Of a stretch of DNA of 64,000 nt, positions 1 through 64,000 are shown one piece after another. The notes below the pieces were generated by a model. It worked only from the letters and a program-made list of their open reading frames with translations, had not been told where the DNA came from and did not search any database. The DNA comes from Amphiscolops sp. MND2022 (taxonomy: Eukaryota). A program made the translations under genes and the position numbers. The stretch spans positions 40,922,001 to 40,986,000 of the forward strand of contig OZ076409.1 in NCBI GenBank assembly GCA_964187785.1, given 5' to 3'. The first letter of the stretch is position 1; every line of letters starts with the position of its first letter.

Positions 1-1452
1 TGTCAGAAACTATTTTGATACCCCGACCATTAGCACGGACTTTGTGCAAGGGCAAATCACTTCCAAGTCACTTTGCGTACTTATAGTCTTTTGAATTCGA
101 AAACACTTTTGAAGAATATCAAAATTGTTTCCCCATTGTTGAAACCTGTCAAGGCACTTGCCAGGCGCGAGATGTAGAAATCCACTTTTTAACTTTTACC
201 CTTCTGGTCTTGTATCAACAATGATGATTTAATTTGAGATCTAACAATTGGAAATACTTTTTCTCGATACATGGCCCAATATGTGAGAAATGGATACCCG
301 CAAGCAATTAGACAAGTTTTTTGACACGAATTAAAAACCACCAGGAAACAGTTTCAGTCTTTTATCGAGGCTAGTGTTTTCTAAAGATCACATACCTTAT
401 TGCATTTTGCTGGCTACCCACATTGAACGCCCAAGTTGTCATCATTTACCCGGAGGAATTCCAGATGCTATCAGTGTTAGAAACGACATAAAACTCTAGC
501 TAGGTAGTTAATTTAATATCATGTCATTACCCGGCTTGAGTTGGTTAGCCAATTCAAAACATTCAATAGCAACGATGGTGTCGCTGAAACCTAAATTCTC
601 TCAGCCCAATAGCAATGTATCAGTCTCGAGAAACTCAGAAACATCCTAAAACATGTTGAAGCTAGGTGTTTATTTTTTATTTCAGAGTTTCCGCTGTTCC
701 GAAAAAAACAAGAGTTTAGGTACTCAATTCGAATCGAGTACCACTGAAACTCATGAATTTTGATATGAATCTGTACCCTTGTGTACTGACCAACACCTAA
801 CAGTTCAATTTGTTGCAAAGTGGGATTCATGTTCCGAGGTCGTCATTGTATTACAGCACTATCTCATTTCGGAACAGTTTTGAGCCCTGAACTAGCCGGT
901 CAATCCCCCTAGCCATGTGAAACTTCCAGCTTCTTTTTTTTGCATTCGATCTTCTTGACTCCAGCGTGCATGTTGATTTCAATCATTTTCGATAAGTGCA
1001 GGAAAACGCATTGTTGCTCAATTCGAAGTTCTGCAGAAGCGTATTTGACAGTTGAAGGGTGAAGGGTATATTTTATTAGCCCGCGCGCTTGATACCTATT
1101 TCAACAGAAATATAATTGATTCTTGTTTTTTTAATAGAGCCACTTCAAAAGCAAAGATTTGCGTCAAAAAGTCGCGTTTTGTCAATGTTATACGGTTAAT
1201 CTATAGTGACTTCTGCCGAGTTTCGGTTGTAGACAGTACCTCCTTACTGTTAATAAACAATGAACTCAGATAAAAAATTCGACATTTATCTTATGATGTT
1301 TTGTATGTATTTTGTTTTAGTCGCATCCTTGCAAGATATTATTTTATTACTTTTTTTTCTCAACCTGGGTTCAGAATACAACATGGCGCAGTCAGCCAAT
1401 TTTATCGAGAAACAAGTTTTTTACAGAGAAACAAAACCAGAGAAACACCCGG

Positions 1453-1708
1453 TGATGTATTCGAACACATCACGGTAAAAAGGAATCTATGGTTTAAGAA
1501 TCAATTTATTGAAACAATCAATCAACAATTAATTAATCAATCTTTACATAACAGTTCAATCGTAACAAATGGTATCAAATTTGATAGTATCTAATTAACA
1601 TAAATTGACAGCCAATTAGAGTTTGTTGGTCAACAGGCCAATGTCTTTTTGTCGGTATCCGTATACTATTTTGTTCAGTTGAATGTCAGGTTTCCTGTGT
1701 ATGCCACA
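1453..1708 (-). repeat. 3' LTR of the old Gypsy element
   Basis: Shares long blocks (e.g. ttacataacagttcaatcgtaacaaa; agccaattagagtttgttgg) with 26514-26752 and sits next to the purine tract. Confidence 0.85.
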
Positions 1709-2121
1709 TACCCCCTCCGGCAGCGTGGTCCGGGTAAAGTTTAATAAAATCTCACATAGGACCGTATTAAACGGATTTCTTTATCCTCTTGCCGTATTTT
1801 ACGGTAGTCTTCTTCTCTACTGTGCTCTGTTGTTGTTGTCGTCGTCGTATTCTTTTGGATTTTCTGACGGGTTGTAACGGTTCTAATGTTGTATTTTCTT
1901 CTGTTGTAGATACCTTGTTCGGAGGTTAGTTTGTCTTCTTTTGGGAGAGTTGCAGCTCATCGCCTAGACTGGCATACACCGCCTCGCCGTCGGATTTATT
2001 GTAGCAGTCGAATTCTTCGTCCGACACTTTGCTGAGATTCAGGTCGATCTCCTTTCCTGCACTTTTATTTTGGTGACGTGAATTGACATTTGTTGCTGAA
2101 AGGGTAACGGGTTGGAGATAA

Positions 2122-2849
2122 TGTAACGTCCACCTAACAGCGTACATCATAGAAATGGGATAATACCTAGGGTGCTCAAACAGGAGACCGTTACTTTACT
2201 ACAGTCCTAGACATTAGTTCTTAATCCCGAAATGGTCTCCCAAGAGGGACTTTTTCAAACGTCAAAGGATGCTCCTCAGTTAGAGCTCCGTGGCGACGTG
2301 GCGGTGCACTCAAAGTCTGGACAAGACCCACAAGCCCGTAAGAACGTATCCTAAGGTTCCTTACGTTTCTGCGACTCTACATACCTCCGAGGTCCGAAAA
2401 CAAGGGTTTAGCTAAAGTCCATTTTAAGGAGATTAATAACGTCTAAAACAAAAAATAGGAGTCAAACATCACCAAAAGTCTGCAAAAAACCACAAATACG
2501 GTACAACAGACTGAGGAAACATCACGCGTCAGCGTCAGCTAGTCTTTGACCTGCTAGGTGGCACATGCAAAATATGCAAACTTCTGAGTTTCTTCATCCC
2601 TTGTGCCATTCTTCGGGTTTCGTTGGTAGCTGGGACGTCTTCCGAGGGAGATGGCACCCGGCGATTTCGGGGATACTTCTATTGCGGGGTGTTCTCTCTC
2701 GGGCTGGGTGGTGGTGTCTTTCCTGCGTTTTTTCGCTTCTTCTACGGTTTCCGTACCTGCCGGGTCGGCCATCTTGAATGTGCTCAGCTGATACCGCACA
2801 TTTTGAATTTTTGATCAAAATTTTGTAACATCGACTGCCTGACGTTACA
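2122..2849 (-). mobile_element. Solo LTR (728 bp) of the TGTAACG...CGTTACA clade, subfamily B
   Basis: Terminal inverted TGTAACG/CGTTACA, TAA on both flanks, clear similarity to the LTRs at 34532 and 39244. Confidence 0.9.
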
Positions 2850-4699
2850 TAAGTTTTCCATGTACTGTTGTGTTTTTGCTTGTGGTTACGGTATGTTCCG
2901 TACCCGATATAGCAGTTGGGGTTTTGTTGTTGAATTTACTATCTAGCGATCACTTTTTGCAATTCTTTTAGTAAAATTTGAAATTATAGTTGAATTTGTT
3001 CATACTTACCAAACTGGTCGCTTTTTTGGCCCGTGAAAAGGGGAACTCCCGTCTAAACTTTGGCTCAATTGTGTTCCTTTTGACTTAACCAAGTGGTCGG
3101 TTATCGCTATAGCCGAATTTCGGTTGGTTTAGACGCAGAGGTCCTTTGAATCCACTGAAATGGCATCTTTAAGGCTAGATAGTTTTGTGCTAGGTTCAGA
3201 AGTGAGAGTGGAACGGTGTTTTTGTGGTTTCGGGGTGTATCTAAATCTTAGGACGTAAAGTGCTTTGTTTACATTTATATATTCAAAACAAAATGTAGCA
3301 ACAGTTTCATGATTGGTATTTTTACATATTTTGGCCACTGACCCGCTGCTGCTTTTGTTCACTGCAATTAGTATGTATGGACTTGATGACAGGTTTTTGT
3401 TATGTAGATTTTCTGGCAAGGTGTTTTCGGAAGATCGATTTTAGTTTTTTCGGTTAGTAGTAATTGAAAGTTTACCTCGCTACCGGCGTTGAGACATGCT
3501 AAGTATTTTTTTGTTTATTTTGCTCGTTGTCCGCCTGCTTACTCTGCAGCCAGATTATTGCTCCATCGTTGCACGTTTTGTTTATTCTGGGGTGTCCAAA
3601 ATTTAAAGCGTTTAAGGAGCATAACGTAGTCTTTTTGGCCCTATCATCCGGTCGTCAACCATTATGAGGCCCCATCGGTGGATGAGTTTCCTTTCCACTG
3701 TTTTATAGTCGTTGGGTATCTGGCTGTTTTTGTTGTCTTCGAGGCTGCAGTTTAGTTCAGTAATTTGGGGTCGGCGGCCGTTTCATTGATCTGTGTTTCT
3801 AGATCCAATTGAAAGTTAGTTCGGCTGCCCTAACATTGTTCTCCTGTTGCTTATTTCTTATGGCCATTTTTTTCACCACGCGTTCCTTTGGGACTGTGGT
3901 TTCGGACTGTGGGAACAACTATCTCTTCAGTCGGACCATCTCGGTAGTCCTGTACGTGTATGGCGGGGTATGCTCTCGCTTCATGAATTGCTACTGCTTC
4001 TCCGGAGTTTGTGGAGTTTGTTGAGACTTTAGATTCGGTTTCTTCGTTAGCTTGGTCTTGTTCTTGCGGCCTCGGTGCTATTTCGTCTCCGGGATCTCTG
4101 AATAAGCCCCGCTAATGTGTACTTCTCCTTCATTTCTTCTGAGCTGTAGATCGATCCTTTTTATTTTCCTTCATTCGTCCGATCTTCTTAGTTTGTAGAT
4201 CTCTGGAAATTTGTTGTTCCCTTGTGGTCTCATTGCTCTAGGTCTCGCTAGTTCAAAGCTTCTTTTCACCAATTCCGTAGTTTCAGGTGACTTTTCTCTT
4301 CTGTTGATTATGGCCGTGATTGCATTGTCCGCGCTTCAACGGTAGCGTAGTTGTCGTCCGTCTAATCGGAAGACTCTTGCAGTTTGTTTTTTCTTCGTTA
4401 CTAGTATTCATTGTGGAATAATTCGTATTTGTTTTGTTGGTAATGTTTTGTCAGCTGTAATGTGAAATAATAGGAAAGAATATGGCTTTTGTTTGTTTCG
4501 TAGCGTCGGGTATCAACTAGCGTGTGTGTATTACGCTTGTTCGTTTTGTTGTAAGCGTTCCTGTCGTTTGATTGGTCAAAAACCCGTGCGATACGGATGT
4601 TTTTTGTTGCTAGATGGCGTTAATCACGAGTTCGTTTTCGTAATTTGCTCCTAGTTCCTGGTTTTTGGTGGGACTTTCGGTAATAAAACCGTGATTTTG

Positions 4700-6600
4700 A
4701 TATTTTTCCCGCGGTGTGGGTTAGACCGATGTCAAAATGATTTAGTCTATCTAACCATCATGTTAGTCGTGCACTGAATTGTTTCTGGGTTTCTTTTTGG
4801 GAGCGGTTCAAGCTCTTGGTGATCAGAGAATGGTTGGATCCATTTACCGTATAGTTGAAATCGGAATCAATTCAGCCCTCATACAACAGCCAGTAGTTCC
4901 ATTTAGTCGATGGAAATTTTTTTTCTTCGTCGTTCAGGTATCAACTGGCAAATGCAATTCGATTCAACGCCCAGTTCCATTGTTTCTGCCTTAGTGCTAC
5001 CCCGAGACCGGTTTTGCATGCATCGGTACTTACGATGTTTTCTTTGATGCCGTTGTAATGGACGAGACAGGGTAATGCTGGTTCCTGTTTTGCTTTGTTG
5101 AAGGCCTTGTTGCGGTCTTCCGTCCAGCCCCATATTGTTCCTTTTTATAGTAGTCGTCTCATGTTGTCCGTTTGCTCAAGAGATTCGGTTTAAAGTTGGC
5201 AAGATAATGAATGGCGTAGGCAATGCAAAGGATTTTAATGTTTTTGGTGTTGCTTGGGGTTTCTAGTTTGTTTATTGCGTCTGTTTTTTCTTGGGTCTGA
5301 TTCTGTCTTGTGAGACTGTAAGTCCGAGCCATATTAATTGCTTCCGGTAGAATTTTGATTTCTTTTTGCTTGCTCTATATCCTTCGTTTCAAAGTTTAGT
5401 GAGTACCGGTTACAATTGTCTTCTTTTCCGTTCTTCTTTTTCCTTCGGGTCACGACAAGGATGTCGTCTAGCTGGTTAGTCTGGGGGACCGTAGAATCCT
5501 TTTAAGAAGAGGTAGTATCCGTTTATGTTTTAGCCTGTCACTGCAATGTTGCAGTGTTTGCTGGTGTCTGGTCCTAGTCTCATTTGTCCGTAGTAATAGT
5601 CGAGATATCTCACGGATATCGAAATTGGGTCGTGTTTTTTTTGGATGTTTCAGAGGAAATTTGGTTTAGCAGTTTTTCCATGTTTGGCATGTAAGGTCTC
5701 TTTTTCACACACCTTTCGTTGAGTTTTAAGGAGTTCAATGCAGTTTTCACAGTTTTGTTGTACCTACTACTGCTTTTGAAGTTCACAGTTTTCTTCATTA
5801 CTACTGGTGATACGATGATAATTTCTCCGATGGTTTCAAATCTTTCGAGGTGTCTGGATTATATTAATTGGTCATTTTTCACGAATAGTTGCAGTTGATA
5901 CGGTTTTGCTCTGGCCTTATGTTGGATTGCAAATCCTCAGCATCCTGGTTTTAATTGAATTTTTTTCGATGTGCTTGATTATGTGGGTAATTTCAAACAA
6001 TTTGATGAAACATGAGTGAATGGCTTTTGATCGGTTATTACTTGCGTTCAGCAGAACGATCGGATTAGTACTTTCGTTGATGGTATTTGGTAGTTGTTTT
6101 AGCCAGTTTACACATAGAAGTGGCGTGAAGTTGTTTCTTTGTGTGATAAATATAGGTAGTTTTGTGGTTTCGCCGTTGTATTTTATGTCTGCCGATACTT
6201 TTCCCAGGAACTTTTTTTCATTTTTGTTTAGATCTTGGTATCTTTTTCTTAGTGATTTGATATCTTCCGGTTTGTATAGTGTCGGGTTGTTAGGCATTAT
6301 TGTGACCAGAGAGCTGGCATCGATGGTTAAGTTCTGGTATACTCCGTTGACTTCCACTTTGATCCCGTAGCGGTCATTCTTGTCTGGAAGAATTCTATTA
6401 AATTGTGTTAGTGGTTGGATTTCTTCGGAATCGCTCTCTTCTCCATCGTAGGTTTCTTCAACATAGTTTCTGTTTTTCTTTTTGTGTTCTCGGTATTGCT
6501 GCAACATTCACTTGCGAAATGCCCTATTTTGTCATAGTTGTTATATTCAACCGGTTTCGTCAGGCATTTGTGTAGTGGTGTCCGTTTTTTTGTGCACAGA
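4700..6600 (-). pseudogene. Decayed gag-pol of the old Gypsy (Zn knuckle, protease, RT, RNase H remnants)
   Basis: Minus-strand fragments: KIGHFASEC (CCHC remnant), TIDASSLVTIMP...LLCVNWLKQL (protease), VKTALNSLKLNERCVKKRPYMPNMEKLL (RT N-terminal part), DACKTGLG near 5000-5030 (RNase H). Many stops and frameshifts; boundaries approximate. Confidence 0.8.
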
Positions 6601-6867
6601 AACCGCACAAAATTTACTTTTGTGTTGTTACGCCTTAGTTTGTATTTTTTGCCTTCGCAGTGCTCTTGCTTTTGTCGTGCTTGTATTTTTTGTATTGGTT
6701 CTTGTTTTAGCTCTTATTCTTTTACGAGTGCTGTGCACTTTGTTGACTGTTTGTGTCTTGTTTCGTAGCTGTCTTGGGTTACTAGTTCCATGGTTGTATT
6801 GAGGTTCAGCGTTTTTTCGCGGATAAGGTTTCCGGTCTTTTTTTACGGTAATGCTGGTGATAACTTT

Positions 6868-7595
6868 TGTAACGGCAAGCTCTGGTACAGCAATATCAAC
6901 CGACATGTTTGGAAATTTTGTCAAAAATTCGTACAAATTTGACGTGGCACTCAAACATGCTCAAGACGAAGTACCTGCCAGAAAAAGCACCCCAGAAAAG
7001 CAGAAATCGCCGCTCGCGACGAACAGGCACCGGAGACGACAAAAAGACGTCCCCAACGCATACAGAACACGGTATTGTGTCTATCTCTAGGAGATATCCA
7101 TTACTACAGTAAAGGAAACCAGTGTTCCAGATGTTCGCCTGAGTATCCCTGCGGTATCCTGTGTGGCAACTAGCGCTAGCGCTGGGAAGCTGAGGTCAAT
7201 TTTCATCAAATGACTGTGAACTCTTGATCTCTTGTTGTATTTTTCGATGTGGTAAATTAATATGCTCGAGAGCTGTTGTTTAACATCTGTTTATCCAATT
7301 TGGGGATTTTATCAGATTCTCCAATATTACGGTTCAACCTTCATCGATTTTCAGCCCGATTTTTAAAGGCTAGTTGAGCAGTGGTCTTGAGTCTTGCAAG
7401 ATGCCTGTTACTTTTAGCAGTTACAGACTAGGACCAGGCCAGAGAGTATCCTACAAGACGGTTCCCCCACCTTGGGACTGGCTCCTTCGGAGGGAAAATG
7501 AGCTAGAGCCGCGGAGATCTAGGTCCCAGATTATATTCGCTGTTCTAGTTCCTCCACTCTACGTTGCGGTTCAAGCGCCAGCGCTTATCGTTACA
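6868..7595 (+). repeat. 5' LTR (728 bp), subfamily A
   Basis: TGTAACG...CGTTACA, near-identical to 24911-25638. Confidence 0.97.
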
Positions 7596-7610
7596 TAGAA
7601 ACTCATTTTT

Positions 7611-7628
7611 TGGCGACCACAAAGGGAT
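7611..7628 (+). promoter_or_regulatory. Primer binding site, tRNA-Arg-like
   Basis: TGGCGACCACAAAGGGAT resembles the complement of a metazoan tRNA-Arg 3' end (...TCCCTTCGTGGTCG-CCA, from recall). The same motif is at 39211-39227 (-) and ~62788. Confidence 0.8.
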
Positions 7629-8806
7629 CGTCTTGGGAAGCTTTCCCTAGCGGTTTTTAAAAGATCTGGCCCCCTGGTGATCAGCGCCAAGCCCGTTTTC
7701 GACTCTGGACAGGAGAGAGAGAAGCAGAGTTTTACCTCTTTTTAGTCGTATTACGTCTTACTGGAACTGGGAGAGGCGTTGAACCAGAGAAAATGCCGAA
7801 GAAAACGTGTTTTCAGGTGCGAAAATGGTATTTTTGGGCATTTTAGAAGGAAATCGCTCTTTATGTGTGATGTGTTGTGTACCCATCAGCGGGTACTTTT
7901 TTGCAGGTGCAGAGGACCGTAGCACGTGGCTACGGGTGTCTAACAGGTTTTTTGAGCTATTTTCAGCCATTTTATGCCATGCAAGAGGGTAACGGATGGA
8001 TGGTTGACCATACTCCAGCGAGGCGAAGGAGGGGACAAATCTCGTGTTGCCTACTTCCTATTCCCATTTCTCGTGGAGACGTCCTAGAGGCATGGTTTTT
8101 GGTGGACAGCAAGTGCAACGACAGACGGTGCTAATGGTCCCACCCGCGTGTTTCTGTCTGGTCTAGATGTGGAGAAATAACGTGGTGAAGATGCACCCCC
8201 TGTGACCAGATGCGTCGCTCAGATGGAGTATGGTTGGCGAAAATTTTGAGAATACACCTCTTTCGATGGAGAATCGTTGGTGCAGGTCAGTGACGTTCTA
8301 CTATAAATGTAACGACACCGTACGAAGTGCTTTTCTGCGAAAAGATAGCACTTGGAGAAAAAACCATCATTTTTGCGTTTTTTTGGTGTTTTTCTTGGTT
8401 TCGAGCACTAGTGCTCAAAGAAGCCAGGAAAGTTTAGTGGAAAGTTTTGAAAAAACAGCTGCAAGGCTCGAGAAAGCCGGCACGAGGCACGAAAGGTGAA
8501 GTTGAAGCCTTTGATTGTGATAAAAGTGCCAATTTGATGCCGAAAAATGTGGAAAAAGTGGAAATTTGGCCAAAAAGGCACCCAAAATGTGAACGTACAC
8601 GAGTATGGAAGTGCAAAACGACAGTGTACGGCACTGCCCCAAGTGTAGTTGACCCTCAGGATACTAATTGCCACTTTTGTAGCGGACTCAGGCAGCCTGG
8701 GGCTGATACAGTGCGAAAAACTTGTGATTTTTGGCATTTTCGAGCAGGGAAAGTGCATTAACCGAAAACACCCAGAGCGAAGCTTATTCGAAGAGAGCGG
8801 GCTCGA

Positions 8807-9073
8807 GCGCTCTCATTTTCAATTTTAGCAGCAAAAACGACGCATCGTGGTGAAAACCGCGTGCAGAAATTCCTTTTCAGTGTTGAGAAAAGTCGAAAAA
8901 CCTTGAATTTTGGCCAGTTTCAGGAGTACCAGAGTGCATCATTAAAACCTCTGGGGCACTCAGTGTTTTCGAGACCTGGGAGCCCGCGCGCTCTCATTTT
9001 CTGTTTTTATAATAAAAATAACGCGTGGTGGTGAAAACCGCGTGTAAAAACTCCCATTCAGTGCTGAGAAAAG
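8807..9073 (+). repeat. Diverged direct repeat (~181-bp period) in the 5' leader
   Basis: gcgctctcatttt...gtggtgaaaaccgcgtg...ttcagtg(t/c)tgagaaaag occurs at ~8807 and ~8988. Confidence 0.7.
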
Positions 9074-10289
9074 GGGAAAAACGCACTGAATTTGATCAAT
9101 TTTCCACAAAACCGCACTGTCTCTGAGCTAGGGTCGGGTCATCGATTCCTGAACCCTAGCCAAAAAGTGGTTGGATTTTCGTAACCACCACAAAAATTAA
9201 CGTTAGTGCCGAAAATTTGGTGAGCGTATCGGTCACCAAAGTCGAGAAAAGCTCTCTGACGTTTCGACCTCAGAGAAGCGTAAAAGGACCAAAAAAATCC
9301 AAAACTGCAGGACTGTCAGTGCCTTACACCTAGTGGGCACCACCAATTGAGGGTTCATCCCAGTGCTACGGATAGTGGGGCAACACGTTGGTCCCATTTT
9401 GCCTGCCGTATCACTTTCTGAGGTGATCCTCTTGGTCAATTTGTGAAAAAAGTCGTCAAAAACAGTGTTTTTTCGTGTACAACGTACATAGTGGGTCGAA
9501 ACCTCAAATAAGCGCTCGCGCTTCAATTCGACTATATCAAGGGCATTGTAGGTGCCCACCGGCATAGACTACCAAGTTTGGTGCCGATTTGTGTGATACT
9601 TGTCGAGAAAATAGGAAAAACGCGGCGCCCAAAAAAGTGCGCAAAAAGGCAGTTTTTTCTTAATTTTTCCAAGTAACCCGGGCACCTTGACCGACGGGTG
9701 GGGCTATATTGCAGCCCACCATCGTAATTTGTGCTAGTTCTTACGTTGCTGCAGAGAATTTGAGCTTGCTAGCTCTTTCCAGTGGACCGCAATCTTGAAA
9801 AGACGTGAAAAACAGTGTATTTCGATACATCGTGGTACCACACGTCTGTACCTAGGTGAAACTGTGTTGAAGGAGCGCGTGTTCATTTTCGTAAACCTAC
9901 TTGTACCTAAGATCTGCTGGTCAATTTTGGGCTTGATACAGCGCTTCTAGCGCACACACGAGCCTCTTGAGTGTTGTCGTGCGAATTTTGAAAAATCCTA
10001 AAATTCTTTGAAATTCTTCCTGTGAGTGACTGAAGACTTTCTGCCCCAAACCAGGTTGATTTTCTGGCCCAGTGCGCGTGTGAGAAAACGCTGTGCAAAT
10101 TTGAACAGCCTACGAGCTCTAGAACGTGTTTCGAAAAGTCTAGGACATTGAATAACATCAAATTTCTTAAGTGCTCACCGGGACGACCAAGGGATCAGCC
10201 TCGGATTGAAGACCCTGGTACGTTCGGCGACCCAATTTGAGTCTTCCGAGTAATCGTGAGCGGTAACTCGATCGCTATTAATAAGCGCG

Positions 10290-12941
10290 TTGGCCACCGA
10301 ACTGATGGCGGTGCCCCATACAGGTTCACAATCGTGGGTCACGATAGATGGTTCGCGTTTTTCAGACGACATGTCTGACGAAGTCACTATCGAACAACAG
10401 CGAAAAGAGGAATTGGCCGATATGGTTCCTCCCTCAGAGAACTCCAGTGTTTCCGAAAATTCGCGTCGGACCGAGCAGTGGGTCGACGAAACCTGCCGCG
10501 ATAGAGCCAATGAAGTGGAAGAGGGCTGGCCCAATTCGAATGCAACCGATGAATTGGTGGCTGAGGAAGGGTGCTCGCGCGCACCCCCGGCTGGAGAGAC
10601 ACAACTCGGCTCGCAGACCGACATGGAGCAGGACCTCACTTATGTGGGAGGTATGAGTTACGCGAGACAGCGAGGACTCGGGACCACTCGAGGACCTACC
10701 CGGGTCTGTGCCTACGGAAAGCACAAGAGGGTGCGACCACCCATACTGCAGGTAGGCGAACCACGTCAGGAGGCATCCCGTGTTAGGAGTATGGCAGGTT
10801 CATTGGCCTCATCGCAACGGTCTTCGGTATACAAGGCAGCGCTATTGGATGCCCAAGCCGAAACCCAACGGGCTCTAGCAGGTCTGGCCAGCACTCGTGC
10901 TCAGTGCAATGAGCAACATCTTGCCATCGTGGAAAATATTAAAGTGATGCAGACGACGATGCGTGAGGGCCTGCAAGTCAGCGATCAATTGCGTACCGCG
11001 CAGAACGTGCAAAATGCTCGAGTGGACACATTGGGTCACCGGATGGGAGAGATGAATGACATGTTGATGGCTCGCGAATTGCGCGTGGAAACGCAGATCA
11101 ACGACTTAAGCAATCAGATGCGCACAGTGCTCAATGCCATTGATGTCATGAGGCGTGAGAGGTCTCTCCCGCGGCAGCCCAGTGCAAGAGGAGGCGTGCG
11201 GAATGGAGGTCCAGTCCGTATCTCGGAGCCGACGTGCCCGAGCCAGGTAGTGAAATCGGAACTGCCAAGCGCGTTGAAGCCTAGCACTTCCAGGCCGGCA
11301 GTGCCTGCGCCCCGGAAAGATGAAGGAGTAGCCGGAAGTTTGGTGATAGCCACGCCTGAGGCAGAGCGCAAGCCTGCACGAGTGCAGATGAGGGGACATC
11401 ACGACTCAGCAGAGTCATCGATGCCTTCTGCAGCCCAGAGCACTACTTGAGATCAAGGCGTGGATCCGATGTCAACCATCTATCTTGATTCTACGGTTGA
11501 AGTCGACTTATCCAACACCAAGGCAACCCTAGGTTCTCAAACCGAGGGAGCAACGTTTGCAACTGCCCCTATTTCGATGTCAGGACCAGACTCCTTATAC
11601 TTGACCGCAGACTTGTCAGCCGATCATGGACTGCCCTCGGGCACTCCCTGCGCTAGCAGCACTCGCAAGAAGGACGAAATCGCTGACCTGTCGATACTAG
11701 CCACTCTTGGTAGTCATGACAGGACGCGCGAGGGGGAAGCTAAGGTCGAAGAAGGAGAAGCCATATCCCCTGAGCAGCTGAGATTCACGGCCGCCATATC
11801 AAAGGCGATGTCAAAAGAGTTAGCGCCTTTACTCGCCGGCAGAGACTTGGCTCAGGCGAGACCTAATGTATATCGCGGTTCCAAAGACGGATCCATTGAT
11901 GGGTGGATCCTTATTATGCAGAGATACCTGAAGAGAACGCAAACCAAGGTCTCAGCCGAGGACCAGGCCTGGAGCATCATTGGTCACCTTGAAGGTGAAG
12001 CTCGCAACTACATCATTAACAAAGCAGAATCCGAACGTGACACCCCCGAGAAGGTGTTTGAATTGTCATCCAGCCGCTTTGGCGCTGGAGGAAATCGTAT
12101 GCAAGTACGACAAGCTTTCCAGAGCCGCATTCAACATGAGAAAGAAGACTGGATGCAGTATTTAGACGCTCTAGAGGGTCTTAGAAGTCAAGGATTCCCG
12201 CAAGAGACAATCACTACCAAGCGCTATGAAATCCTCCAGCGCTTCATGGAAGGCGTACGAGACCCAGCGCTGAGGCGGGAACTTGCTATAGTATATGCCT
12301 CGGAAGTCTTCCTGACCGAACCACCTACGGTGGAATCCCTTCGCTTCACCACCCGCCAATTGCAGCGCAATCGCCCCAAACCCAACCAATTCACTCAACC
12401 CTATGACCCCAGACTAGCAATGAGGTCTAGACCTCAACCCTTCGCGCCGCTACCCCCCAACAAAATGGTGTTACCACAAGGAGTAATGCCTCCCCCACCT
12501 GCGAGCAATGCCCCACCAAATCAGGCAGCAGCGCAGTCTGCGGCACGCCTACCCGTTGGCGCATGCTTCAACTGCGGTCAAGCTGGGCATTTTGCCCGGG
12601 ACTGTCCCACCCGCGATCAGGCTCGCAAACCAGTGGCAGCTCCCGAGCCAGAAGGCGTGAAAGTCACTGCTGAAGATGTAACTGATGGCGTGTTGGAGAA
12701 TTATCCAGGCATTCATCAGTGTGCGCACTGTGGAGTCTATGACCATGTGGATGTCCCCTGTGGTGAGCATTCTCAAGCTCCAAGGCCTAATGATGAATTG
12801 GCCTACAATCGATGGGCTGAGGTGGAATCCGCTGGTGTGGCCGCCCACACTGTACCCCTGGAGGATGATCGCGTGTTAATGCTGCACCCAGCGGAGCCTC
12901 CAGCGTTTCATGCGGAACAAAGCAGATTCAAACGTGCTTAG
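10290..12941 (+). CDS. gag: Gag: acidic and coiled-coil N-terminus, capsid, CCHC knuckle; one in-frame TGA at 11448-11450
   Basis: ORFs 10290-11450 and 11460-12941 share a frame. Capsid-like IDGWILIMQRYL...LEGEARNY, knuckle CFNCGQAGHFARDC, second knuckle-like CAHCGVYDHVDVPC. Confidence 0.9.
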
Positions 12942-15900
12942 AGCCCACCACGTTCGATCCGCAAGGGAGAACGTTGATCTCGATTCATCTGATGCTGGCA
13001 GCCGAGCAGGTGCGTAGACCAACGCTAACCTTGGCGAAACTCTGGGTTGAGCTATCTGTCCTCTATAACCGGATGGAGTTGCCCCGCCCAAAGCAGTGGT
13101 ACGTCCCTGGAGAGTCGGAGACCCTGACTACATACTCGCCAGTACCGGTTTGTGCAACGATGGACGGCGTGGACGTGAAGTTCGAGGCCTGTGTGGTGGT
13201 AGATGTATTCCCACCCGGCTTATGCTTGGGACCTCAAGAGCTGAAATGCTATAATATCAACCACCAAGAACCGACCGGGGAAGCGCGGATAGATGAGCGT
13301 GCGTCGCTTGTTGTCTCTTTTGTGGTGCCCCATGCGGCACCTATCCCACTGCGAGGCTTGGTGGATACTGGTTCCGGGGTGTCCATACTAACCTTCTCCG
13401 CCTTTAACCGGGTAGCTGCACGGACCGGTGCGGTCCTGAAACCCTATCAAATTGATTTGTACGCTGCCAACGGGAAGACAATAACGACTTTCGGGTTGGC
13501 TGAGCAGGTACGCTTCCAGTTGGGAGGGTATGAACTCGAAACCAATTTCGTCGTGGTAGATGACACAATGGGCGTGGAGGACTTTCTGTTGGGTCGAAAC
13601 TTCCTCCGTTCCTACCAAGTCCTGGTAGATCTAACCTCCATGAAGATAGTGGTGCGAGCACCAGTGAAGCCCGTCTGGCATCATGCACACACCCAGGTAG
13701 GTGATGCTTCGCTAACTACTCCCATTGCTCTGGACAGTGACCTGGTCCTACAGCCTTTCGAGCGTACAGTGGCAAAGGCTAAACTTGTCACCAACGCGCT
13801 TGAACCATCAATTTTCCAGACCGTGGCGCTTAACGCCTCGTTGTCTGATCCCTCATTGCAAAATACCATCTTTTTAGAGGACAGCGTGGCCACTGTCAGT
13901 GAGACAGGAACATTGTATGTGAGTCTGGTAAACCTCACCAGAAACCAGCAGCGTGTACGATGTGGTGCCCACCTGGGCACGGTAGTGCCTGTGTCTTTAG
14001 TATACCAGGCTGTGCCCCAAAAGCTGGATGCTACTGCAGAAACTGACCACAAAACTGAAGCCGACAACAGTCGAGCAAATTTTGTTTATAAAGTGTACAG
14101 TGAAATGAATCTATCCACTGCTTCTGAGTTAACTTCTTCATCTGAATTTGAGTTTTTGTCTTCGACGGATCCAAGTGAAGCGGGGCTTTCGGAGCGCGAG
14201 ATTCGCAAGCGCACCGATCCGGACCTATTGGCCCCGATCCCTGGGCCCGATTCTCAATTGCAAGAAGTTAAAAAACTCTGGGGCGCTAGTCCTTGGACAA
14301 CATTTAACGAGTTTGATGACCTATTCATGAAGCGTAAGGCGGATATTGGCCGCTGTACCATTGGTAAACACACTATAGAGGTAGAGCCTGGGGCTGTACC
14401 GCACCGTGAAGGTGCTCGCAGAATGTCCCCCGAAAAGGCTGAACGAGCCAACCAGGAGGTTCGGAGCCTACGGGCCTTAGGGATGATACAACCTTCACTG
14501 TCCCCTTGGGCAAGTGGTATCGTAATGGTAAAAAAGAAAAGCGGGGAGTTGCGTTTTTGCTGTGACTTCCGACCGCTGAATGAAGTAACCATTAAGGATG
14601 CCTACCCCCTGCCCCGCATTGACGAAAGCCTGGCGCGACTGGGCAATGCAAAGATCTACACTAGCATAGATCTTGCCTGGGCTTTCTGGCAGATTCCGTT
14701 GCGAAAAGCGGACCGCCACAAGACAGCTTTTGCCTGTGAGTTGGGACTCTTCGAATGGTGAAGAATGCCATTCGGCTTGTGCAATGCATTAGCCACCTTC
14801 CAGCGAGCAATAGCGCGAGCGCTACAAAAAATAGTCAATCGCAAAGGCAGCATGGACATGGCATACATCGACGACATAGTTATAGCAACGGAAACTGTGG
14901 AAGATCACATGGCGCGTCTGCGCGAGGTCTTTGAATGCCTCCGCGAGGCTGGCTTCAAGATGCGCGTAGCCAAATGCGACTTCATGAAACCAGAAATCAA
15001 ATATCTGGGACGCGTAGTCTCCGCAGAAGACGTCAAACCGGACCCGAAGGCTGTTGCCAAAATGCGCGACTGGGACATCCCTCGCAACAAGACAGAGATG
15101 CAAAGTTTTTTGGGATTCGCTAATTATTATCGTGAATTTATCCCATGGCATGCCAAGCTGGTTGCGCCCCTCCACGCCGTTACTGGACTGAATGCCACGT
15201 TTGCATGGGGCCCTGACCAGCAAAAGGCCTTCAACGAAATCAAGAAAGCATTGATCGAGGCGACTGCGCTCGCGCAGCCTGATTCTGAAGAAGTGTTTGT
15301 GCTGGACACCGATGCCAGCGCCGTTGCCATTTCCGGCATCCTACACCAGTGGCAAGGAGCTCCAGGAGAGCGACGCCTACGACCGATCATACGATCATAT
15401 ACGGCAGCAAGAAATTGACCACCACCAAAGCCAAATATGGGGCACCCAAGCTGGAAATGTTTGCAGCCTACTACTTCATCCTGAATTACCACAGCTACCT
15501 TTGCCCCCAAAAGTTCACCCTGAGAGTCGACAATCAAGCCCTATCCTGGTTGAAAACCTACTCCACGGACCAAGCATTGATTGGACGTTGGATCATGACG
15601 CTGGACAGGTATCACTTTCGTGTGGAACACAGACCGCGAACTCAACACCGCAATGCTGATGGCTTGAGCAAACGAACCAACGATTATCGATGCCGAGAAC
15701 AGCAGCTTGCGCAGCTGCCAGCTACCGGAGAGCGTTGGAATTTCCTCTCGGCCGAGGAATTCGACAACCTCCCCGTAGCCCCCTGGTTCGACCTGCAAGG
15801 TCGAATAATTCCAAATCATCCTGACCTACCACTGCATCTGCAGAACTTGGAGCCTAAGGCTCCTGACCAAGCACTCCGTGTGCTTCGCCGTGTGCAACAA

Positions 15901-17500
15901 GCGAACAAGCGAGAACGACAGGCAAAGGCGCTAGCCGCACCTCTACCGCCCAAGCCTCCACCCGTGCTGCAAAAGCACGAGGATTTCTACCCGGACTATC
16001 CTGAAGACTGGATAGACGTCACCACTGAGGCGAGCGAGGATTACCTGCTGCCAACACATGCAGTAAATGTCCCCTCTCGCACCATCTATTCTGTGGCAGG
16101 AACGAGTAACGCCATGCTACAGAACTCTCCTGGTGGCGTGCGCGAGTCGATCATGGCCCTCAAGGACATTGACACCGAGCTCCATGAACACACTCATACC
16201 GTACATGGGATCAAGGATTTGGTCCTAGCCCAAAACCGCGATGTCCATGTGCTAGCACTGAAGAAGCTCGTGCAGTGTGAATTCCTAGATAACGATGTGT
16301 TTCCCGAGAACGTGCGTGAGTTCGCACGTAACTATTTTCGCCAGAAAAAGGACCTCTTGTTCATAAACAAGAATGACGTCCTTTGCGTGCAATACTCCCC
16401 CACCCAACGCCCATTGCACGAACGTCCGTGCATGATCATAATGCCTCAGCTGTACCAGCACGAAATTCTGTTCCGTGCGCACGACGCAATGGGACACCAA
16501 GGTATCTCAAAAGTGGTAGCTCGAATTCAAGAGCGCCACACTTGGCCCGGCATACGGCGCAGTGTCGGTCGATACGTCGGCCAGTGCCTCACCTGCCAAC
16601 AAGTACGTGACAAGCCTGGTGACGTACGATTTCAACTGAAAAACATTCAGAGTGGCTACTTCAACGAGTTGGTCCAGTATGACCACTTAAAAATCTGCCC
16701 CTCTGATAATAACAACACCGGCATTTTGGTCATCATCGACCATTTCTCTAAATTTGCAGAGGCAGTCCCTTGTAGTCACCACGACTATGACGCAGTGACC
16801 ACCTCACGATTGCTGCTGCAGAAATGGTTTGCCCGCCACGGCACCCCCACTCGCATGCAATCAGACAATGCTCCAAACCTTACTGCTGAAGTCTCTAATG
16901 AATTCCTAAAGGCAGCTCACGTCACTAAAGTGACCTCCACTGCCGGACATCCACGAACTCAAGGTTTGGTGGAACGGCAAAACCGAACCTTCTTAACCCT
17001 GTTGCGAGTCTTTTGCTCGCGCCGCATGCGCGACTGGGACCAATGCTTAGATGAAGTGATCGATCGGTGCCTATAATTCTACCAGGCACGCCACTACAGG
17101 CTTCTCGCCCTACATGTTAACAAGGGGTGTTGAGAAAGCAATCCCCCTCACCTTTTTGTACCCTGAATTTGCGGCCAAGTCCTTTGATACGCATGAAGCA
17201 TACGTGGATCATGTGTTGGCTCGCCAACAAGAAATTCACGACTTGGTCCGGCGCAATACGCACCAGGCTCAATTACGCCAAAAATTGAAATATGATCGTG
17301 CTATCCGCACACGAGCTTACCAGCCGGGAGAGCTCGTCTGGGTTTTTTGCCGCTACGTGCCGCAAAAAGGCTCCCCCAAGCTGATGCGCGCCTGGCGTGG
17401 CCCGCACAAAGTAGTACAAGTCTTTCAAGAAGGACGTGTCTACGTGTTGGACACAGGCCAAAAGGTTCATTTTGAGCGCCTGAAACCTCATCACAGTGGG
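12911..17500 (+). CDS. pol: Pol (protease, dUTPase-like spacer, RT, RNase H, integrase), disrupted
   Basis: LVDTGSG and LLGRNFL (protease); SPWASGIV, RFCCDFRPLN, MPFGL, YIDD (RT); LDTDAS, VDNQAL, NADGLS (RNase H); HDAMGH/CLTC, IIDHFSK, SDN, VERQN (integrase); WRGPHKV...VHFERLK (GPY/F). Lesions: TGA at 14759-14761, 8-bp duplication CGATCATA near 15385-15400, 4-bp GATC duplication near 17060. Confidence 0.95.
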
Positions 17501-19615
17501 CCCCTTGAGCTCGCCACCGCGCAAGCGGACAGCGGCGAAATAGTGGTACTCATGGACCCTGACCCTGAACGTTCTATCGATGTGGTTGACGACAATAAGT
17601 CCCAGCCTTCATATAAAACTGAACAACTACTTTCAGAAGTAAGCACCTTCGCGCAAGCACCATTGGATGGATACCCGGTTGCGCACAAAGTTGCGTGCTG
17701 GAGGTTCCCGCATGCACTACCAGCAGTTCGACTACTCGACCTCGGGCACTGACGACGAGTTATCCGAAATCATGTTACCGGTACCTCCTGATCCCGTTGA
17801 TGCTGATCGTAGGGAACCCGAAGTCCCCCAACCCCCTTCAGACCAATCAATATCACCTACCCATCGTCTACCTCAACTATTCTCAGACCATCACCACAAA
17901 TATCTTCTCCCGAAAAACAGCCCTCATTATTGGGAACATCGGCCCCACTACTGACAAATCCATCGCTGACGAGTTTCCTCAATAACTATCCCATTTGGCC
18001 GGCCGCTCCTTCCCTCCCTCTGAAGTCCGCCACCGAGGATGACGACGCTCAGTCCAATGTGCCTACCCTTCCCACGACATTGCCCGGAGCGGGGACCGCT
18101 CCTTCTCTCAAAAGGGGTAGGAGGAGACCACCCAAAACGCGAAAACTGCTGGTCAGAGCGAAGGCAAGAACGAGAAAGAAGGAAACAACAACAACAATGC
18201 CGTCGGAAACAGCAATACCGACCGAGGCTTCTGAGGTCCCCCGATACCAGCTGAGAAGCAGGCGGCAACCACGCTACAAATGCGGGACCTGTGGGCTGCG
18301 AGACTGTGTTTGCTTGCTAGCCGTCAATGAGAACCGGAGTGTTCCCACTGGAGCCCGGGGAGTTCCTCCGGAGCGGGGAGCAAATCTAGTACATCGCCTT
18401 ACGGTGAGAGCTGAGAAGACTTATTCCTCCCTGGAACGACACGGAGACCATCCCGTGGATACTATTCTGGAGAAGTTATCATCACCTGGAGTAGCGAAAG
18501 CTCCGTGTCCTCGATTCAAGGAGTGGACTAGCGACGGAAAAGGGTTAGAGTTTACCCTCGCAACGGTGATGCCCCCAGTACCCAGCAATATTGCGTTTGG
18601 ACCCTTCAACTTCGAGCGGGAACCTGTGCAAATGGTCCGATGCATCACCGCTGATCTTCTCTGTGACAAATACGGAATTCACGTGGATCCGGGCGGAGTA
18701 TACAGCCCAGCGCTGCACTGGTGGTTGCTGGTTACTGCTCCACGAGTGGAGGCAATAGTGGAACCACTGCACCTGCTGTCCTGCTTGGAAGGTCTGAGGA
18801 CCCTCACTACCGCGGACTTGATACTTTGCTTCCACGTTATAGACTGGTATCGTGGCAAAGTGAAATTCGCGTGGTGGTTGGAACTAATCATCACTTGTTT
18901 CACCAATTATCCTCGCATTAGATTGCTGGATGAGTGGACTCATACTTTTGAGATTCCACTTCCCTCAAAAGCCGCTTTGAGCACCCTAGACGCATGGGTC
19001 AGGGCGAGCAGTGATAATCGAGCGATGCCACGATCGGTGTGGCAAGACCTGGCTGCAATCCAGGGGCGTACGCCCCGCGTGTGCTTACCTGCCGACAATG
19101 GGCCGGGGAGAGAGATTATCTACCCGGGAATTCTGCATCCAGCCCCAACAGAGCACCTCTCACACGATGTGACTGATTTTCTTCAAGTAGAAGGTGATAT
19201 GGTGTTAGCGTGTCCCGCTGACCTAGAGACCAACTCAGCCGCCCTACGGTACGTGCTACGAGAATGCGGCAAGGAGAATGTGTTCTCCCTACGTCCCAAG
19301 GTGGGGGAGATTCTCACCATTCCCCCTGATATCAACCCAAACCCCAATCAGAGTATTCATTTACTGATAATCAGAGCAAACCAGCGTGCGCCGCTGCTTA
19401 CCGACGACTACCTGCGTTGTATGACGCACTAGATACAGCGCTTGATAGAGAAAGGATCCACGAGGGTCCACCTACCTATACTGGATCCAGAGCGACCCAC
19501 CCTCTCATTGGTAAACCTGTACCATACCCTAACGAATTTGCTGGAGGGCACTGGCATTCACGTGGTGCTGCATAACCGCGTGTATGTGTCCATTCTGAGC
19601 ATAGGGCCGGAGTAG
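17500..19615 (+). CDS. Post-integrase extension: Pro-rich/basic linker, Cys cluster, two putative TARG1/Poa1p-like macrodomains
   Basis: Overlapping ORFs 17114-17752, 17667-17954 and 17930-19432. After the TAG at 19430-19432 the frame stays open for 60 more codons to 19615. Macrodomain call is from a by-eye alignment to TARG1/OARD1. Confidence 0.7.
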
Positions 19616-19901
19616 CCCGCCAAAACTTTTTTCTGTTGCCCCCTATTTAATTTATCCACCCCGATAATTGTCATGTCTGGGAAGAAGTCTTGAACAATCC
19701 CATGGAATGATTACCTTGTAACGTAGCGTTAAATAACTCCTATCTTTATGTTCTAGTTAGTTAGTTGAACTACAATTTAAACTTGTTGCGGTTCCCTTAT
19801 GGAGCCATCTTTGTACCATTGTAATTGGATGATGAGCCTTAAGCTCTCCCCACAATGCACCTAGTAAGCCTAACGGTAATCCTTTTTAGACCTATGATAT
19901 A

Positions 19902-22900
19902 ATGGCTTATTATCCCAACAACACGGTGCCTATTCCCACGACGGGACCTCACACCAATAGGTCTCAAGAATTGCCTGCGCGAGCGCAGAGGACTAATCAA
20001 GTCCAATATGTAGAAGAACGACTGAGGAACGGCCTCTCACCGTTAGCGGTAGCGGGCGTGGCCGCCCTGCTCACTCAACTAGACACGATGCAGACGCTGC
20101 CGGGTGTATCTGTGTCTCTGGTGACGGAAGTAGCCGGTTACCGTCGCACGCTAACCTGCCAAAACAATGCGTGGGATGGCCACGATTTGACGCATCAGTT
20201 CTTGGATGAACGCTCTACCACAATGCTCGGGCCCAGCCAGGGCACGAGATTCGAGCAAGAAGCCTCCCTGTGTATGGTGCCTGCCAGCGTTGCAACGATG
20301 CCACCTCCTCAGATGGTCGCATTGCCCCCACCAGCACCAAAACCAGTACCAATGACGCCAACTTATTCCGGTTCACCTGCCTTTGGGACCTCATATCGAG
20401 CGCCACACATGGTACTGCAAACCACTACTAGTGCACCAGTCTCTGATCGGGAGCCCTCGGGGTTCCGGTTGCCACCCATACCTAACCCAGAGCTGACTGG
20501 AAGGAGTACCAGCGAACAGGCCGTAATTGTGGCCCTGCAAGCAGTGGCCAACTATCCGAACTCCTCCGATTTTGTTTGTGCCGTAGAGCAGAGAATCCCT
20601 GGACTAGCCACTTATCTGCAAGCTGCTGTTCAGCCCTCGGGCTGTGACCCTCCTGCTCCCTTAGTCGAGACGGCATCTATGGATGTGGAAATTGCTGCCG
20701 GACCAAGCAACAGCGCAAGCGCTGCTACTGGCACACGAGAAGAAGCCGGGAGAAAGCGACTAACTGAAGAAACTGCCTCAGTCACCCCAGCTGGCTCAGT
20801 AACCGAGAGCCCGACTAGTCGTCCCCCTCCCGACAAACGCGCTGATGTACCTCGACCCCAGCTGAAAAGTGTAGTCATCCCTAGGCCTCCATACCGAGTG
20901 GGTCATCTAGGCCGAGGCGCGCTTCAGATGTCTCTAGCGGACGCAATCGAGCAGTATGGAGATCCGGATGCAGGCTCGGAAGTGAGCTCTGTGCCCTCGG
21001 GCACGAATCCAATAGATATGTCCCTGGAGATACCTGAGACGGTGGAGGAGGCCCGTCCCCCAGCCTTCCTCCCTCCATCTGATGACGTATCCGGTTCAGT
21101 AGTCACCAATGATAGCAAACGCATTTGGATGGCGGCTGAGCATCTCTACCCCAGTCAATGCGCTATAAAGAAAAGGACCCCTCCCACTGAGACGGAGCAA
21201 AAGGAAATTAATCGAACTACGATATCGGCGCAGGTCACGCGTTCGCTGCGCCCCCGGGACAGAGATATGTCGGAGCAGGCCTGGGAACAGCGTGCTCGAG
21301 AGCAGCTGCCTACGACAACTAACGATTACATGGCACCCCTGCAACATAACATCACCGAGCAATTCCCCGCACGGTATGTGTTGCGAGAAGGTGAGACATG
21401 GGAAGCGAACGCCCGCTACGCCCGCAACTTGAGATCTCTGAAACCACTATTGAAAGCAGCTCTGCAGCGCGCGCGCTACTGCATGGCGGTTGATTCTACC
21501 TGCCGGAGTGACCTGCCTATTGACAACTTGATGCCTGACGTGCTGGTACTGACTATGCCCCTGTCTCGCTTCGCTGAGATCGCTGAGATGGTTGGAGCCA
21601 TATACGATCCAAACTTAAGAGGATCACAGAAGGAACCACCCCCACAGCGCGTGATCTTTGCCAATCTTCTGGATCACATGGCTTGCGAAGGGTTGCTGCG
21701 TGACCTGGACGCTATAATGTCCGATGTCCGACGACCTGGAGACATTGCAGCCCTGGTAAATGAGGTGGTCGGTGCAATGGAACGTGCCGCAGGGATCCTT
21801 CGGGGTCGTCTGGGAGCGCTCGCGCTCTTTGTATCCCCACCAGGATTTATGTACTGGCCACGTAGTCTGCAGCAGTTTGTCTACATTCTGCTGGAGGTAT
21901 GCAAGGCGCGCAGAGTCGAATTCGCCATCTGTGCACCAAACTTGCGCGTGGACCGAGAGGACCTGCGCCCAGATACCTTATCGTATCCAGCCTTCTTTGC
22001 CGCCGTATCTAGAGCACTCGTGGCTATAGAACGCTCGGGAAACGCCCAGCTAACCATTGACGACGCTATCCTCTATGATCATGGAATGCGGATGGGCAGA
22101 ATGGCCTTTGACCTTGACGGCAACCGCATCGCCCGAGAGTCAAATGTGACCGAACGAGAGGCTGTTCGTCGGTACAATTGGCTAGTGCGAAAGGACAAAG
22201 AAATCCCAGTGCGTGCAGAGTTAGCCGAACTGACAAAACAAATCGGTGCATGGCCTGCAGCGCGCACCGTTGAGAGAACAATCCCTCAGATCCACTTCGC
22301 CTCAGGAATCGAGCCCGTGAAGCTGCATGTAGGACTGCAGTGCATCGTGGCGATTGAAGCAACAAATCTGAAGGCAGAGGTTGATGCCGCAGCTACCACT
22401 TACGCCTATTGGTACCAAACTAGGTTTGCCACCAGGACTCTAGCAGAAGTAGCTCGAGAGCTCAATTGTCCATTGGAAGCCTTCTGTACCAGTCTTGGTC
22501 TGGGATGGAACCTTGAAGTGCTAACTTCCGAGTTTTCGCTGACCCCTACGCAAACGGACAAGCTACTAGAAACAATTGGAGAGGCAACTGTCGGAGAAAT
22601 GCTAGCGCTCGCGCTAGCGATGGGCCCAACGAAGTTCGTAGCCGGACCACTAGCCCTATTAGTCGACATCGTGATTGCCTGCGACCTCACCGTGTTCTAC
22701 AGCTACTTGGTCCTGGCACAAGGACAACTACGCAGCCTGACCCGCTGGGGACATTTAATGACCTCCAAAGACCAACAAGATGATTCCGCCTAACTGGAGC
22801 GCATGCGTGCGTCGATCCAACACTGGCTATATTCCACCCTGGTGTTCGCCTCCGGTCTATTCGTGGGCGTGGACCAATCCCAACCACTACACAACTCAGA

Positions 22901-24209
22901 CCAGCAGATCCCACGGGAAACGGCAGGATTCCCCTTGCCGCAGCAGATTGCTGATCTAACCCTGGCTGAGGTAGAGGATTTCGTGGCATCCATGGCTCCT
23001 GTCTTGGCCCCCATCTTTGGCGCAGTGGGCGTGTGCCGATACCCCACAAAACTGTTAGCAACAGCAGTCCAAGTGCACATGGTCTCCTTTAGCACCTATC
23101 TGCGAGGCCGTCCCTCACTGGCATATCCAAGGGTAATACATGCCGTGCTGAGTGGTGAAGTGCCGCATGGGTACACGACCGTGAAATCCGAAAGAGAGTT
23201 GGAGGAGAACCTGATGGGTTTGTTGCGCGCGCGCACCAGGAAAGCATGTTCTCTGCCTCGAGAACATGGGCCTGTGAATTGGTACTCCGCACCTCTCAGT
23301 TTGGAAGGAGTCCCCTTCAGATTCCCCTGGAGTCAAGAGTTCATAAGAAAGGCGATTCGCGCCAGCACTAGTGCTGGTCCACCTGTGGACCCTTTGTACT
23401 GCTTTAAATGCATCGCCTTCCCGAACCGCTATTGGAAGGAGCCGTTAGGTTGGCCAAGGGCGAAACCCGTTGGACGCGCCCCGGAGATTTTCAACCGTCA
23501 AATCCAGCACTTGGAATCAGCCCAGATCCCAGGATGGATTGAAGGCGCTGCTCAGATCAGGCAAAGGAATCTCCAATCCCGCGTTACCCCATTCCCCAGG
23601 AAGTCGGCATGGAAGCCTACGGGAAAGATGACTATGTCTGGAGATATGTCCATCGTCCAGCATGATGAGATCAATTCCGTGTTGGGCTCGACAGAACGAG
23701 CAAGATGGGAAGAGTACTGTCTGGAGTTGGAGATTGCTAGCTTCCCTAAGTGGAAGAGAGCTTGCGAGCTCTGGAGCCAAACTGGGTGGATCTCACGCCG
23801 AGTCGCACTAGCAGTAGAAGGTAGAGCAGAAATAGCGAGACAACAGGCGTTCGCGCCTACCATGCTCGCACCAACGATGGCGATGTCTTTGGATCGGCCC
23901 ATCTCTCAACCGATCACCATTAACCTTCCAACCCACCACTTGGAGCCAGAACCATTTGGCCCGTCTTCGTCGCGAACTAGCCCTCAGTCCTTGCAGCAGC
24001 AGTCCGGAGAGCACGCCGCCGAGTTGACTCCCAATGCAGCACTAGTGCAGCCCATTGCCGAGTTGTCGCTCCCCGAAGATCTGTCGGACTCTGAAACGGT
24101 TGCCACAGAAGTCTCTCCCCGACGTCGAGCGTCAGTGTCGACTGATAACCCAGAACAGAACCCAGATGATGCCACTAAAGAGCAGACCCGACGCAGTTCG
24201 GCTCAATAA
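19902..24209 (+). CDS. Large accessory ORF3 (~1435 codons, one in-frame TAA at 22791-22793) with a putative SGNH/GDSL-like domain
   Basis: ORFs 19902-22793 and 22803-24209 are in one frame with only three sense codons between them, inside the LTRs at the env position. SGNH-like blocks at ~21470-22030. Confidence 0.8.
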
Positions 24210-24892
24210 ACCCAGCCGCTGATGGGAGCGTTCGCGCTCCCTATACCCTCGCAAACTGCCAACAAACAGTGCCTTAAAACTTCTCATCCAGGACGGTGCT
24301 ACAGTACAAAGTGCAATTTTTGTTCATAGTTATGGTTATATAATTAGTGTACCATTAGTGTTGCACTGGGTGTACGGCCAATAGAGTACGCCTGCCCCAG
24401 TGGCTTGAATTACCAAGCAGAAAGAAGAAAAACTATTATTCAGAAAAACTGCTATTTTTGTTGCGCACCGTTCGCGGTGTTTTTGAGTTGTCACAATCAA
24501 AAGAAGTCTTATCCCTCTTGATTGCATTTTCTTTCTAGTCTAGTATTCTTCATCAATTTGGTTGTTCACCGTAAGAGCCCGCAAGCTCTAAAAAAAGTTT
24601 TTAATCGCCTAAAGTGAATTGAAGACTACAAGTCTCAAATGGTAAGAAAAAGAAATTTTAGCCGACTTTGGTCGCAAAAACGTTTTTAGGTGCTAAAACC
24701 TCGTTCGTGTTTTGTACAAACAGCTAGGCAGTAAGCTCTTTTTTTCGTTAAAAAAACCGCAAAAACTGACCAAAATTGTTGCCGAAAAACAAGGACTCGT
24801 CCTTGTTCCCCGATGTGTGGATGATGGTTCCCAGCAGTCACTGTGATGCAGTTTCCAGACGAGCCAGACGCCGCTTGCCAGGGACGACAAGC

Positions 24893-24910
24893 CAGGAACC
24901 TGGGGAGTGA
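24893..24910 (+). promoter_or_regulatory. PPT-like tract
   Basis: CAGGAACCTGGGGAGTGA directly before the 3' LTR. The relative at 35260-35275 (-) has CCCGGGGAGGA. Confidence 0.7.
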
Positions 24911-25638
24911 TGTAACGGCAAGCTCTGGTACAGCAATATCAACCGACATGTTTGGAAATTTTGTCAAAAATTCGTTCAAATTTGACGTGGCACTCAAACA
25001 TGCGCAAGACGAAGTACCTGCCAGAAAAAGCACCCCAGAAAAGCAGAAATCGCCGCTCGCGACGAACAGGCACCGGAGACGACAAAAAGACGTCCCCAAC
25101 GCATACAGAACACGGTATTGTGTCTATCTCTAGGAGATATCCATTACTACAGTAAAGGAAACCAGTGTTCCAGATGTTCGCCTGAGTATCCCTGCGGTAT
25201 CCTGTGTGGCAACTAGCGCTAGCGCTGGGAAGCTGAGGTCAATTTTCATCAAATGACTCTGAACTCTTGATCTCTTGTTGTATTTTTCGATGTGGTAAAT
25301 TAATATGCTCGAGAGCTGTTGTTTAACATCTGTTTGTCCAATTTGGCGATTTTATCAGATTTTCCAATATTACGGTTCAACCTTCATCGATTTTCAGCCC
25401 GATTTTTAAAGGCTAGTTGAGCAGTGGTCTTGAGTCTTGCAAGATGCCTGTTACTTTTAGCAGTTACAGACTAGGACCAGGCCAGAGAGTATCCTACAAG
25501 ACGGTTCGCCCACCTTGGGACTGGCTCCTTCGGAGGGAAAATGAGCTAGAGCCGCGGAGATCTAGGTCCCAGATTATATTCGCTGTTCTAGTTCCTCCAC
25601 TCTACGTTGCGGTTCAAGCGCCAGCGCTTATCGTTACA
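24911..25638 (+). repeat. 3' LTR (728 bp), subfamily A
   Basis: Near-identical to 6868-7595. Confidence 0.97.
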
Positions 25639-25735
25639 TTTGATGTGAGTAGGTCTTGTTATATGATGTCTTTGAATTCGCAGTTTTGATCGAGGGATGC
25701 CAATTTTCGCCAGTGTTCTAGCGGCGTTTCGTTTT

Positions 25736-26147
25736 TTTTTACCCAGAAGAATTATCGACGACTGTGCAACGTTTTTCATTTTGGCATGTAGTAGCCTTTG
25801 AATTGTTGTTATTTGCCGCTCACATAAATGGGGGAGGAAAATCATGATCTGTGATGCGTTTTTTTTTACAAATTCTGCCAAAACTCCACTTTATCTCCAC
25901 TCCATGGAGTGAAGTGCACGTCCCTTAGTTACTTGACTATTTTTAGTAATTTAAGTTCACTAGCGATAATTACAACTGAGTTACATCAATTTTGATGGCT
26001 CAGTCAGGTTGTATGTCCTGGGTTCGAACCCGTGCTGGTTCTTGAATTTTTTGTTTCCCAGTCAGTAGGTTCGACCCTCTCCTTCCTCATACTTTTTTGC
26101 AAAAAGCGTGTCGCGGAAAATATCCCGGTGCTTAGCAGGCGTCTTGT
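25736..26147 (-). repeat. Dispersed non-autonomous repeat (HINE-like or tRNA-derived), copy 1
   Basis: Terminal (a)caagacgcc..ctaagcacc, internal aaaatcatgatctgtgatgc and GGTTCGA B-box-like motifs. Related copies at ~29280-29650 and ~31340-31752. Interrupts the old gag. Confidence 0.65.
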
Positions 26148-26510
26148 ATTAATCTTTTCGTGTTAATGGTGTCGGCATCTGTGTTAAAATCTCCTTTGGT
26201 GATGATTTCGGTTCCTGATGGTCCGGCTCCCCAAATGAAATTTTGTCTTGTTTCTGGTTCTTTCTTTGTCCATCTGGTGCTTGTTGGTTTTGCTTCCCGT
26301 GGATAAAGCCAGGTTTTATATCGATGTCGTAGATTCGTTTGATGTAGTGTCGTAGTCTTTCGGTCCATTCTTTTGAAGTGTATAGGTTTTTGCCGTCAAG
26401 TCCGGTGTTGAGGTGGGTAGTTGTATGCCGTTTGTGGTGGTTGTCTTTGTTTCTTCTTTGGTTAAAAATGGGTACATTTACACGGGTAAAAATAAATCTT
26501 GCTTTCTGTG
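26148..26510 (-). pseudogene. N-terminal gag remnant of the old Gypsy
   Basis: WTERLRHYIKRIYDIDIKP and NFIWGAGPS fragments downstream of the PBS. Continues as NETPLEHWRKL at 25639-25735 and at the left of 6868. Confidence 0.7.
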
Positions 26511-26513
26511 CCA

Positions 26514-26752
26514 TGTTGTAATTGAACACTTCACGGTTAAAACAGATCTATGGTTTAAAACTTAACTATACTGTCTTCTATCAGTCGTTACATAACAGTT
26601 CAATCGTAACAAAAGGTATCAAATCTAATAGCATCTAATTAACATAGATTGATAGCCAATTAGAGTTTGTTGGCCAACAGGCCAATGTCTTCTTGGCAGT
26701 ATCCGTATATTATTTTATTCGTTTGAAAGTCAGGTTTTCTGCGTATGCCACA
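26514..26752 (-). repeat. 5' LTR of the old Gypsy element
   Basis: Homologous to 1453-1708, adjacent TGGCACAG PBS on the minus strand, followed by CCGG. Confidence 0.85.
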
Positions 26753-29279
26753 CCGGGAACGTCCGAGAACAGTGAACTGGGAACCGGGAAATATTTGAAT
26801 TGAAGAAAGTTTTAGGGTTATAGGGTGGTACGTAAATTTTCAAAACCAAAACTCTTTGCCTGTTTTTATCCTGGCAAGACTAACACCGCTGTTATTTACC
26901 GATGCTAGACACTAATATAAGAAAGACAATATTCATCGAACTAATTTTGAGGTTTTTTGATATTGATTTTGACATTGAGTTTCAGGAAGTTTTATGAGGT
27001 TTCAGGAGTTTTCAGTGAGGAATTTTTTATTCAGTTTTCTGCCGATAATTTGTTACATCGAATACTGTTACCGTAGAAGCTGAATGCATTTAGTCAAGTG
27101 TAGTTACTGTTGTCTTGGGGTTAGGTTTCGTGGGGTTTAAACTTTTAATACCAATGTTCCATCTCGAAAAGCGCCCAAAGACTAATATGAAGCACACAAA
27201 ATTGGAAATATCTAGCAACTACTTGGGCAATTAATTTTAAGTGTGTTACTCTTTTTCAGTGTGCAAGAGAGTTACTTCAGAATTATTCGGTGACTTCATG
27301 TCTTTCATTGATTTTTTTGCTGAAATTCTCCGAGAACTTTCAATTTTTCAATATCAATTGATTTCAATGAAGTCATTTAATCTCGATGATGGATCTGAGT
27401 CTTAGTGGATTACTCAAGCTCTAAGTACCCTGCATAACCTATCATCATTCCATCATATTGACGAGTCATGCTCCGTTTCAAACAATAAGCATTGATGTTT
27501 TCGAAGTATAGATATATTTTTTGCAAAATGCATGAACCTTTTTTCCCACAAACCCCTGCGAAGCTGAATATTTTGTGAACAAATTATTCAGCGCCATTTC
27601 CTTCCCCCAAGACAAACCAATGAAATAACACAAAGAAAATCAAGCAAGATGTTGGTTGAACATTGTGGGTTTGTCATGTCGTTTTTTATAGGATGTTTAC
27701 TAAAACTGCAAGGTATTTCATGTTGCGGTGGTCTCGAATGGAGCAGACGGGAGTTTCAATTGGTCAGTATTTGAATTCCTTGCTTTTTTCTCTCTAGAAG
27801 GCAGCGGTCGATACCTCTTTTCCGCCGCGTCGCCAATTTGCGTCAATTGGTACAATGTTGTGAATTATTGTCTTTCAGCAGTTGTTTGTTTCCTCCATTC
27901 TTATACTACTGCTTAATGCGTTGGTGCTCTATTTATGGGATCATTGTAGCGAACCAATGTGAATGCCTTGGTAATGTGATAGTATACCATGCCGTACATT
28001 ATACGATAGTACTTCCGAATGTACCATGGTAATGAAGCAAAAGCAGTTTAAACAAAAATTACAAGACCTTTTTATGAAGAACCCAATCAGGTGAAAAACA
28101 GGCGACCATTAAGCAACCGCGGGTCCATTCAGTCCCACAAAATATCTCTTCTTGTTTCCTTTGTTTTATCTTCTGTGGTCATCAAAAAAGGAAAAAAATT
28201 AGCTGATTGTAGAAACAAGAGTTAATCAAAGCGATTCACAAATAGCTAGGCGCCAGTTATTTACAACTCGCCATAATTTCTGCTCGGAGTTTCTTCACTT
28301 TGGTTGTTTTCCTCAATGTTGTTTCTTATTTAACTTTTTTGCACTTTATTGAACCACGGAGTATGAGCTGCTGCGAGAACAATGGAACTGATGAAAATTT
28401 GGAAGTTAGTAGGATTGTTTTTCTTCTTTGTTCTGATTCACTTTTACTCAGAACAGAATTTCCCAATGATAGAGTACATTTCAGTGAAATGTGAAACATA
28501 TCAGTAAAAGAAAAATCTATACCTTTGAACTTCGTTCACGTTGAAAGAAATCCATTCAATGAAGCCCACCCTGAAATTTGATATAGAAAGGCGTATCAAA
28601 AGAGAATGCAACGCAGTCTCTTCCACACTCGCTACCTTGTTATACAAACAAAAATTTGTCTTTTTCTTACCGCTACATCCTTTGCAACACAATTTTTGTA
28701 GGTTTTTAAAAATATATTTGAACTCACAACTAGACGTTTTCAACAAGTACCTTGTTTATAGTCTGTTTTCAATTTGAAAGTGAAATCTGTTGAGAAAAGC
28801 ATTTCCATTCATTGTAAACTAGTATCTTAACCTGCATCGGAAATTAGCTTGGCCCGGTGTCAAATGTTTAGATTTAAAGAAAACGGAACGAAGGCAAGGA
28901 GGAATTAGTTACATTCATATCTGTAATTCTAGTCAGAGGAATATAAGTGCATCATTGAGCGTAGGAGAATCCATGAAAACTTGATTTTTGCGCTGATAAA
29001 ACCCTCGAGAACTTTTATGCTTCTGAAAAGAAACAATGATAATTGTTTTAAAACAAAAGGCGCAGCGGCACTGTGGTATTTTTTAAGTACTCTTGTAAGA
29101 TTCCTCCCTTTAGAAAAGAATTGGACACCTTTTAGACTGATGGTTTGGCAAAGAAATTAACGCAAAATTTTAACTGAAATAAAAGCTTCCACACATCTCA
29201 AAACCAAAGTACTTCATTCAAGACTTTGTTGAAGGTAGCGAAAAATCTTGGCAGCAAAGAAAAAAACTAAAAATCAACG

Positions 29280-29650
29280 ACAAGACGCCTCTAAGCACCG
29301 GGATATTTTCCGTGACACACTTATTGCAAAAATGCAAAAAAAAGTATGGCGAAGGAGAGGTTCGAACTCACGACCTACTGTCTGGGAAACAAAAAAAAAC
29401 AAGCACCAGCCCGGGGTCGAACCCAGGACCACCTACAACCTGACTGAGCCACCACAATTGAAGTAACTCAGTTATAACTATCGCTTGTAAACTAATAAAA
29501 TAGTCAAGTAACTAAAGAATAGTCAAGTAACTAAGTGACCTTCACTTCACTCCGTGGAATTTTGGCAGAATTTGTAAAAAAAAATTTGATCTGCATCACA
29601 GATCATGATTTTCCTCACCTATTTATGTGGGCGGAAAATAACAACTGATT
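29280..29650 (+). repeat. Dispersed non-autonomous repeat, copy 2
   Basis: Reverse complement of 25736-26147 (caagacgcctctaagcaccgggatattttcc...). Confidence 0.7.
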
Positions 29651-29699
29651 TTACAAAAAGTAAAGATCGAAAACAGTGCGAAAACAACATCGAAGATAT

Positions 29700-32340
29700 A
29701 CTTTCGATACCTTCCGAACTTTCCGAATTTCAAATGGGAAGAAAAATATCAAAGTTGGTTTTATTCAAAACCTCTCACAGCAACAAAATAACAGTGCTCT
29801 TTCCGAACTCTGTTCATACTGATCGCTTCAAATTACGCTGTTGAGGTTAGGTAGATTAAGCCGGGAACTAAGTGAAGTGGATGGCGATCGTGGCGATTTG
29901 GCAGATTTTGATGAAAAGCGTTGCATAGATTATGATTTTTCTCACCCACTATATGTGATTGGAAAATAATACATGGGAAACGTATTCGTGAAGCAGTCTC
30001 TGAATTTGAACAGGAACCATACAGCAGGACGTGACAAAAATGTGACACATGTCAATGGTCCGGTATTTCTTCCAGTTCAGATTGTGTGGTGGGTCTTTCC
30101 ATGTTCCAAAGTGGATCCTTCGACCACTGGACCAACCTCCGTGTTTGTGGTTGGTATCCTGCGGGTCGGTACTCTTATTCCGATTAATGTTGTCTTCTCG
30201 TATTGTTTTTAATCTGGAAGTTCTCGGTTGCTTGTTGAAGTGGAATTTGTGTTCGTGAGAGAACTTCCACACTTCCGCCTTTCTCTTGATAACGGGTAGA
30301 CTCAGGTTTTACTCTATCCCTCCGAGCCGTTGGTCCGTACGGAAGCTAACGCAACCATGATGGGCTTGAGGTGTTGTACACTTTGAAGTTATTGATTCTT
30401 CGTCGTATGCGTCATCGGCTTGCGCTGGTTCGGACGGATTTCTACTGAGATAATCCGTGAGTGCTTGGTGTTTATAGGCTATAAGACTGACGTTAATTTA
30501 TACGTGTGGTAAGCGGTCCAGACATCGTATTAGCCGTGAACTCTTGTTTTATTGGATCTGTTTCGTTTAACTAGAGGCTCTAGTGAGTGATGATTTGTAA
30601 ACAACTTCTCACCGGTTTTTCGCGTATGTGTAAACAAGAATGCTCTAATACGCATAATACAGCTAACAGCCATTAGTTCATGTTCAATATTTGCGTCTTT
30701 GTTCTCCATATTTGAAAGCAAATGGTTTGCAAAGCCGATCGGTATATAATATCCAACAAGTTTTCTTGCCAGAGCATTGGCAATATTTTTTCGTGCTTTC
30801 GTCCGTTGTTATAACGTTCGGAATATTCGATTTTTAGTCGACAAAATTTTTAGTTTATTTCAGATATTCTAAAGCGGGGTGTGTTTGTCGGTTTTATTCC
30901 ATTCGTTTTTTTCAACAAATGTCTCAACCTGTCCGTCTGGGCTGAAAGTTTCAATATAAGTTTGGATAAGTATTTAATTGCTTCCGTGATAGTTCTCGGT
31001 TCTATTTCATTCGTTCCTTTTTGATTTTTTTTCAGCTTTTTTAACGTGAGATTTGACTCTGGTCTTAGTTTTCTGGGTTTGGACTATTTCTTTCTAAAGT
31101 AAGTTTGGGATATCGAAGAGCCCGTACAATCCTATCACAAATTGGTAGTACCCACTGCCACTACCTCGTCTAACTGCGAAGACACACATGTGAACAGCTT
31201 TTCCAAATGAAAGTACAATTTTTATGCCGTTTACTGTGTGGTTTTTTTTTCACCAAACAATATCATCGATTTCAGCATCGGTGTGTTTGGGGCTTCATTG
31301 ATGTGGCTTCATCGCGGGACTTTTTTACCGCTATACAGAGTTGTTCGCTTATCTTTTATCTACTTCCGACCAAAGTGCGAATTTGTATTGTTGTTATTTT
31401 CCGATCGCAATTTTTATAAATAGGGGAGAAAAATCATGATCTGTGACGCGTTTTTTTCCAAATTTTGTCAAATTTCCACAATCTCCACGTTTTGATTACT
31501 TGACTATTTTGTATAGCTACTAGTAATTAAAATAGTCAAGTAACTAAAACAGCTTACATCGGGAATAATATCTAAAGTCAAAAATGGGAATAAGATCAGG
31601 TCGGGAATAAGATCTAAAAGGAATTAGATCTGAAATCAATAAGTTTTAGATCTTTTTCTGTAGATTCTTTTTCCCCTTCTCAAATAGCTATGGCTCAGTT
31701 GGTGAAGGCGAACAGGGCGGAAATAATCCTGGTGCTTAGCGGCCGTCTTGTTTTTAAGTAAAACCTCTAGTTGCTTTTACTTTTCACCTTTTCTATATTA
31801 TATTTTGATTTTTCTTCTATTTTCAAGTGGCTCTTATTCATGTGCTGATAATTTACTGTCAATCGTGTTTTCGAAGTTGAGTTGTTGAGAACTGATATCG
31901 GTATTATATTGACCGGTGAGCTGCTGCCAATATTTAAATTCATTGGTCGGTTGCTAACCAATGCGATATTGGTGTAAAACGGTGGTCCTTTTCTACAATC
32001 CGTTCGTTCGATTCTTTGTTGAAATGAAACTTTGTTGAATCTACGTGGCAGATTCTTTCCTTTCCGCTGTTTCGAAGGAGAAGTTCAATTTCTGATACAT
32101 GTATTCGTGTATTGCCTCTGTTATAGCTTCTACTGACACAAGTTTTTCTGAGTTTCTTGTTTAGCTCGTAGACGCCTGTTGATTTTTCAAACAAGGAAAA
32201 GAATTTGGAGGCGAGCAGGTTTACTGCCATTATTGTTTCGAGTTCTTTTGACGTCTAGGATGCATTTCCATACAACTGCGTAGGACTCATCTGTTTTTCC
32301 TCTTCTCATGTCTGTGTTGTGCATATCTTTCCGTTGTGAA
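29700..32340 (-). pseudogene. Heavily decayed Gypsy pol fragment
   Basis: RNase H-like IEHELMAV and FTNHHSLEPLVKRNRSNKT, plus degenerate RT/protease-like sequence. Boundaries approximate. Confidence 0.65.
31340..31752 (-). repeat. Dispersed non-autonomous repeat, copy 3, with internal gggaataagatc tandem units
   Basis: aaatcatgatctgtgacgcg and the terminal ggtgcttagcggccgtcttg are shared with the other copies. Confidence 0.65.
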
Positions 32341-35300
32341 GTGTTATGTGAATAGCGTGCACATATTGTACAGAAGCGAGGAGCTCGGTTCTTTTTCGGA
32401 CCTTTTTTTATGTCCTACAGTTTAGCTAGCTGAAAATGATTATTAAAGTGAAGGGGTACACTTTGATCAATCGAAAATTTCATCAAAAAAAGTGTCGAGC
32501 AGTGCTGAAGAAATCCATAGGTCTTTTCCTCAATAATTGATATACGTCATCAGTTCTACTGGATCAAAACCGATGAGGTCACTCTCAAGACTCGGAAAAA
32601 ATTGCGAGAAACTTTTCTTTCGAAAACAATTGATTTTTTTCAAGTTTTAAAATTTGTCGGTGAGTCACAAAGTACCGATAGAAATTTTTGAAAAGTGGCT
32701 CCCTATGCTCACAAGGCGCTTTGTTTCTGTTAAAAAACGAGGGAAGGGGTTTTGGTTGAAAATAATTCAGAGAAAAGTTGCATAAATCCAAAAAAACTAA
32801 AGGGGTGACAACCTCTACTTCTTTTCCCGTAGAAGTTATGCTGTGTTGAAGAAATTGAAGGATGAACCTTTTGATTCCAGGTAGATCTCTAGTTCAGAAC
32901 ACATTCGGGACCTTTTGATCGCATTTGATGCTCTTTGGAATTTTTTTCGAAAGAAAATAGATTTTGGTGAAAAACCAGAACAGTGAATAAAAAACGACAA
33001 AGAGGATCAATTTTAGTCAGTCTGTATTTCAAATAGCCCTGACTAAAAATTAAATAGAGCTCCAACGTGGTTATGATTCATTGTTTTCATAGTAAAGACC
33101 TTAAAAATCGTCAAATGCATTGTCACGCGAGCTGAACTGATATAAATGGAATTAAGTGGCGTATTTGTTCCCATTCCAAGAAAAATAAACTCCAGTCATT
33201 TTATAGAAATCAAACGAGCGTCATATCGTGCGTGCAATCCAACAAATGGTGGTTATTCAGATTGAGTACTAGAAAATCTATTGCGTGAATACAAAATGAT
33301 TGAGCCAGTGAGGAAATAATGAACATTTTCAGTCGAGATTGAAATAAAGGACGCTCGAGTATTATATTCCAGTTTTTTCCAAGTAGGCTCTGAGACATAA
33401 ACATTTTCCCAGCAGATTCAATAAGGGCACAAATAAACATTTGAACGTAATTGCATCTACGACTTCAGAATATGCTACAATGTTTTTTGAGCATTGTTTC
33501 TTTTGCTACAACTGTACCCAGGTAGCGTTGATCCACGAAAATTGAGAAACAAAATTGTTGGCTAGTGAAAATAATCAATTTCTAAAATGTAATTGATTGT
33601 TTTGCTTTTTTTCGAATTCGATCACGAATAGTAACAGCCTGCGCAGTGAGAAACTGTCATATTCAATTGGATGATCTTGATACGAGATAGCGAAACACTT
33701 TCATACAGTGGGCTGTCGAAATGATTGCAATAAGTTCAACGTTTTGACAAGAGAGCGGAATTTGGTAGTGAAAAAGTTGAAAACTTTCTCTTTCTGATTG
33801 TATTACTCTGTTCAATGATAACCACCTTTCGCAAGACCAATTCTTACCTCTAGTTGGAACTTTAGAATCTAGATACTTCAGCAGAAAACTGAAGAAACCC
33901 ATAGAAGATCGATAAAGGTCCGTAAATCAATGGCAATATTTGAGATCGAATATGTTTATCCACTGTAATCTAAAGCTAGCGCGCACTTACTAGAGCCGGA
34001 ATAATGCCTAGGTTGCCTTGAAAGGAAACCATGGTCTTACTACAACGCTAGACATCAGTTTTTGTCCCAAAAACGGTCCTCTAGGGGGACTTTCCAAGCG
34101 TCAAGGAGGCTCCTCAAGTATAGCTCCGTGGCGACGTACCGGCACACTGAAAGTCCGGATGCCTCCCACAAGCAAAAACTATGACTAAGGTTCCTGCGAG
34201 TTCCTACATACTTCCGTGCTCCGAAAAGAGTATTTAGCTAAAAAACATTCTATTAATGCTAAATGATGGAATTAAGGGATTGAACAGATCGAGCACATCT
34301 GCTGATCGTACATCTGCAAATTAACATTGAGAACTCACGAATTCAACCAGTATAAACATCTGCAGCTATGTCAATAATTTTTCGGTGTGCGAAACAGTCC
34401 ATGGGTAGGTTGCACTTTCCTTCCGGGCTCCAATGGTGTCCACATATCTGTCAAACTCTCGGACGGTAGGTTTTTTGTTCTCCCGGTCGGGTGTGTCTGC
34501 CTGCCTTTCTTTTTTTCGTCGTGCAACGTCTTGTAACGACCGGCTAGCGACGCACATCTAGGAAACAGGACAATGCCTAGGATGCTTAAACAGGAGACCG
34601 TTGTCTTACTACATACCTAGACTCTAGTTTTTGATCCCAAAATGGTCTCCAAGGGGGACTTTTCTATCGTCTAAGGAGGCTTCTCTAGTTAGAGCTCCGA
34701 AGCGACGCGCCGGCACTCTCAAAGTCCGGACACGCCCCACAAGCCTGTAAAAACGTATCCTAAGGTTTCTAGCACGTTCCTACGACTTCCTACATGCTTC
34801 CGAGGTCCAAAAAAGTGTCTAGCTGAGATACATTGTATTTGGTGAATAAGTTCTAAAATTGAGACCTAGTAGGTCCAACATCACCCAAATACTCAATAAA
34901 TGACAAAATACGGGGATAAGCCCCAGTAACATTACAGTTTAGGGTTGGTCATCAGTTTGGCCTCTGGCATCTTTCCTCATCTTCGGGGCACAATGGTCTC
35001 ATTTGGCACTTTTCTGCGAAACCCTGTCTTTTTGCTGTCAGATGGCACAATTCCTGATTCTCTCGCCTTCTGGGTGACGACATCTCGGACATTCTCGTTC
35101 CTGGGTGGGGTTGGGTCCTTTTTGCACTCTTTCGTCCTCTTTTTCAATTTCCAGTACCTGTCAGGTCGCCCATCTTGTGCATTTTTCGATATAGCACACT
35201 TTGACATCTTGAACGAAATTTTCAAAGTTCGTTCTGTTCGCCGACTGCCGGACGTTACATCCTCCCCGGGCCGTAGTTTGTCGTCCTCGACAAACGAGAG

Positions 35301-37959
35301 AGGACGTTCACATCTTGGTTGCTACCATCCAGTGATCCAGTGATACTGTTGCAACATGGTACTACAGGAATCTAAATGGAAGTCGTTGCCCAAAAACACG
35401 TTATTGCCCAAAAACATGAGTTTTTGCCAGCCTAGCAGGCTTCCTTGGATTCCACACCAACAACGGGTTCTTGCACTGGAAAAATATTAGCAACTTTAGA
35501 CACTTAGCCTTATATTCAAAACAATTTCAAACTTCTAATTTCGCACCAAAATTTCAAAATTCTTAGCACCTTATTGCATCTGCATAAAAAGCACTCATCA
35601 CAACAGGTTTGGCACTAGCCAGGGGCCCACCTGATAAGTTAGGTTTTATAAAATGCACGATAGCACTTGAAAAGCAAAAAATAAAAGTAACAGCTGTGGT
35701 CTTGCAGAGTTCATGGCCAACAGAAACTGCACAATAACTAGCACCAATGGTGAAACAGGCCTCAAAAAAGCAAAAATATCACCAAAAGTGAGGATCCATT
35801 CAGTCTATTGTGTTAGCAGTGTACGCTCAGATATAAGTACTGTCTAGGTAGTACAAGCACCAGTGTATATGCAAGAGATGGAAATAAACTGCTTTTCAAA
35901 AGGATGACATTGTCGCTAGCGATGACAGAGCAGAACCAATAAAAGTCAAAAATCAGGCATGATAGATCATGAAAACAGTCTTCGGCATTAAAAACAAGTT
36001 CCAGAGCAATTATTCGAGTTCTAAAAGCACGGCCGCAGGCCAAGCAGTTCTCAGAGCTTCGAAGCTCTAGATGTTTCATCATGCTTGGTGTTAATTTCTC
36101 TCGGGAGAGTACGGGTACTCCCCGGGCCAATCTCTGGTCCGGTGTTTTCACATCGACATGGTTCACGCAACTGTGGTACCGAGCACCAAGGTACACCTTA
36201 GGCATGAATCGAGCAACGAACACTGATTTTTTGAGAAGCTTGCTTGGCTACAGATGTTAGATTGTCTGAAAAGTCCATTTGTCACTCATGCTGCCCTGTG
36301 TTTCTGGAGGGCACAAGTAATAACAAAAATGTGATTAGAGACTATGGGTAGACTTTGGGGGTGAGTAGGAGGAGAGACACTGAGTTTGAAGTGGTTTCTT
36401 CCCTTACGATCGTAGTACGATCAGAAAAAGCGTTCTTTTTCAACTATGGTGGTCACTATGTACTTGTTGTTCTGTTTTGAGACGCACTGCGTTCAAAGTG
36501 TAAACCTCTAAAAGTGCCTATAAACGTGCTCCAGCACCCACTGGGTACAAAAAGCATCGCGCATGCATGTTCGCAATGGATAGATTGCACTTGGGTGACT
36601 TTGATAGCAGTCAGGAGGCGAATTTCCATTTTCGGTTTTTCACCTCTATGTCTCGTAGACCGGTTTTCTCAGAGACTCGTGATCTTAGGGTCAGCTTAGC
36701 ACTAATCAAAGTGATTCAACAAGACGCCCTGAGGGCGCCGGGTATGCTAATGGGGTCGCCTTGGCCCTCACTGACACGTACATTGACAAAAACTTTGTGA
36801 CTTTTTGGAAAAATGCCCAAAATCAACAATTTTTTCGTCAACGTGCACCTCCGGGGAAGGTGAAAATCACTTGTAGCGCTGCTAGCGACCTGAAAATTTC
36901 ACACCGTTTAATACACTGGCTGAATCGTGGGGAATAAACCTCCGATTGCGTCAAAATTGACCCTGTGGGTGTCACGGCCACTTAACAATGTTCACTGAAA
37001 ATTTGACTATGTCGTGAAATTGACAAAAAGAGGTCAAACTCGTCTTCTAGGCGTCCCAGCTACCTGAAATTTTGCATGCGAGCGTAACTTTTGCCCACGT
37101 AATAGGCAAAGACGGCGGCGAGGTGCCTGGATTAACATCCGGCGATCCGAGGTGACAAAACCTTGATGTACCAGAGGTACCACTTTTTCGGGTCAAAATT
37201 CACAAAAATGTCAATTTCTCAGCTTGGGCTAGAAGCCGGCTGCTCAAATTGCACAAATCGTCGGGATCTAGTGCTGTGCGTACGAAAATGCAAGAATTTT
37301 AGTGAGGGGGTTACCTGCGAGGTATTGCACTATGCTCAACTAAAATACCATTTTTTCGACATTTTCACAAGATTTTTGAGCAAAACTGCGGCTAAGATTT
37401 TTCCACGAGTACTAATGGTAGCGCCACCAAAATTACGCTACTAGCATAACCTTTTGCGCTCAACACGATGGTGCAATCTGTTTTTGGCTGCTCGTTTTAG
37501 GAGAGATTTCGACCTGTGCTGGAAGCACTACCACTGAGTTCCCAAAATGTCGCAAAATAATGCGTTTTCGTCTATTTCTCGGCAAACAGTGGTTGGAATC
37601 ACTCGCGGTTTTCTGCGTTTGCAACTTTATGCTAGGTAATGAAAGAAAATAGGCAAGCGAAACCTGGCAGGTTCCAAATAAGGTCTCTCAAAAACTTTTT
37701 CATGTTACACCTTTTACATTCTGGGAACAATGTGAAAAGTGAAAAATACGTATTTTCCCTAGCAACTTTTTATTTCTCGGTTCCCAGAAGTTCGGGATTG
37801 TTCTAAACGTAACCTAAAAAAATTTAATAACTTTTTTCACGGGACTGGAGTTGTTTCAATTATTAGTTTTGATGTTATAACTCTCAGGTCTATGGGGTCC
37901 TCTACTCAGGTCTATGTATAACAATAAAAAGTCAAGGGTTAAACTATAAATTTCTATTG

Positions 37960-38610
37960 CGGAAGGGTAAAAAACGTCTTGGCAGTAGTTTTTCGTACCA
38001 CCAAGCTCGGGAACAATGTTTTTGGGCAGCTCTGAAAGCTTTGGAACAAACGCTCAAGGCTTCGCCCTCACCACATTTGGTCTGTTAGGTCAATTTTGGG
38101 TCTTCACAAACAAAAATAGCTAAATTTTTCGATGTTTCAACAATTTAGCCAAACAAGTTTTTCTGTTCCCAACCTAACAGGTCTAATGGAACGTTTTTAT
38201 TGTATTTCCATTGGCCGTACTATCTTCTGAAAAATTTTGACTTTTGTAACTAATAATGACTGATAGGCGGCTATTGTATGAAAATCAATATTGGCTGGTA
38301 ACTTATTCAATATCTCGTTAGAGGGCCTCAAAAACTGCTTGACGATAACGTTTTCTGATATCAGACTCGGGAAAAAGAGTTTTAGGTGGCTCGCAACGCT
38401 CTGAGAAAAACGAACAGGGCTTCGCCATCACCATTTTTCGTCTCAAAGTCCAAAGTTGACACTTTCAAACAGAAATCGCTAAAGTCTTCGGTGTTTTTCA
38501 CAATTTAGCAAAAACAAATTTTTCTGTTCCTGACTTGATAGGTCTAATGGAACGTTTTTATTGTATTCCCATTGGCCGTACAATCTTCTGAAAAATTTCG
38601 ACTTTTAAAA
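37960..38610. repeat. Internal direct duplication (~361-bp period)
   Basis: ggtctaatggaacgtttttattgtatt.ccattggccgtac at ~38180 and ~38541, with similarity extending into the flanks. Confidence 0.8.
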
Positions 38611-38969
38611 GTAACCAAATCGATATTTGAGCTATTAGGGTGTTATGGCTAGCTCGCTATATATTTTCAGAAAACAATCGGAATACCCAGTGGGTATTTT
38701 TCTCAGTTCTTACTAATGGGAGTACGCCTGGGAATAGGCTTTTAAAGCCATAAAAACAAAAAGGGAGATTGTAACCCAGTCGATTCGTAGTGATCCACCA
38801 GTGGGTCAAGAGGGTGTTGCCGTGATGGACGTCACTCCGTCGTCACAGCTAGTGGAGGCGCTCACACCACGTCCCTGCAGTCCCAATACATTACAACTAA
38901 GCTGAAATGAGACTAGAAAACCCTTTAAAACAGAATCCGGTTAAGCCGGATGGTTAATCTCGGTACAGA

Positions 38970-39011
38970 GAAACGGTGTCGAAACGGTGTCGAAACGGTG
39001 TCGAAACGGTA
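38970..39011. repeat. 11-bp tandem repeat (gaaacggtgtc) x~3.7
   Basis: Read directly from the sequence. Confidence 0.9.
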
Positions 39012-41433
39012 CTTTGTAATTAAACGGTTATTTCTCATCTCAGACCTCGCAAACATGCAGGAAACGCAAGAACTCAGCTAGAAGAAAACCTAAAAGGCTT
39101 GATTAAGGCAATAAAAATAATCTAGGACTCTCCAAAATGTTTTCCTAGATCTGGACCCTCCGGGGCCGGAAAGCAGAAGTTGCTCCTGCTTGTACGCAAA
39201 ATGAAAAATATCCCTCTGTGGTCGCCATAAAAACTATTCCAGATGTAACGACCGTCTAGCGACGCACAACTAGGAAAAGGGACAATGCCTAGGATGCTTA
39301 AACAGGAGACCGTTGTCTTACTACATACCTAGACTCTAGTTTTTGATCCCAAAATGGTCTCCAAGGGGGACTTTTCTATCGTCTAAGGAGGCTTCTCTAG
39401 TTAGAGCTCCGAAGCGACGCGCCGGCACTCTCAAAGTCCGGACACGCCCCACAAGCCTGTAAAAACGTATCCTAAGGTTTCTAGCACGTTCCTACGACTT
39501 CCTACATGCTTCCGAGGTCCAAAAAAGTGTCTAGCTGAGATACATTGTATTTGGTGAATAAGTTCTAAAATTGAGACCTAGTAGGTCCAACATCACCCAA
39601 ATACTCAATAAATGACAAAATACGGGGATAAGCCACAGTAACATTACAGTTTAGGGTTGGTCATCAGTTTGGCCTCTGGCATCTTTCCTCATATTCGGGG
39701 CACAATGGTCTCATTTGGCACTTTTCTGCCGAAACCCTGTCTTTTTGCTGTCAGATGGCACAATTCCTGAATCTCTCGCCTTCTGGGTGACGACATCTCG
39801 GACATTCTCGTTCCTGGGTGGGGTTGGGTCCTTTTTGCACTCTTTCGTCCTCTTTTTCAATTTCCAGTACCTGTCAGGTCGCCCATCTTGTGCATTTTTC
39901 GATATCGCACACTTTGACATCTTGAACGAAATTTTCAAAGTTCGTTCTGTTCGCCGACTGCCGGACGTTACATCTTTTCAACTGATTTTTGGCACTTGCT
40001 AGGTCAAGCATGTCACAATTCGAATTTTTCAAAATTTCTAACTGGTGGACGTTAGATAGAAAATGATTTTAATCACGCTGCAAACTACTTTAAGCTTTTT
40101 TTTGAGAAACTTCTAAGTGTGGAGTAGAAGTATGTTAGAGTCAAATTTTTTTTCAAGTTCAAATTTACTAAAATATTTTAGACAACGCTTTTCAGATTTG
40201 GACTGATAAACTTTCCCGCAGTAACAGGTGGTTTCCGGTTACTATGACATGTCTAAAATAAACACACTGCTTAAGTTTGACATTTTTTCTAAGCTCCTAC
40301 AGTATGGCCGTTCTCCTAAGAAGCCATTTCGCTGTCGTCGAAGGAAACAATATTGCGTGAAATGTATGTCTGTCTTGAAAAATAGTTGATTAGTGTGATT
40401 CAATGTTTCACTGAAGCGTTAGATTCCTGAAAAGTCAATCTAAGTAAAAATTTATTCCTTTGATATCTCTGCTGTGTGGAATTATATTCCTTCGAATACC
40501 CTTTGAAAGACCTTAGAAGGTTTGCATTGACCTTGAACGACCTTCGAAGAAATGTATAATTCATTCAAGGAATTATAAAGATCTTTTGAAGGAATACATT
40601 CTTGAAAACGTTGAAATACATTTGCATAGCCATTACTCAAGTAAATGCGCAAGGTTTCAAAATTCAAATTTTAGACGGCATGAATAAATGCACTTGGAAA
40701 ATCTGATCTCACTTGCATTTAAAAGCAAACTGTGTTGTTTCAGATCTCGGAGAAAATTCGTAAAGGGTGCACTTCATAGAAAAAGAAGTTGCCGTTATTT
40801 TGACTGTGAAATAAGAGTGAGTTTGTGATATCCGAATTCTAATAGAGAAACCTTTGAAACAGACTTCTCAAAAATTTGAACAAAGCTCCATAAGAAAACA
40901 TTTTAACGGTGTCTATCTAAAAGTTTCGGTATTTCTGAAACTTTTTGTTCCCCGTAATAAGAGTATCATTGAATATGGGGACATTCTAATACACGGTGTC
41001 CACTAAGTCTCGGGATTTCAAATTAAAAAGTCACTTTAAAATTTATGAATTTTACTTGTCTGCGAAGGCGATTTCATGAAATCGCTCATTTAAAGTTTCC
41101 TTCATACTATAGTCAATCAAGTTATATTTGTTCCACTATGAAGCAGTTTCATCGAGAGCACCGAAAATTTTTTAATCGAATTCTTTGTCTTTCAAGACGA
41201 ATGTATTTCGTATCGAAACTTGTTATTACTGACAAACATTAGTGAACACGTTATTATAGCCGATAAAATTTTAACTGGTTACTATTAAGCGCTCTGTGGA
41301 ATGTGGACTGATTATAATGTTTCCTTAAAAGTTCTTTTTTTTACTTTTTTCAATTTGGTTGAAATAGCCAATATAATGACAAGAAAAGTATCTGTATTTT
41401 TGACCTTTCATTCAGAAAGCAACCTTAAACCTA

Positions 41434-41925
41434 CACGGGTTGAAACCCCAGATCAGACATTCCGTGATCTGTCTGGGACACAGAGATAACTAAGATATCG
41501 CAGTCTGCAACAGACGTTCCCTTCTCGGCCCAGACAGTTTTTAGCCTGGGCACAGATATAGCCCCAGACAACGTTATCTAAAAATCGATCTGTGGCTTTT
41601 AAACATGTTCATTTGCACAGAATTGACACGGAATTTGATTCGTATTCCTTTGTATTTTGTATCCAAAATGGACATTCATTGTCCAAATAACATCTCGCAA
41701 CCCCGAACCATCTACAGAACGCATTATAAGGATCACTATTACATTCAGTACTGACATACATTCCCCAGTCAACGAAACAACTGTGCAGGGGACGAGATAC
41801 TCTACACGAGCTGCGGTAGAGTGGAGTCGACTGATTTTGGCTCGGAGGAGTTTGACAATAATTTTGTTCCAAGTGATCCCCCAGACATCTGGCCCTAACT
41901 AAGACCACCGTGGTGGCAACCCGGG
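41434..41925. mobile_element. Putative MITE with TA flanks
   Basis: ta|cacgggttgaaacc ... ggtggcaacccggg|ta, imperfect TIRs. Confidence 0.5.
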
Positions 41926-42029
41926 TAAATGAATAATAAAATTGGTTTAGAACAACGCTTTTATTATTTTTGGTCCATATTTCATGTGCGAAAGGAAAAT
42001 ATTTGAATCAAACTTTTTTGCAAAATTTG

Positions 42030-43850
42030 CCATGTTCCAAATTTTTATCCAAGTTAAAGGGTTTCACCCACAGAATTCAACCGACGCAAGTTAGGTATCA
42101 TGCGATATGTATTTGTTGAGATTTTCGGACTCCTTTGTTGAACCCAAAGATACCAGAAAATGACCTCAAAAATGACAAAAACTGCAAGTTTTTCCGAATG
42201 TAACTTTATAATTCAAACTTTTTGTCAAACTTTCAAGTAACTTCGTGGCTTAGAACGTTGGAAACGTTCAAAAGGGAAAGAAATCGTTGTCCAAGAGGCT
42301 TCTTTAAAGAAGTATATGCAATATGTTTGAAAAATGCCTCAAATTTAGATTTTAATTGATGAAAAATCCAAAAATTTCAATTTTTTCAACGTTTTCATGC
42401 CATTTTTGTCTAATTTTCGAACACCTTGGGGGCTTGAACTAATGTCAGGGAGGCTTTTGTGAAAATAAAAATGCTATTTTTTAACGAAAAAGCTCAATTT
42501 GCGATCGAAATTGACAAAAAGTTTAAAACTTTACTGATTTTTCACGTTTTTATGCAACTTTTGTCAACTTTCAAGTGATTTCGTAGATCAGAACGTTGAA
42601 AACGTTCAACAACGAATGAATTGATGGTTCAATAGAGTTTTTCAGTAAAATAAAAGCAGTTTTGTAAGAAGAAAATGCAACCATTTCCCCAAAATAGTAG
42701 AAAAATAAAACTACTTTTTTTACAATTTTTAATTTCTTTAAGCAATTTTTGTCAAATTTCCAACGTTTTCATGTATTACAACTCTGAAACCGTTCAACAA
42801 CAGCTGAAATTGTTTTCAAATAGGCTTCTGGAAGGCATAAATGCAGTTTGTTGATGAAAATATGCTTAAATTTGACACCAAAACAATCGAAGGGTCCATA
42901 AGTGTATAGTTTAAGTTGCTTTTCTGGTTATATGAGTACATTTTTTGAACGTTTTGAGGATTATAAGGTTCAAAACGTTCAAAGGCGAAACAATAAGTAT
43001 ATAGTATCTTTTTTCTGAAGAAAATTACAGTGTTTTACATCAGAAACTCTTCAAAAAACGAGAGTCAGAAAATTGAAACAAAATGGTAACTTTCAAGCGT
43101 TTTTGTGCAAAGTCTGTGACCTTTTCAGAATGTTTCCAGGGTTAAAATATAAGAATGGTTCAACAACGGTTCCAGTTGATATGCAGTTGGCTTTTGTGGG
43201 AGACAGTTGCTGATTTGTGTTCGGAAAACATTTCAATATGACCCGAAAAAGGTGAAAGTATCAAAATTTTCCATTTTTCAACAATTTTAATGGTTGTTCG
43301 TGAATTTTTCGTGTGTTAGACGGTTTAAAGCTCCAGACGATTTATCAAGCTTTTGACATAAAACTTTCTAGTTTTCTAGGTAGAACAATATCTCGGATGC
43401 CCAAAAGGAGTCGAAATTCGAAATTTTTTCTCGAGTTTTGTTGGATTTTTCGAAAATATAGGTATTTAGAAGAATGAAAACATTCATCAGCAAACAAACA
43501 ACACAATAAAGAGTGTCTTTTTTGAAAATCACTTGCAGTTTCATGTTGGAAAAGAGCCTCAAAATGACCCCAAATTGACCATATAACTGTCGTGTTTTGG
43601 CACTTTTTTTGACGATTGAGTAATGAAAAAGTCATTTAAAGACATTTAAGAAACTACTCATCTTCGTAAACGCGAAGTTTCAGAAATATCTACACTTTGT
43701 ATTTAGGCATGCAGAATGTTTTTGGAAAAGAAACTTACAAATTTGTATGTAAACTTTCGGTAGAAATAGTCGCAAAAGTGCGAAGTATTCTTCTTTTGAA
43801 AGTTTTTTAAACACTTTTTGTGAACCTTTCGAGCACTTTTGTATTTCAAC
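42030..43850. repeat. Degenerate AT-rich tandem array, ~180-bp unit
   Basis: Recurring ..aactttc..gt..ttcgt....agaacgtt.aaa.cgttcaa motif near 42230, 42410, 42570, 42755, 42945, 43120 and 43300. Confidence 0.6.
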
Positions 43851-45715
43851 AACGACTGAACCTGTCGCGACCCGCTCCCCCGGTCGCTGTTTCTCGTGTT
43901 GCACTGGCATACCAGGTTTCGGGAGAGGACATGGACATGTCTACAGCAAGTACTAAAACTTTAGTTTGATTACATTTACAGTACAGCTAAACAAATCGTA
44001 GGTAATTTTTGAGATGACAAAGTTTACGTAAGCGTCCGAACAATTTTGCCAAAACCCAGTGGGAGATGGTTTTAAACTAGCTAATACTTCCGGTTCAACA
44101 TTTTAGATTGTTCAAGATAAGATTTAGCTCCATAATCCTAACGGAATTCATACAATCGAAAATGAAAAGGACGTACAGAATAATACCGTGGATTGTTTTC
44201 TAGTATCAAAGTAGTTGTCAGAATTCACTTAAAGTACAGTCAAGCCTTTTAAGCGAATAAATCCAACGTTATGACAGCGTCACTCCACTGAGCTAGTAGC
44301 TGGTGTTTCTATTTTTACGAACTAGTAGTGTCATACCTTAGCCGAGTAATTTGAGCTCAGTCCAAAATGACTCGAGCTTAGTCTAATAAGAATGTCACCA
44401 TAGCAACACCGACTAGCTAAGAGAAAGAGAATGAACGCCTTAGCGCTCCGCTATCTCCCCGTCAGCTGCTGCTGCTCAGTTACATCTAACCTTAATACCT
44501 GCGGAGCGACTACGAAGTGAATTGTAAGATTGTAAAGCTATACCCAATCTTAATACGCACGGAGCGACTACGGAGCAAAATGTAAGATCATAATCACGAA
44601 AAAATAGTTCGATCTAATTTTGAACGAGATTTCTTGGGGAAACCATACTCTAAGTGATTTTCAGGACAAGAATTAACTGTACGAAAAGCTGTACTGTAAA
44701 GGAGTAAAGGAGAGTGTGAAATATGTATTTATGGTATGAATACTATCCTACAGCGTATTCCTAATGATAACTGCAAAAATTTTGTCTACCTTACGTTGCA
44801 AGAGATTTTCTTCAGAAACTCAATACTAAGCATTCCATCATGATTGTGATCTAGTGTTTGACGAAAATATAAAACACAACGTAAGTTTGCCGTTCCTGTA
44901 CACATTTGTAACGGTTTTCTAATTGATCTGTATGATTGCCATACAATTTTAGTGCTGTCCTAATCCTATTTAGTACGTATTGTGTTCGCACATTTTAGTC
45001 AGACTTTAATACATTTGTGCAAATCACTGTAATTAGTTGCTATCAAGTGTTTCGTTTGGAATATCATAATTCCATGTATTTAGTTCATTAATGTTCAGTT
45101 TACGTTTCTGCCTATGATAACCAAACCAGATTGTGCTCATATCTAAAGTAACAGCGAAATGTTGTCTCAGTATCAATTGTTCCTTTTCTTCATCAGTATT
45201 CAGATTTTTACATTTCCGAGATTCTTTGCTCCGTTCTAGTTGCCTTGCAATTTTTTTGCGTGTGATACTTTTGTCTTGAAAATTTGAGTTTCCAACTTAG
45301 ACGATGACTAATTGATCACGCCGGCATACCTTCGTCGATGAGAATATCAACAAGTCTTTTATTTTGCGGCAATTTCGAAGCTCAAACAGGAAATGGAATT
45401 GCCTGAACAAAAACGTTTTCAATTAATATTACGGAATAGCGACGAAACTACGAATTTCGATATCTGATTTGACGACGTGGGACTGAAATGATTTTACTCA
45501 TTAGGGACTTTTAGTGAACAAAAACGATTTTACGATAAAAGATACCTAGGAATTTTTGGGAACAAATGATGCTACGAAAGTATATAAAGTTGGAGATAAC
45601 ATGTAAAATTAGTTGATACATTTGCTGTCTTGTGAACTATTAATCTCCGTAACAAAACAAAAACGTGTTTGACAAATTTACTTCTTCCAAAGGCCAATTT
45701 CTATCTTTTCATTTG

Positions 45716-46379
45716 AACAAGTCGAGAACGGCCAAAGTCTGCGCTATATCTAAGGCTCAAAAAGTGCAAATTTTTCAAAATATGCTCATGACGTTTTTTT
45801 ATGAAAAACTCACGAAAAAGTTTCACCCAAAGGAAGCCTTCCGTGCTGGGAAAACGCTTCAGAAGTTCGGATATAGCGGCTGGGACAAATGCGAGCACTT
45901 GTTTTCGAACCTCCGCCTCCTCCTCAGTGAAACGGATTATACTTCGGAAATAACGTTCAAATTTCGGATAGTATCGAAAAAAAATATTGGTGGATATGTA
46001 TTGAGAAAACCTAATGTCAAATGAAAATTGACAATTTTGAACAGTTTCATAGTGCCGAAAAATCTGAAAGGGGGGAGCCTTTGGGATTTTCAAACATCTA
46101 TTATGTTCCAAATATCAAAAAAATTGAAAGGGGGACCCTTTTGTACAATCAAAAAATTTTCGAAAAAAAGTCTTGTTAAAAACACTAGCCAAAGTGGGCA
46201 TCCTTAGTTGTTTTCAAGGTTCTGTACGTCGGTTTCTTAATTTTGGATGGGGTTCCAAGGTTTGCAGTATGTTTGTTTTGTCAAACTGAACAAATGAACA
46301 AAAAAGTGGACCTTTCGTGTCAAAAACTACTCACTGTAAGAGTCGGGCACATTTTCTACTAAAATGCTCCGACTAAAAA
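45716..46379. mobile_element. Helentron-associated (HINE/DINE-1-like) element, copy 1
   Basis: aacaagtc start, subterminal agtc(t/g)gcgc repeat, terminal hairpin agtcgggcacattttctactaaaatgctccgact followed by an A-run. Confidence 0.7.
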
Positions 46380-46620
46380 TGACAACTAGAAGCCAAAAGA
46401 GAAAAGCTGTAGCTGAGATGGCCTTAGGAAAGTTTGAGTTTTCAGTAGTAGAAAGTAACCAACCCGAAAGTTTAGTCGCAGGTCCTAGCAAATCTCCTAG
46501 AATCCAAACCGAAAACTAAGACGAAATAAAAACGTCTTTGAAAAGAAAAATAATGTCTGATTTGACAAAAATCTTAACAGAAAACCAAAAGGAAATGCTA
46601 AATTTTGAAAACACTCTGTA

Positions 46621-47180
46621 AACAAATAAGGGAACGTCTAAAGTCGGCACTATATCTAAGGCTCAAAAAGCGCAGAGTTTTTTACTTATGCCTAGGGCGT
46701 ATTCATGAAAAGCTTTGAAAACAGTTTCGAGACACCCAAAGTGTGCCTTTCATGCTCGATATGACTGGGAAATAACTTTTTCCCCGACTGGGAACAAAAT
46801 TTTCTTTCGAAAAACGTCGCAAAGTGCCGAAAAATGCAAAGGGGCGACAATTGGAATTCATTAACATACAATTTGTTGCAAAATATCAAAAAGCTCGAAG
46901 GGGGGACTCTTTTGAGACATTAAAATTTCGAAAAAAACTTGCACAGTGCCGAAAAAAATTGAAAGGGGGACCTTTTGGTCTCGTCCGGTTTTGTAGGTTA
47001 CGTAAAAAAGGTTAAAAATGAAAGGGGGACCCTTTGCACTAAATTAGCATTTGCCGCATTTGGCCTGAGTAGTTTTAGTAGTTTCTGTAAAAAGTGGTAC
47101 ATACACGATGTGGTCTGACGAAAAAAAACTAGCCACTGTAATAGTCAGGCTCTTTTCACTAGAAAAGCGCCGACTAAAAA
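46621..47180. mobile_element. HINE-like element, copy 2
   Basis: aagtcggcactatatctaaggctcaaaaag at the start; agtcaggctcttttcactagaaaagcgccgactaaaaa at the end. Confidence 0.7.
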
Positions 47181-48311
47181 CATGATTTCAGGAAATAAGG
47201 TTGAAGTTCAAAGAATGTTCGATCCATGATTTCATTCATTTTTGCGAAAACTCAAACATGATTCACCAGATTTTTTCTATTTACTTCGACGGAGTTCGTT
47301 GTTGATTTGGCGGTTTTTTTTACAAAATAGGCAACCAATTCGATTCAAAAATTAGTGTCCGGTAACGAAATAACGTGTGTTCAAGTTCTGGGTTTTTGAA
47401 GACACTTATAATGTCATAAAAGACTGTCACTAGCAGGTTGGTTGACTGTGTCTAAAGTTCGGTCACCGGAGCGTCATCTTTTTGACAATTTCAGTTGAAT
47501 TGATTAACTCTTAAACAAACAAACACGCCAATCCCAGCTTACCACTTCATGTCAACTTGAGTAAGAAAATTTTTTGTTTGTAATTGATAAAAGCTGGTTA
47601 TCGGACACCTATGCATCGATTTAGAAAAGCAATTTCAAGTGAAAAGTACTTTCACATCTTTTTCTGTGAATGAATGCGATTTTAAAAGTTCGGAAATTTT
47701 CTAAATTTCAACTGGTAAGGTTTCCTACCGTTTTTCCCTATTACAAGGCATGCTGCAAACACCCCATCAATATAAATCGCTTGCTGGTACCCTGGATGGA
47801 AAACATGATGTCACCCATATGTTAATATGAGGCGTAACTACAATAGTGGAAGAAATTTTCGCACTCAGATTTTTGACTTAAGTTCCGGACGATAGATATA
47901 ATGTCCAAATACTCAAAAACTACTGGTCTTTCGGAAAAATTGTCTTCTTTAAAGTTTTAGCTATTTAAATTAAAGTACACTGCAGGAGTTTGTAAAAATC
48001 ATGTTCACATAGTTCTGAAACCTACTGTTTTATTTGCACTATATTAACTGTTTGTGCAAACATCAACTAATCTCGGATAAAAACTTAAAAATCTCATTTG
48101 TATCGTCTCATTCAGAGCAAATAACAATGTGTATACAAATTTTTTCATAAGGCTATCTTAATACATGTAGAAGTGAATACTTTTATCAAGAATGGTGATT
48201 TTCTCTTACAACGGTTAGGAAGCTGAGGAACTCTACGCTGTTAATTTTTGGTGAAAACTACTTGGACAGGGAATAAAAGTAAATATTGAAGCAAATTTCA
48301 ATTCGTGGTTT

Positions 48312-49030
48312 TGTAACGGCAAGCTCTCACCATTGCCGCTGCTCAGTCAAAAGAGATGGAGCAACCCATGGCATGGGTATTTGCCCGAGACAGGCGCCCA
48401 TGGCCATGAGTCCATTTTGCCTCCTTCGGGTAAAAACTGTCCCATCTGAGGAGGATTCCGCTTCGTGTGGAGTGCTCGCCGGCCTGATCCAGTCTGTAAT
48501 TGCTATCGGTATTGTGAATTATACTTTTTCCTCGAAACTACCGCTTAGATAGCCTTTAAAAATGTGTGACGGTGGTAAAAGTGAATTTCTTTGCCGCAAG
48601 ACATGATGAAAAGTAGCTCACGAGGTAATTCAACAAAACAATCGATCATTTACGACACAATTGACATTGCATGGCAACAATTAGTGGGGAGCACAAGCAC
48701 GTATGCTTGTTTAAGGTACTGACTCATTTTAGGTATTTACAACCATAAGTAGCAATTTGCTAAAGAAAGCGCCGGTCCAAACAAAGTCCGTAGTGGCGCG
48801 ATTAGCAGGTTTGCTAATTGAGTTTTTTTCTGGCGTGTTCTGTAATTTCGTCTCGGTTCGCTCTTCGTCTGTCTTCGTGGGGGGTTTTTGCGCTCTGATG
48901 CTCTAAGCCTCTTCCATCCGCCGGCTAGGACTTTGGTAAAGACACGGAAGCGATCAGCGGCAACTGATTGAAAACGGCGAAATAAAGTCCCTTGAATGAA
49001 TTTTTCAGGCGCCCATGGGTAATCGTTACA
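48312..49030 (+). mobile_element. Solo LTR (719 bp), third subfamily of the TGTAACG...CGTTACA clade
   Basis: First 16 nt (TGTAACGGCAAGCTCT) identical to the subfamily A LTR, ends ATCGTTACA, interior diverged. Flanks GTTT / GTTA. Confidence 0.75.
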
Positions 49031-49263
49031 GTTATTCATGTAAGTCTGCTACATCGCATTTTTTCTAAATTTTGATCGCGGCATTTTCAAAACAAACATT
49101 ATATTAAAATTCCAAGAATATTTGACTCTAACCTTTTCCCACATTCTATGTTGTTTACTCTTGTTACTGCCGTCCGGTGCATTTTTCTCAACCAAGAATG
49201 CGGATCAATATTCTGACTACTGTACTTCAGTAAGTTTGTGGCTTTTTGTGCATTTTTGGGCTG

Positions 49264-49439
49264 AAGGTTGACAGCGTAGCTGCGAGCAAAACCTCTAGAG
49301 AAACCTCGAGAAAAACCATAGAAAATTTCTAGGTTTTTGCAGGCTATAAAGAAAGATCTCTTTATAGCCTTCGAAAGCCTGGAAAACCTCTATTGTTTTT
49401 AAAATTTCCCTAATGCTGTTCAAAGAAGCTGTCAACCTT
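49264..49439. mobile_element. Putative MITE
   Basis: 12-bp perfect TIR aaggttgacagc/gctgtcaacctt around low-complexity repeats. Confidence 0.55.
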
Positions 49440-49751
49440 TCAAAAATCCGGTTAGTATCTTGAATATCTTGTATAGCGGCGTAACGTGACAGTTCCTACA
49501 ACAATCTTAGTATCCTACTACAAAGATGGAACAAAAGGTTTCTAAAAGCATCCTCCAAATTGCAAATGGCAACTGTTCATATAATCAAAGGAACTTTGAT
49601 GTTCTCTGGTCTTTGTGGTGTTTACTTTGTTTTATTCTGAAGCATTCATTCAACGTACTAACCGACTCCTGGTTGAGCGTGAAAGCTAATGGGCGTTTCA
49701 AATTCGAGACCTTAGTTTTTAGTTGAACTAACCTAGTTTTATGTTCGACTA

Positions 49752-49935
49752 CCCTAGCTGAGAAAAATGCAATCGTTGCAAGGATGTTTGTGCAAACTGC
49801 GAGGAATGTATTTTAAGGAAGGATCTTGTAAGATTCTTTCAAGGAATCCAAGAAAAATGCAGTAACTTGCAAGACCTTGCAACCTTTAGAGATTCTTACA
49901 AGAGCCTTGCAAGAAACATTTTTTCTCAACCAGCG
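49752..49935. mobile_element. Putative MITE with TA flanks
   Basis: ta|ccctagctgagaaaaa ... tttttctcaaccagcg|ta, with internal cttgcaag repeats. Confidence 0.55.
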
Positions 49936-50663
49936 TAGCTAATTTTTTGAAAGTCAAGTTGCTAATTTAAGTCTAGGTTCCTTGTAGTGGGAACATTCTC
50001 TTAGTTCATTTCTTCTTCTTCGAATCTCGTTTTTTTTTGCAAAAAATGGCCTCGCGATAAATTTCTAATTCGATTGACTTCTCTAATTTCCTTTTAACTG
50101 AAGCAGAGAACGTCCCTTTCAACTCTAAAACCGTAGCTGAATTAGGTTCTTGATTGCGTTATTTATCTTTGTTCATGAATTCTTTGTTTCAGTATTCCCT
50201 CTAAACACTTCATCTTTGACTCTTTTTTCTTGAGTGTCAGTATTACTGTTTTGAGAGCCAGATTTGCTCTCCTTATTTTGTGCGTGTTGATTTCCTTCCA
50301 GACTCTGTATTCTTCTTCTTCTTGTGATGTGATCTTGGAGTGGGAAATGTTTTATACGACTGTAACGTTTCTCAGTCGACGAGAAAAATCTTCTACGATG
50401 AGCCTTGATTGAATATTGGAAAGTGTACTACCCAGTGCTTTGTTTATGATCTGTGTTACTGATGCCAAGTTTAACAATTGAATTGTTTTTTTACACTTTT
50501 CATGAGCGTCTGATTGGTTTTGTTACTGCAATGAATGCGCACAGTGGGGTGACCGATTGAGCAATTGGTCGACTAGAAAGAATTTAAAATAGCAGAACCG
50601 ACAGATTAAAGGAAGATTATCGTTTTAAAAGAATACAAATTTGTTTTCACGAAGATCAAAAAC

Positions 50664-50733
50664 TTGAAAGTCATAATAATTTACTGTTCCAGTAATTTTG
50701 AAGGTCATAATAATTTACTGTTCCAGTAATTTT
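50664..50733. repeat. 34-bp tandem duplication
   Basis: ttgaa(a/g)gtcataataatttactgttccagtaatt x2. Confidence 0.9.
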
Positions 50734-51793
50734 ATATACAAATCAAACTTTGTATTATGGATGCACCTAATTATCGCTACATAACAAAACTGAGAAGAAC
50801 TTCACAGATATCCAATCATATTCGATCGTGTCGTCTAACTGCACCGTGACTTTAGCTGCTCGATAATAAACCCAAACAGTAGGTTGAAACTCTTGACTGG
50901 TTTCCACTTTTCTCTAATTACGCTCAATGACCAAAATCAGCAATTTCTGATTACACTGTGCATCAAAATTCACGATGAACACATTGCACTGCAGACAAAC
51001 ATGTTTGACTAGAATACGGTTCGTTCTCGTTTTACGGAAAATACCCTTTACACTTAATGATAAATTCCACTTTTGCGGCATATGTATCGTAATGACGGGC
51101 GACCGTTCAACTAGCCGACAGTTCAATTGGACAGTTTGCCGAGCTGATTGAATATGATTAGATATCAGAGAAGTTTTCATAAATATTGTTTTGAAATTAA
51201 CTCACATCTATTCAAAAGTCGAATGTGCGTCAAAAATTGTTTATGATACGTTTAATATTTTTCAATTAAAAGGATACAAAAATATGAAAATTTCTGAATG
51301 AAAATCAGCTTCTTTTAAAAGAGGCTGATTTTTATTCATATCATTTCATATTTTCATAGAAATCAGTAATTACTGATCTCTATGAAAAACTAATTTCATT
51401 CATTTTTCAAATTAAAAATTTCATTTTTTTGAACTGCTGAAGAATGGTGTCAAGGCTACAAAATTGAATGTCAGTAATTTTCTGACCAGTAGATTTCGAG
51501 ATATTATGTAATAAAGTTCAAAAATTTGCAAACTCTCCAGAATACTGTTTCTGATAACTTTTTGATTTTTAATTCTCTTTCAAAATAAGAACACGAAATT
51601 CTGCGTTTTTAAGTTTTCGCCTGTGGTGATATTAGCTGTCTTTAGCGTTTTGGTGCCACAGTGTATCATGGTCAAGTTGAGCAAGCCATAACTGTTTGCC
51701 TTCATTGATCCCTCAAGCTTTCTCTAGAACATTTTGTGCGTTGTTTCTTTAACTTTTGAGACGTCAGATTCTGTTATTCTTTCCTTTTTTCTA

Positions 51794-51939
51794 CGTTTTG
51801 CGGTGTTTTGTGGCCGTCACATAATTATTTTATACGTCGAGAAGTCTTTTAGTTGAGACGTCTCATATGAGACGTCTCAACTAAAAGACTTCTCGACGTA
51901 TAAAATAATTATGTGACGGCCACAAAACACCGCAAAACG
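51794..51939. repeat. Perfect 146-bp palindrome with no spacer
   Basis: Two 73-bp arms centred on T51866|A51867. Confidence 0.95.
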
Positions 51940-54168
51940 GTGTTTACTTATATTGAGTAAACTTTTATTGAGTGTTTACTTATATTACTTACGGTAATAT
52001 TACTTATATTAATTGAGCAAAACGGCTCCTCAATTTTCTAGGGCTACATATTCATCATTAAAACAATAGAGAATAGTGAAAATTCTTCTTATTCTGCATT
52101 TTATCGAGCGAACTGTGTCAGTGAAATGATTTTCTTCTGTTCTCGTTCCCTGCATTTCATCAAAGCGGTAAGATTTTGTCTTTTTCAATGAAAGGAACTT
52201 TGTCATATAGAATTTCGGGTAGTTTTTCATTGAATTATGTGTTGCATAGATATGAGTTCGTTGCAATGTGAACCGCGTTCTGTTTTCTTCCTTAAGATTT
52301 TCGCCCTGGTCAAAAGATTTGACCTTGTTTCACATGATGAAACTATAAATAATCTGGCTTTAATTTTTGTCAACTGTAGCTCCAACTTATATTATAGGAA
52401 TGGCAATTATCACTCCAACATTTCGAAATGTTGACTTTCAGCCGATGGGCGGCGTTGGATCGGGACAAGATTCAAAATGTTCATTTTCAAGTTTGATTGC
52501 GAATGATTGATGTAACGATTAGATCTGCAGTTGCTGCAAGTATGTAGAGAGATCGGGATTAAGGAAGATTCACACGTCTTTCACTGTCGCAGAACCTCAT
52601 GTTCTTTTATTTTCATTACTCCACAAGTTTATCTACGGTATTTCGAGAATTGTTGGTTCAACTTGTAACCAATTCCGAGCACGAGGCTCAAAATTGCGAG
52701 ACATTATGGTGATTGAATGTCGAAACAGGTTACGTTTAACGTGCAAGTGGTTTCCAATATAGGGTAAATTAAGAGCCATAAACGGAGAATTCAATTCTTA
52801 TCAGATTGACATGAATCGAAAACAGATATGTGGACCCTCCAAGGGTAATTAATAAAACTTGGTAACCGCTTGACTGACTTGAAAAGTATATCAAAGGGAT
52901 TTCATTCTTAGTGACCCGGTTTCTTCATTATTATGAAGCCTAATTTTCATTAGGTAAAATTTTCGTCCTCAATATAACCTAGGTTGAACCTTGTTATATG
53001 AGAGCTGAGTTCTTTTTTATACCTAGATTTGAATTGAAGACAACCATGAGTGCGTCGGATAAGAGAAAATGCATTTCACCATAAAAACAGATTTAATGTA
53101 GACATTTACCAACTATTGAAATGTTATCGGAGATAGTAATCAGTTTGATTTTTATCTAAACATAAGAAATGTCGGCCAGAATGTCACGATTAGAGAACCT
53201 TCACATCAGATATCATGTTAGTAATCTTCGTGTATTTTTATTGAACTTATTATAATCTGAATATCGAATTTCGATATCCTCACTGTTTCTAGGACTAAGA
53301 TTTTTAAAGTTTTGGTAAACAATTTCTTCAACTATGAAAATTAGTTGGCGTTGCTACTTTGTGTTCATTCAGTAGTACAGTTGGTAGGATAAAATTTTTT
53401 TACTTATTTGATGTTTTATAAATCAACATGTTTTTAAAAGCAAAAACGAAACTTGTATTAACATCAGAAAGGACGACGACAAGTCAATCAAAGACGGTTT
53501 TCAGCTTAAGTACAAACTTGAAAAGAAAATATTCTGTGAGTTACTATGCACTGAGTTTGAACTTGAAAACAACCGTAGTCAAAGATTGAATTGAATGATC
53601 ACACAACTCTTTGGTATTAAATGAATTAGATTTGCTCTAGATTTGCTCTAGCTAGAATTTTTTTTGAGGTTCGAACTGGATGTCCATTTTTAAATTTTCG
53701 GCACTATGCGACTTACGGAAGAAAAAATCACAGTCTTTGGTTTTTTGAGGAAGCATGTTTCCCGAGTCTTGAGTGTGACCTCTTCGTTACTTTTTGATCC
53801 TGTAAAATTCAAGAGTTTTCTTAATGATTGGCCTTTTTCGACCTTTTTTTCAGCTCGGTGCGTCTTTTTTTTTCCAAAACTTTCATTTGGTTAAAGGGTG
53901 CCCCTCGCTTTCATAGCTGATTTCGGCTGGAGAAAAAGTTTTGCGATCTGAAACATTTTTGAGAACTATGAGACTTTTACAAAGAAAAGCGTGTTGAGCC
54001 TCCATGGATATCTTTCCAAGATGTTGCAAAAATTTTGGCTTAGTTCCTGCAAGGATCTTGTCATAAAACTCATTATGCTATGTTAGGATCTTACTGAGAC
54101 AGACATGTTCCCAAGAAAAATCTCAGTAAGAAGCACAAGATGGAAGCAAAACTTGTCGCGTGATAGCG

Positions 54169-54524
54169 AAACAAGTCGGGAACGCGTAAAGTCGGCGCTA
54201 TATCTAAGGCTCAAAAAGTTTTTAGAATTGCAAAGGGGGGAAATCTTGGAAATCCAGTTTGTTCCAAAATATCAAAAAATTGATGGGGCAGCCCTTTGGA
54301 GACATTAAAAAGTTTCGAAAAAAAATGAGAATTTGTCTCTTAGTGCCGAAATATGTAAAACAGGGAACCATTTGGGCTTTTTTAACATCCATTTAGTTGC
54401 AAAATATTAAAACAATTGAAGGAAGGACCCTTTAGAGACATGGTCTGACGAAAAAAAAGAAATAAAAAACTAGTTGCTGTAATAGTTGGGCGCTTTTCAC
54501 TAGAACTTTGAACCGACTAAAAAA
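54169..54524. mobile_element. HINE-like element, copy 3
   Basis: aaacaagtcgggaacgcgtaaagtcggcgctatatctaaggctcaaaaag ... ccgactaaaaaa. Confidence 0.7.
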
Positions 54525-56479
54525 CAGCCTCAGAAAAACATGAATGGTAAATTGAAATTCACTCGAAACTTTAAAATTATTCAAATAAGATGAGTTTTAC
54601 CACATGTGGCATTGATGCTAAAGCGAACGAGACTTGTTTGTAAATAAGTCTAATGTCTAACCTATTGAGCTAAACTAAGGTCATTTGCTGACTTGCCTGT
54701 ATTAAAAAACAGTCAAGAAACATTCAATTCATCATCATCAATTCGCATTTCTCTTCTAAATCTTTTCATTTAGTTCTTTTGAGTTCAACGTTAACACCAC
54801 TAAATCTAAACCACCGATACTATGTCTAAAAAGCACTGTAATAAGTTCCTGTCTTCTAACCCGGTGAGAAAACTCAAACTTGTCTGGCTCCAAGTCTATT
54901 GCTAAAAGCCCAATTTTTTACATCACAAGCTGTTTTGCTAGAAAGCATGGAATCTCGACGAAGACGACAAAGACTCCCAAACCTTTTTAGGGAATAGGCA
55001 GTCGCATCAATCCTACAATTTTTCATTGAGTGCTGGTACTTCGCAATTTAGGAGACGTCTCAGCTGCTTGTTCGAAAAGCTTCTTAAATTGCAGAAAACC
55101 ATCCAAGCGGCCTTACAACTCTTTTGCTGGATTTTTTTATCGATGGGTACCTTCGTCCAGATTTCTTCGTTATGGCCCATTACCCAACAACTTTCTGTGA
55201 ATGACTGTTCGTACCAAAGTCACTTAATAACATCTGCCGATTCCAATTCGTGCTTCACTAACTCTAATCAACGCCAGGAACAATCAAATAGTGATATTTC
55301 AGAGATATATTTTACTCGTAAATGCCAAAAAACTATAAATAGTTCAAGAAAAGTCATTCCAAAAATGCTTTTAATAATTTTATAGGGGTTTATCCATTAA
55401 ATATTCAAACTCTAGGTTAGTTTTGCTTCTGTGCAACCTTTTTTTGTATTTGAGACCATGGGATCCGTTTCTTGTGAATTTGGTAAACTGAAGAAGACGT
55501 TGACCGAAGTGAGTCTTCACTGTTTAACTTTTCGAAAAAAAGTTAAGATTAATATTTTTGGTCAGCTCCACAAAATTATTCTGTCGAAATTCTTCTGGCG
55601 TTTCTATTCCGATGCATCGGGATGGAAAAAACAGTTTTGTGAAAATCCAATTAGACAGAAGCTAATTGAAGTCAGGAGACTGAATTTAAAGTACAGTAGT
55701 GATTTTAGAAAACGCAACATACGACAAATATCTAAATCGAAACTGAAAGTCTAAAATAACCGGAATATACTCCAATATTAATATAATAAGTTAATAAAGT
55801 TACAGGAATTTAGCGAGTTATTTGTTATGTCTGTTAAGATGAAACCTCATTCAATGTGAAGTCTTACACCGACAAAAAATTGTGGCTGAAAAATAGTGCA
55901 CTTTTGTATCAAATGACGCTGCAGCGTCTTGACCAAAAGGTGTACTCAAGCATTTGGGCTATCGATAATTCGAAAACATATGGGTCCATGTTGCTTTGCA
56001 ATACTTGAAGTTACCGATATAAAGGGAAAACCATGGAACTCTGTGAATGATTTTCTTAACAAATATCAATGATAGAGTGTTAGCTAGTTACAAAATGCAT
56101 TTTCTGACAGTTCTTAGAAGGGAACGCGGTTTTTAAAAGTCACCATACTGGCGTTTTCCAAACGCGGTCTTTCAGGGTTCAATAAACTTTTTATGTTTTG
56201 ATATCGAGCATTCGCCATTACCCGCGTTATAAAGTAACTTTTATTAGGTCATCATAAAAAGTTCAGTCACAAGACAAGGATCAAACTACTATGAGTTTAT
56301 GGCATATTGCCTAACATGGCTACGCCTGGCAATGTTCAAGGTAACCAACTGGGTCAACCAATTGGTTGGTAATTATATTTACATTGGACATTTTGCACTG
56401 AAAAAAAATATCTTCAATTCAATGTTTGCACGTTAACCCTTGATGTTGCCAGCAACTTTAATTAGGATTATTTTAAAAT

Positions 56480-57670
56480 TCACAGAAACTTTCATGCGAA
56501 AATCATTCCCTGTTGTAAAGTGGTGTGACGAAAGAACGTGACCGTACAAAATTTTATTGAAATGAAATTAAATCAAAAATATAACGAAACATATCCAAGA
56601 AAATAAAAGTATACCATTACGTAGAAAAAAGTCTAATATTTCGTTGGGTAGCCTCTTTTTGCAACAACTAGCTGTCATCGTCGAGGAATTGTGTCGTAAA
56701 GTTTTACTATGTAATCAACCGGAATGTTGTTCCAAAGTTCTACCAGGGTCTCCGGATGTCTTTTACAGATGTTTTTCTGCAAGACACTCCACAAGATTCC
56801 GATAATATAGAGATCAGGGGAACGTCCTGGCCATTTTTTCAGAAAGTGAATCCTTTTTCCCAAAATACAATTGGTTTTTATCGATGTGAGGGCGTTGTCT
56901 AGTTGGAACGGTTCATGTATATAAAGGAAGTCTCTAACATGAGCTTGAAGTAATTTGGTGAATTCATCTGAAGCCACCTTTTTATAGGTATCAGCAATCT
57001 ATCGCCTTTCGATTGAATCCATCCCTAAACCATCTGTTTTTCTAAAACCTGTTTTTCTCAAAAGAGCAGCTATCCAAGCAGATTTTTCTGAGTCTTTTCA
57101 CAAGATCCTTCCCTTTACTGTTCAGATCAAGCATAGTCTCGTCAGAAAAAACGACCTTTTTACAGATTATCGCTTTTTCCACAAACATTTTTCTCGCCTG
57201 TTTTTCTCTTTTGTCTATTTGAACCAGAAATGTTTCGCGCTCGAAGGCCATATTTCTCAGTATACTTCCTGATATAACTGGTACATAAATCGATTTATTA
57301 GGAATTTTTTATTTGGGAAGCGTTTGAAAGGATATTTTTCATTCTTTGGTTGACAGTTTTGGCCTTCTGTGACTTTTATTGGTATTAATATGTCCTCGGT
57401 TACTGCATTGAATGATAATTTGGGAAACAGCTGAGTTTATCTACGTTCGTTACTTTGGAAATTTGACAAACAGAAAGATTGTTGCAATATTAGTTGCATC
57501 AATTGTATACGAAATTTTTCAAACGGTTTGAGGCATCGTTTTTGGTAAACTAATGAATCATCTGATAGAACTTGAAATGAAGTTTTCTCAAGATGCTTTG
57601 GCTTCCTCTGAGATCCTATTTATTACTTTGTTAATGAAGGTTTTGAAAATCGCATCAAAGTTTCCAGGTC
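56480..57670 (-). mobile_element. Decayed Tc1/mariner DNA transposon
   Basis: Transposase remnants VVFSDET, QLDNA and WPGRSPDLYIIGILW (cf. the Tc1 WPxxSPDLNPIENLW motif). Partial TIR gaaactttcatgcga (~56484) / tcgcatcaaagtttc (~57650). Confidence 0.8.
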
Positions 57671-59519
57671 GCATTCTTTCTTCAGACCACTTTATTTAAC
57701 TTTTATCAATCTGCTTGGAAGATTCATCAAAGTTTTGGCCGCAATTTTCAGACTTTGTCCAATCTGTGCTGAGCGTCGATCGCAGGCTTTTTGAGATTTT
57801 TCTCTAAAGTCTTTAGATTCATCAGATTCTGCAGATTCTCTGGAGTTCAAAGCTATATTGTTTGTTTCAGGAATATTCTAAATGAGAAAACAATCGCAGT
57901 TGTTCACCGCGAAAAGTTTGCATTTTTGAAATTGAAAATTATCCATAGATTCAGTAGTTTCGTTAGATTTAATTGAGCATAAAACATTAGCAAATAATCA
58001 GTGGATAAACTGTCAAATGTTGGAAAAACAGCAAAAAGTCCCAGTTTTACTCAAATCCAAGTTCTTGTAACTTACCCTTTTTTTGACTCAGAATTTTTTT
58101 GACGCAAAAAAACTAATGCAAACTAAATAAATTGCTACGAAGCTTTTGATTTTGAAAAGTTTTTCAAAATTTTCACCCAATTTCGAGAAATCCGAGTATA
58201 AAGTCCGCCCAATTTATCAATTACAGTACTGTATATTTTTGAAAGCAAAGAAGTTGATATCAGGTTTACCGCTAATTTAAAACAAAATAACTTCAATGTC
58301 GTAATAAAGTGCAAATTGGCGTTATGTTCAAAAATCGGTGCTCGTATCAGCTGAGTAGTTGGGAAAACAACGTGTAAATAAATCGTGTCTGTAATGAAGT
58401 GGAGTTTCTCTTCAACGTTGAAAAATGCATTGTAATTGTACGTTATTCACCACCCGAAGTTCAATGGATTTTCTAGCATTTATAAAAAAAAGATACAGGC
58501 CTGCAGTATGTAAGATGTTCCTGCAGTTTCAACTAAGGAAATGGTTGATTAATAAATGATTTTTCTTTCCAAGTCAAGAAATGGTTCAAAAATTATCACT
58601 TTCAAATACGTAATTTTCACGTTAACTAGAACCTGCAGATCTGAAAGGCTCCTAAAATTGAATGAGATTGAGTTATCGAATGTAGAGTCCTGAAGAAATG
58701 CATTTTGAAGTTTCACTTCTAATACGAAGAAGACGGAACTCGTGTCTATTGGTTTTGAGCTCGTTCGAATTTTACAAGTGTCGCCATATAGCTGTTATTT
58801 TTGCCTGAATGTCCCCATTGAATTTAACTGCTTTGAACAATTCGGTATTCCCCTAGACAACATTGCATGCTTTTAAATGCTACTTCAATGCTATCAAGTT
58901 TCCAATTACGTCTTTGTTTCCTCATTTTTACTCTTCCGGCGGCGCGAAAAATTACTTCTCAGCGTCAATTTGTCTTCATGCTTAAAATTTTGGCGGATTT
59001 TTTCTGAAAAACAGTTTCATTGATTTTAATGCTTTTCTTTAGAAAAGAAACAAATGGTTATTTTTTTACAAAGTGACAATTGCGAAATTATGTTACTTGT
59101 CGAATTTTCATTTTCGATTTTGCGAAACGTTCTTAGTGAAACCTGGGAATTAGTCAGTTTTTTTATTTTTATCAGAATAGAGGAAGCCGCATTGTAATCC
59201 TACATAATTTTTCCAAACAGGCTCAAGGAGTCTTCTATGTTTTGCAAAAAATCAAAAGCCTTCTAGGCATGAAAACAGCATGGAAAATTTTGCAGCCTGT
59301 TCAACTAGAGATAATATCAGATTCAAAAAATAGGCTTTATCAGGACACTGAACAGACTACCTAACTAATATGGAGCGAAATGATAAACCCCCTTTATCGA
59401 AGTGGTTTTTCAATAAGCATTAGAAAGGATTCAGTGACGGCATGTTGCGAAATAGTAGTCTTAGAAAATTCCAGACATGATAACAAAATCACAAGTCTGT
59501 TAGCGATAGTTGTCCCTTT

Positions 59520-60170
59520 CAAGTTGCCCCTCGAAATCTTGTGACACGCGTGGTTCACCACACTTTATTGAATGGTACTAGATCGACATAATACCCTATA
59601 CGTTAGTGACTCTTTTTTTGTAGCAGGACAAATGTTCCACAAGAAAGAACAAAGCCCGCAATTGAAGTGTTCTTCAGATGAATGGGAAATTCTGGAAGCA
59701 ATGTTTTAACATCATATTCAATGCCAAACAGACAATCGAACATTGTTTTAACTGCTTGCTTGACGCCATTGAACCATGACGGGAAATGCCAGTTTCATAT
59801 TTCATACTGGAGTTGGCTTTGAAAAACAAGAACAGCTCTATAGAGCCTTCAATAGAAGGATGTTCGCAAAAACAAACAAAGCCAAGTCAATTTGTGCCAG
59901 CAGAAGAGTAACCTTGATGTGGAACAGACTTTTCATCCTGTCAAATGGTGATATTTTAGATGGTCCGAAAACGTTTCTAGCAGCTAATTGTGGAAGTGGT
60001 TCATCAATGATCAAAAAGGAATGGGTGGAGAAGTGTCTTGCAATCAGCGCGGTTTTCTGGAACTGTGGCCTTGTCCGCAAACAAAAAAGCATTTTCATAC
60101 GAACTAAATCCAATTTTGGAAGCCCCTCACTGGATATCATTCAATTCCTCTCAGTCTGTTTTTGCTAAAA
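59520..60170 (+). pseudogene. Possible hAT transposase C-terminal remnant
   Basis: Frameshifted CDTR(W)FTT, SSDEWEILE and AISAVFWNCGLV loosely resemble hAT TRWNS, eeW.il and ERxFS motifs in the expected order. Weak. Confidence 0.35.
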
Positions 60171-60679
60171 GCGGCGGCAAAACAACTTCCTAACATAGCC
60201 TCCAAAACATACTGACGAAAAACAGTTCTTTTTCTAAAGTTCACTGAATGCAGGATCAATAATCAGACAACAGTATGCCATCAACAAGCCGAGAACAGGT
60301 CACAATCGGCGCCCTGCTTAAACCTCCAACGGCGTAAATACATTCAGGCTCGGAACGGTAGTTTTGAGTGAAACTTGGAACATCTCACTGTGTGAGAGAA
60401 TCTTTGAGTTCATAGAACACTCCTTTCTAACTGACAGCATTAAAAAATATAAAAAGAATTTTTTCCCAATGACGAAAAACCCAGAGGTTCAAAAGTGTGA
60501 AGGTAAAACTTGGGCACAAGTGGGAATCAAACCCCGTCCTCTTGGATCGGAAAACACCGCTCTAATTCCTGGGTCGCAATTGTCATATCGACTGCACTAT
60601 CGGTTTTTGACTTATATATAGAGAATGACTGTAATGCTCTAGCGACAATTAGGTTTAACAAATAACGCCAATTAACGGT

Positions 60680-61360
60680 ATCGAGTATCGGTTCTCGTAA
60701 GTCAAAATATCCTAAGTTGAAATCTAAGTTGAATTTCTCAATGGTAAAATCTCCTGGATTACAATTTCCTAGCTTAAAATTTCCTAAATCATGAACTGTG
60801 ATTAGCTACGTTCACATACGTGTTTTAAATGCAGGAGCGAAGCGAAGCGGAGCGATGTTGCCACTACTGGTTTAGCAGCTGGTTTTACCGAAAGCCGACC
60901 ATGAGGGGCGCAAAATGTTCCAGAAGGAGGTCAGACGAGTCATCAAACTATTTTTGATTTCTGAATTTATCTTGAAAACAATTCGAGAACGCCCAAGTCG
61001 GTGCCCCACTAAAGGTTCAAAAAGAACAAAGCAGTTAGCATATGCGAAGGAACACCATTTTGAAATTTTTTAATGAAATATACAGTGCCGAAAAGTATCC
61101 GAAGGGATACCCATAAGACTTCAAAACCGCTTTCACTCTAACTTGAAACAAGTTTTTTTTTTAAAAAAAACCAAAAGTCTCATGGTGTCGAAAACCACAA
61201 AAATAGAGACTCTAAGTTCGCAAATCGTTTTTTGGACGAAAAGGCAGTGTCATTTAACCACCTTTTTGACATTTCATTTAGAAGATTTTAACCTGGAAGA
61301 TTTTCATTTAGGAGACTATAACCTAAGAGATTTTAACTTATTCAACATGAAAAACCGACT
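60680..61360. repeat. Inverted pair of ~15-bp tandem arrays (foldback-like element)
   Basis: aaaat(c/t)tcctaagtt-type units at ~60705-60790 and their complements at ~61277-61345. Confidence 0.45.
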
Positions 61361-61506
61361 GAAAATGCGCATGGAAAAACTTGGAGATGTATATGGAACA
61401 GTATCACAGGACTGAAAACAAGTTTGCACCGTAAGGTACCAAAAATACTTTTTAGGCCATAGAGTCCAGTATTGGACGTTTACACAACTATGGACAATGT
61501 CCGAAA

Positions 61507-61618
61507 GCGACACTCCGTCCCAAGGGACGATTCGTCCGAAGCGACAATTCGTTCCAATTTCCAAAAAGCGACAATTTGTCCCAAGCGACAGTTCGTCCCG
61601 AGCGACAATTCGTCCCAA
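61507..61618. repeat. 17-bp minisatellite (gcgacaattcgtcccaa) x~6
   Basis: Read directly; no unique spacers of CRISPR size. Confidence 0.85.
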
Positions 61619-62027
61619 TTATTAAAAGCTGCAATTTGTCTCCACTTTAATTGCCAATGAAGACCTTTGTGGTATAGAATCCGAAAATATTACACTTGGA
61701 GGCAGGAACCAACAATTAACAGAAATTATTAGGGCCTCATTCTGGCAAACTGTATAATCTTCGTTCTTATTCTTCAGTATTGAAATTTTCAGTTCTACGA
61801 CTAGTACGTTAAAATGCAACAGTTATCTATACACAAAGCATAGATACAACGAAAAGAGCTGCAGAACATTTTGGAGATGTGGATGTGAAGATTGAAATGC
61901 AAAGCACGTGCAGTAACAACTGATGATAACTCTGAATCAACGGTCTTGACTAACGAACATTCACATGCTGCAATTCCAGGAAAGGGGCACGTTTGATGTG
62001 AGTATTGCGTAATCATTGGTGATCAAA

Positions 62028-64000
62028 TGTAACGGCAAGCTCTGGTACAGCAATATCCACCGATTTTGCAACTCGACATGTTCAGAAATTTTGCCAAAAA
62101 TTCGTTCAAATCTGACGTGGCACTCAAACATGCTCAAGATGAAGTACCTGCCAGAAAAGCACCCCAGAAAATCAGAAAACGCCGCCCGCGAAGAGCGAAC
62201 GCAAGAAAACGACCGAAAAGACGTACTTTTTGTCTAAAAAACACGGTATTGTGCCCATCCCAAGAGATCGACACTACTATAGTACCGGAAACCCGTGTTC
62301 CAGATGTTCGCCTGAGTATCCCTGCAGTGTCCTGTGTGGTGACGAGCGCTAGCGCTGGGAGCCGAGGTCAATTTCTACCAAAATGACTCAAACTGTTAAT
62401 TTTGTTGTATTTCTCTTTGCTGTAGATTGATATGCTCGAGAGCTGCCCTTGAACATCTATGTTTACCTATTTGGATATGTCGATTTTATCAGATTCTCCA
62501 ATACTATGCCTCAACCTCCTCTTGTTTTCAGCCCCTTTTTTAAAGGCTAGTTGAGCAGTGGTCTTGAGTTATGCAAGATGCCTGTTACTTTTAGCAGTTA
62601 CAGACTGGGACCAGGCCAGAGAATTTCTTACAAGACGGTTCCCCCACCTTGGGACTGGCTCCTTCGGAGGGAAAATGAGCTAGGGCCGCGGAGATCTAAG
62701 TCCCAGATTATATTCGCTGTTCTAGTTCCTCCACTCTAAGTTACGGTTCAAGCGCCGGCGCTTATCGTTACATAGAACCTCATTTTTAGGCGACCACAGA
62801 GGGATCGTCTTGGGAAGCTTTCCCGAGCGGTTTTTAAAAGATCTGGCCCCCTGGTGATCAGCGCCAAGCCCGTTTCGACTCTGGAAAAGGAGAGAGAAGC
62901 AGAGTTTTGCCCTTTTTAGTCGTGTGGCAATCTACTGGAACTGGGAGAAGCGTTGAACTAGAGAAAACCCGAAAAAATCACGTTTTCAGGTGTGAAAATG
63001 GCATTTTTAGGTGTTTTAGAAGAAAATCGCTATTTTTGTGTGATGTGTTATGTACCCATCAGCGGGTATCTTTTTGCAGGTACAGAAGACCGTAGCACGT
63101 GGCTGCGGGTGTTTAACAGGTTTTGCGAGCTATTTTCAGCCATTTTATGCCATGCAAGAAGGTAACTGTTGGATGATCGGCCATGAGCCAGCGAGGCGAG
63201 GGAAGAGTCGATTTGTGTGTTGTCTACTTTCTACTCCCATTTCTCGTGGAGACGTCCTAGAGGTATGGTTTTTGGTGGACAGCAAGTGCAACAGCAGACG
63301 GTGCTAATGGTCTAAACCGCGTGTCTCTGTCGGGTCTAGATGTGGAGAAAAAGCGTGGAGAAGATGCACCCCCTGTGACCAGACGTGTCGCTCAAATGGC
63401 TCATGGTTGGCGAAAATTTTGAAAATGCGCCTTTTTCGACGGAGAATCGTTGGTGCAGGTCAGTGACGTTTTATCGCAAATGTAACGACACCCAATGAAG
63501 TGCTTTTCTGCGAAAAAGATGGCACTCGAGCGAAAAAACCTCATTTTTGCGTTTTTTTTGATGTTTTTCTTGGTTTCGAGCACTCGTGCTCAGTGGAACC
63601 AGGAAAACTTTGCGAAAAGTGTTGTGAAAAGCAGCTACAAGGCTCGAGAAAGCTGATACAAGACACGAGAGGCAGTATTCTGACCTTTGGTTGTGATAAA
63701 AGTGCCGATTTAGTACCAGAAAATTGCAAAAAAGTGGAAAATTGGCCTAAAAGGCACCTAAAAGCACAGGCGTACACTTGTGTAGAAGCATGGAAGAGCA
63801 GTGTACGGTTTTTTTTGCAAGCGTAACTAACCCACAGGACACTAACTGCAACTTTTGTAGCGGATTCAGGCAGCCCGGAGCTGACACGGTGTAAAAAACC
63901 TGTGATTTAAAGCGTTTTCAGGCATAGAAAGTGCATTGTCTGAAAGTCTTGGGAGCGAAGTCTAATTGAAAGGAGCTGCTCCGAACACTCTTTTTTTGTT
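62028..64000 (+). mobile_element. 5' end of a diverged sister copy of the giant element (LTR 62028-62772, PBS, leader), cut by the window edge
   Basis: Colinear with 6868-~8810 across the LTR and leader. PBS-like AGGCGACCACAGAGGGAT at ~62788. Confidence 0.93.

Follow-up and report, generated by a model that had tools for sequence, protein, structure and literature searches.

The 64,000-nucleotide window of the Amphiscolops sp. MND2022 genome analysed here (contig OZ076409.1, positions 40,922,001 to 40,986,000) carries several LTR retrotransposon insertions with TG..CA termini bordered by direct repeats of only three bases (Table 1), and raises the question of how a retroelement integrase comes to leave so short a mark. 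That such integrases usually generate target-site duplications (TSDs) of 4-6 bp, as the initial annotation of the locus assumed, is sound as a general rule, but the 3-bp duplications of Troyka are already a published exception to it (Kojima 2025, PMC12440569). These elements, also termed Kuafuorterviruses, go back to Kapitonov and Jurka 2008, as cited in PMC11673190. The novelty here would lie in a second lineage rather than in the short-TSD phenomenon.

Table 1. Features of the window, in window coordinates.
Feature	Coordinates	Strand	Remarks
Older decayed host Gypsy, other lineage	1453..26752	-	4-bp CCGG duplication
TAA duplication	2119..2121 (left), 2850-2852 (right)		3 bp by host-protein register
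Solo LTR, family A	2122..2849	-	728 bp, TGTAACG..CGTTACA; in 3' part of host Gypsy pol
TTT duplication	6865..6867 (left), 25639-25641 (right)		2 or 3 bp by register
Element E2	6868..25638	+	18,771-bp Gypsy, decayed gag-pol, family B LTRs
E2 5' LTR	6868..7595	+	728 bp
E2 primer-binding-site-like motif	7611..7628	+	begins TGG, 15 nt downstream of LTR end
E2 gag region	10260..12941	+	stop at 11450; CX2CX4HX4C knuckles (Pfam zf-CCHC, E 4e-8)
E2 pol	12869..17752	+	protease, RT, RNase H, HHCC and DDE integrase in Gypsy order (Pfam)
E2 Pol C-terminal extension	17813..19612	+	ends in divergent TARG1/OARD1-like macrodomain
E2 extra ORF	19890..24209	+	about 1,440 codons, one stop at 22793
E2 short polypurine-tract-like motif	24902..24910	+	adjoins 3' LTR
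E2 3' LTR	24911..25638	+
Older solo LTR, family A	33964..40056	-	split by E3 insertion; without visible flank duplication
TCT duplication	34529..34531 (left), 39973-39975 (right)
Element E3	34532..39972	-	5,441 bp, non-autonomous, without gag or pol, family A LTRs
E3 LTRs	34532-35259 (3'), 39244-39972 (5')	-
E3 primer-binding-site-like motif	39210..39227	-	16 nt inside 5' LTR end; near-identical to that of E2
Solo LTR, family C	48312..49030	-	related to family B, E 7e-12 vs E2
Further family-B element	62028..64000	+	5' LTR 62028-62772; leaves window, one flank only

Exact comparison of flanking k-mers (k=1-10, per insertion) bears out the three repeats of the initial annotation in both letters and coordinates: TAA flanks 2122..2849 at both ends, TTT borders 6868..25638 on either side, and TCT does so for 34532..39972. 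The flanks match at k=3 only in the first case, at k=1, 2 and 3 in the second and at k=1 and 3 in the third; none reaches 4-6 bp, and the annotation likewise saw no 4- or 5-bp match. Ends were set by LTR pairs (721/728 and 720/728 identical), and all young ends are precise TG..CA. As the pairs are 99% identical, decay of longer duplications is unlikely. The host Gypsy provides an internal control: its 4-bp CCGG duplication (1449-1452 and 26753-26756), correctly annotated as ordinary, is still intact despite its LTRs (1453-1708 and 26514-26752) being only 85% identical.

When boundaries were shifted by up to 4 positions either way at each end of the three young sites (k=2-8), the registers common to all of them were the unshifted k=3, two 2-bp sub-registers thereof and one trivial terminal-inverted-repeat match; at k>=4 no register was common to even two of the three. 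Shifted boundaries giving 4-bp TTAT at 2122 or 4-bp AAGA at 34532 were rejected: each borrows one LTR base and fits one site only. The flanks of the solo LTR at 48312 carry a single mismatch whether compared at k=3 or at k=4, and it is indeed ambiguous, as first described. A fifth two-ended copy, absent from the initial annotation, is the older solo LTR split by the 34532 element; its terminal CA has decayed and its flanks, CAC/TAG, do not match. The tally for the window is thus three exact, one near and one without duplication (n=5). The chance of a 3-mer flank match is 0.022-0.024 from background and 0.050 given a true 2- or 4-bp duplication. The probability of at least three matches among five copies comes to 1e-4 for p=0.022 and to 2e-3 for p=0.06, with a small correction for post hoc choice of k still due.

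The reading frame of the host gives an independent measure of the duplicated length. The register of the empty sites was inferred by alignment of host-family proteins (n=42), and a fixed-spacing motif count agrees with it. The site at 2122 is spanned by 10 of these 42 proteins, which fall into six clusters at 90% identity: none is gapped at K-L-I-S-N-P, two of the 10 being gapped 7-8 residues downstream, and the two host flanks, translated separately, overlap by exactly 3 bases. The net duplication at this site is, on this independent evidence, exactly 3 host bases. The site at 6868, in a T-run, is likewise spanned by 10 of the 42, all in one 90% cluster (the P0323 alignment stops short of this junction). 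All 10 stay in frame with 2 duplicated bases, whereas 3 requires the later loss of a single base; an approximate likelihood, for which mutation rates were assumed, prefers 2 bp over 3 bp by 3- to 18-fold, and 4-6 bp is ruled out by the flanks. Hence, the duplication here is 2 or 3 bp, with 2 bp fitting somewhat better. Around E3, the old LTR is too diverged for base-level register. A stagger below 4 bp holds, though on few sites; to call the 3-bp TSDs consistent goes too far, given the 2-or-3-bp site of the Pol-bearing copy, the ambiguous one and the unmatched old copy.

The enzyme to which the short duplication may be traced is seen in E2, whose internal part is 17,315 bp long. Its pol is broken at about 14761, 15400 and 17070, its gag contains two CX2CX4HX4C matches, and near 17400 there is a GPH variant (W-R-G-P-H) of the GPY/F module. 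The TARG1/OARD1-like macrodomain persists as a remnant at about 19067-19612 with a stop at 19432. The extra ORF has no Pfam family and no Atlas match, and its single-sequence fold has a pLDDT of 38. The primer-site-like motif is presumably of the tRNA-Arg type; Rfam and ARAGORN gave no match, and there is no tRNA gene within the 64-kb window. The only Pol-bearing copy is E2.

All young LTRs share the termini TGTAACG..CGTTACA and are 719-745 bp long. In three copies the primer-site-like motif is set off from the LTR end by 15, 15 and 16 nt; in the host Gypsy it adjoins the LTR (0 nt). The solo LTR at 2122 matches the LTRs of the 34532 element (nhmmer E 1e-70), and E3 and E2 share an internal match of 340 bp (E 2e-10). 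The common termini, primer site and purine tract, together with the E3/E2 and 48312/E2 matches, join families A, B and C in one clade. Between family-A LTRs and those of E2, nhmmer shows no significant similarity; thus, the link from the clean 3-bp sites, both of family A, to the sequenced integrase is indirect. Scans of other sequence collections gave no related locus: metagenome contigs searched with LTR 16-mers returned 120 loci, none an LTR and one of the 120 with a weak 30-bp window match; a primer-site scan returned one locus with similarity limited to the surroundings of the motif; and neither protein-based scans of viral contigs nor scans of GTDB genomes found a related locus.

Judged by its sequence, E2 is a Metaviridae (Ty3/Gypsy) element, with TG..CA LTRs, a primer site, a purine tract, the PR-RT-RH-IN order and an RT nearest to Ty3/Gypsy rather than to BEL, Copia or retroviruses. 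The best PDB match of its Pol is Ty3 Gag-Pol (331 bits, E 9e-98), followed by a caulimovirus-type polyprotein (156 bits) and a retroviral one (125 bits). Its Atlas neighbors are Gypsy-like, the nearest outside relatives being 41-42% identical. A DIRS/tyrosine-recombinase retroelement or a DNA transposon with 3-bp TSDs was rejected, direct LTR pairs and an rve-type DDE integrase being present instead. With Metaviridae such as yeast Ty3 it also shares the standard knuckle and a GPY/F-type module. It differs from them in the TSD of its lineage (3, or 2-3, bp against 4-6), in the distance of the primer site from the LTR (15-16 nt), in the replacement of GPY/F by GPH and in the TARG1-like macrodomain with which Pol ends. 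The 4-6-bp TSD, typical of the family though no part of its formal definition, is absent from the three young sites. Giant Gypsy elements, as described in part of PMC9289625 (an orchid AlkB-bearing Gypsy and planarian giants), are comparable in large size and added ORFs or domains, but by that description carry different cargo, and no short TSD is given for them there.

In a tree of 125 RT-RH rows, built without a named Troyka or GyDB reference, the family forms one clade with P0182 and P0191 on a long branch (FastTree support 1.0). By regex counts, the second residue following the second catalytic Asp (D+2) is Ala in 87/89 family matches, whereas 150/195 representative matches have Gly there and 18 have Ala; the relatives P0182, P0189 and P0191 also have Gly. 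GPH occurs in 53/57 family matches, while the relatives P0182, P0189 and P0229 have GPF at this position. The integrase region has 406 relatives, and individual clusters at the 90% level hold 125 and 277 members.

The reading we favor, with a probability of about 0.68, is that the insertions belong to a large lineage of Ty3/Gypsy type with TG..CA ends, and that its integrase makes 3-bp duplications by a short stagger of its own, independent of Troyka. The target positions to which the two cDNA ends are joined would lie just three bases apart, or occasionally perhaps two, and gap repair would then leave the 3-bp duplication. The unusually short stagger first proposed is thereby supported, with independent proof at 2122, though a strict 3 bp was overstated. 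An integrase of the E2 type probably mobilized the Pol-less family-A copies (2122, 34532) in trans. The stagger is known to set TSD length, shorter ones needing sharper bending, according to passages of PMC4422553. Here the short duplication may be set by the integrase rather than by repair, whether through a more sharply bent target or through active sites lying closer together. The family-wide Ala at D+2 and His in the GPY/F module are candidate changes. IS3-family insertion sequences have integrase-like DDE enzymes with TSDs of 3, 4 or 5 bp by subgroup, which shows this fold to be capable of a 3-bp stagger, although they are prokaryotic DNA transposons lacking RT and LTRs (PMC10045372).

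The other explanations have to account for the same sites. The stagger might be short but loose, with mixed 2-, 3- and perhaps 4-bp duplications or differences among families A, B and C. This is rather unlikely but deserves some weight: the register at 6868 tips towards 2 bp, 48312 is one mismatch away from either 4 or 3 bp, IS481EU mixes lengths within one family (PMC10045372), and a 4-bp TSD is reported for one Troyka copy (PMC12440569). Against it, 6868 is also a perfect 3-mer in a T-run, where one-base loss is common (the host carries six frameshifts in 1,387 bases), and both family-A sites are strictly 3. An ordinary 4-5-bp Gypsy, its repeats due to chance, sporadic short duplications or remnants of recombination or mutation, is improbable. 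A small sample, AT-rich flanks, one T-run and the unmatched old copy speak for it, as do sporadic 3-bp TSDs in 108 of 43,226 maize elements (figures from an extract of 10.1101/137141); yet the chance probabilities above, the lack of any 4-6-bp match at the young sites under boundary shifts and the clean 3-base duplication at 2122 with both host flanks continuous all oppose it.

A normal stagger followed by unusual end processing or gap repair that trims the duplication is highly improbable. The gap of 15-16 nt that separates the primer site from the LTR, from which a long extra end on the cDNA would follow, could be tied to it; but no link between donor overhang and TSD length is known, and repair should yield variable lengths and ragged ends, whereas the young ends are all precise. 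That the elements are Troyka members, or were mobilized in trans by a Troyka integrase, is barely credible, even though the likenesses are real: both are LTR retrotransposons of PR-RT-RH-IN order with autonomous and non-autonomous copies and the hallmark 3-bp TSDs, and TAACG, the 3' end in one Troyka lineage, occurs within the LTR ends here, though at the 5' end. Troyka has CG..CG termini, LTRs of 100-400 bp, internal parts of 1.6-7.7 kb, a CX2CX8-10HX4C knuckle and no GPF/Y motif (PMC12440569). Our elements have TG..CA ends, longer LTRs and a 17.3-kb internal part; E2 gag gave no match to the Troyka-type knuckle, and the W-R-G-P-H module, the macrodomain remnant and the extra ORF are further differences. 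A second, independent short-stagger lineage beside Troyka is likely.

A bolder version is possible but tentative: an undescribed deep lineage of giant macrodomain-bearing Metaviridae with its own integration geometry, in which a 3-bp (2-3-bp) stagger convergent with Troyka goes with a U5 end that loses a 15-16-nt extension where a dinucleotide is usual. If true, TSD length would be switchable by a few integrase residues, and a 3-bp TSD would no longer be a Troyka marker.

The family looks abundant, and any pipeline that demands a TSD of at least 4 bp or stops at 15 kb would count too few of its copies. The claim that standard finders would miss the clade is correct for a benchmark setting of -mintsd 4, which would drop these copies, but too broad given the maize elements reported with 3-bp TSDs; the 15-kb distance limits given for LTR_finder and MGEScan in the same extract of 10.1101/137141 would leave the 18.8-kb E2 beyond reach. 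TSD length has been treated as a stable property of integrase lineages, with 3 bp as the mark of Troyka. A Gypsy with TG..CA ends and 3-bp duplications would add an independent second case. Set against 4-5-bp relatives, it would be a natural system in which to find what determines intasome stagger.

The solo LTR at 2122 (family A), the Gypsy element E2 (family-B LTRs) and the non-autonomous element E3 (family-A LTRs) are each bounded by an exact 3-bp repeat, at the coordinates reported in the initial annotation. The element ends are fixed because the LTR pairs, identical at 721/728 and 720/728 positions, define them. Exact flank matches occur at k=3 only for 2122, at k=1-3 for E2 (6868) and at k=1 and 3 for E3 (34532); all stop at k=3, in agreement with the earlier claim of no extension to 4 or 5 bp, and a boundary scan with shifts of as many as 4 bases at each end recovered no 4-8-bp repeat common to two sites. 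The family-C solo LTR 48312-49030 is indeed ambiguous, since a 3-bp and a 4-bp repeat would each contain one mismatch, and the older family-A solo LTR 33964..40056, split by E3, has no duplication and one decayed end. The older host Gypsy (1453-26752, minus) does carry the 4-bp CCGG ascribed to it, retained although its LTRs are 85% identical.

Flank repeats (own strand) and primer-site regions
Feature	Location	Strand	Basis
Flank repeat TTA	solo LTR 2122-2849	minus	sequence
Flank repeat TTT	E2 6868-25638	plus	sequence
Flank repeat AGA	E3 34532-39972	minus	sequence
Primer-site-like motif and spacer	7596-7628, 39210-39243, 62773-62805		sequence

Two insertions sit within the host Gypsy reading frame, and hence its register could serve as an empty-site test, for which 42 host-family proteins were gathered and each flank was aligned to them on its own. 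The 2122 site is spanned by 10 of these, from 6 clusters, with no gaps at K-L-I-S-N-P; one flank stops after the first base of the Ile codon, while the other starts two bases ahead of that codon, so that exactly three bases of the host occur in duplicate. This is support for a 3-bp duplication independent of flank matching. The 6868 site is also spanned by 10/42 proteins, all from one cluster, with S-K-F-I/V. Here the frame is kept with two duplicated bases, or with three and a later single-base loss in the T-run, and the likelihood under assumed mutation rates prefers two over three 3- to 18-fold (32 settings). The 6868 duplication is thus 2 or 3 bp, not 4-6.

The short stagger originally proposed for this integrase largely stands, but the sites behind it comprise a single proven one, a single clean one, one of 2 or 3 bp and two that are uninformative. 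A 3-bp stagger in the E2 lineage is the simplest reading (probability roughly 0.68). A loose stagger of 2-4 bp is unlikely: it could accommodate 6868, and the exact three bases at 2122 speak against it. Chance or sporadic events are improbable; a random 3-mer match within the window has p=0.022-0.024, a true 2- or 4-bp duplication would pass the 3-mer test with p=0.050, and three of the five two-ended copies inside the window carry an exact 3-bp repeat (P(at least 3 of 5) = 1e-4 to 2e-3). The primer-site-like motif, presumably of tRNA-Arg type, is separated from the LTR end by 15 nt in E2 and in the family-B element at 62028, by 16 nt in E3 and by 0 in the host Gypsy; such spacing would imply that the cDNA has a long additional stretch at its U5 end or that priming is arranged in an unusual way, and trimming tied to this long spacer is a still less probable source of the 3-bp repeats. 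Least probable is an origin from Troyka, a described LTR group whose target-site duplications (TSDs) measure 3 bp (PMC12440569; also PMC11673190 and PMC12859917): the E2 lineage has the same duplication length but differs in four defining features (termini, size, knuckle, absence of GPF/Y). On these features, membership in Troyka is improbable. The lineage has the structural hallmarks of Metaviridae, but not their usual TSD length.

Under the 3-bp stagger, the integrase would link the two CA ends, once processed, to opposite strands of the target, and gap repair would copy the bases lying between the two joints. Shorter staggers require sharper target bending, according to PMC4422553 and PMC10045372, and we infer intasome geometry as the cause of the short duplication. 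By regex counts, the second residue beyond the second catalytic Asp is Ala in 87/89 family matches, the representatives having Gly in 150/195 and Ala in 18/195 matches at that position, and GPH replaces GPY/F in 53/57 family matches; these two family-wide changes are to be taken as leads only.

The anatomy of the elements is directly observed. E2 (18.8 kb) encodes a gag with CX2CX4HX4C knuckles, protease, RT, RNase H, HHCC and rve integrase, in that order, its gag-pol being interrupted by several stops and frame changes; P0135, an uninterrupted relative, has Ty3 Gag-Pol as its best PDB match (E 9e-98). The family has 406 matches, its largest 90% cluster holding 277 members, and 120/120 among the matches listed are ENA entries. 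In a FastTree RT-RH tree (125 rows, 8 family rows kept and the others thinned, no named references) the family groups with P0182 and P0191 (support 1.0, long branch), deeper nodes being weak. In the relatives P0182 and P0189 a Macro domain lies at the C-terminus (Pfam E 1e-4 and 2e-6), and the group profile matches TARG1/OARD1 structures (E 2e-30); this Pol end, clear in these distant relatives, is divergent in the E2 family (P0144), with a remnant at ~19067-19612 of E2 (P0144 vs P0189, E 1e-8). The macrodomain may possibly have an ADP-ribose-related counter-defence role, and hardly any macrodomain-bearing Gypsy was matched in the parts seen of the searchable literature, which excludes Repbase Reports and subscription journals. 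After pol, E2 has an extra sense ORF (19890-24209; ~1,440 codons, 967 + 471 aa around one stop) with two moderately hydrophobic stretches, no Pfam or Atlas match and one homologue among the stored proteins, P0093 (42%).

E3 (5.4 kb) is of a non-coding derivative type. In common with E2 it has its termini, its primer site, its purine tract and a 5' internal stretch of 340 bp (E 2e-10); its LTR body has no significant match to the E2 LTR. Family A was probably moved in trans by an E2-type integrase; other non-autonomous LTR groups have 4- and 5-bp TSDs (PMC10886601). The shared homology overlaps tandem-like repeats in the long 5' untranslated region of E2 (8801-8910/8982-9093, ~180-bp spacing); that of E3 has its own (38006-38253/38366-38614, ~360-bp spacing). 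The 48312 LTR, read on the minus strand, is related to that of E2 (E 7e-12), and 16 terminal bases are identical between the two, placed at opposite ends (6868-6883, the E2 LTR start; 48312-48327, the far end of the minus-strand LTR). The two ends of E2 are imperfect inverted repeats of each other over 16 bp (13/16). E3 interrupts an older family-A LTR (33964-40056) and two clade members sit inside one host Gypsy, a nesting that may reflect preference or just repeat density. The host gag is interrupted by a ~340-bp dispersed repeat (25797-26147, 29280-29645, 31382-31488), stored Pol proteins match decayed retroelement fragments at 30441-31186 and 56636-56833 (both minus), and short local and dispersed repeat families lie outside the LTR elements (42219-42873, 45716-47180, 54169-54523, 61495-61640).

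The expectation that standard finders would miss the clade is partly sustained: 10.1101/137141 gives an LTRharvest setting of -mintsd 4 and, for two further finders, limits of 15 kb, but it records 108/43,226 maize elements with 3-bp TSDs as well. In the searchable literature (outside Repbase Reports and subscription journals), no LTR group with 3-bp TSDs other than Troyka was found, the remaining papers listed dealing with the annotation of plants or of DNA transposons. A 3-bp TSD is already known from Troyka; what appears new is the variant seen here, in a Gypsy with TG..CA ends.

Follow-up and report, generated by a model that had tools for sequence, protein, structure and literature searches.

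What kind of element is the 18,771-bp, Ty3/Gypsy-type LTR retrotransposon at positions 6868..25638 of the window (the whole stretch of 64,000 nucleotides that was analysed), and do its unusual features belong to a lineage or to one damaged copy? As to class, it is as good as certain that we are dealing with a decayed member of a Ty3/Gypsy (Metaviridae-type) lineage that is large and was active recently. The best explanation overall, to which we assign a probability of roughly 0.6, is that this lineage replicates inside the cell as such elements usually do and departs from the norm in four respects: priming, integration, the polyprotein and ORF2. The specific roles proposed below for the individual parts are more tentative and fall somewhat short of even odds. 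The features are collected in Table 1.

Table 1. Features of the element and its flanks, in window positions.
Feature	Position	Strand	Remarks
5' TSD copy	6865..6867	.	TTT
5' LTR	6868..7595	+	TG…CA, 728 bp
Conserved U5 motif	7548..7561	+	GTTCCTCC type, then bases predicted to pair with the spacer head (putative RNA structure)
Spacer, LTR end to PBS	7596..7610	+	15 nt, ends in T run
PBS	7611..7628	+	complementary to 3' end of host tRNA-Arg(TCG) plus CCA
5' leader	7629..10259	+	non-coding, ~2.6 kb
ORF1	10260..19615	+	Gag-Pol-macro-macro, single frame in uninterrupted copies
ORF1 stops, this copy	11448, 14759, 19430	+	
ORF1 frameshifts, this copy	near 12905, 15340-15390, 17062, 17645, 17890	+	
Gag capsid and zinc knuckle	11892..12608	+	capsid PNMA-like, weak (PF14893, E 0.017)
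Protease-like lobe (lobe 1)	12900..13261	+	no DTG; directly 5' of protease
Aspartic protease	13300..13660	+	DTG (PF13975, E 1.9e-6)
Candidate degenerate dUTPase-like beta domain	13690..13990	+	weak, via sister protein P0346
Reverse transcriptase and RNase H	14528..15612	+	
Integrase	16444..17490	+	H2C2, rve core, WRGPH at ~17393 (taken to be a GPY/F-like motif)
Low-complexity linker	17800..18320	+	RGRP motifs (presumably AT-hook-like) in most families; conserved CGTCG-x-R-x-C-x-C motif
Macrodomain 1	18581..18990	+	shortened paralogue of macrodomain 2
Macrodomain 2	19145..19612	+	TARG1/DarG-like fold, altered ADP-ribose pocket
Putative splice-acceptor-like motif	19866..19889	+	CTAAC, pyrimidine run, AG; 13 nt 5' of ORF2 ATG
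ORF2	19902..24209	+	~1,435 aa; one stop here, 22791-22793
SGNH-fold domain	21468..22037	+	block-I Ser kept, block-V His to Arg
All-helical domain	22329..22853	+	confidently modelled
Polypurine tract	24902..24910	+	GGGGAG plus 3-nt gap
3' LTR	24911..25638	+	728 bp
3' TSD copy	25639..25641	.	TTT

A sequence-only reading of this DNA had described near-identical LTRs around ~14 kb of coding sequence, ~6.4 kb of it after the integrase, in a recent but mutated copy. All of this holds: the LTRs are 99% identical (7 mismatches, 0 indels, K2P 0.0097), the coding span (10260-19615 plus 19902-24209) measures ~13.7 kb with ~6.4 kb beyond the integrase C-terminus, and the damage consists of ~5 frameshifts plus 3 stops in ORF1, with 1 further stop in ORF2. 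When the ORF2 stop pattern was searched in other copies it matched its own copy only, which does not point to a defective template common to several copies. In uninterrupted copies gag, pol and both macrodomains form one ORF of 3,128-3,129 aa (~3,000-3,200 aa across the lineage), with a capsid and nucleocapsid in gag (zinc knuckle CX2CX4HX4C; Pfam PF00098, E 3.7e-8) and the pol order PR-RT-RH-IN. The best PDB match of the RT is Ty3 RT (E 6e-65); the next entry follows at 5e-45 and retroviral entries at 5e-35 or weaker. ORF2 of other copies is likewise one frame, of 1,434-1,439 codons stop-to-stop, which joins 19890-22793 and 22794-24209 of this copy. Importantly, the unusual traits recur in families whose RT-RH regions differ by up to ~27%, and TG…CA ends are found in all families. 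We therefore hold with great confidence that the 3-bp TSD, the offset PBS, the protease-like lobe, the macrodomains and the SGNH ORF are lineage traits rather than quirks of one copy.

The displaced PBS that had been claimed is indeed present, starting 15 nt after the LTR in this copy and 15-16 nt past the LTR end in the lineage, where it is of the tRNA-Arg(UCG) type. Complementarity to the tRNA covers 17/18 bases here and 18/18 in most copies, and the genome contains tRNA-Arg(TCG) genes whose 3' end complements the PBS. The pattern of LTR end, 14-16 nt and PBS has at least 2,990 matches in the genome, versus 0 with a reversed control; for the D/E-type PBS an exact tRNA match was sought and not found. 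Host tRNA-Arg(UCG) binds at the observed offset, and because the PBS is offset from the LTR end, the U5 end of the cDNA should bear 15-16 extra bases that are trimmed to CA, with integrase 3' processing as the simplest agent. The spacer head probably pairs with U5, which would hold the LTR end in a hairpin. Across 20 loci, treated as unrelated and in a register picked after inspection of the data, mean pairing of the spacer head with the U5 window is 3.88 versus 3.41±0.14, a value reached by 5 of 10,000 permutations; a duplex test without a fixed register showed no preference for cognate pairs (the own spacer ranked first in 4/18).

The 3-bp TSD, also part of the earlier reading, is TTT on both sides here and is exact in 29 of 33 insertions of the lineage, while a 4-bp match occurs only once among the 33, at a poly-A site. 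The flanks carry A at -6 in 20/33 and T at +6 in 23/33 insertions. As these flanks show, integration uses a 3-bp staggered cut with a weak symmetric preference, A-N-N[NNN]N-N-T. The 4-6-bp TSD typical of Ty3/Gypsy, which lies outside the ICTV definition, was not found; Kojima 2025, a Repbase-based study, ascribes 4-6-bp TSDs to other or most LTR elements in the text available (PMC12440569).

Within the polyprotein, the claim of a doubled protease stands in a weaker form. Lobe 1 matches protease profiles at hhalign E 0.003 with deeper alignments, over only the C-terminal 49 columns, and at E 0.32 with shallow ones; none of 30 shuffles reaches its score of 23.0, but the best shuffle scores 21.5. 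The D-T/S-G motif is absent from an alignment of 20 rows, neither Pfam nor the PDB gave a match, and the same lobe is found in the sister lineage. It is a probable pseudo-protease, which would probably serve as a folding or regulatory partner of the protease behind it. The region that follows is a probable, weak candidate for a degenerate dUTPase-like beta domain, given that its counterpart in sister protein P0346 matches PF04797 (E 0.026); in family A it has no Pfam match.

Fold comparison of the accessory regions, a check that the sequence-only reading had suggested, recovered a macro fold in macrodomain 2 and an SGNH fold in ORF2, both of which Pfam and sequence-level PDB searches leave undetected; the ESM Atlas gave a single Macro lead (0.83) and otherwise nothing usable. 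Of the claimed tandem, macrodomain 2 is recognized by fold (E 5.5e-7; Z 14.4, rmsd 2.8, 137 aligned) and macrodomain 1 by profile only: against macrodomain 2 it reaches hhalign probability 70%, E 4e-5, over 99 columns with deep profiles (0/40 shuffles) and E 0.023 with shallow ones, and its structure model has pLDDT <50. When macrodomain 2 is mapped onto TARG1 by a two-step sequence alignment through the sister protein, 23/26 own-lineage rows have R at the K84 position and 23/26 have E at the G123 position (3 unparsed). The D125 position holds P, S or T, and both glycine-rich loops are lost. We take Lys84 and Asp125 to be the catalytic residues of TARG1. In the available part of one report, TARG1-G123E loses ADP-ribose binding and catalysis and keeps RNA binding (PMC5928194). 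Judged from these residues, the macrodomains are quite likely non-catalytic. The two TARG1-derived domains end the integrase, in the place that the chromodomain has in chromoviruses, and since the ADP-ribose pocket is lost their most likely function would be that of a tether to nucleic acid or chromatin.

What had been called an SGNH-like ORF3 does contain an SGNH fold but is only the first two thirds of ORF2, which comprises, from the N-terminus, a small domain, a P/S/T/Q-rich region, the SGNH fold, the helical domain, a basic domain and a low-complexity tail. The SGNH domain has a structural match at Z 10.7 (rmsd 3.5, 181 aligned) in a match list of mostly SGNH/GDSL entries; Foldseek with the ORF2 model found no match in the PDB or BFVD at E 0.001 or better, and the helical domain has no assignable match. 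Block I keeps its Ser in 29/31 rows, block III reads N-x-x-D-H instead of GxND (Asn 39/39, Asp 39/39, His 35/39), and block V has R in 39/48 rows and H in 1/48. The retained residues could be a rewired active site; taken with the altered pocket of macrodomain 2, the missing catalytic His suggests that both domains are probably non-enzymatic binders. ORF2 lies in the env position and is probably expressed from spliced RNA, the splice-acceptor-like motif being similar in families A, A2 and D. Given disordered regions, an SGNH fold that lacks the His and a helical domain, ORF2 would most likely work inside the cell without enzymatic activity, as an RNP scaffold or a helper against silencing, and could act in trans.

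Purifying selection on every accessory part is strong, as dN/dS between subfamilies, another check that had been proposed, makes plain (~0.03-0.06). Between families A and A2 the ratios are 0.044 (macrodomain 1), 0.038 (macrodomain 2), 0.052 (SGNH), 0.063 (helical domain), 0.032 (pseudo-protease) and 0.025 (RT-RH), all of them rough because dS (1.0-2.5) is near saturation. The sequence-only reading would have been undermined by accessory ORFs that are neutral or missing elsewhere: they are not neutral, and ORF2 is missing in one family, E. There, 5/5 copies, picked for long ORF1 and not randomly, have 100% identical LTRs and an ORF1 of ~2,999 aa without ORF2. Family E is hence very young and transposes without ORF2, which is not needed in cis, and the accessory module is not obligatory.

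Could the accessory domains nevertheless be enzymes whose remodelled sites still work, so that the macrodomains erase or read host ADP-ribosylation to counter a defence and the SGNH domain uses a rewired triad of the block-I Ser and the block-III Asp-His? The invariance of N-x-x-D-H and Ser, accessory dN/dS as low as in the core genes, a Lys at the K84 position in 2/6 sister-lineage rows and the macro domains reported in fish ERVs (PMC4977317, available part) speak for this. The loss of both glycine-rich loops and of the D125 equivalent and the E at the G123 position speak against it, as does the sister lineage of another genome, which has one macrodomain and both an intact and a degenerate SGNH domain: in its protein P0320 the canonical domain adjoins the degenerate one, which suggests another job for the latter. 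We consider active enzymes unlikely. It is less probable still that ORF2 substitutes for env, binding lipid through the SGNH pocket and the helical domain and moving particles from cell to cell. Its position, the splice-acceptor-like site and its loss in a sub-lineage are env-like, and TE esterases have been suggested to target membranes (PMC5408684, in the text available). Yet a hydropathy scan of ORF2s from four families found no signal peptide or membrane anchor in 4/4 (best 19-residue KD 1.6-1.8, no N-terminal hydrophobic leader), and they have few Cys and no conserved internal furin-like site; an errantivirus or env-type ORF was rejected on these grounds.

There is practically no probability that the extra ORFs were captured as fragments and evolve neutrally. 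Family E lives without ORF2 and the present copy is broken, but accessory dN/dS of 0.03-0.14 at dS >1 refutes neutrality, ORF2 keeps frame and length across families at 29-82% identity, and 16 of 32 family-B matches are stop-free over ~1,456 codons. It would surprise us less, unlikely as it is, if Repbase, GyDB or Dfam already listed the lineage with this TSD and architecture, leaving only the annotation new. TE databases hold many unpublished families, the copy number is very high and the assemblies with the lineage are public. Against this stand the 4-6-bp TSDs that Kojima 2025 gives from Repbase (PMC12440569, available text) and an RT-RH whose only named relatives, among 120 matches listed, are 37-42% identical. 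The 12 loci that a metagenome scan yielded are distant (25-43% identity), and by identity none belongs to this lineage; outgroups in the RT-RH tree were three vertebrate sequences only. The claim of an undescribed lineage is upheld within the published papers searched, which contained no description; Repbase, GyDB and Dfam lay outside that search. Finally, the 3-bp TSD might place the element in Troyka/Kuafuortervirus; this is hardly tenable and was rejected, since ends, LTR length, knuckle, GPY/F motif and internal size all differ (see below).

Returning to a Ty3/Gypsy lineage with four departures, a bolder synthesis, rather unlikely to hold as a whole, may be ventured. It would be a second, independent 3-bp-stagger LTR lineage, this one a Ty3/Gypsy group ending in TG…CA, in which integrase removes a 15-16-nt cDNA tail, an enzyme-dead macrodomain tandem steers the integrase, and 'cheater' families borrow an Oskar-like pseudo-SGNH protein that acts in trans as a scaffold or against silencing, in a clade present in at least two animal genomes. 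If true, the tandem would be a new kind of targeting module, and LTR finders requiring a TSD of at least 4 bp would miss the clade. In the available text of a 2025 paper, a 3-bp TSD and CG ends mark the new Troyka superfamily (PMC12440569); a TG…CA Gypsy lineage with a 3-bp TSD shows that the length of the stagger is free to evolve on its own, and the two groups make a natural comparison of how integrases determine it. The PBS offset likewise predicts unusually long end trimming. With three conserved pseudo-enzymes in one element, sister families that have or lack ORF2 and carry one or two macrodomains form a natural gain-and-loss series on what accessory genes do for retrotransposons. The lineage, with its ~3,000 LTR-PBS junctions, makes up a major part of the genome that standard pipelines could mis-annotate. 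By its 3-bp TSD, its offset priming site and its conserved, apparently enzyme-dead extra domains, this very abundant ~19-kb family stretches textbook rules for Gypsy elements.

Among known systems, the human TARG1/OARD1 and DarG macrodomains have the fold of macrodomain 2 (Z 14.4 and 12.9), which is only ~14% identical to them, has its catalytic Lys/Asp and glycine loops replaced, and sits in a tandem fused to integrase. The Oskar OSK domain is enzyme-dead, binds RNA and lies beside disordered regions. Its SGNH fold matches our domain at Z 7.7, below the best structural match, and we invoke it purely as an analogy and claim no homology. Ogre of plants is a giant LTR element. Large size and extra coding capacity are common to our element, Ogre and planarian Burro, with no claim of sequence kinship, and size by itself is unexceptional, Burro exceeding 30 kb (PMC11410931, available part). 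The bdelloid Vesta elements also have an SGNH-fold ORF after pol that replaces env and is patchy among families; in the text available (PMC5408684), their GDSL ORF3 has intact catalytic residues, amplicons of ~1.3 kb and no clear within-genome departure from neutrality, whereas our SGNH domain, which has lost the His, is strongly conserved and forms part of a 1,430-aa protein. Like Metaviridae, the element has LTRs, an 18-nt tRNA PBS, a PPT, gag-pol in the order PR-RT-RH-IN, an internal part that fits the '3 to >15 kb' of the ICTV profile (PMC7879559) and an RT nearest to Ty3 among solved structures; it differs from them in the 3-bp TSD, the PBS 15-16 nt off the LTR, the pseudo-protease lobe, the tandem macrodomains on integrase and a 1,430-aa non-env ORF at the env position. 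Troyka/Kuafuorterviruses, as far as the available text of two sources goes (PMC12440569; PMC11673190), combine a 3-bp TSD with CG…CG ends, LTRs of 100-400 bp, an internal part of 7.7 kb or less and a CX2CX8-10HX4C knuckle, the GPY/F motif and accessory ORF being absent. Our lineage shares the 3-bp TSD and a Gag-Pol that is mostly one ORF, but has TG…CA ends, LTRs of 720-735 bp, CX2CX4HX4C, a GPY/F-like motif and a 17-kb internal part; the 3-bp stagger of the two looks convergent.

The element in the window is a Ty3/Gypsy-type LTR retrotransposon: Pfam recovers zinc knuckle, protease, RT, RNase H and integrase in the Gypsy order, with no significant match downstream of integrase, and Ty3 RT is the top PDB match of the RT-RH of a natural copy (E 6e-65). 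As the sequence-only reading had claimed, its LTRs (728 bp, TG…CA, flanked by TTT/TTT) are near-identical, with 7 mismatches and no indels, and the copy is mutated, carrying ~5 frameshifts and 3 stops in ORF1 and 1 stop in ORF2. In other copies, Gag through macro 2 (the second of two macrodomains after integrase) forms a single frame of 3,128-3,129 aa, and ORF2 spans 1,434-1,439 codons stop-to-stop, joining the supposed ORF3 (19890-22793) to the next frame. The SGNH-like fold attributed to ORF3 stands, but not ORF3 as a unit of its own. Given the decayed frame directly to its left, the element may be nested inside an older retrotransposon.

A macro 2 query of the genome gave 3,139 first-look candidates, and the 150 that were scored are all 95-100% identical. 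Protein searches led to families A (the window copy), A2, C, B, D and E. Measured against A, RT-RH is 93% identical in A2, 91% in C, 86% in B and ~73-80% in D and E (partial lengths), and ORF2 identity to A is ~82% for A2, ~52% for C, ~42% for B and ~29% for D. A sister lineage from another genome is 54-57% identical in RT-RH and comprises ENA proteins without names, in clusters of 3,068 and 2,541 members; it was not found in this genome, where the best matches reach 32-34%. In a FastTree analysis of 33 RT-RH sequences (D_L120 left out as too short), the own-genome families cluster (0.997) and then unite with the sister lineage (0.989), apart from the outgroup of three vertebrate proteins (38-43% identity).

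Relatives of the element also lie in the window (table), and the spacer type of the non-autonomous one ranks with the most frequent of the matches listed across the genome. At G000:C1:34,043,000-34,099,400, LTR-PBS junctions at ~14 kb intervals mark a tandem array of elements. At L021/L022, an LTR, spacer and partial PBS are fused directly to a PPT remnant and second LTR, a junction that probably arose by microhomology deletion.

Features of the window, with strand and length where recorded (TSD, target-site duplication; spacer, bases between LTR end and PBS)
Feature	Position	Strand	Length	Remarks
Older LTR fragment	2121-2361			Kin of the non-autonomous element
Decayed frame	5917-6507	minus		Protease-like stretch; directly left of the insertion
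Element, family A	6868-25638		18,771 bp	
Inverted-repeat arms	25805-26135 and 29291-29645			Several, 82-93%; resemble DNA transposon ends
Older LTR fragment	34103-34173			Kin of the non-autonomous element
Non-autonomous element	34532-39974	minus	5.4 kb	D/E-branch derivative; LTRs 99% identical; no long ORF; TSD 3 bp; spacer 16 nt
Palindrome	51794-51939			Perfect; 73-bp arms, no spacer
Further element, same lineage	62028-64000			5' end; 83-85% identical to A and A2; PBS displaced alike

For target-site duplications, 35 insertions were examined and both ends were found in 33; five further groups (three A2, two C) were left out, one end of each being past the locus border, masked or truncated. 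The 3-bp duplication claimed for the element is exact in 29 of the 33, with one mismatch among the three bases in 3 and a tandem LTR junction as the remaining one, while chance agreement is estimated from base composition at ~2% per site. Only one insertion, in poly-A, agrees over 4 bp as well. The flanks have A at -6 in 20/33 and T at +6 in 23/33, a symmetric preference as expected for a concerted staggered cut.

The displaced PBS, likewise claimed, recurs throughout the genome: LTR end, 14-16 nt and PBS occur in this order at no fewer than 2,990 places (at least that many matches, versus 0 with a reversed control). Over 18 nt, the PBS is the complement of tRNA-Arg(TCG) + CCA, and this complementarity makes tRNA-Arg(TCG) the predicted primer of the lineage. 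Its genes are found in the genome (273 pattern matches), chiefly in a tandem array; such an array, of period ~173 bp, lies at G000:C9 from ~57,537,000 (L088-L090). Families D and E (loci L114, L120) have a variant PBS, TGGCGCCCCAC, present at 524 of the junctions, for which no exact tRNA gene match was found.

Across families, the spacer changes in sequence, keeps a constant length and ends 3' in a T run. Folding pairs its head with U5 far upstream of the LTR end in 11/18 loci, as read from pairing probabilities. With a fixed register, picked after data inspection, and relatedness of loci ignored, a permutation test favours covariation, the score being reached in 5 of 10,000 permutations (20 loci) or 20 of 10,000 (13 distinct spacer heads); a duplex test free of any register, which speaks against it, put the own spacer first in just 4/18. 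Spacer head and U5 probably form a hairpin. Located 39-56 nt upstream of the LTR end, a conserved U5 motif could pair either with the 3' half of the PBS or with the T-arm of the tRNA, which we regard as a lead only. Since minus-strand DNA begins at the PBS, the U5 end of the cDNA should include the spacer, but integrated copies stop at CA, so that a long trimming of the cDNA end, by 15-16 nt, would be needed.

Of the doubled protease that had been proposed, lobe 1 (the stretch before the true protease) does align with the C-terminal half of the latter (E 0.003; 0/30 shuffles reach the score, the best coming near), but it is without DTG in 20/20 rows. It is conserved in the sister lineage and is probably a pseudo-protease. 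For the proposed tandem macrodomains, an AlphaFold model from a 19-sequence alignment resolves macro 2 alone, which resembles TARG1 (Foldseek E 5.5e-7; Z 14.4 with rmsd 2.8 over 137 aligned residues) and, at Z 12.9, DarG. Macro 1, shorter by ~23 residues, matches macro 2 by profile (E 4e-5, 99 columns; 0/40 column shuffles as high); hence, the tandem rests on homology, not fold. The sister protein P0365 (3,179 aa) has a protease-like lobe and a single C-terminal macrodomain. The sister macrodomain matches TARG1 by sequence (E 9e-6) and aligns unambiguously with macro 2 of the own lineage. Through this alignment, Lys84 and Asp125, catalytic residues of TARG1, become Arg and Pro/Ser/Thr in macro 2, and Gly123 becomes Glu; the Arg occurs in 23/26 own-lineage rows and the Glu likewise in 23/26, the other 3 being unparsed. 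TARG1-G123E is reported to lose ADP-ribose binding and catalysis and to retain RNA binding (PMC5928194).

A profile search with ORF2 found 606 relatives, with identity down to 26% among the best 150. Of ten that were looked up, nine are unnamed ENA proteins; the tenth, P0167 (MEO1519123.1), is a fragment on an 816-bp contig of a Bacteroidota (bacterial) MAG and is probably animal DNA contamination. The model of an 841-residue core (127 sequences, mean pLDDT 69) has an SGNH fold at ~residues 523-712 of ORF2; its structural matches are mostly SGNH/GDSL entries, PAF acetylhydrolase at the top (Z 10.7) and Oskar OSK at Z 7.7, and Foldseek alone gave no significant match. The Ser is retained in 29/31 rows, block III takes the form N-x-x-D-H, and at block V 39/48 rows carry Arg and 1/48 carries His. 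A well-modelled helical domain follows, for which no match was assignable. The deleted sister copy P0320 carries a canonical SGNH domain (GDS, GTND, DGIH; PF13472 E 9e-7) and then a degenerate one, homologous to the ORF2 domain by profile (E 0.016; for P0340, E 4e-6). In an unrelated Gypsy family of the genome that holds the window (L091-L093), a canonical SGNH domain (GDS, GTND, DGIH) directly follows integrase. In ORF2, a hydrophobic leader is absent from all four families scanned, and so is any strong membrane segment. A splice-acceptor-like motif lies upstream of the ORF2 ATG in A, A2 and D and is less clear in B, and ORF2 may be expressed from spliced RNA.

A comparison between subfamilies by pairwise NG86, using natural A and A2 copies, bears out constraint on the accessory domains: dN/dS is 0.044 for macro 1, 0.038 for macro 2, 0.032 for lobe 1, 0.052 for SGNH, 0.063 for the helical domain, 0.14 for the disordered region and 0.025 for RT-RH, all approximate given that dS is 1.0-2.5 or saturated. 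Values with B and C are largely saturated, and a within-family pair is too close to inform. In family E, all five copies, picked for a long ORF1, are ~14.8 kb in length with LTRs 100% identical and have both macrodomains and just 1.3 kb from ORF1 to the 3' LTR; one copy was searched for a trace of ORF2 and none was found. ORF2 is retained in A2 and B copies whose LTRs are 99-100% identical. Since forms with and without ORF2 were both recently mobile, ORF2 is useful yet dispensable in cis.

Taken together, our results show the element class, the TSD, the PBS offset, the macro 2 and SGNH folds, the residue changes, the selection and the loss of ORF2. The macrodomain tandem on integrase could serve as a nucleic-acid or chromatin tether, and ORF2 would have a trans-acting, non-enzymatic role. 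The main functional rival, in which the accessory domains are remodelled active enzymes, is improbable, with the retained SGNH Ser on one side and the altered block V and macro 2 sites on the other. That the lineage is catalogued already, in Repbase, GyDB or Dfam, though undescribed in papers, is doubtful. Precedent exists somewhere for every single part and the size is not exceptional, but for their combination, together with TG…CA termini and 3-bp TSDs, none was found in the papers searched.

In freely accessible papers, literature searches found no LTR/gypsy retrotransposon with a macrodomain, or with macro domain and SGNH; for macro domain, gypsy and integrase, the available text mentions macro domains in fish ERVs alone (PMC4977317). 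For 3-bp target sites in gypsy the one match listed was unrelated, '3 bp TSD' appeared among the matches listed only in a plant satellite study, and end processing gave only an unrelated match. A 2026 survey of Gypsy elements that carry env makes no mention of macro, SGNH or TSD in the passages available (PMC13524379). According to Kojima, 3-bp TSDs with CG…CG ends are the signature of Troyka, other LTR elements having 4-6 bp (PMC12440569). Measured against that account, the lineage is not Troyka: it differs in its termini and LTR length, in the spacing of its knuckle and in having a GPY/F-like motif; both share the 3-bp TSD, whereas its ends are TG…CA. The GDSL ORF3 of bdelloid LTR elements is reported to have intact catalytic residues (PMC5408684), unlike the SGNH domain of ORF2, in which block V is mostly Arg.

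Follow-up and report, generated by a model that had tools for sequence, protein, structure and literature searches.

Why should the primer binding site (PBS) of an LTR retrotransposon lie 15-16 nt behind the CA that ends its LTR, and what becomes of the additional DNA that reverse transcription from such a site would make? A 64-kb stretch of DNA from Amphiscolops sp., hereafter the window, raises this question in the three LTR elements whose 5′ internal junction it contains (E1, E2 and E3). We examined their boundaries, primer sites, flanks, coding content and predicted RNA structure, and weigh below how such elements might replicate and integrate.

Results

LTR elements and their ends

6868-25638, plus strand: E1, 18.8 kb
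6868-7595, plus strand: E1 5′ LTR, 728 bp, TGTAAC..GTTACA
24902-24910, plus strand: E1 short purine-rich tract (putative PPT), directly upstream of the 3′ LTR
24911-25638, plus strand: E1 3′ LTR (5′/3′ LTR comparison), host DNA directly after it without a spacer
39972-34532, minus strand: E2, with a non-coding interior
39244-39972, minus strand: E2 5′ LTR, 729 bp (5′/3′ LTR comparison)
35267-35260, minus strand: E2 short purine tract
34532-35259, minus strand: E2 3′ LTR (5′/3′ LTR comparison)
from 62028, plus strand: E3, continuing beyond the window edge
62028-62772, plus strand: E3 5′ LTR, of the E1 family
2122-2849, minus strand: solo LTR with the 3-bp target site duplication (TSD) TTA, without spacer or PBS
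33964-40056, minus strand: older decayed LTR of the lineage of E2 and the solo LTR, split by the E2 insertion

LTR ends were set by comparing the 5′ and 3′ copies, which are identical at 721/728 positions in E1 and 720/729 in E2, and all intact LTRs run from TG to CA. Identity within the E2 pair ends exactly at the CA; that within the E1 pair extends one T past it, the extra T being the first base of the TSD. A misplaced LTR boundary is ruled out by this comparison. The E1 and E3 LTRs, identical at 632/753 columns, form one family, so that although the displaced PBS is present in all three elements, as a preliminary description of this DNA had claimed, the cases amount to two independent ones rather than three. 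Between E1 and E2 the LTRs agree at 400/777 columns, and their best local alignment under strict scoring is 9 nt; the solo LTR is related to E2 (511/762 columns identical).

E2 sits about 84 nt inside the older decayed LTR of its own lineage (33964-40056), whose first dinucleotide is altered. The 9-mer GGACGACAA is common to both families some 18-20 nt upstream of the 3′ LTR, at 24882-24890 (plus strand) and about 35286-35278 (minus strand), and is a possible second cis-element.

A tRNA-type primer site behind a short spacer

7596-7610, plus strand: E1 spacer, 15 nt, 20% GC, with a T run at its end
7611-7628, plus strand: E1 PBS, 18 nt, tRNA-Arg(UCG/UCU)-type, one difference from E2
39228-39243, minus strand: E2 spacer, 16 nt, 25% GC
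39210-39227, minus strand: E2 PBS, 18 nt
62773-62787, plus strand: E3 spacer, 15 nt
62788-62805, plus strand: E3 PBS, 18 nt, first base A

Each spacer sits between the LTR-terminal CA and the PBS, and its length (15, 16 and 15 nt, with ends pinned by LTR pairs) agrees with the displacement of 15-16 nt first noted; the spacer is absent after both 3′ LTRs (E1 and E2), again as had been described. Spacer length stays at 15-16 nt in both families, although their LTRs have no local match longer than 9 nt. The spacers have a GC content of 0.20-0.27, vs 0.49-0.52 in the LTR tail. Those of E1 and E3 match each other within 2 mismatches, and that of E3 has one further 2-mismatch match in the window, at 63534; no other match at up to 2 mismatches was found in the window, a search that rules out the spacer as a copy of sequence elsewhere in it.

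Judged from its sequence, the displaced site is a genuine tRNA-type PBS. In an alignment anchored on the PBS, between-family identity spans 18 nt and then ends, where a length of 10 nt had been proposed; E2 and E3 share 17/18 nt, E1 differs from E2 at one position, and the E3 copy begins with A and not with T as previously read. This 18-mer is the longest block common to the two families; elsewhere their best local match is 9 nt within the LTR, or 7 nt over the 300 nt past the PBS. Sharing an 18-mer at no more than one mismatch close to both LTR ends has a chance probability of about 8e-7. As a tRNA 3′ end, the block corresponds to positions 59-76, with CCA, G73, C61 and a pyrimidine at 60. 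The modified A58 of tRNA halts copying, and 59-76 is the length copied before it. Given that the 18-mer is the longest shared block and reads exactly as tRNA 59-76, priming by a tRNA at the displaced site is likely. Over its last 12 nt, the 18-mer agrees at 11/12 with tRNA-Arg UCG/UCU ends given for metazoans in a supplement (PMC13524379), a comparison with the tRNA-Arg ends of other animals; no tRNA gene was found in the 64-kb window. Priming by an oligo(A)-tailed tRNA, an idea suggested by the T run, was dropped, E2 having an A between the run and the PBS.

How unusual is such an offset? We drew 140 of 1,561 table rows from PMC13524379 and left out 33 without a PBS call; among the remaining 107 calls, 85 lie at -2 to +5, 7 at 10 nt or more and 4 at 15 nt or more, one of the latter with at most one mismatch. 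LTR ends in that sample are BLAST-defined, whereas those here are pinned by LTR pairs and TSDs. A Drosophila LTRdigest survey gives, in its accessible text, a median PBS offset of 2 nt and a range of 0-5 under offset limits that may cap that range (PMC2790888). An offset of 15-16 nt is therefore unusual and long offsets elsewhere are rare; they may nonetheless occur, since the ends in the sampled rows are BLAST-called and unverified (PMC13524379). Our literature search, which covered sources other than Repbase and most subscription journals, returned no case of a long LTR-PBS spacer or of its processing, and a scan of viral contigs and of metagenome contigs for the pattern of an LTR end, 0-30 nt and the PBS gave 0 matches in either set.

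Spacers of about 5-6 nt are known from ERV-L/MaLR elements, and one could regard the displacement as an ordinary trait of a catalogued Gypsy clade; the spacer would then be a neutral relic that a tolerant integrase accepts, and the fold described below a product of chance. The few automatic offsets of 11-29 nt in the published rows (the 7/107 above; PMC13524379) are in keeping with this, as are the energy-based fold controls, which are not significant. Yet large offsets in those rows vary within one tRNA group (+1, +11 and +17), as trimmed, BLAST-defined ends would (PMC13524379), while the length here is fixed across two families with dissimilar LTRs, and we consider a neutral relic very unlikely.

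Target site duplications

6865-6867 (left) and 25639-25641 (right): E1 TSD, TTT
39975-39973 and 34531-34529: E2 TSD, AGA

Exact 3-bp TSDs flank E1 (TTT), E2 (AGA) and the solo LTR (TTA). At these three insertions no TSD of 4-7 bp was found, and flank comparison rules out such a duplication in place of 3 bp. The flanks of the decayed LTR are not duplicated (CTA vs GTG), so 3-bp TSDs accompany 3/4 LTR-bounded insertions, a count that leaves out E3, the second flank of which lies beyond the window. A random pair of 3-mers matches with p=0.018, and three in four by chance would have a probability of about 2e-5. TSD length reflects the stagger of target cleavage. The 3-bp TSD is probably a second property of the same integrase, separate from the spacer: the two had been proposed to be linked, and no result ties the TSD to a donor overhang.

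Most LTR elements have TSDs of 4-6 bp (PMC12440569, in the text available). Within the literature searched (outside Repbase and most subscription journals), only Troyka came up for 3-bp TSDs in LTR elements, and no Gypsy group with TG..CA ends and 3-bp TSDs was found, which also speaks against a trait of a catalogued clade.

Coding content and relatives

10260-12941, plus strand: E1 gag region, interrupted, with a CX2CX4HX4C zinc knuckle
12869-19432, plus strand: E1 pol region, broken into several fragments, with protease, RT, RNase H and integrase (Gypsy order)
19890-24209, plus strand: E1 third ORF, interrupted, no Pfam match
35260-39209, minus strand: E2 internal region, about 4 kb, no ORF of at least 150 aa, non-autonomous

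The elements are of the Ty3/Gypsy type by their domains, zinc knuckle and GPY/F-like module. Pfam matches in E1 follow the order protease, RVT_1, RT_RNaseH directly past RT, Integrase_H2C2 and rve, with no tether domain, and zf-CCHC is matched in gag. The integrase comprises a zinc-binding domain, the core and a GPY/F-like module (a GPH variant, identified by eye from the translation), and the best PDB sequence match of E1 is Ty3 Gag-Pol (E 6e-22). For the third ORF, the ESM Atlas held no usable match and Foldseek returned none at E<=0.001 with a low-confidence model (mean pLDDT 45); its modelled part may adopt one SGNH/GDSL-like fold, with a middling Z of 7.6-7.8 from a weak, partial model. 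The structural matches listed included no nuclease fold, a negative that carries no weight with such a model. GDSL-type extras have been noted for LTR elements (PMC6431247, in the part available).

Close relatives are very numerous: 259 integrase matches were found among 934 candidates, and protein clusters related to the third ORF have up to 657 members. A metagenome integrase scan gave 80 loci, the 13 closest having 33-52% identity in the best segment; in none of these 13 did the available sequence contain an LTR pair or a PBS motif at the expected position, and a protein scan of viral contigs gave 0 matches. One relative with 34% integrase identity (L007) has a 2693-aa ORF and then a 1900-aa ORF (9403-15102), and in three relatives pol ends with a weak Macro domain. 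In a distant Gypsy element (L026, 248-420; 34% integrase identity) a PBS-like TGG lies 13 nt past the nearest CA, with an LTR boundary that cannot be fixed because the 3′ LTR is cut by the contig end.

Beyond the elements, the window contains a perfect 73-bp inverted repeat without a loop at 51794-51939, perhaps a fold-back element, perhaps an artefact of assembly, a repeat of about 350 bp in both orientations (25805-26147, 29280-29645 and 31382-31488), and a separate short-repeat family at 45716-46937 and 54169-54441. A tandem duplication of about 360 bp lies inside the non-coding interior of E2 (38006-38614). An Rfam scan of the window gave 0 matches.

A predicted fold joining spacer and LTR

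7494-7502, plus strand: E1 LTR segment -102 to -94, complementary to spacer +7 to +15 (predicted closing helix P1)
39337-39344, minus strand: E2 LTR segment -101 to -94, complementary to spacer +8 to +15 (predicted)

The 117-nt stretches ending with the spacer are predicted to adopt the same three-way fold in all three elements, with a closing helix (LTR -102/-101 to -94 with the 3′ half of the spacer), a long hairpin, and a second hairpin that would include the terminal GTTACA and the 5′ half of the spacer. In this model 13/15, 14/16 and 13/15 spacer bases are paired. The families differ at spacer positions +9 and +10 and at the bases opposite them in the helix, yet pairing is retained (two compensatory differences). 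Shuffled spacers equalled the real folding gain, computed as MFE, in 0, 4 and 1 of 200 cases with a 102-nt tail and in 7, 5 and 6 of 200 with a 130-nt tail, and random 15/16-mers from the window paired as many bases in 4, 5 and 1 of 300. All 6 differences between E1 and E3 within the 117 nt preserve the fold (null 99-1125/20000), and this stretch is 111/117 identical, vs 535/651 in the remaining LTR. The only run of at least three A in the last 200 nt of E1 is at -102, and E2 has one at -101.

Several results speak against the fold. The energy of the spacer-LTR duplex alone does not exceed that of shuffles (164, 182 and 534 of 2000), random 15/16-mers reach an equal energy gain in 44, 26 and 64 of 300, and the natural 3′ flanks gain as much or more (-5.6 vs -4.1 and -7.3 vs -7.2 kcal/mol). 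For E2 the fold z is only -1.61 (16/200), and with a 60-nt tail 55/200 shuffles match it; the closing helix disappears from E1 and E3 when the tail is lengthened to 130 nt (4/15 paired). The 5′ start of the fold was moreover picked after the pairing had been noticed and is thus post hoc. The predicted common fold, which is new here and which the preliminary description had missed, has moderate support; on balance, we give about an even chance that in both families the spacer pairs with the final ~102 nt of the LTR. Four differences between the E2 5′ and 3′ LTRs fall in their last 36 nt (39255-39279 vs 34543-34567); in the predicted structure one adds a hairpin pair, one breaks one and two are at unpaired positions.

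Such pairing would offer a possible reason to retain the spacer, and it also keeps alive an explanation by Tf1-like self-priming or dual priming. The transcript would here start near -102, and its 5′ end would anneal to the spacer, be cut and prime near the LTR, the tRNA site being structural, for packaging, or a second primer. Self-priming elements likewise pair a 5′ LTR segment with sequence past the LTR (PMC4600332, in the part available), and the title of a reference connects a U5-IR-like stem with the priming of Tf1. Within the last 200 nt, the best duplex with the spacer begins at -102 and -101 in the two families, a coincidence that, together with equal energies, recurred in 0/1500 shuffles under two shuffle schemes; the E2 duplex extends to spacer +1 with a bulge. 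A self-primed site, recopied in each cycle, should however show perfect complementarity as far as the LTR edge, whereas uninterrupted pairing covers only 8-9 bp (+7/+8 to +15), is imperfect over +1 to +6 and would leave 6-7 nt. There is no TATA or AATAAA-type motif near -102, and recopying from a tRNA best accounts for an 18-nt tRNA site that is still intact. We consider self-priming or dual priming distinctly unlikely.

Discussion

The account that we favour, and to which we give somewhat better than an even chance, combines tRNA-Arg priming at the displaced PBS, an integrase nick at the internal CA and a role for the spacer in an RNA initiation structure; it is built on genomic sequence from two independent families only. 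Host tRNA-Arg would prime at the 18-nt PBS, 15-16 nt behind the CA of the att site. Minus-strand DNA would begin at the PBS, so that the spacer would be included in the cDNA, and plus-strand strong-stop DNA would copy spacer and tRNA, which restores the two at the 5′ junction. On the right, the linear cDNA would end in the CA plus 15-16 bp, while the left end would begin at or within about 2 nt of the TG, which the short purine tract abuts. Integrase would nick after the internal CA, aided by an AT-rich and easily frayed extension, and host repair would remove the long 5′ flap after strand transfer. In the RNA, the spacer would complete a U5-IR-like hairpin and the closing helix ~102 nt upstream, beside the tRNA 3′ end; it would thus be U5-like in RNA, yet outside the att site in DNA.

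A PBS at the displaced site and standard LTR replication together imply a cDNA extension of 15-16 bp that is lost on integration. The extension of about 15 bp proposed at the outset stands in this respect, being predicted by standard replication and missing from 3′ LTRs; the route of its removal we can only infer. Against an internal nick, integrase cleavage falls as the CA moves away from the duplex end. HIV integrase is said to favour a subterminal CA, and altered MLV ends losing 1-4 nt reportedly integrate. Ginger DNA transposases cut continuous flanking DNA. They are described as close kin of Gypsy integrases in the available part of PMC3601003, and this kinship makes internal cutting plausible. 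Retroviral integrases, which count against it, are described as removing 2-3 nt (PMC12789967).

The extension might instead be lost after tRNA priming without a long integrase cut, through an early stop of the plus strand or trimming by a host or element nuclease, followed by the usual removal of a few bases. The subterminal preference of retroviral integrases counts towards trimming of this kind, as do the AT-rich composition of the spacer and the T run at its end. That run, however, lies at the far end of the spacer, and stopping there would leave about 10 nt; Pfam scans of the window's ten ORF fragments found no nuclease family beyond RNase H and integrase, and the modelled part of the third ORF appears SGNH-like in its weak, partial model. 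We judge early stopping or trimming unlikely.

More broadly, and only tentatively, since we doubt it somewhat more than we believe it, these elements may represent an undescribed Gypsy lineage, abundant in its host, whose integrase cuts 15-16 nt inside one cDNA end in a transposase-like manner and with a 3-bp target stagger, the spacer being a structured RNA and maybe a surviving intermediate stage between hairpin priming of the Tf1 type and priming by a tRNA. If internal cutting holds, a natural, successful LTR element would have priming and integration sites that are uncoupled, 15 nt apart, in contrast to the 2-3 nt processing described for retroviruses in the sources available, and the elements would provide a natural test of how deep inside a DNA end an integrase can cut, as well as a second 3-bp-TSD group besides Troyka. 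Annotation pipelines that demand a TSD of 4-6 bp and allow the PBS to lie no more than a few nt from the LTR would overlook such elements or annotate them wrongly.

Comparison with known systems

With Ty3/Gypsy elements (Metaviridae), including Ty3 itself, these elements share the order protease, RT, RNase H and integrase, the CX2CX4HX4C knuckle and the GPY/F-like module, as well as TG..CA LTRs, a tRNA PBS and a purine tract at the 3′ LTR. They differ in a PBS 15-16 nt from the LTR, in a 3-bp TSD vs the usual 4-6 bp (a trait outside the domain-based definition) and, for E1, in a length of 18.8 kb with a large third ORF. Giant Gypsy elements such as Burro and Ogre are also large with accessory ORFs, a likeness drawn from published descriptions.

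The 3-bp TSD is shared with Troyka (Kuafuorterviruses), animal LTR retrotransposons that, as far as the available text of PMC12440569 describes them, have CG..CG ends, LTRs of 100-400 bp, internal parts of up to 7.7 kb, a CX2CX8-10HX4C knuckle and no GPF/Y motif; that text yielded 0 matches for a PBS. All intact LTRs here have TG..CA in place of CG..CG, and Troyka membership is refuted by the ends, LTR length, knuckle and GPY/F-like module.

Like the U5-IR stem of retroviruses (RSV; PMC3601003, in the part available), the predicted stem includes the U5 terminus just upstream of the PBS, but it would run 15-16 nt past the att CA, where retroviral processing removes 2-3 nt (PMC12789967). Similarly, the self-priming chromoviruses Tf1 and Tj1, in the descriptions at hand, have an upstream LTR segment complementary to sequence just past the LTR; they use no tRNA primer, whereas the elements described here retain a full 18-nt tRNA site and pair imperfectly near the LTR edge.

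Follow-up and report, generated by a model that had tools for sequence, protein, structure and literature searches.

TARG1 (OARD1 or C6orf130; PDB 4J5S, 2LGR), a macrodomain of the ALC1-like class, uses Lys84 and Asp125 for catalysis and DarG uses Lys80, while SCO6735 (5E3B) is active through Gln85 even though it has neither of the TARG1 catalytic residues (excerpts of PMC9411070 and PMC7050489). DarG (5M3I, 5M31), BT1257 (2AFC), Poa1p (6LFQ), SCO6735 and Tk.4 of phage T4 are stand-alone or antitoxin domains, several of which are proven hydrolases. Captured accessory domains are also already known in retroelement Pol proteins: the chromodomain of chromoviruses and the arthropod CopiaMBD are reader-type domains captured by the Pol of LTR retrotransposons, and a guiding role in integration has been proposed or shown for them. 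Poa1p-like macrodomains are annotated in databases for arthropod gypsy polyproteins. Chromodomains sit C-terminal to the integrase (PMC13524379, excerpt), and the targeting of chromoviruses uses them (PMC6673714, excerpt, citing Gao 2008). Macro-domain ORFs are found in fish epsilon-like endogenous retroviruses (PMC4977317, excerpt, citing Basta 2009), so that a macrodomain in an LTR retroelement has a precedent. Finally, Mac2 and Mac3 (SUD) of coronavirus nsp3, which are macro folds within the polyprotein of a genetic parasite, and macrodomains 2 and 3 of the macroPARPs are tandem, highly diverged and devoid of hydrolase residues; Mac2 and Mac3 of SARS-CoV-2 have neither catalytic residues nor activity, and their SARS-CoV counterparts are nucleic-acid binders (PMC10221186, excerpt).

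We analysed a 64,000-nt stretch of Amphiscolops sp. MND2022 DNA (here called the window, to which all coordinates refer) in which a retrotransposon Pol ends in two consecutive domains whose predicted structures match TARG1 best. With TARG1 they share 13-18% identity, and they differ from it in being arranged in tandem and joined to the Pol of a retroelement, in having apparently Arg or Ala/Ser at the position of Lys84, and in the replacement of the glycine loops. The next-best structural matches are DarG, BT1257 and Poa1p, with which SCO6735 and Tk.4 are grouped as the next-closest known systems; the element domains are fused, unlike these proteins, and the glycines that BT1257, Poa1p and the Tk.4 family keep in both loops are missing from them. 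Their fold is unrelated to those of the chromodomain and CopiaMBD, and ~440 residues separate them from the C-terminal region of the integrase. The fish retroviral macrodomains are described as additional ORFs, whereas here a gypsy element has a tandem integrase tail. Mac2/Mac3 and macroPARP macrodomains 2/3 are of another class and match much more weakly (Z 7-7.7), and the arrays to which they belong have retained activity in the first domain; neither element domain looks active. No report of a tandem pseudo-macrodomain integrase tail was found in a literature search on macrodomains and retroelements, with most subscription journals and Repbase outside its scope. The accessible parts of PMC13524379, PMC5408684, PMC9289625 and bioRxiv 2020.09.24.311225 held nothing relevant on 'macro', and neither did the accessible main text of bioRxiv 2021.11.30.470311, whose supplementary domain tables could list Macro-TE fusions.

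A Ty3/gypsy element with an extended Pol

The macro-fold region is carried by an 18.8-kb Ty3/gypsy LTR retrotransposon on the + strand. Its 5′ LTR (6868..7595, ~728 nt) has TG...CA ends with short inverted repeats and is paired with a 3′ LTR at 24911..25638, to which it is 99.0% identical over 729 columns. The assignment follows from the LTRs and from gag followed by the order PR-RT-RH-IN; the RT fragment scores about equally against Ty3 RT and gammaretroviral RT. The gag region (10260..12941, +), which has one stop inside and a CCHC zinc knuckle (Pfam zf-CCHC, E 3.7e-8), aligns to the N-terminus of the intact relative P0014. The pol core (12869..17752, +) lies in several frames and encodes protease, RT, RNase H and an integrase with H2C2, rve and C-terminal regions, with Pfam matches to gag-asp_proteas, RVT_1, RT_RNaseH, Integrase_H2C2 and rve. 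Membership in the chromoviruses was rejected, since no Chromo match was obtained with Pfam in the window frames or in full-length P0014, and the tail is predicted to fold into macro domains. The window copy is defective: the reading frame shifts near 15392, 17062, 17645 and 17890, and there are stop codons at 14759-14761 and 19430-19432 (TAG). Judging from the 99% identical LTRs, the element family was recently mobile, and it is abundant, one cluster of relatives having 1094 members. No 4-6-nt target-site duplication was found at the outer LTR flanks (6860-6867 and 25639-25645), which together with the 99% LTR identity may reflect recombination between copies. The 5′ leader (7596-10260) is ~2.6 kb long and includes a repeat of 181 nt. 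What is probably the primer-binding site starts ~15 nt past the 5′ LTR and presumably resembles the 3′ end of tRNA-Arg.

After the integrase, the Pol tail consists of a ~320-residue spacer, a Cys4 motif, a wrapped domain 1, a linker, domain 2 and the stop (all on the + strand). The spacer (17753..18280) is of low complexity and has a basic stretch at 18110-18136; GRP cores, which we take to be AT-hook-like, occur in the spacer of all four relatives examined and are missing from the window copy. It is followed by C-x2-C-x4-C-x-C, a putative zinc site (18281..18313; pLDDT <50) whose four Cys are invariant in 5/9 representatives, namely the ones that reach this motif. A folded N-terminal part (18386..18577, block pLDDT 76-93) packs with domain 1, a predicted macro fold of the ALC1/TARG1 class (18578..18934) that is shortened by deletion of the loop-1 region, and in the model this unit is closed by a strand and two helices (18935..19066) with conserved Trp, Arg and Asp. 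Domain 2, assigned to the same fold and class by prediction (19154..19579), is interrupted by TAG 19430-19432, and the read-through ORF that contains it terminates at TAG 19613-19615. The earlier note had proposed two macrodomains by eye from eleven short motifs, and all of these do lie in a single + frame, the ORF 17813-19432 read past the TAG, at the places it had given; they span 18590-18937 in domain 1 and 19160-19576 in domain 2.

The same note had asked for an in-frame fusion to integrase in intact copies, and this was seen in relatives. Among 359 fetched proteins, most of which came from length-limited searches and are too short to include integrase, some part of the integrase shares one frame with domain 1 or 2 in 16, the integrase core is followed in one frame by both domains in seven, and four run in one frame from RT through domain 2. 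P0227, from a subfamily ~40% identical, also starts with integrase C-terminal sequence. The chain ends at most 24 residues past the domain 2 match in 115 of the 119 two-domain proteins. P0026, with 96% identity to the window from 17888 to 19612, has a single frame across the TAG, so that TAG 19430 is a lesion of the window copy. The comparison with the chromodomain site of chromoviruses held only in part: the tail is indeed C-terminal to integrase, but it does not adjoin it, since in P0004 ~440 residues, made up of the low-complexity spacer, the Cys4 motif and the folded N-terminal part, separate the integrase C-terminal region from domain 1.

Downstream of the tail, in the env position, lies an extra ORF of ~1435 aa (19902..24209, +) with one internal stop, 95% identical to the intact P0360. 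It has 81 relatives down to 40% identity and clusters of 491, 581 and 657 members, and it gave no match in Pfam, PDB or ESM Atlas. Its hydropathy peaks reach 1.7-2.3. By eye only, its middle part looks SGNH-hydrolase-like; GDSL/SGNH ORF3s are present in bdelloid LTR elements (PMC5408684, excerpt). The rest of the window holds a single ORF of at least 150 aa, and its GC content is mostly 33-44%. A second family member (62028-64000), seen as LTR and leader, is 84% identical over 1935 nt and continues past the window end. Two direct repeats of 730 nt that lie 4.7 kb apart at 34532-39974 are 98.8% identical and have TG...CA-type ends like those of the main LTRs, with no ORF of at least 150 aa between them; from its sequence this is probably a non-autonomous LTR element, and related pieces lie at 2121-2501 and 33975-34254. 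Just past the 3′ LTR (25805-29645) there is an element with ~350-nt terminal inverted repeats that are 77% identical, and a perfect 73-nt palindrome with no spacer (51794-51939) may be either a foldback or an artefact of the assembly.

Fold and kinship of the two tail domains

Domain 1 was modelled from the window itself, its unit being folded alone by AlphaFold (pLDDT 90.6, pTM 0.83). Domain 2 was modelled only from the intact relative P0004, and not from the interrupted window copy, by folding the last 464 residues with a 125-row alignment (pLDDT 80.9, pTM 0.62); domain 2 of P0004 is 47% identical to that of P0026, the near twin of the window copy. With the P0004 model of domain 2, TARG1 (C6orf130) ranked first in Foldseek (E 1.7e-8) and was aligned by VIA-align at Z 16.4 (rmsd 4.2, 142 aligned), followed by DarG (Z 15.2, rmsd 2.9), BT1257 (13.7) and Poa1p (12.7). 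With domain 1, TARG1 was again first both in Foldseek (E 9.9e-5) and in VIA-align (2lgr, Z 12.2, rmsd 2.9, 117 aligned), and the next-best Z values were 11.4 for DarG, 11.8 for BT1257 and 10.6 for Poa1p. The predicted structures therefore confirmed what had been proposed from the letters, that both segments are macro folds of the ALC1/TARG1-like class, closest to TARG1/DarG; the structural match, whose absence had been named as a refutation, was obtained for both, in the case of domain 2 from P0004. The N-domains of leucine aminopeptidases have the same fold with lower scores (best Z 11.1 for domain 2 and 8.9 for domain 1), so that the fold by itself is no proof of ADP-ribose binding. In the model of the domain-1 unit, segments 18386-18577 and 18935-19066 fold confidently together with domain 1 (pTM 0.83 for the whole), and this macro fold looks as if it were inserted into another small domain.

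Sequence searches gave no macro signal in either segment, whether with Pfam (the window and all 125 alignment members) or with NCBIfam and PHROGs, and neither segment had a match in the PDB by phmmer or hmmsearch. ESM Atlas gave no macro signal either (its best score, 0.79, is no more than a lead), and phage sequences yielded nothing in a tblastn search with domain 2. Relatives of the region numbered 207 at E ≤0.001 in the representative search and 430 in the profile search; all 120 matches listed from the latter and all cluster members listed come from ENA, and neither the JGI metagenomes nor IMG/VR yielded any relatives.

When the two domains were compared with each other by HHalign, the score was 43.6 (E 4.5e-7), the maximum of 30 column shuffles being 19.8. 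Against the family of phage Tk.4 (Poa1p-like), the sole outside family compared (a profile of 15 representatives from 37 sequences), domain 2 scored a weak 25.3 (E 0.002; maximum of 30 shuffles 16.8) and domain 1 scored 14.0, below its shuffle maximum of 15.9. The domains are thus closer to each other than to the Tk.4 family, which points to an internal duplication, and a derived Asp-x-x-Arg in loop 2 is common to both. With one outside family compared, duplication after capture would be the simplest account, and the independent capture of two domains is disfavoured by these profiles.

The pocket and its conservation

Pocket residues were counted among representatives below 80% identity (42 for domain 2 and 43 for domain 1, n varying per column). 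The register comes from a low-probability profile alignment combined with predicted secondary structure, and not from a residue-level alignment to TARG1: the global alignment of domain 2 with Tk.4 has a probability of 0.9% (E 0.027), and domain 1 was mapped only via domain 2. In domain 2 the Gly positions of loop 1 are occupied by Asn/Ser/Tyr and Ala (38/40), the position of the catalytic Lys is Arg in 36/41 and Lys in 1, this Arg being equated with TARG1 Lys84 from its strand position, and loop 2 has Asp (31/33), Pro (25/32), Glu (27/32) and Arg (30/32). The adenine-site Asp after the first strand, which we take to be a feature of ADP-ribose-binding macrodomains, is kept in 32/36. In domain 1 the commonest residues at the adenine position do not include Asp, the lysine position is Ala/Ser in 36/39, loop 1 is deleted relative to domain 2, and loop 2 again has Asp (37/42) and Arg (33/41). 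In the Tk.4 controls (n=15) the loop-1 Gly were present in 15/15 and 15/15 and the loop-2 Gly in 13/15 and 12/15; in Poa1p the first Gly position of loop 2 is Asn.

In this inferred register neither domain has the catalytic Lys or the glycine-rich loops of TARG1/DarG-type hydrolases, in agreement with the suggestion that the domains are pseudo-enzymes or binding modules. The loss of the lysine alone is no proof of inactivity, because SCO6735 is active without the TARG1 catalytic residues; the loss of both glycine loops is the stronger sign. An active counter-defence hydrolase with divergent chemistry, which would strip host ADP-ribose from element proteins, RNA or cDNA, is made conceivable by the variation of catalytic residues within the ALC1-like class (PMC7050489 and PMC9411070, excerpts), by viral macrodomains that counteract host ADP-ribosylation (PMC7232374, excerpt) and by the active m6A demethylase that orchid gypsy elements carry (PMC9289625, excerpt). 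However, the Tk.4 family, BT1257 and Poa1p have glycines of both loops and neither element domain does, so that we regard such an enzyme as distinctly improbable; the replaced pocket speaks against the counter-defence idea of the earlier note in its ADP-ribose-eraser form.

The conserved Asp and two Arg of domain 2 resemble what might be a ligand site. Domain 2 could then be a non-catalytic reader that binds ADP-ribose or poly(ADP-ribose) via the rebuilt pocket, and either steers the integrase to ADP-ribosylated chromatin or keeps host readers away from modified proteins or RNA of the element. The retained adenine-site Asp (32/36), the Arg that occupies the lysine position (36/41) and the one of loop 2 (30/32), both of which could touch phosphates, the ADP-ribose-handling enzymes at the top of the structural matches and the tandem macrodomains of macroPARPs (PMC10221186, excerpt) all speak for this. 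Yet neither glycine loop is preserved, the loop that should hold the diphosphate has Pro and two acidic residues instead, and the adenine-site Asp could be a structural helix cap; we regard a reader as doubtful.

Between P0004 and P0026 the identity is 92% in RT, 87% in the integrase core, 62% in domain 1, 47% in domain 2 and 48% in the aligned spacer, so that in this pair the aligned spacer is at least as well conserved as domain 2. In a distant subfamily both domains align at full length (116/116 and 143/143 positions) with 41-47% identity. By these comparisons the macro-fold domains are retained yet fast-changing, much faster than RT or integrase. Such rapid divergence, and the many fragmentary copies among those fetched, would fit a vestige of an old capture that decays neutrally, but the domains are full length across subfamilies ~40% identical and their derived residues are near-invariant, which makes neutral decay highly improbable.

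Role of the tail

The reading that we prefer, with a probability of roughly one half, is that the two domains are catalytically dead binding modules that help to tether the integrase complex, rather than erasers of ADP-ribose. It rests on the tail position, on the DNA-binding-like motifs next to the domains, and on the precedents of the chromodomain and of coronavirus Mac2/Mac3. In P0004, domain 1 has 12 K+R and 13 D+E and domain 2 has 10 K+R and 17 D+E; neither domain is basic, which makes bare DNA a less likely partner than a protein or chromatin. The tail might instead be cleaved off, or lie inside the virus-like particle, and serve as a particle or replication scaffold for the element RNA or the extra ORF product, with no role in target choice. 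The long spacer could harbour a protease site, the large extra ORF is likewise conserved down to 40% identity, and coronavirus pseudo-macrodomains bind nucleic acids (PMC10221186, excerpt). The adjacent cores, if our AT-hook-like label is right, suggest a role on the DNA side instead, and a scaffold appears improbable to us.

If the two domains are dead tethering modules, an ancestral element would have captured one TARG1-like macrodomain, whose diphosphate loop would have been rebuilt into the Asp-x-x-Arg motif before the domain was duplicated, and domain 1 would afterwards have lost loop 1 and become wrapped in additional structure. The long flexible spacer would keep the macro module attached to the mature integrase, and the module, together with the Cys4 and AT-hook-like motifs, might bind chromatin, nucleic acid or a host protein, so that binding by the tail would bias the site or the efficiency of cDNA integration. 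That the integrase uses an ADP-ribose reader with the rebuilt Asp/Arg pocket to bring its integration complex to DNA breaks, where the chromatin is ADP-ribosylated, seems to us rather unlikely. To our knowledge, no mobile element is known to read a code of ADP-ribosylation for targeting; if the reader interpretation were true, it would mean retrotransposon targeting by ADP-ribosylation.

Chromodomains at the end of the integrase revealed how retroelements choose their targets, and this element family adds a new end domain that is invisible to Pfam. It also offers a natural example of a TARG1-class fold, as predicted, with a re-engineered pocket. The domains are small, confidently folded in prediction and directly assayable, so that a link between ADP-ribosylation and retrotransposons becomes testable.
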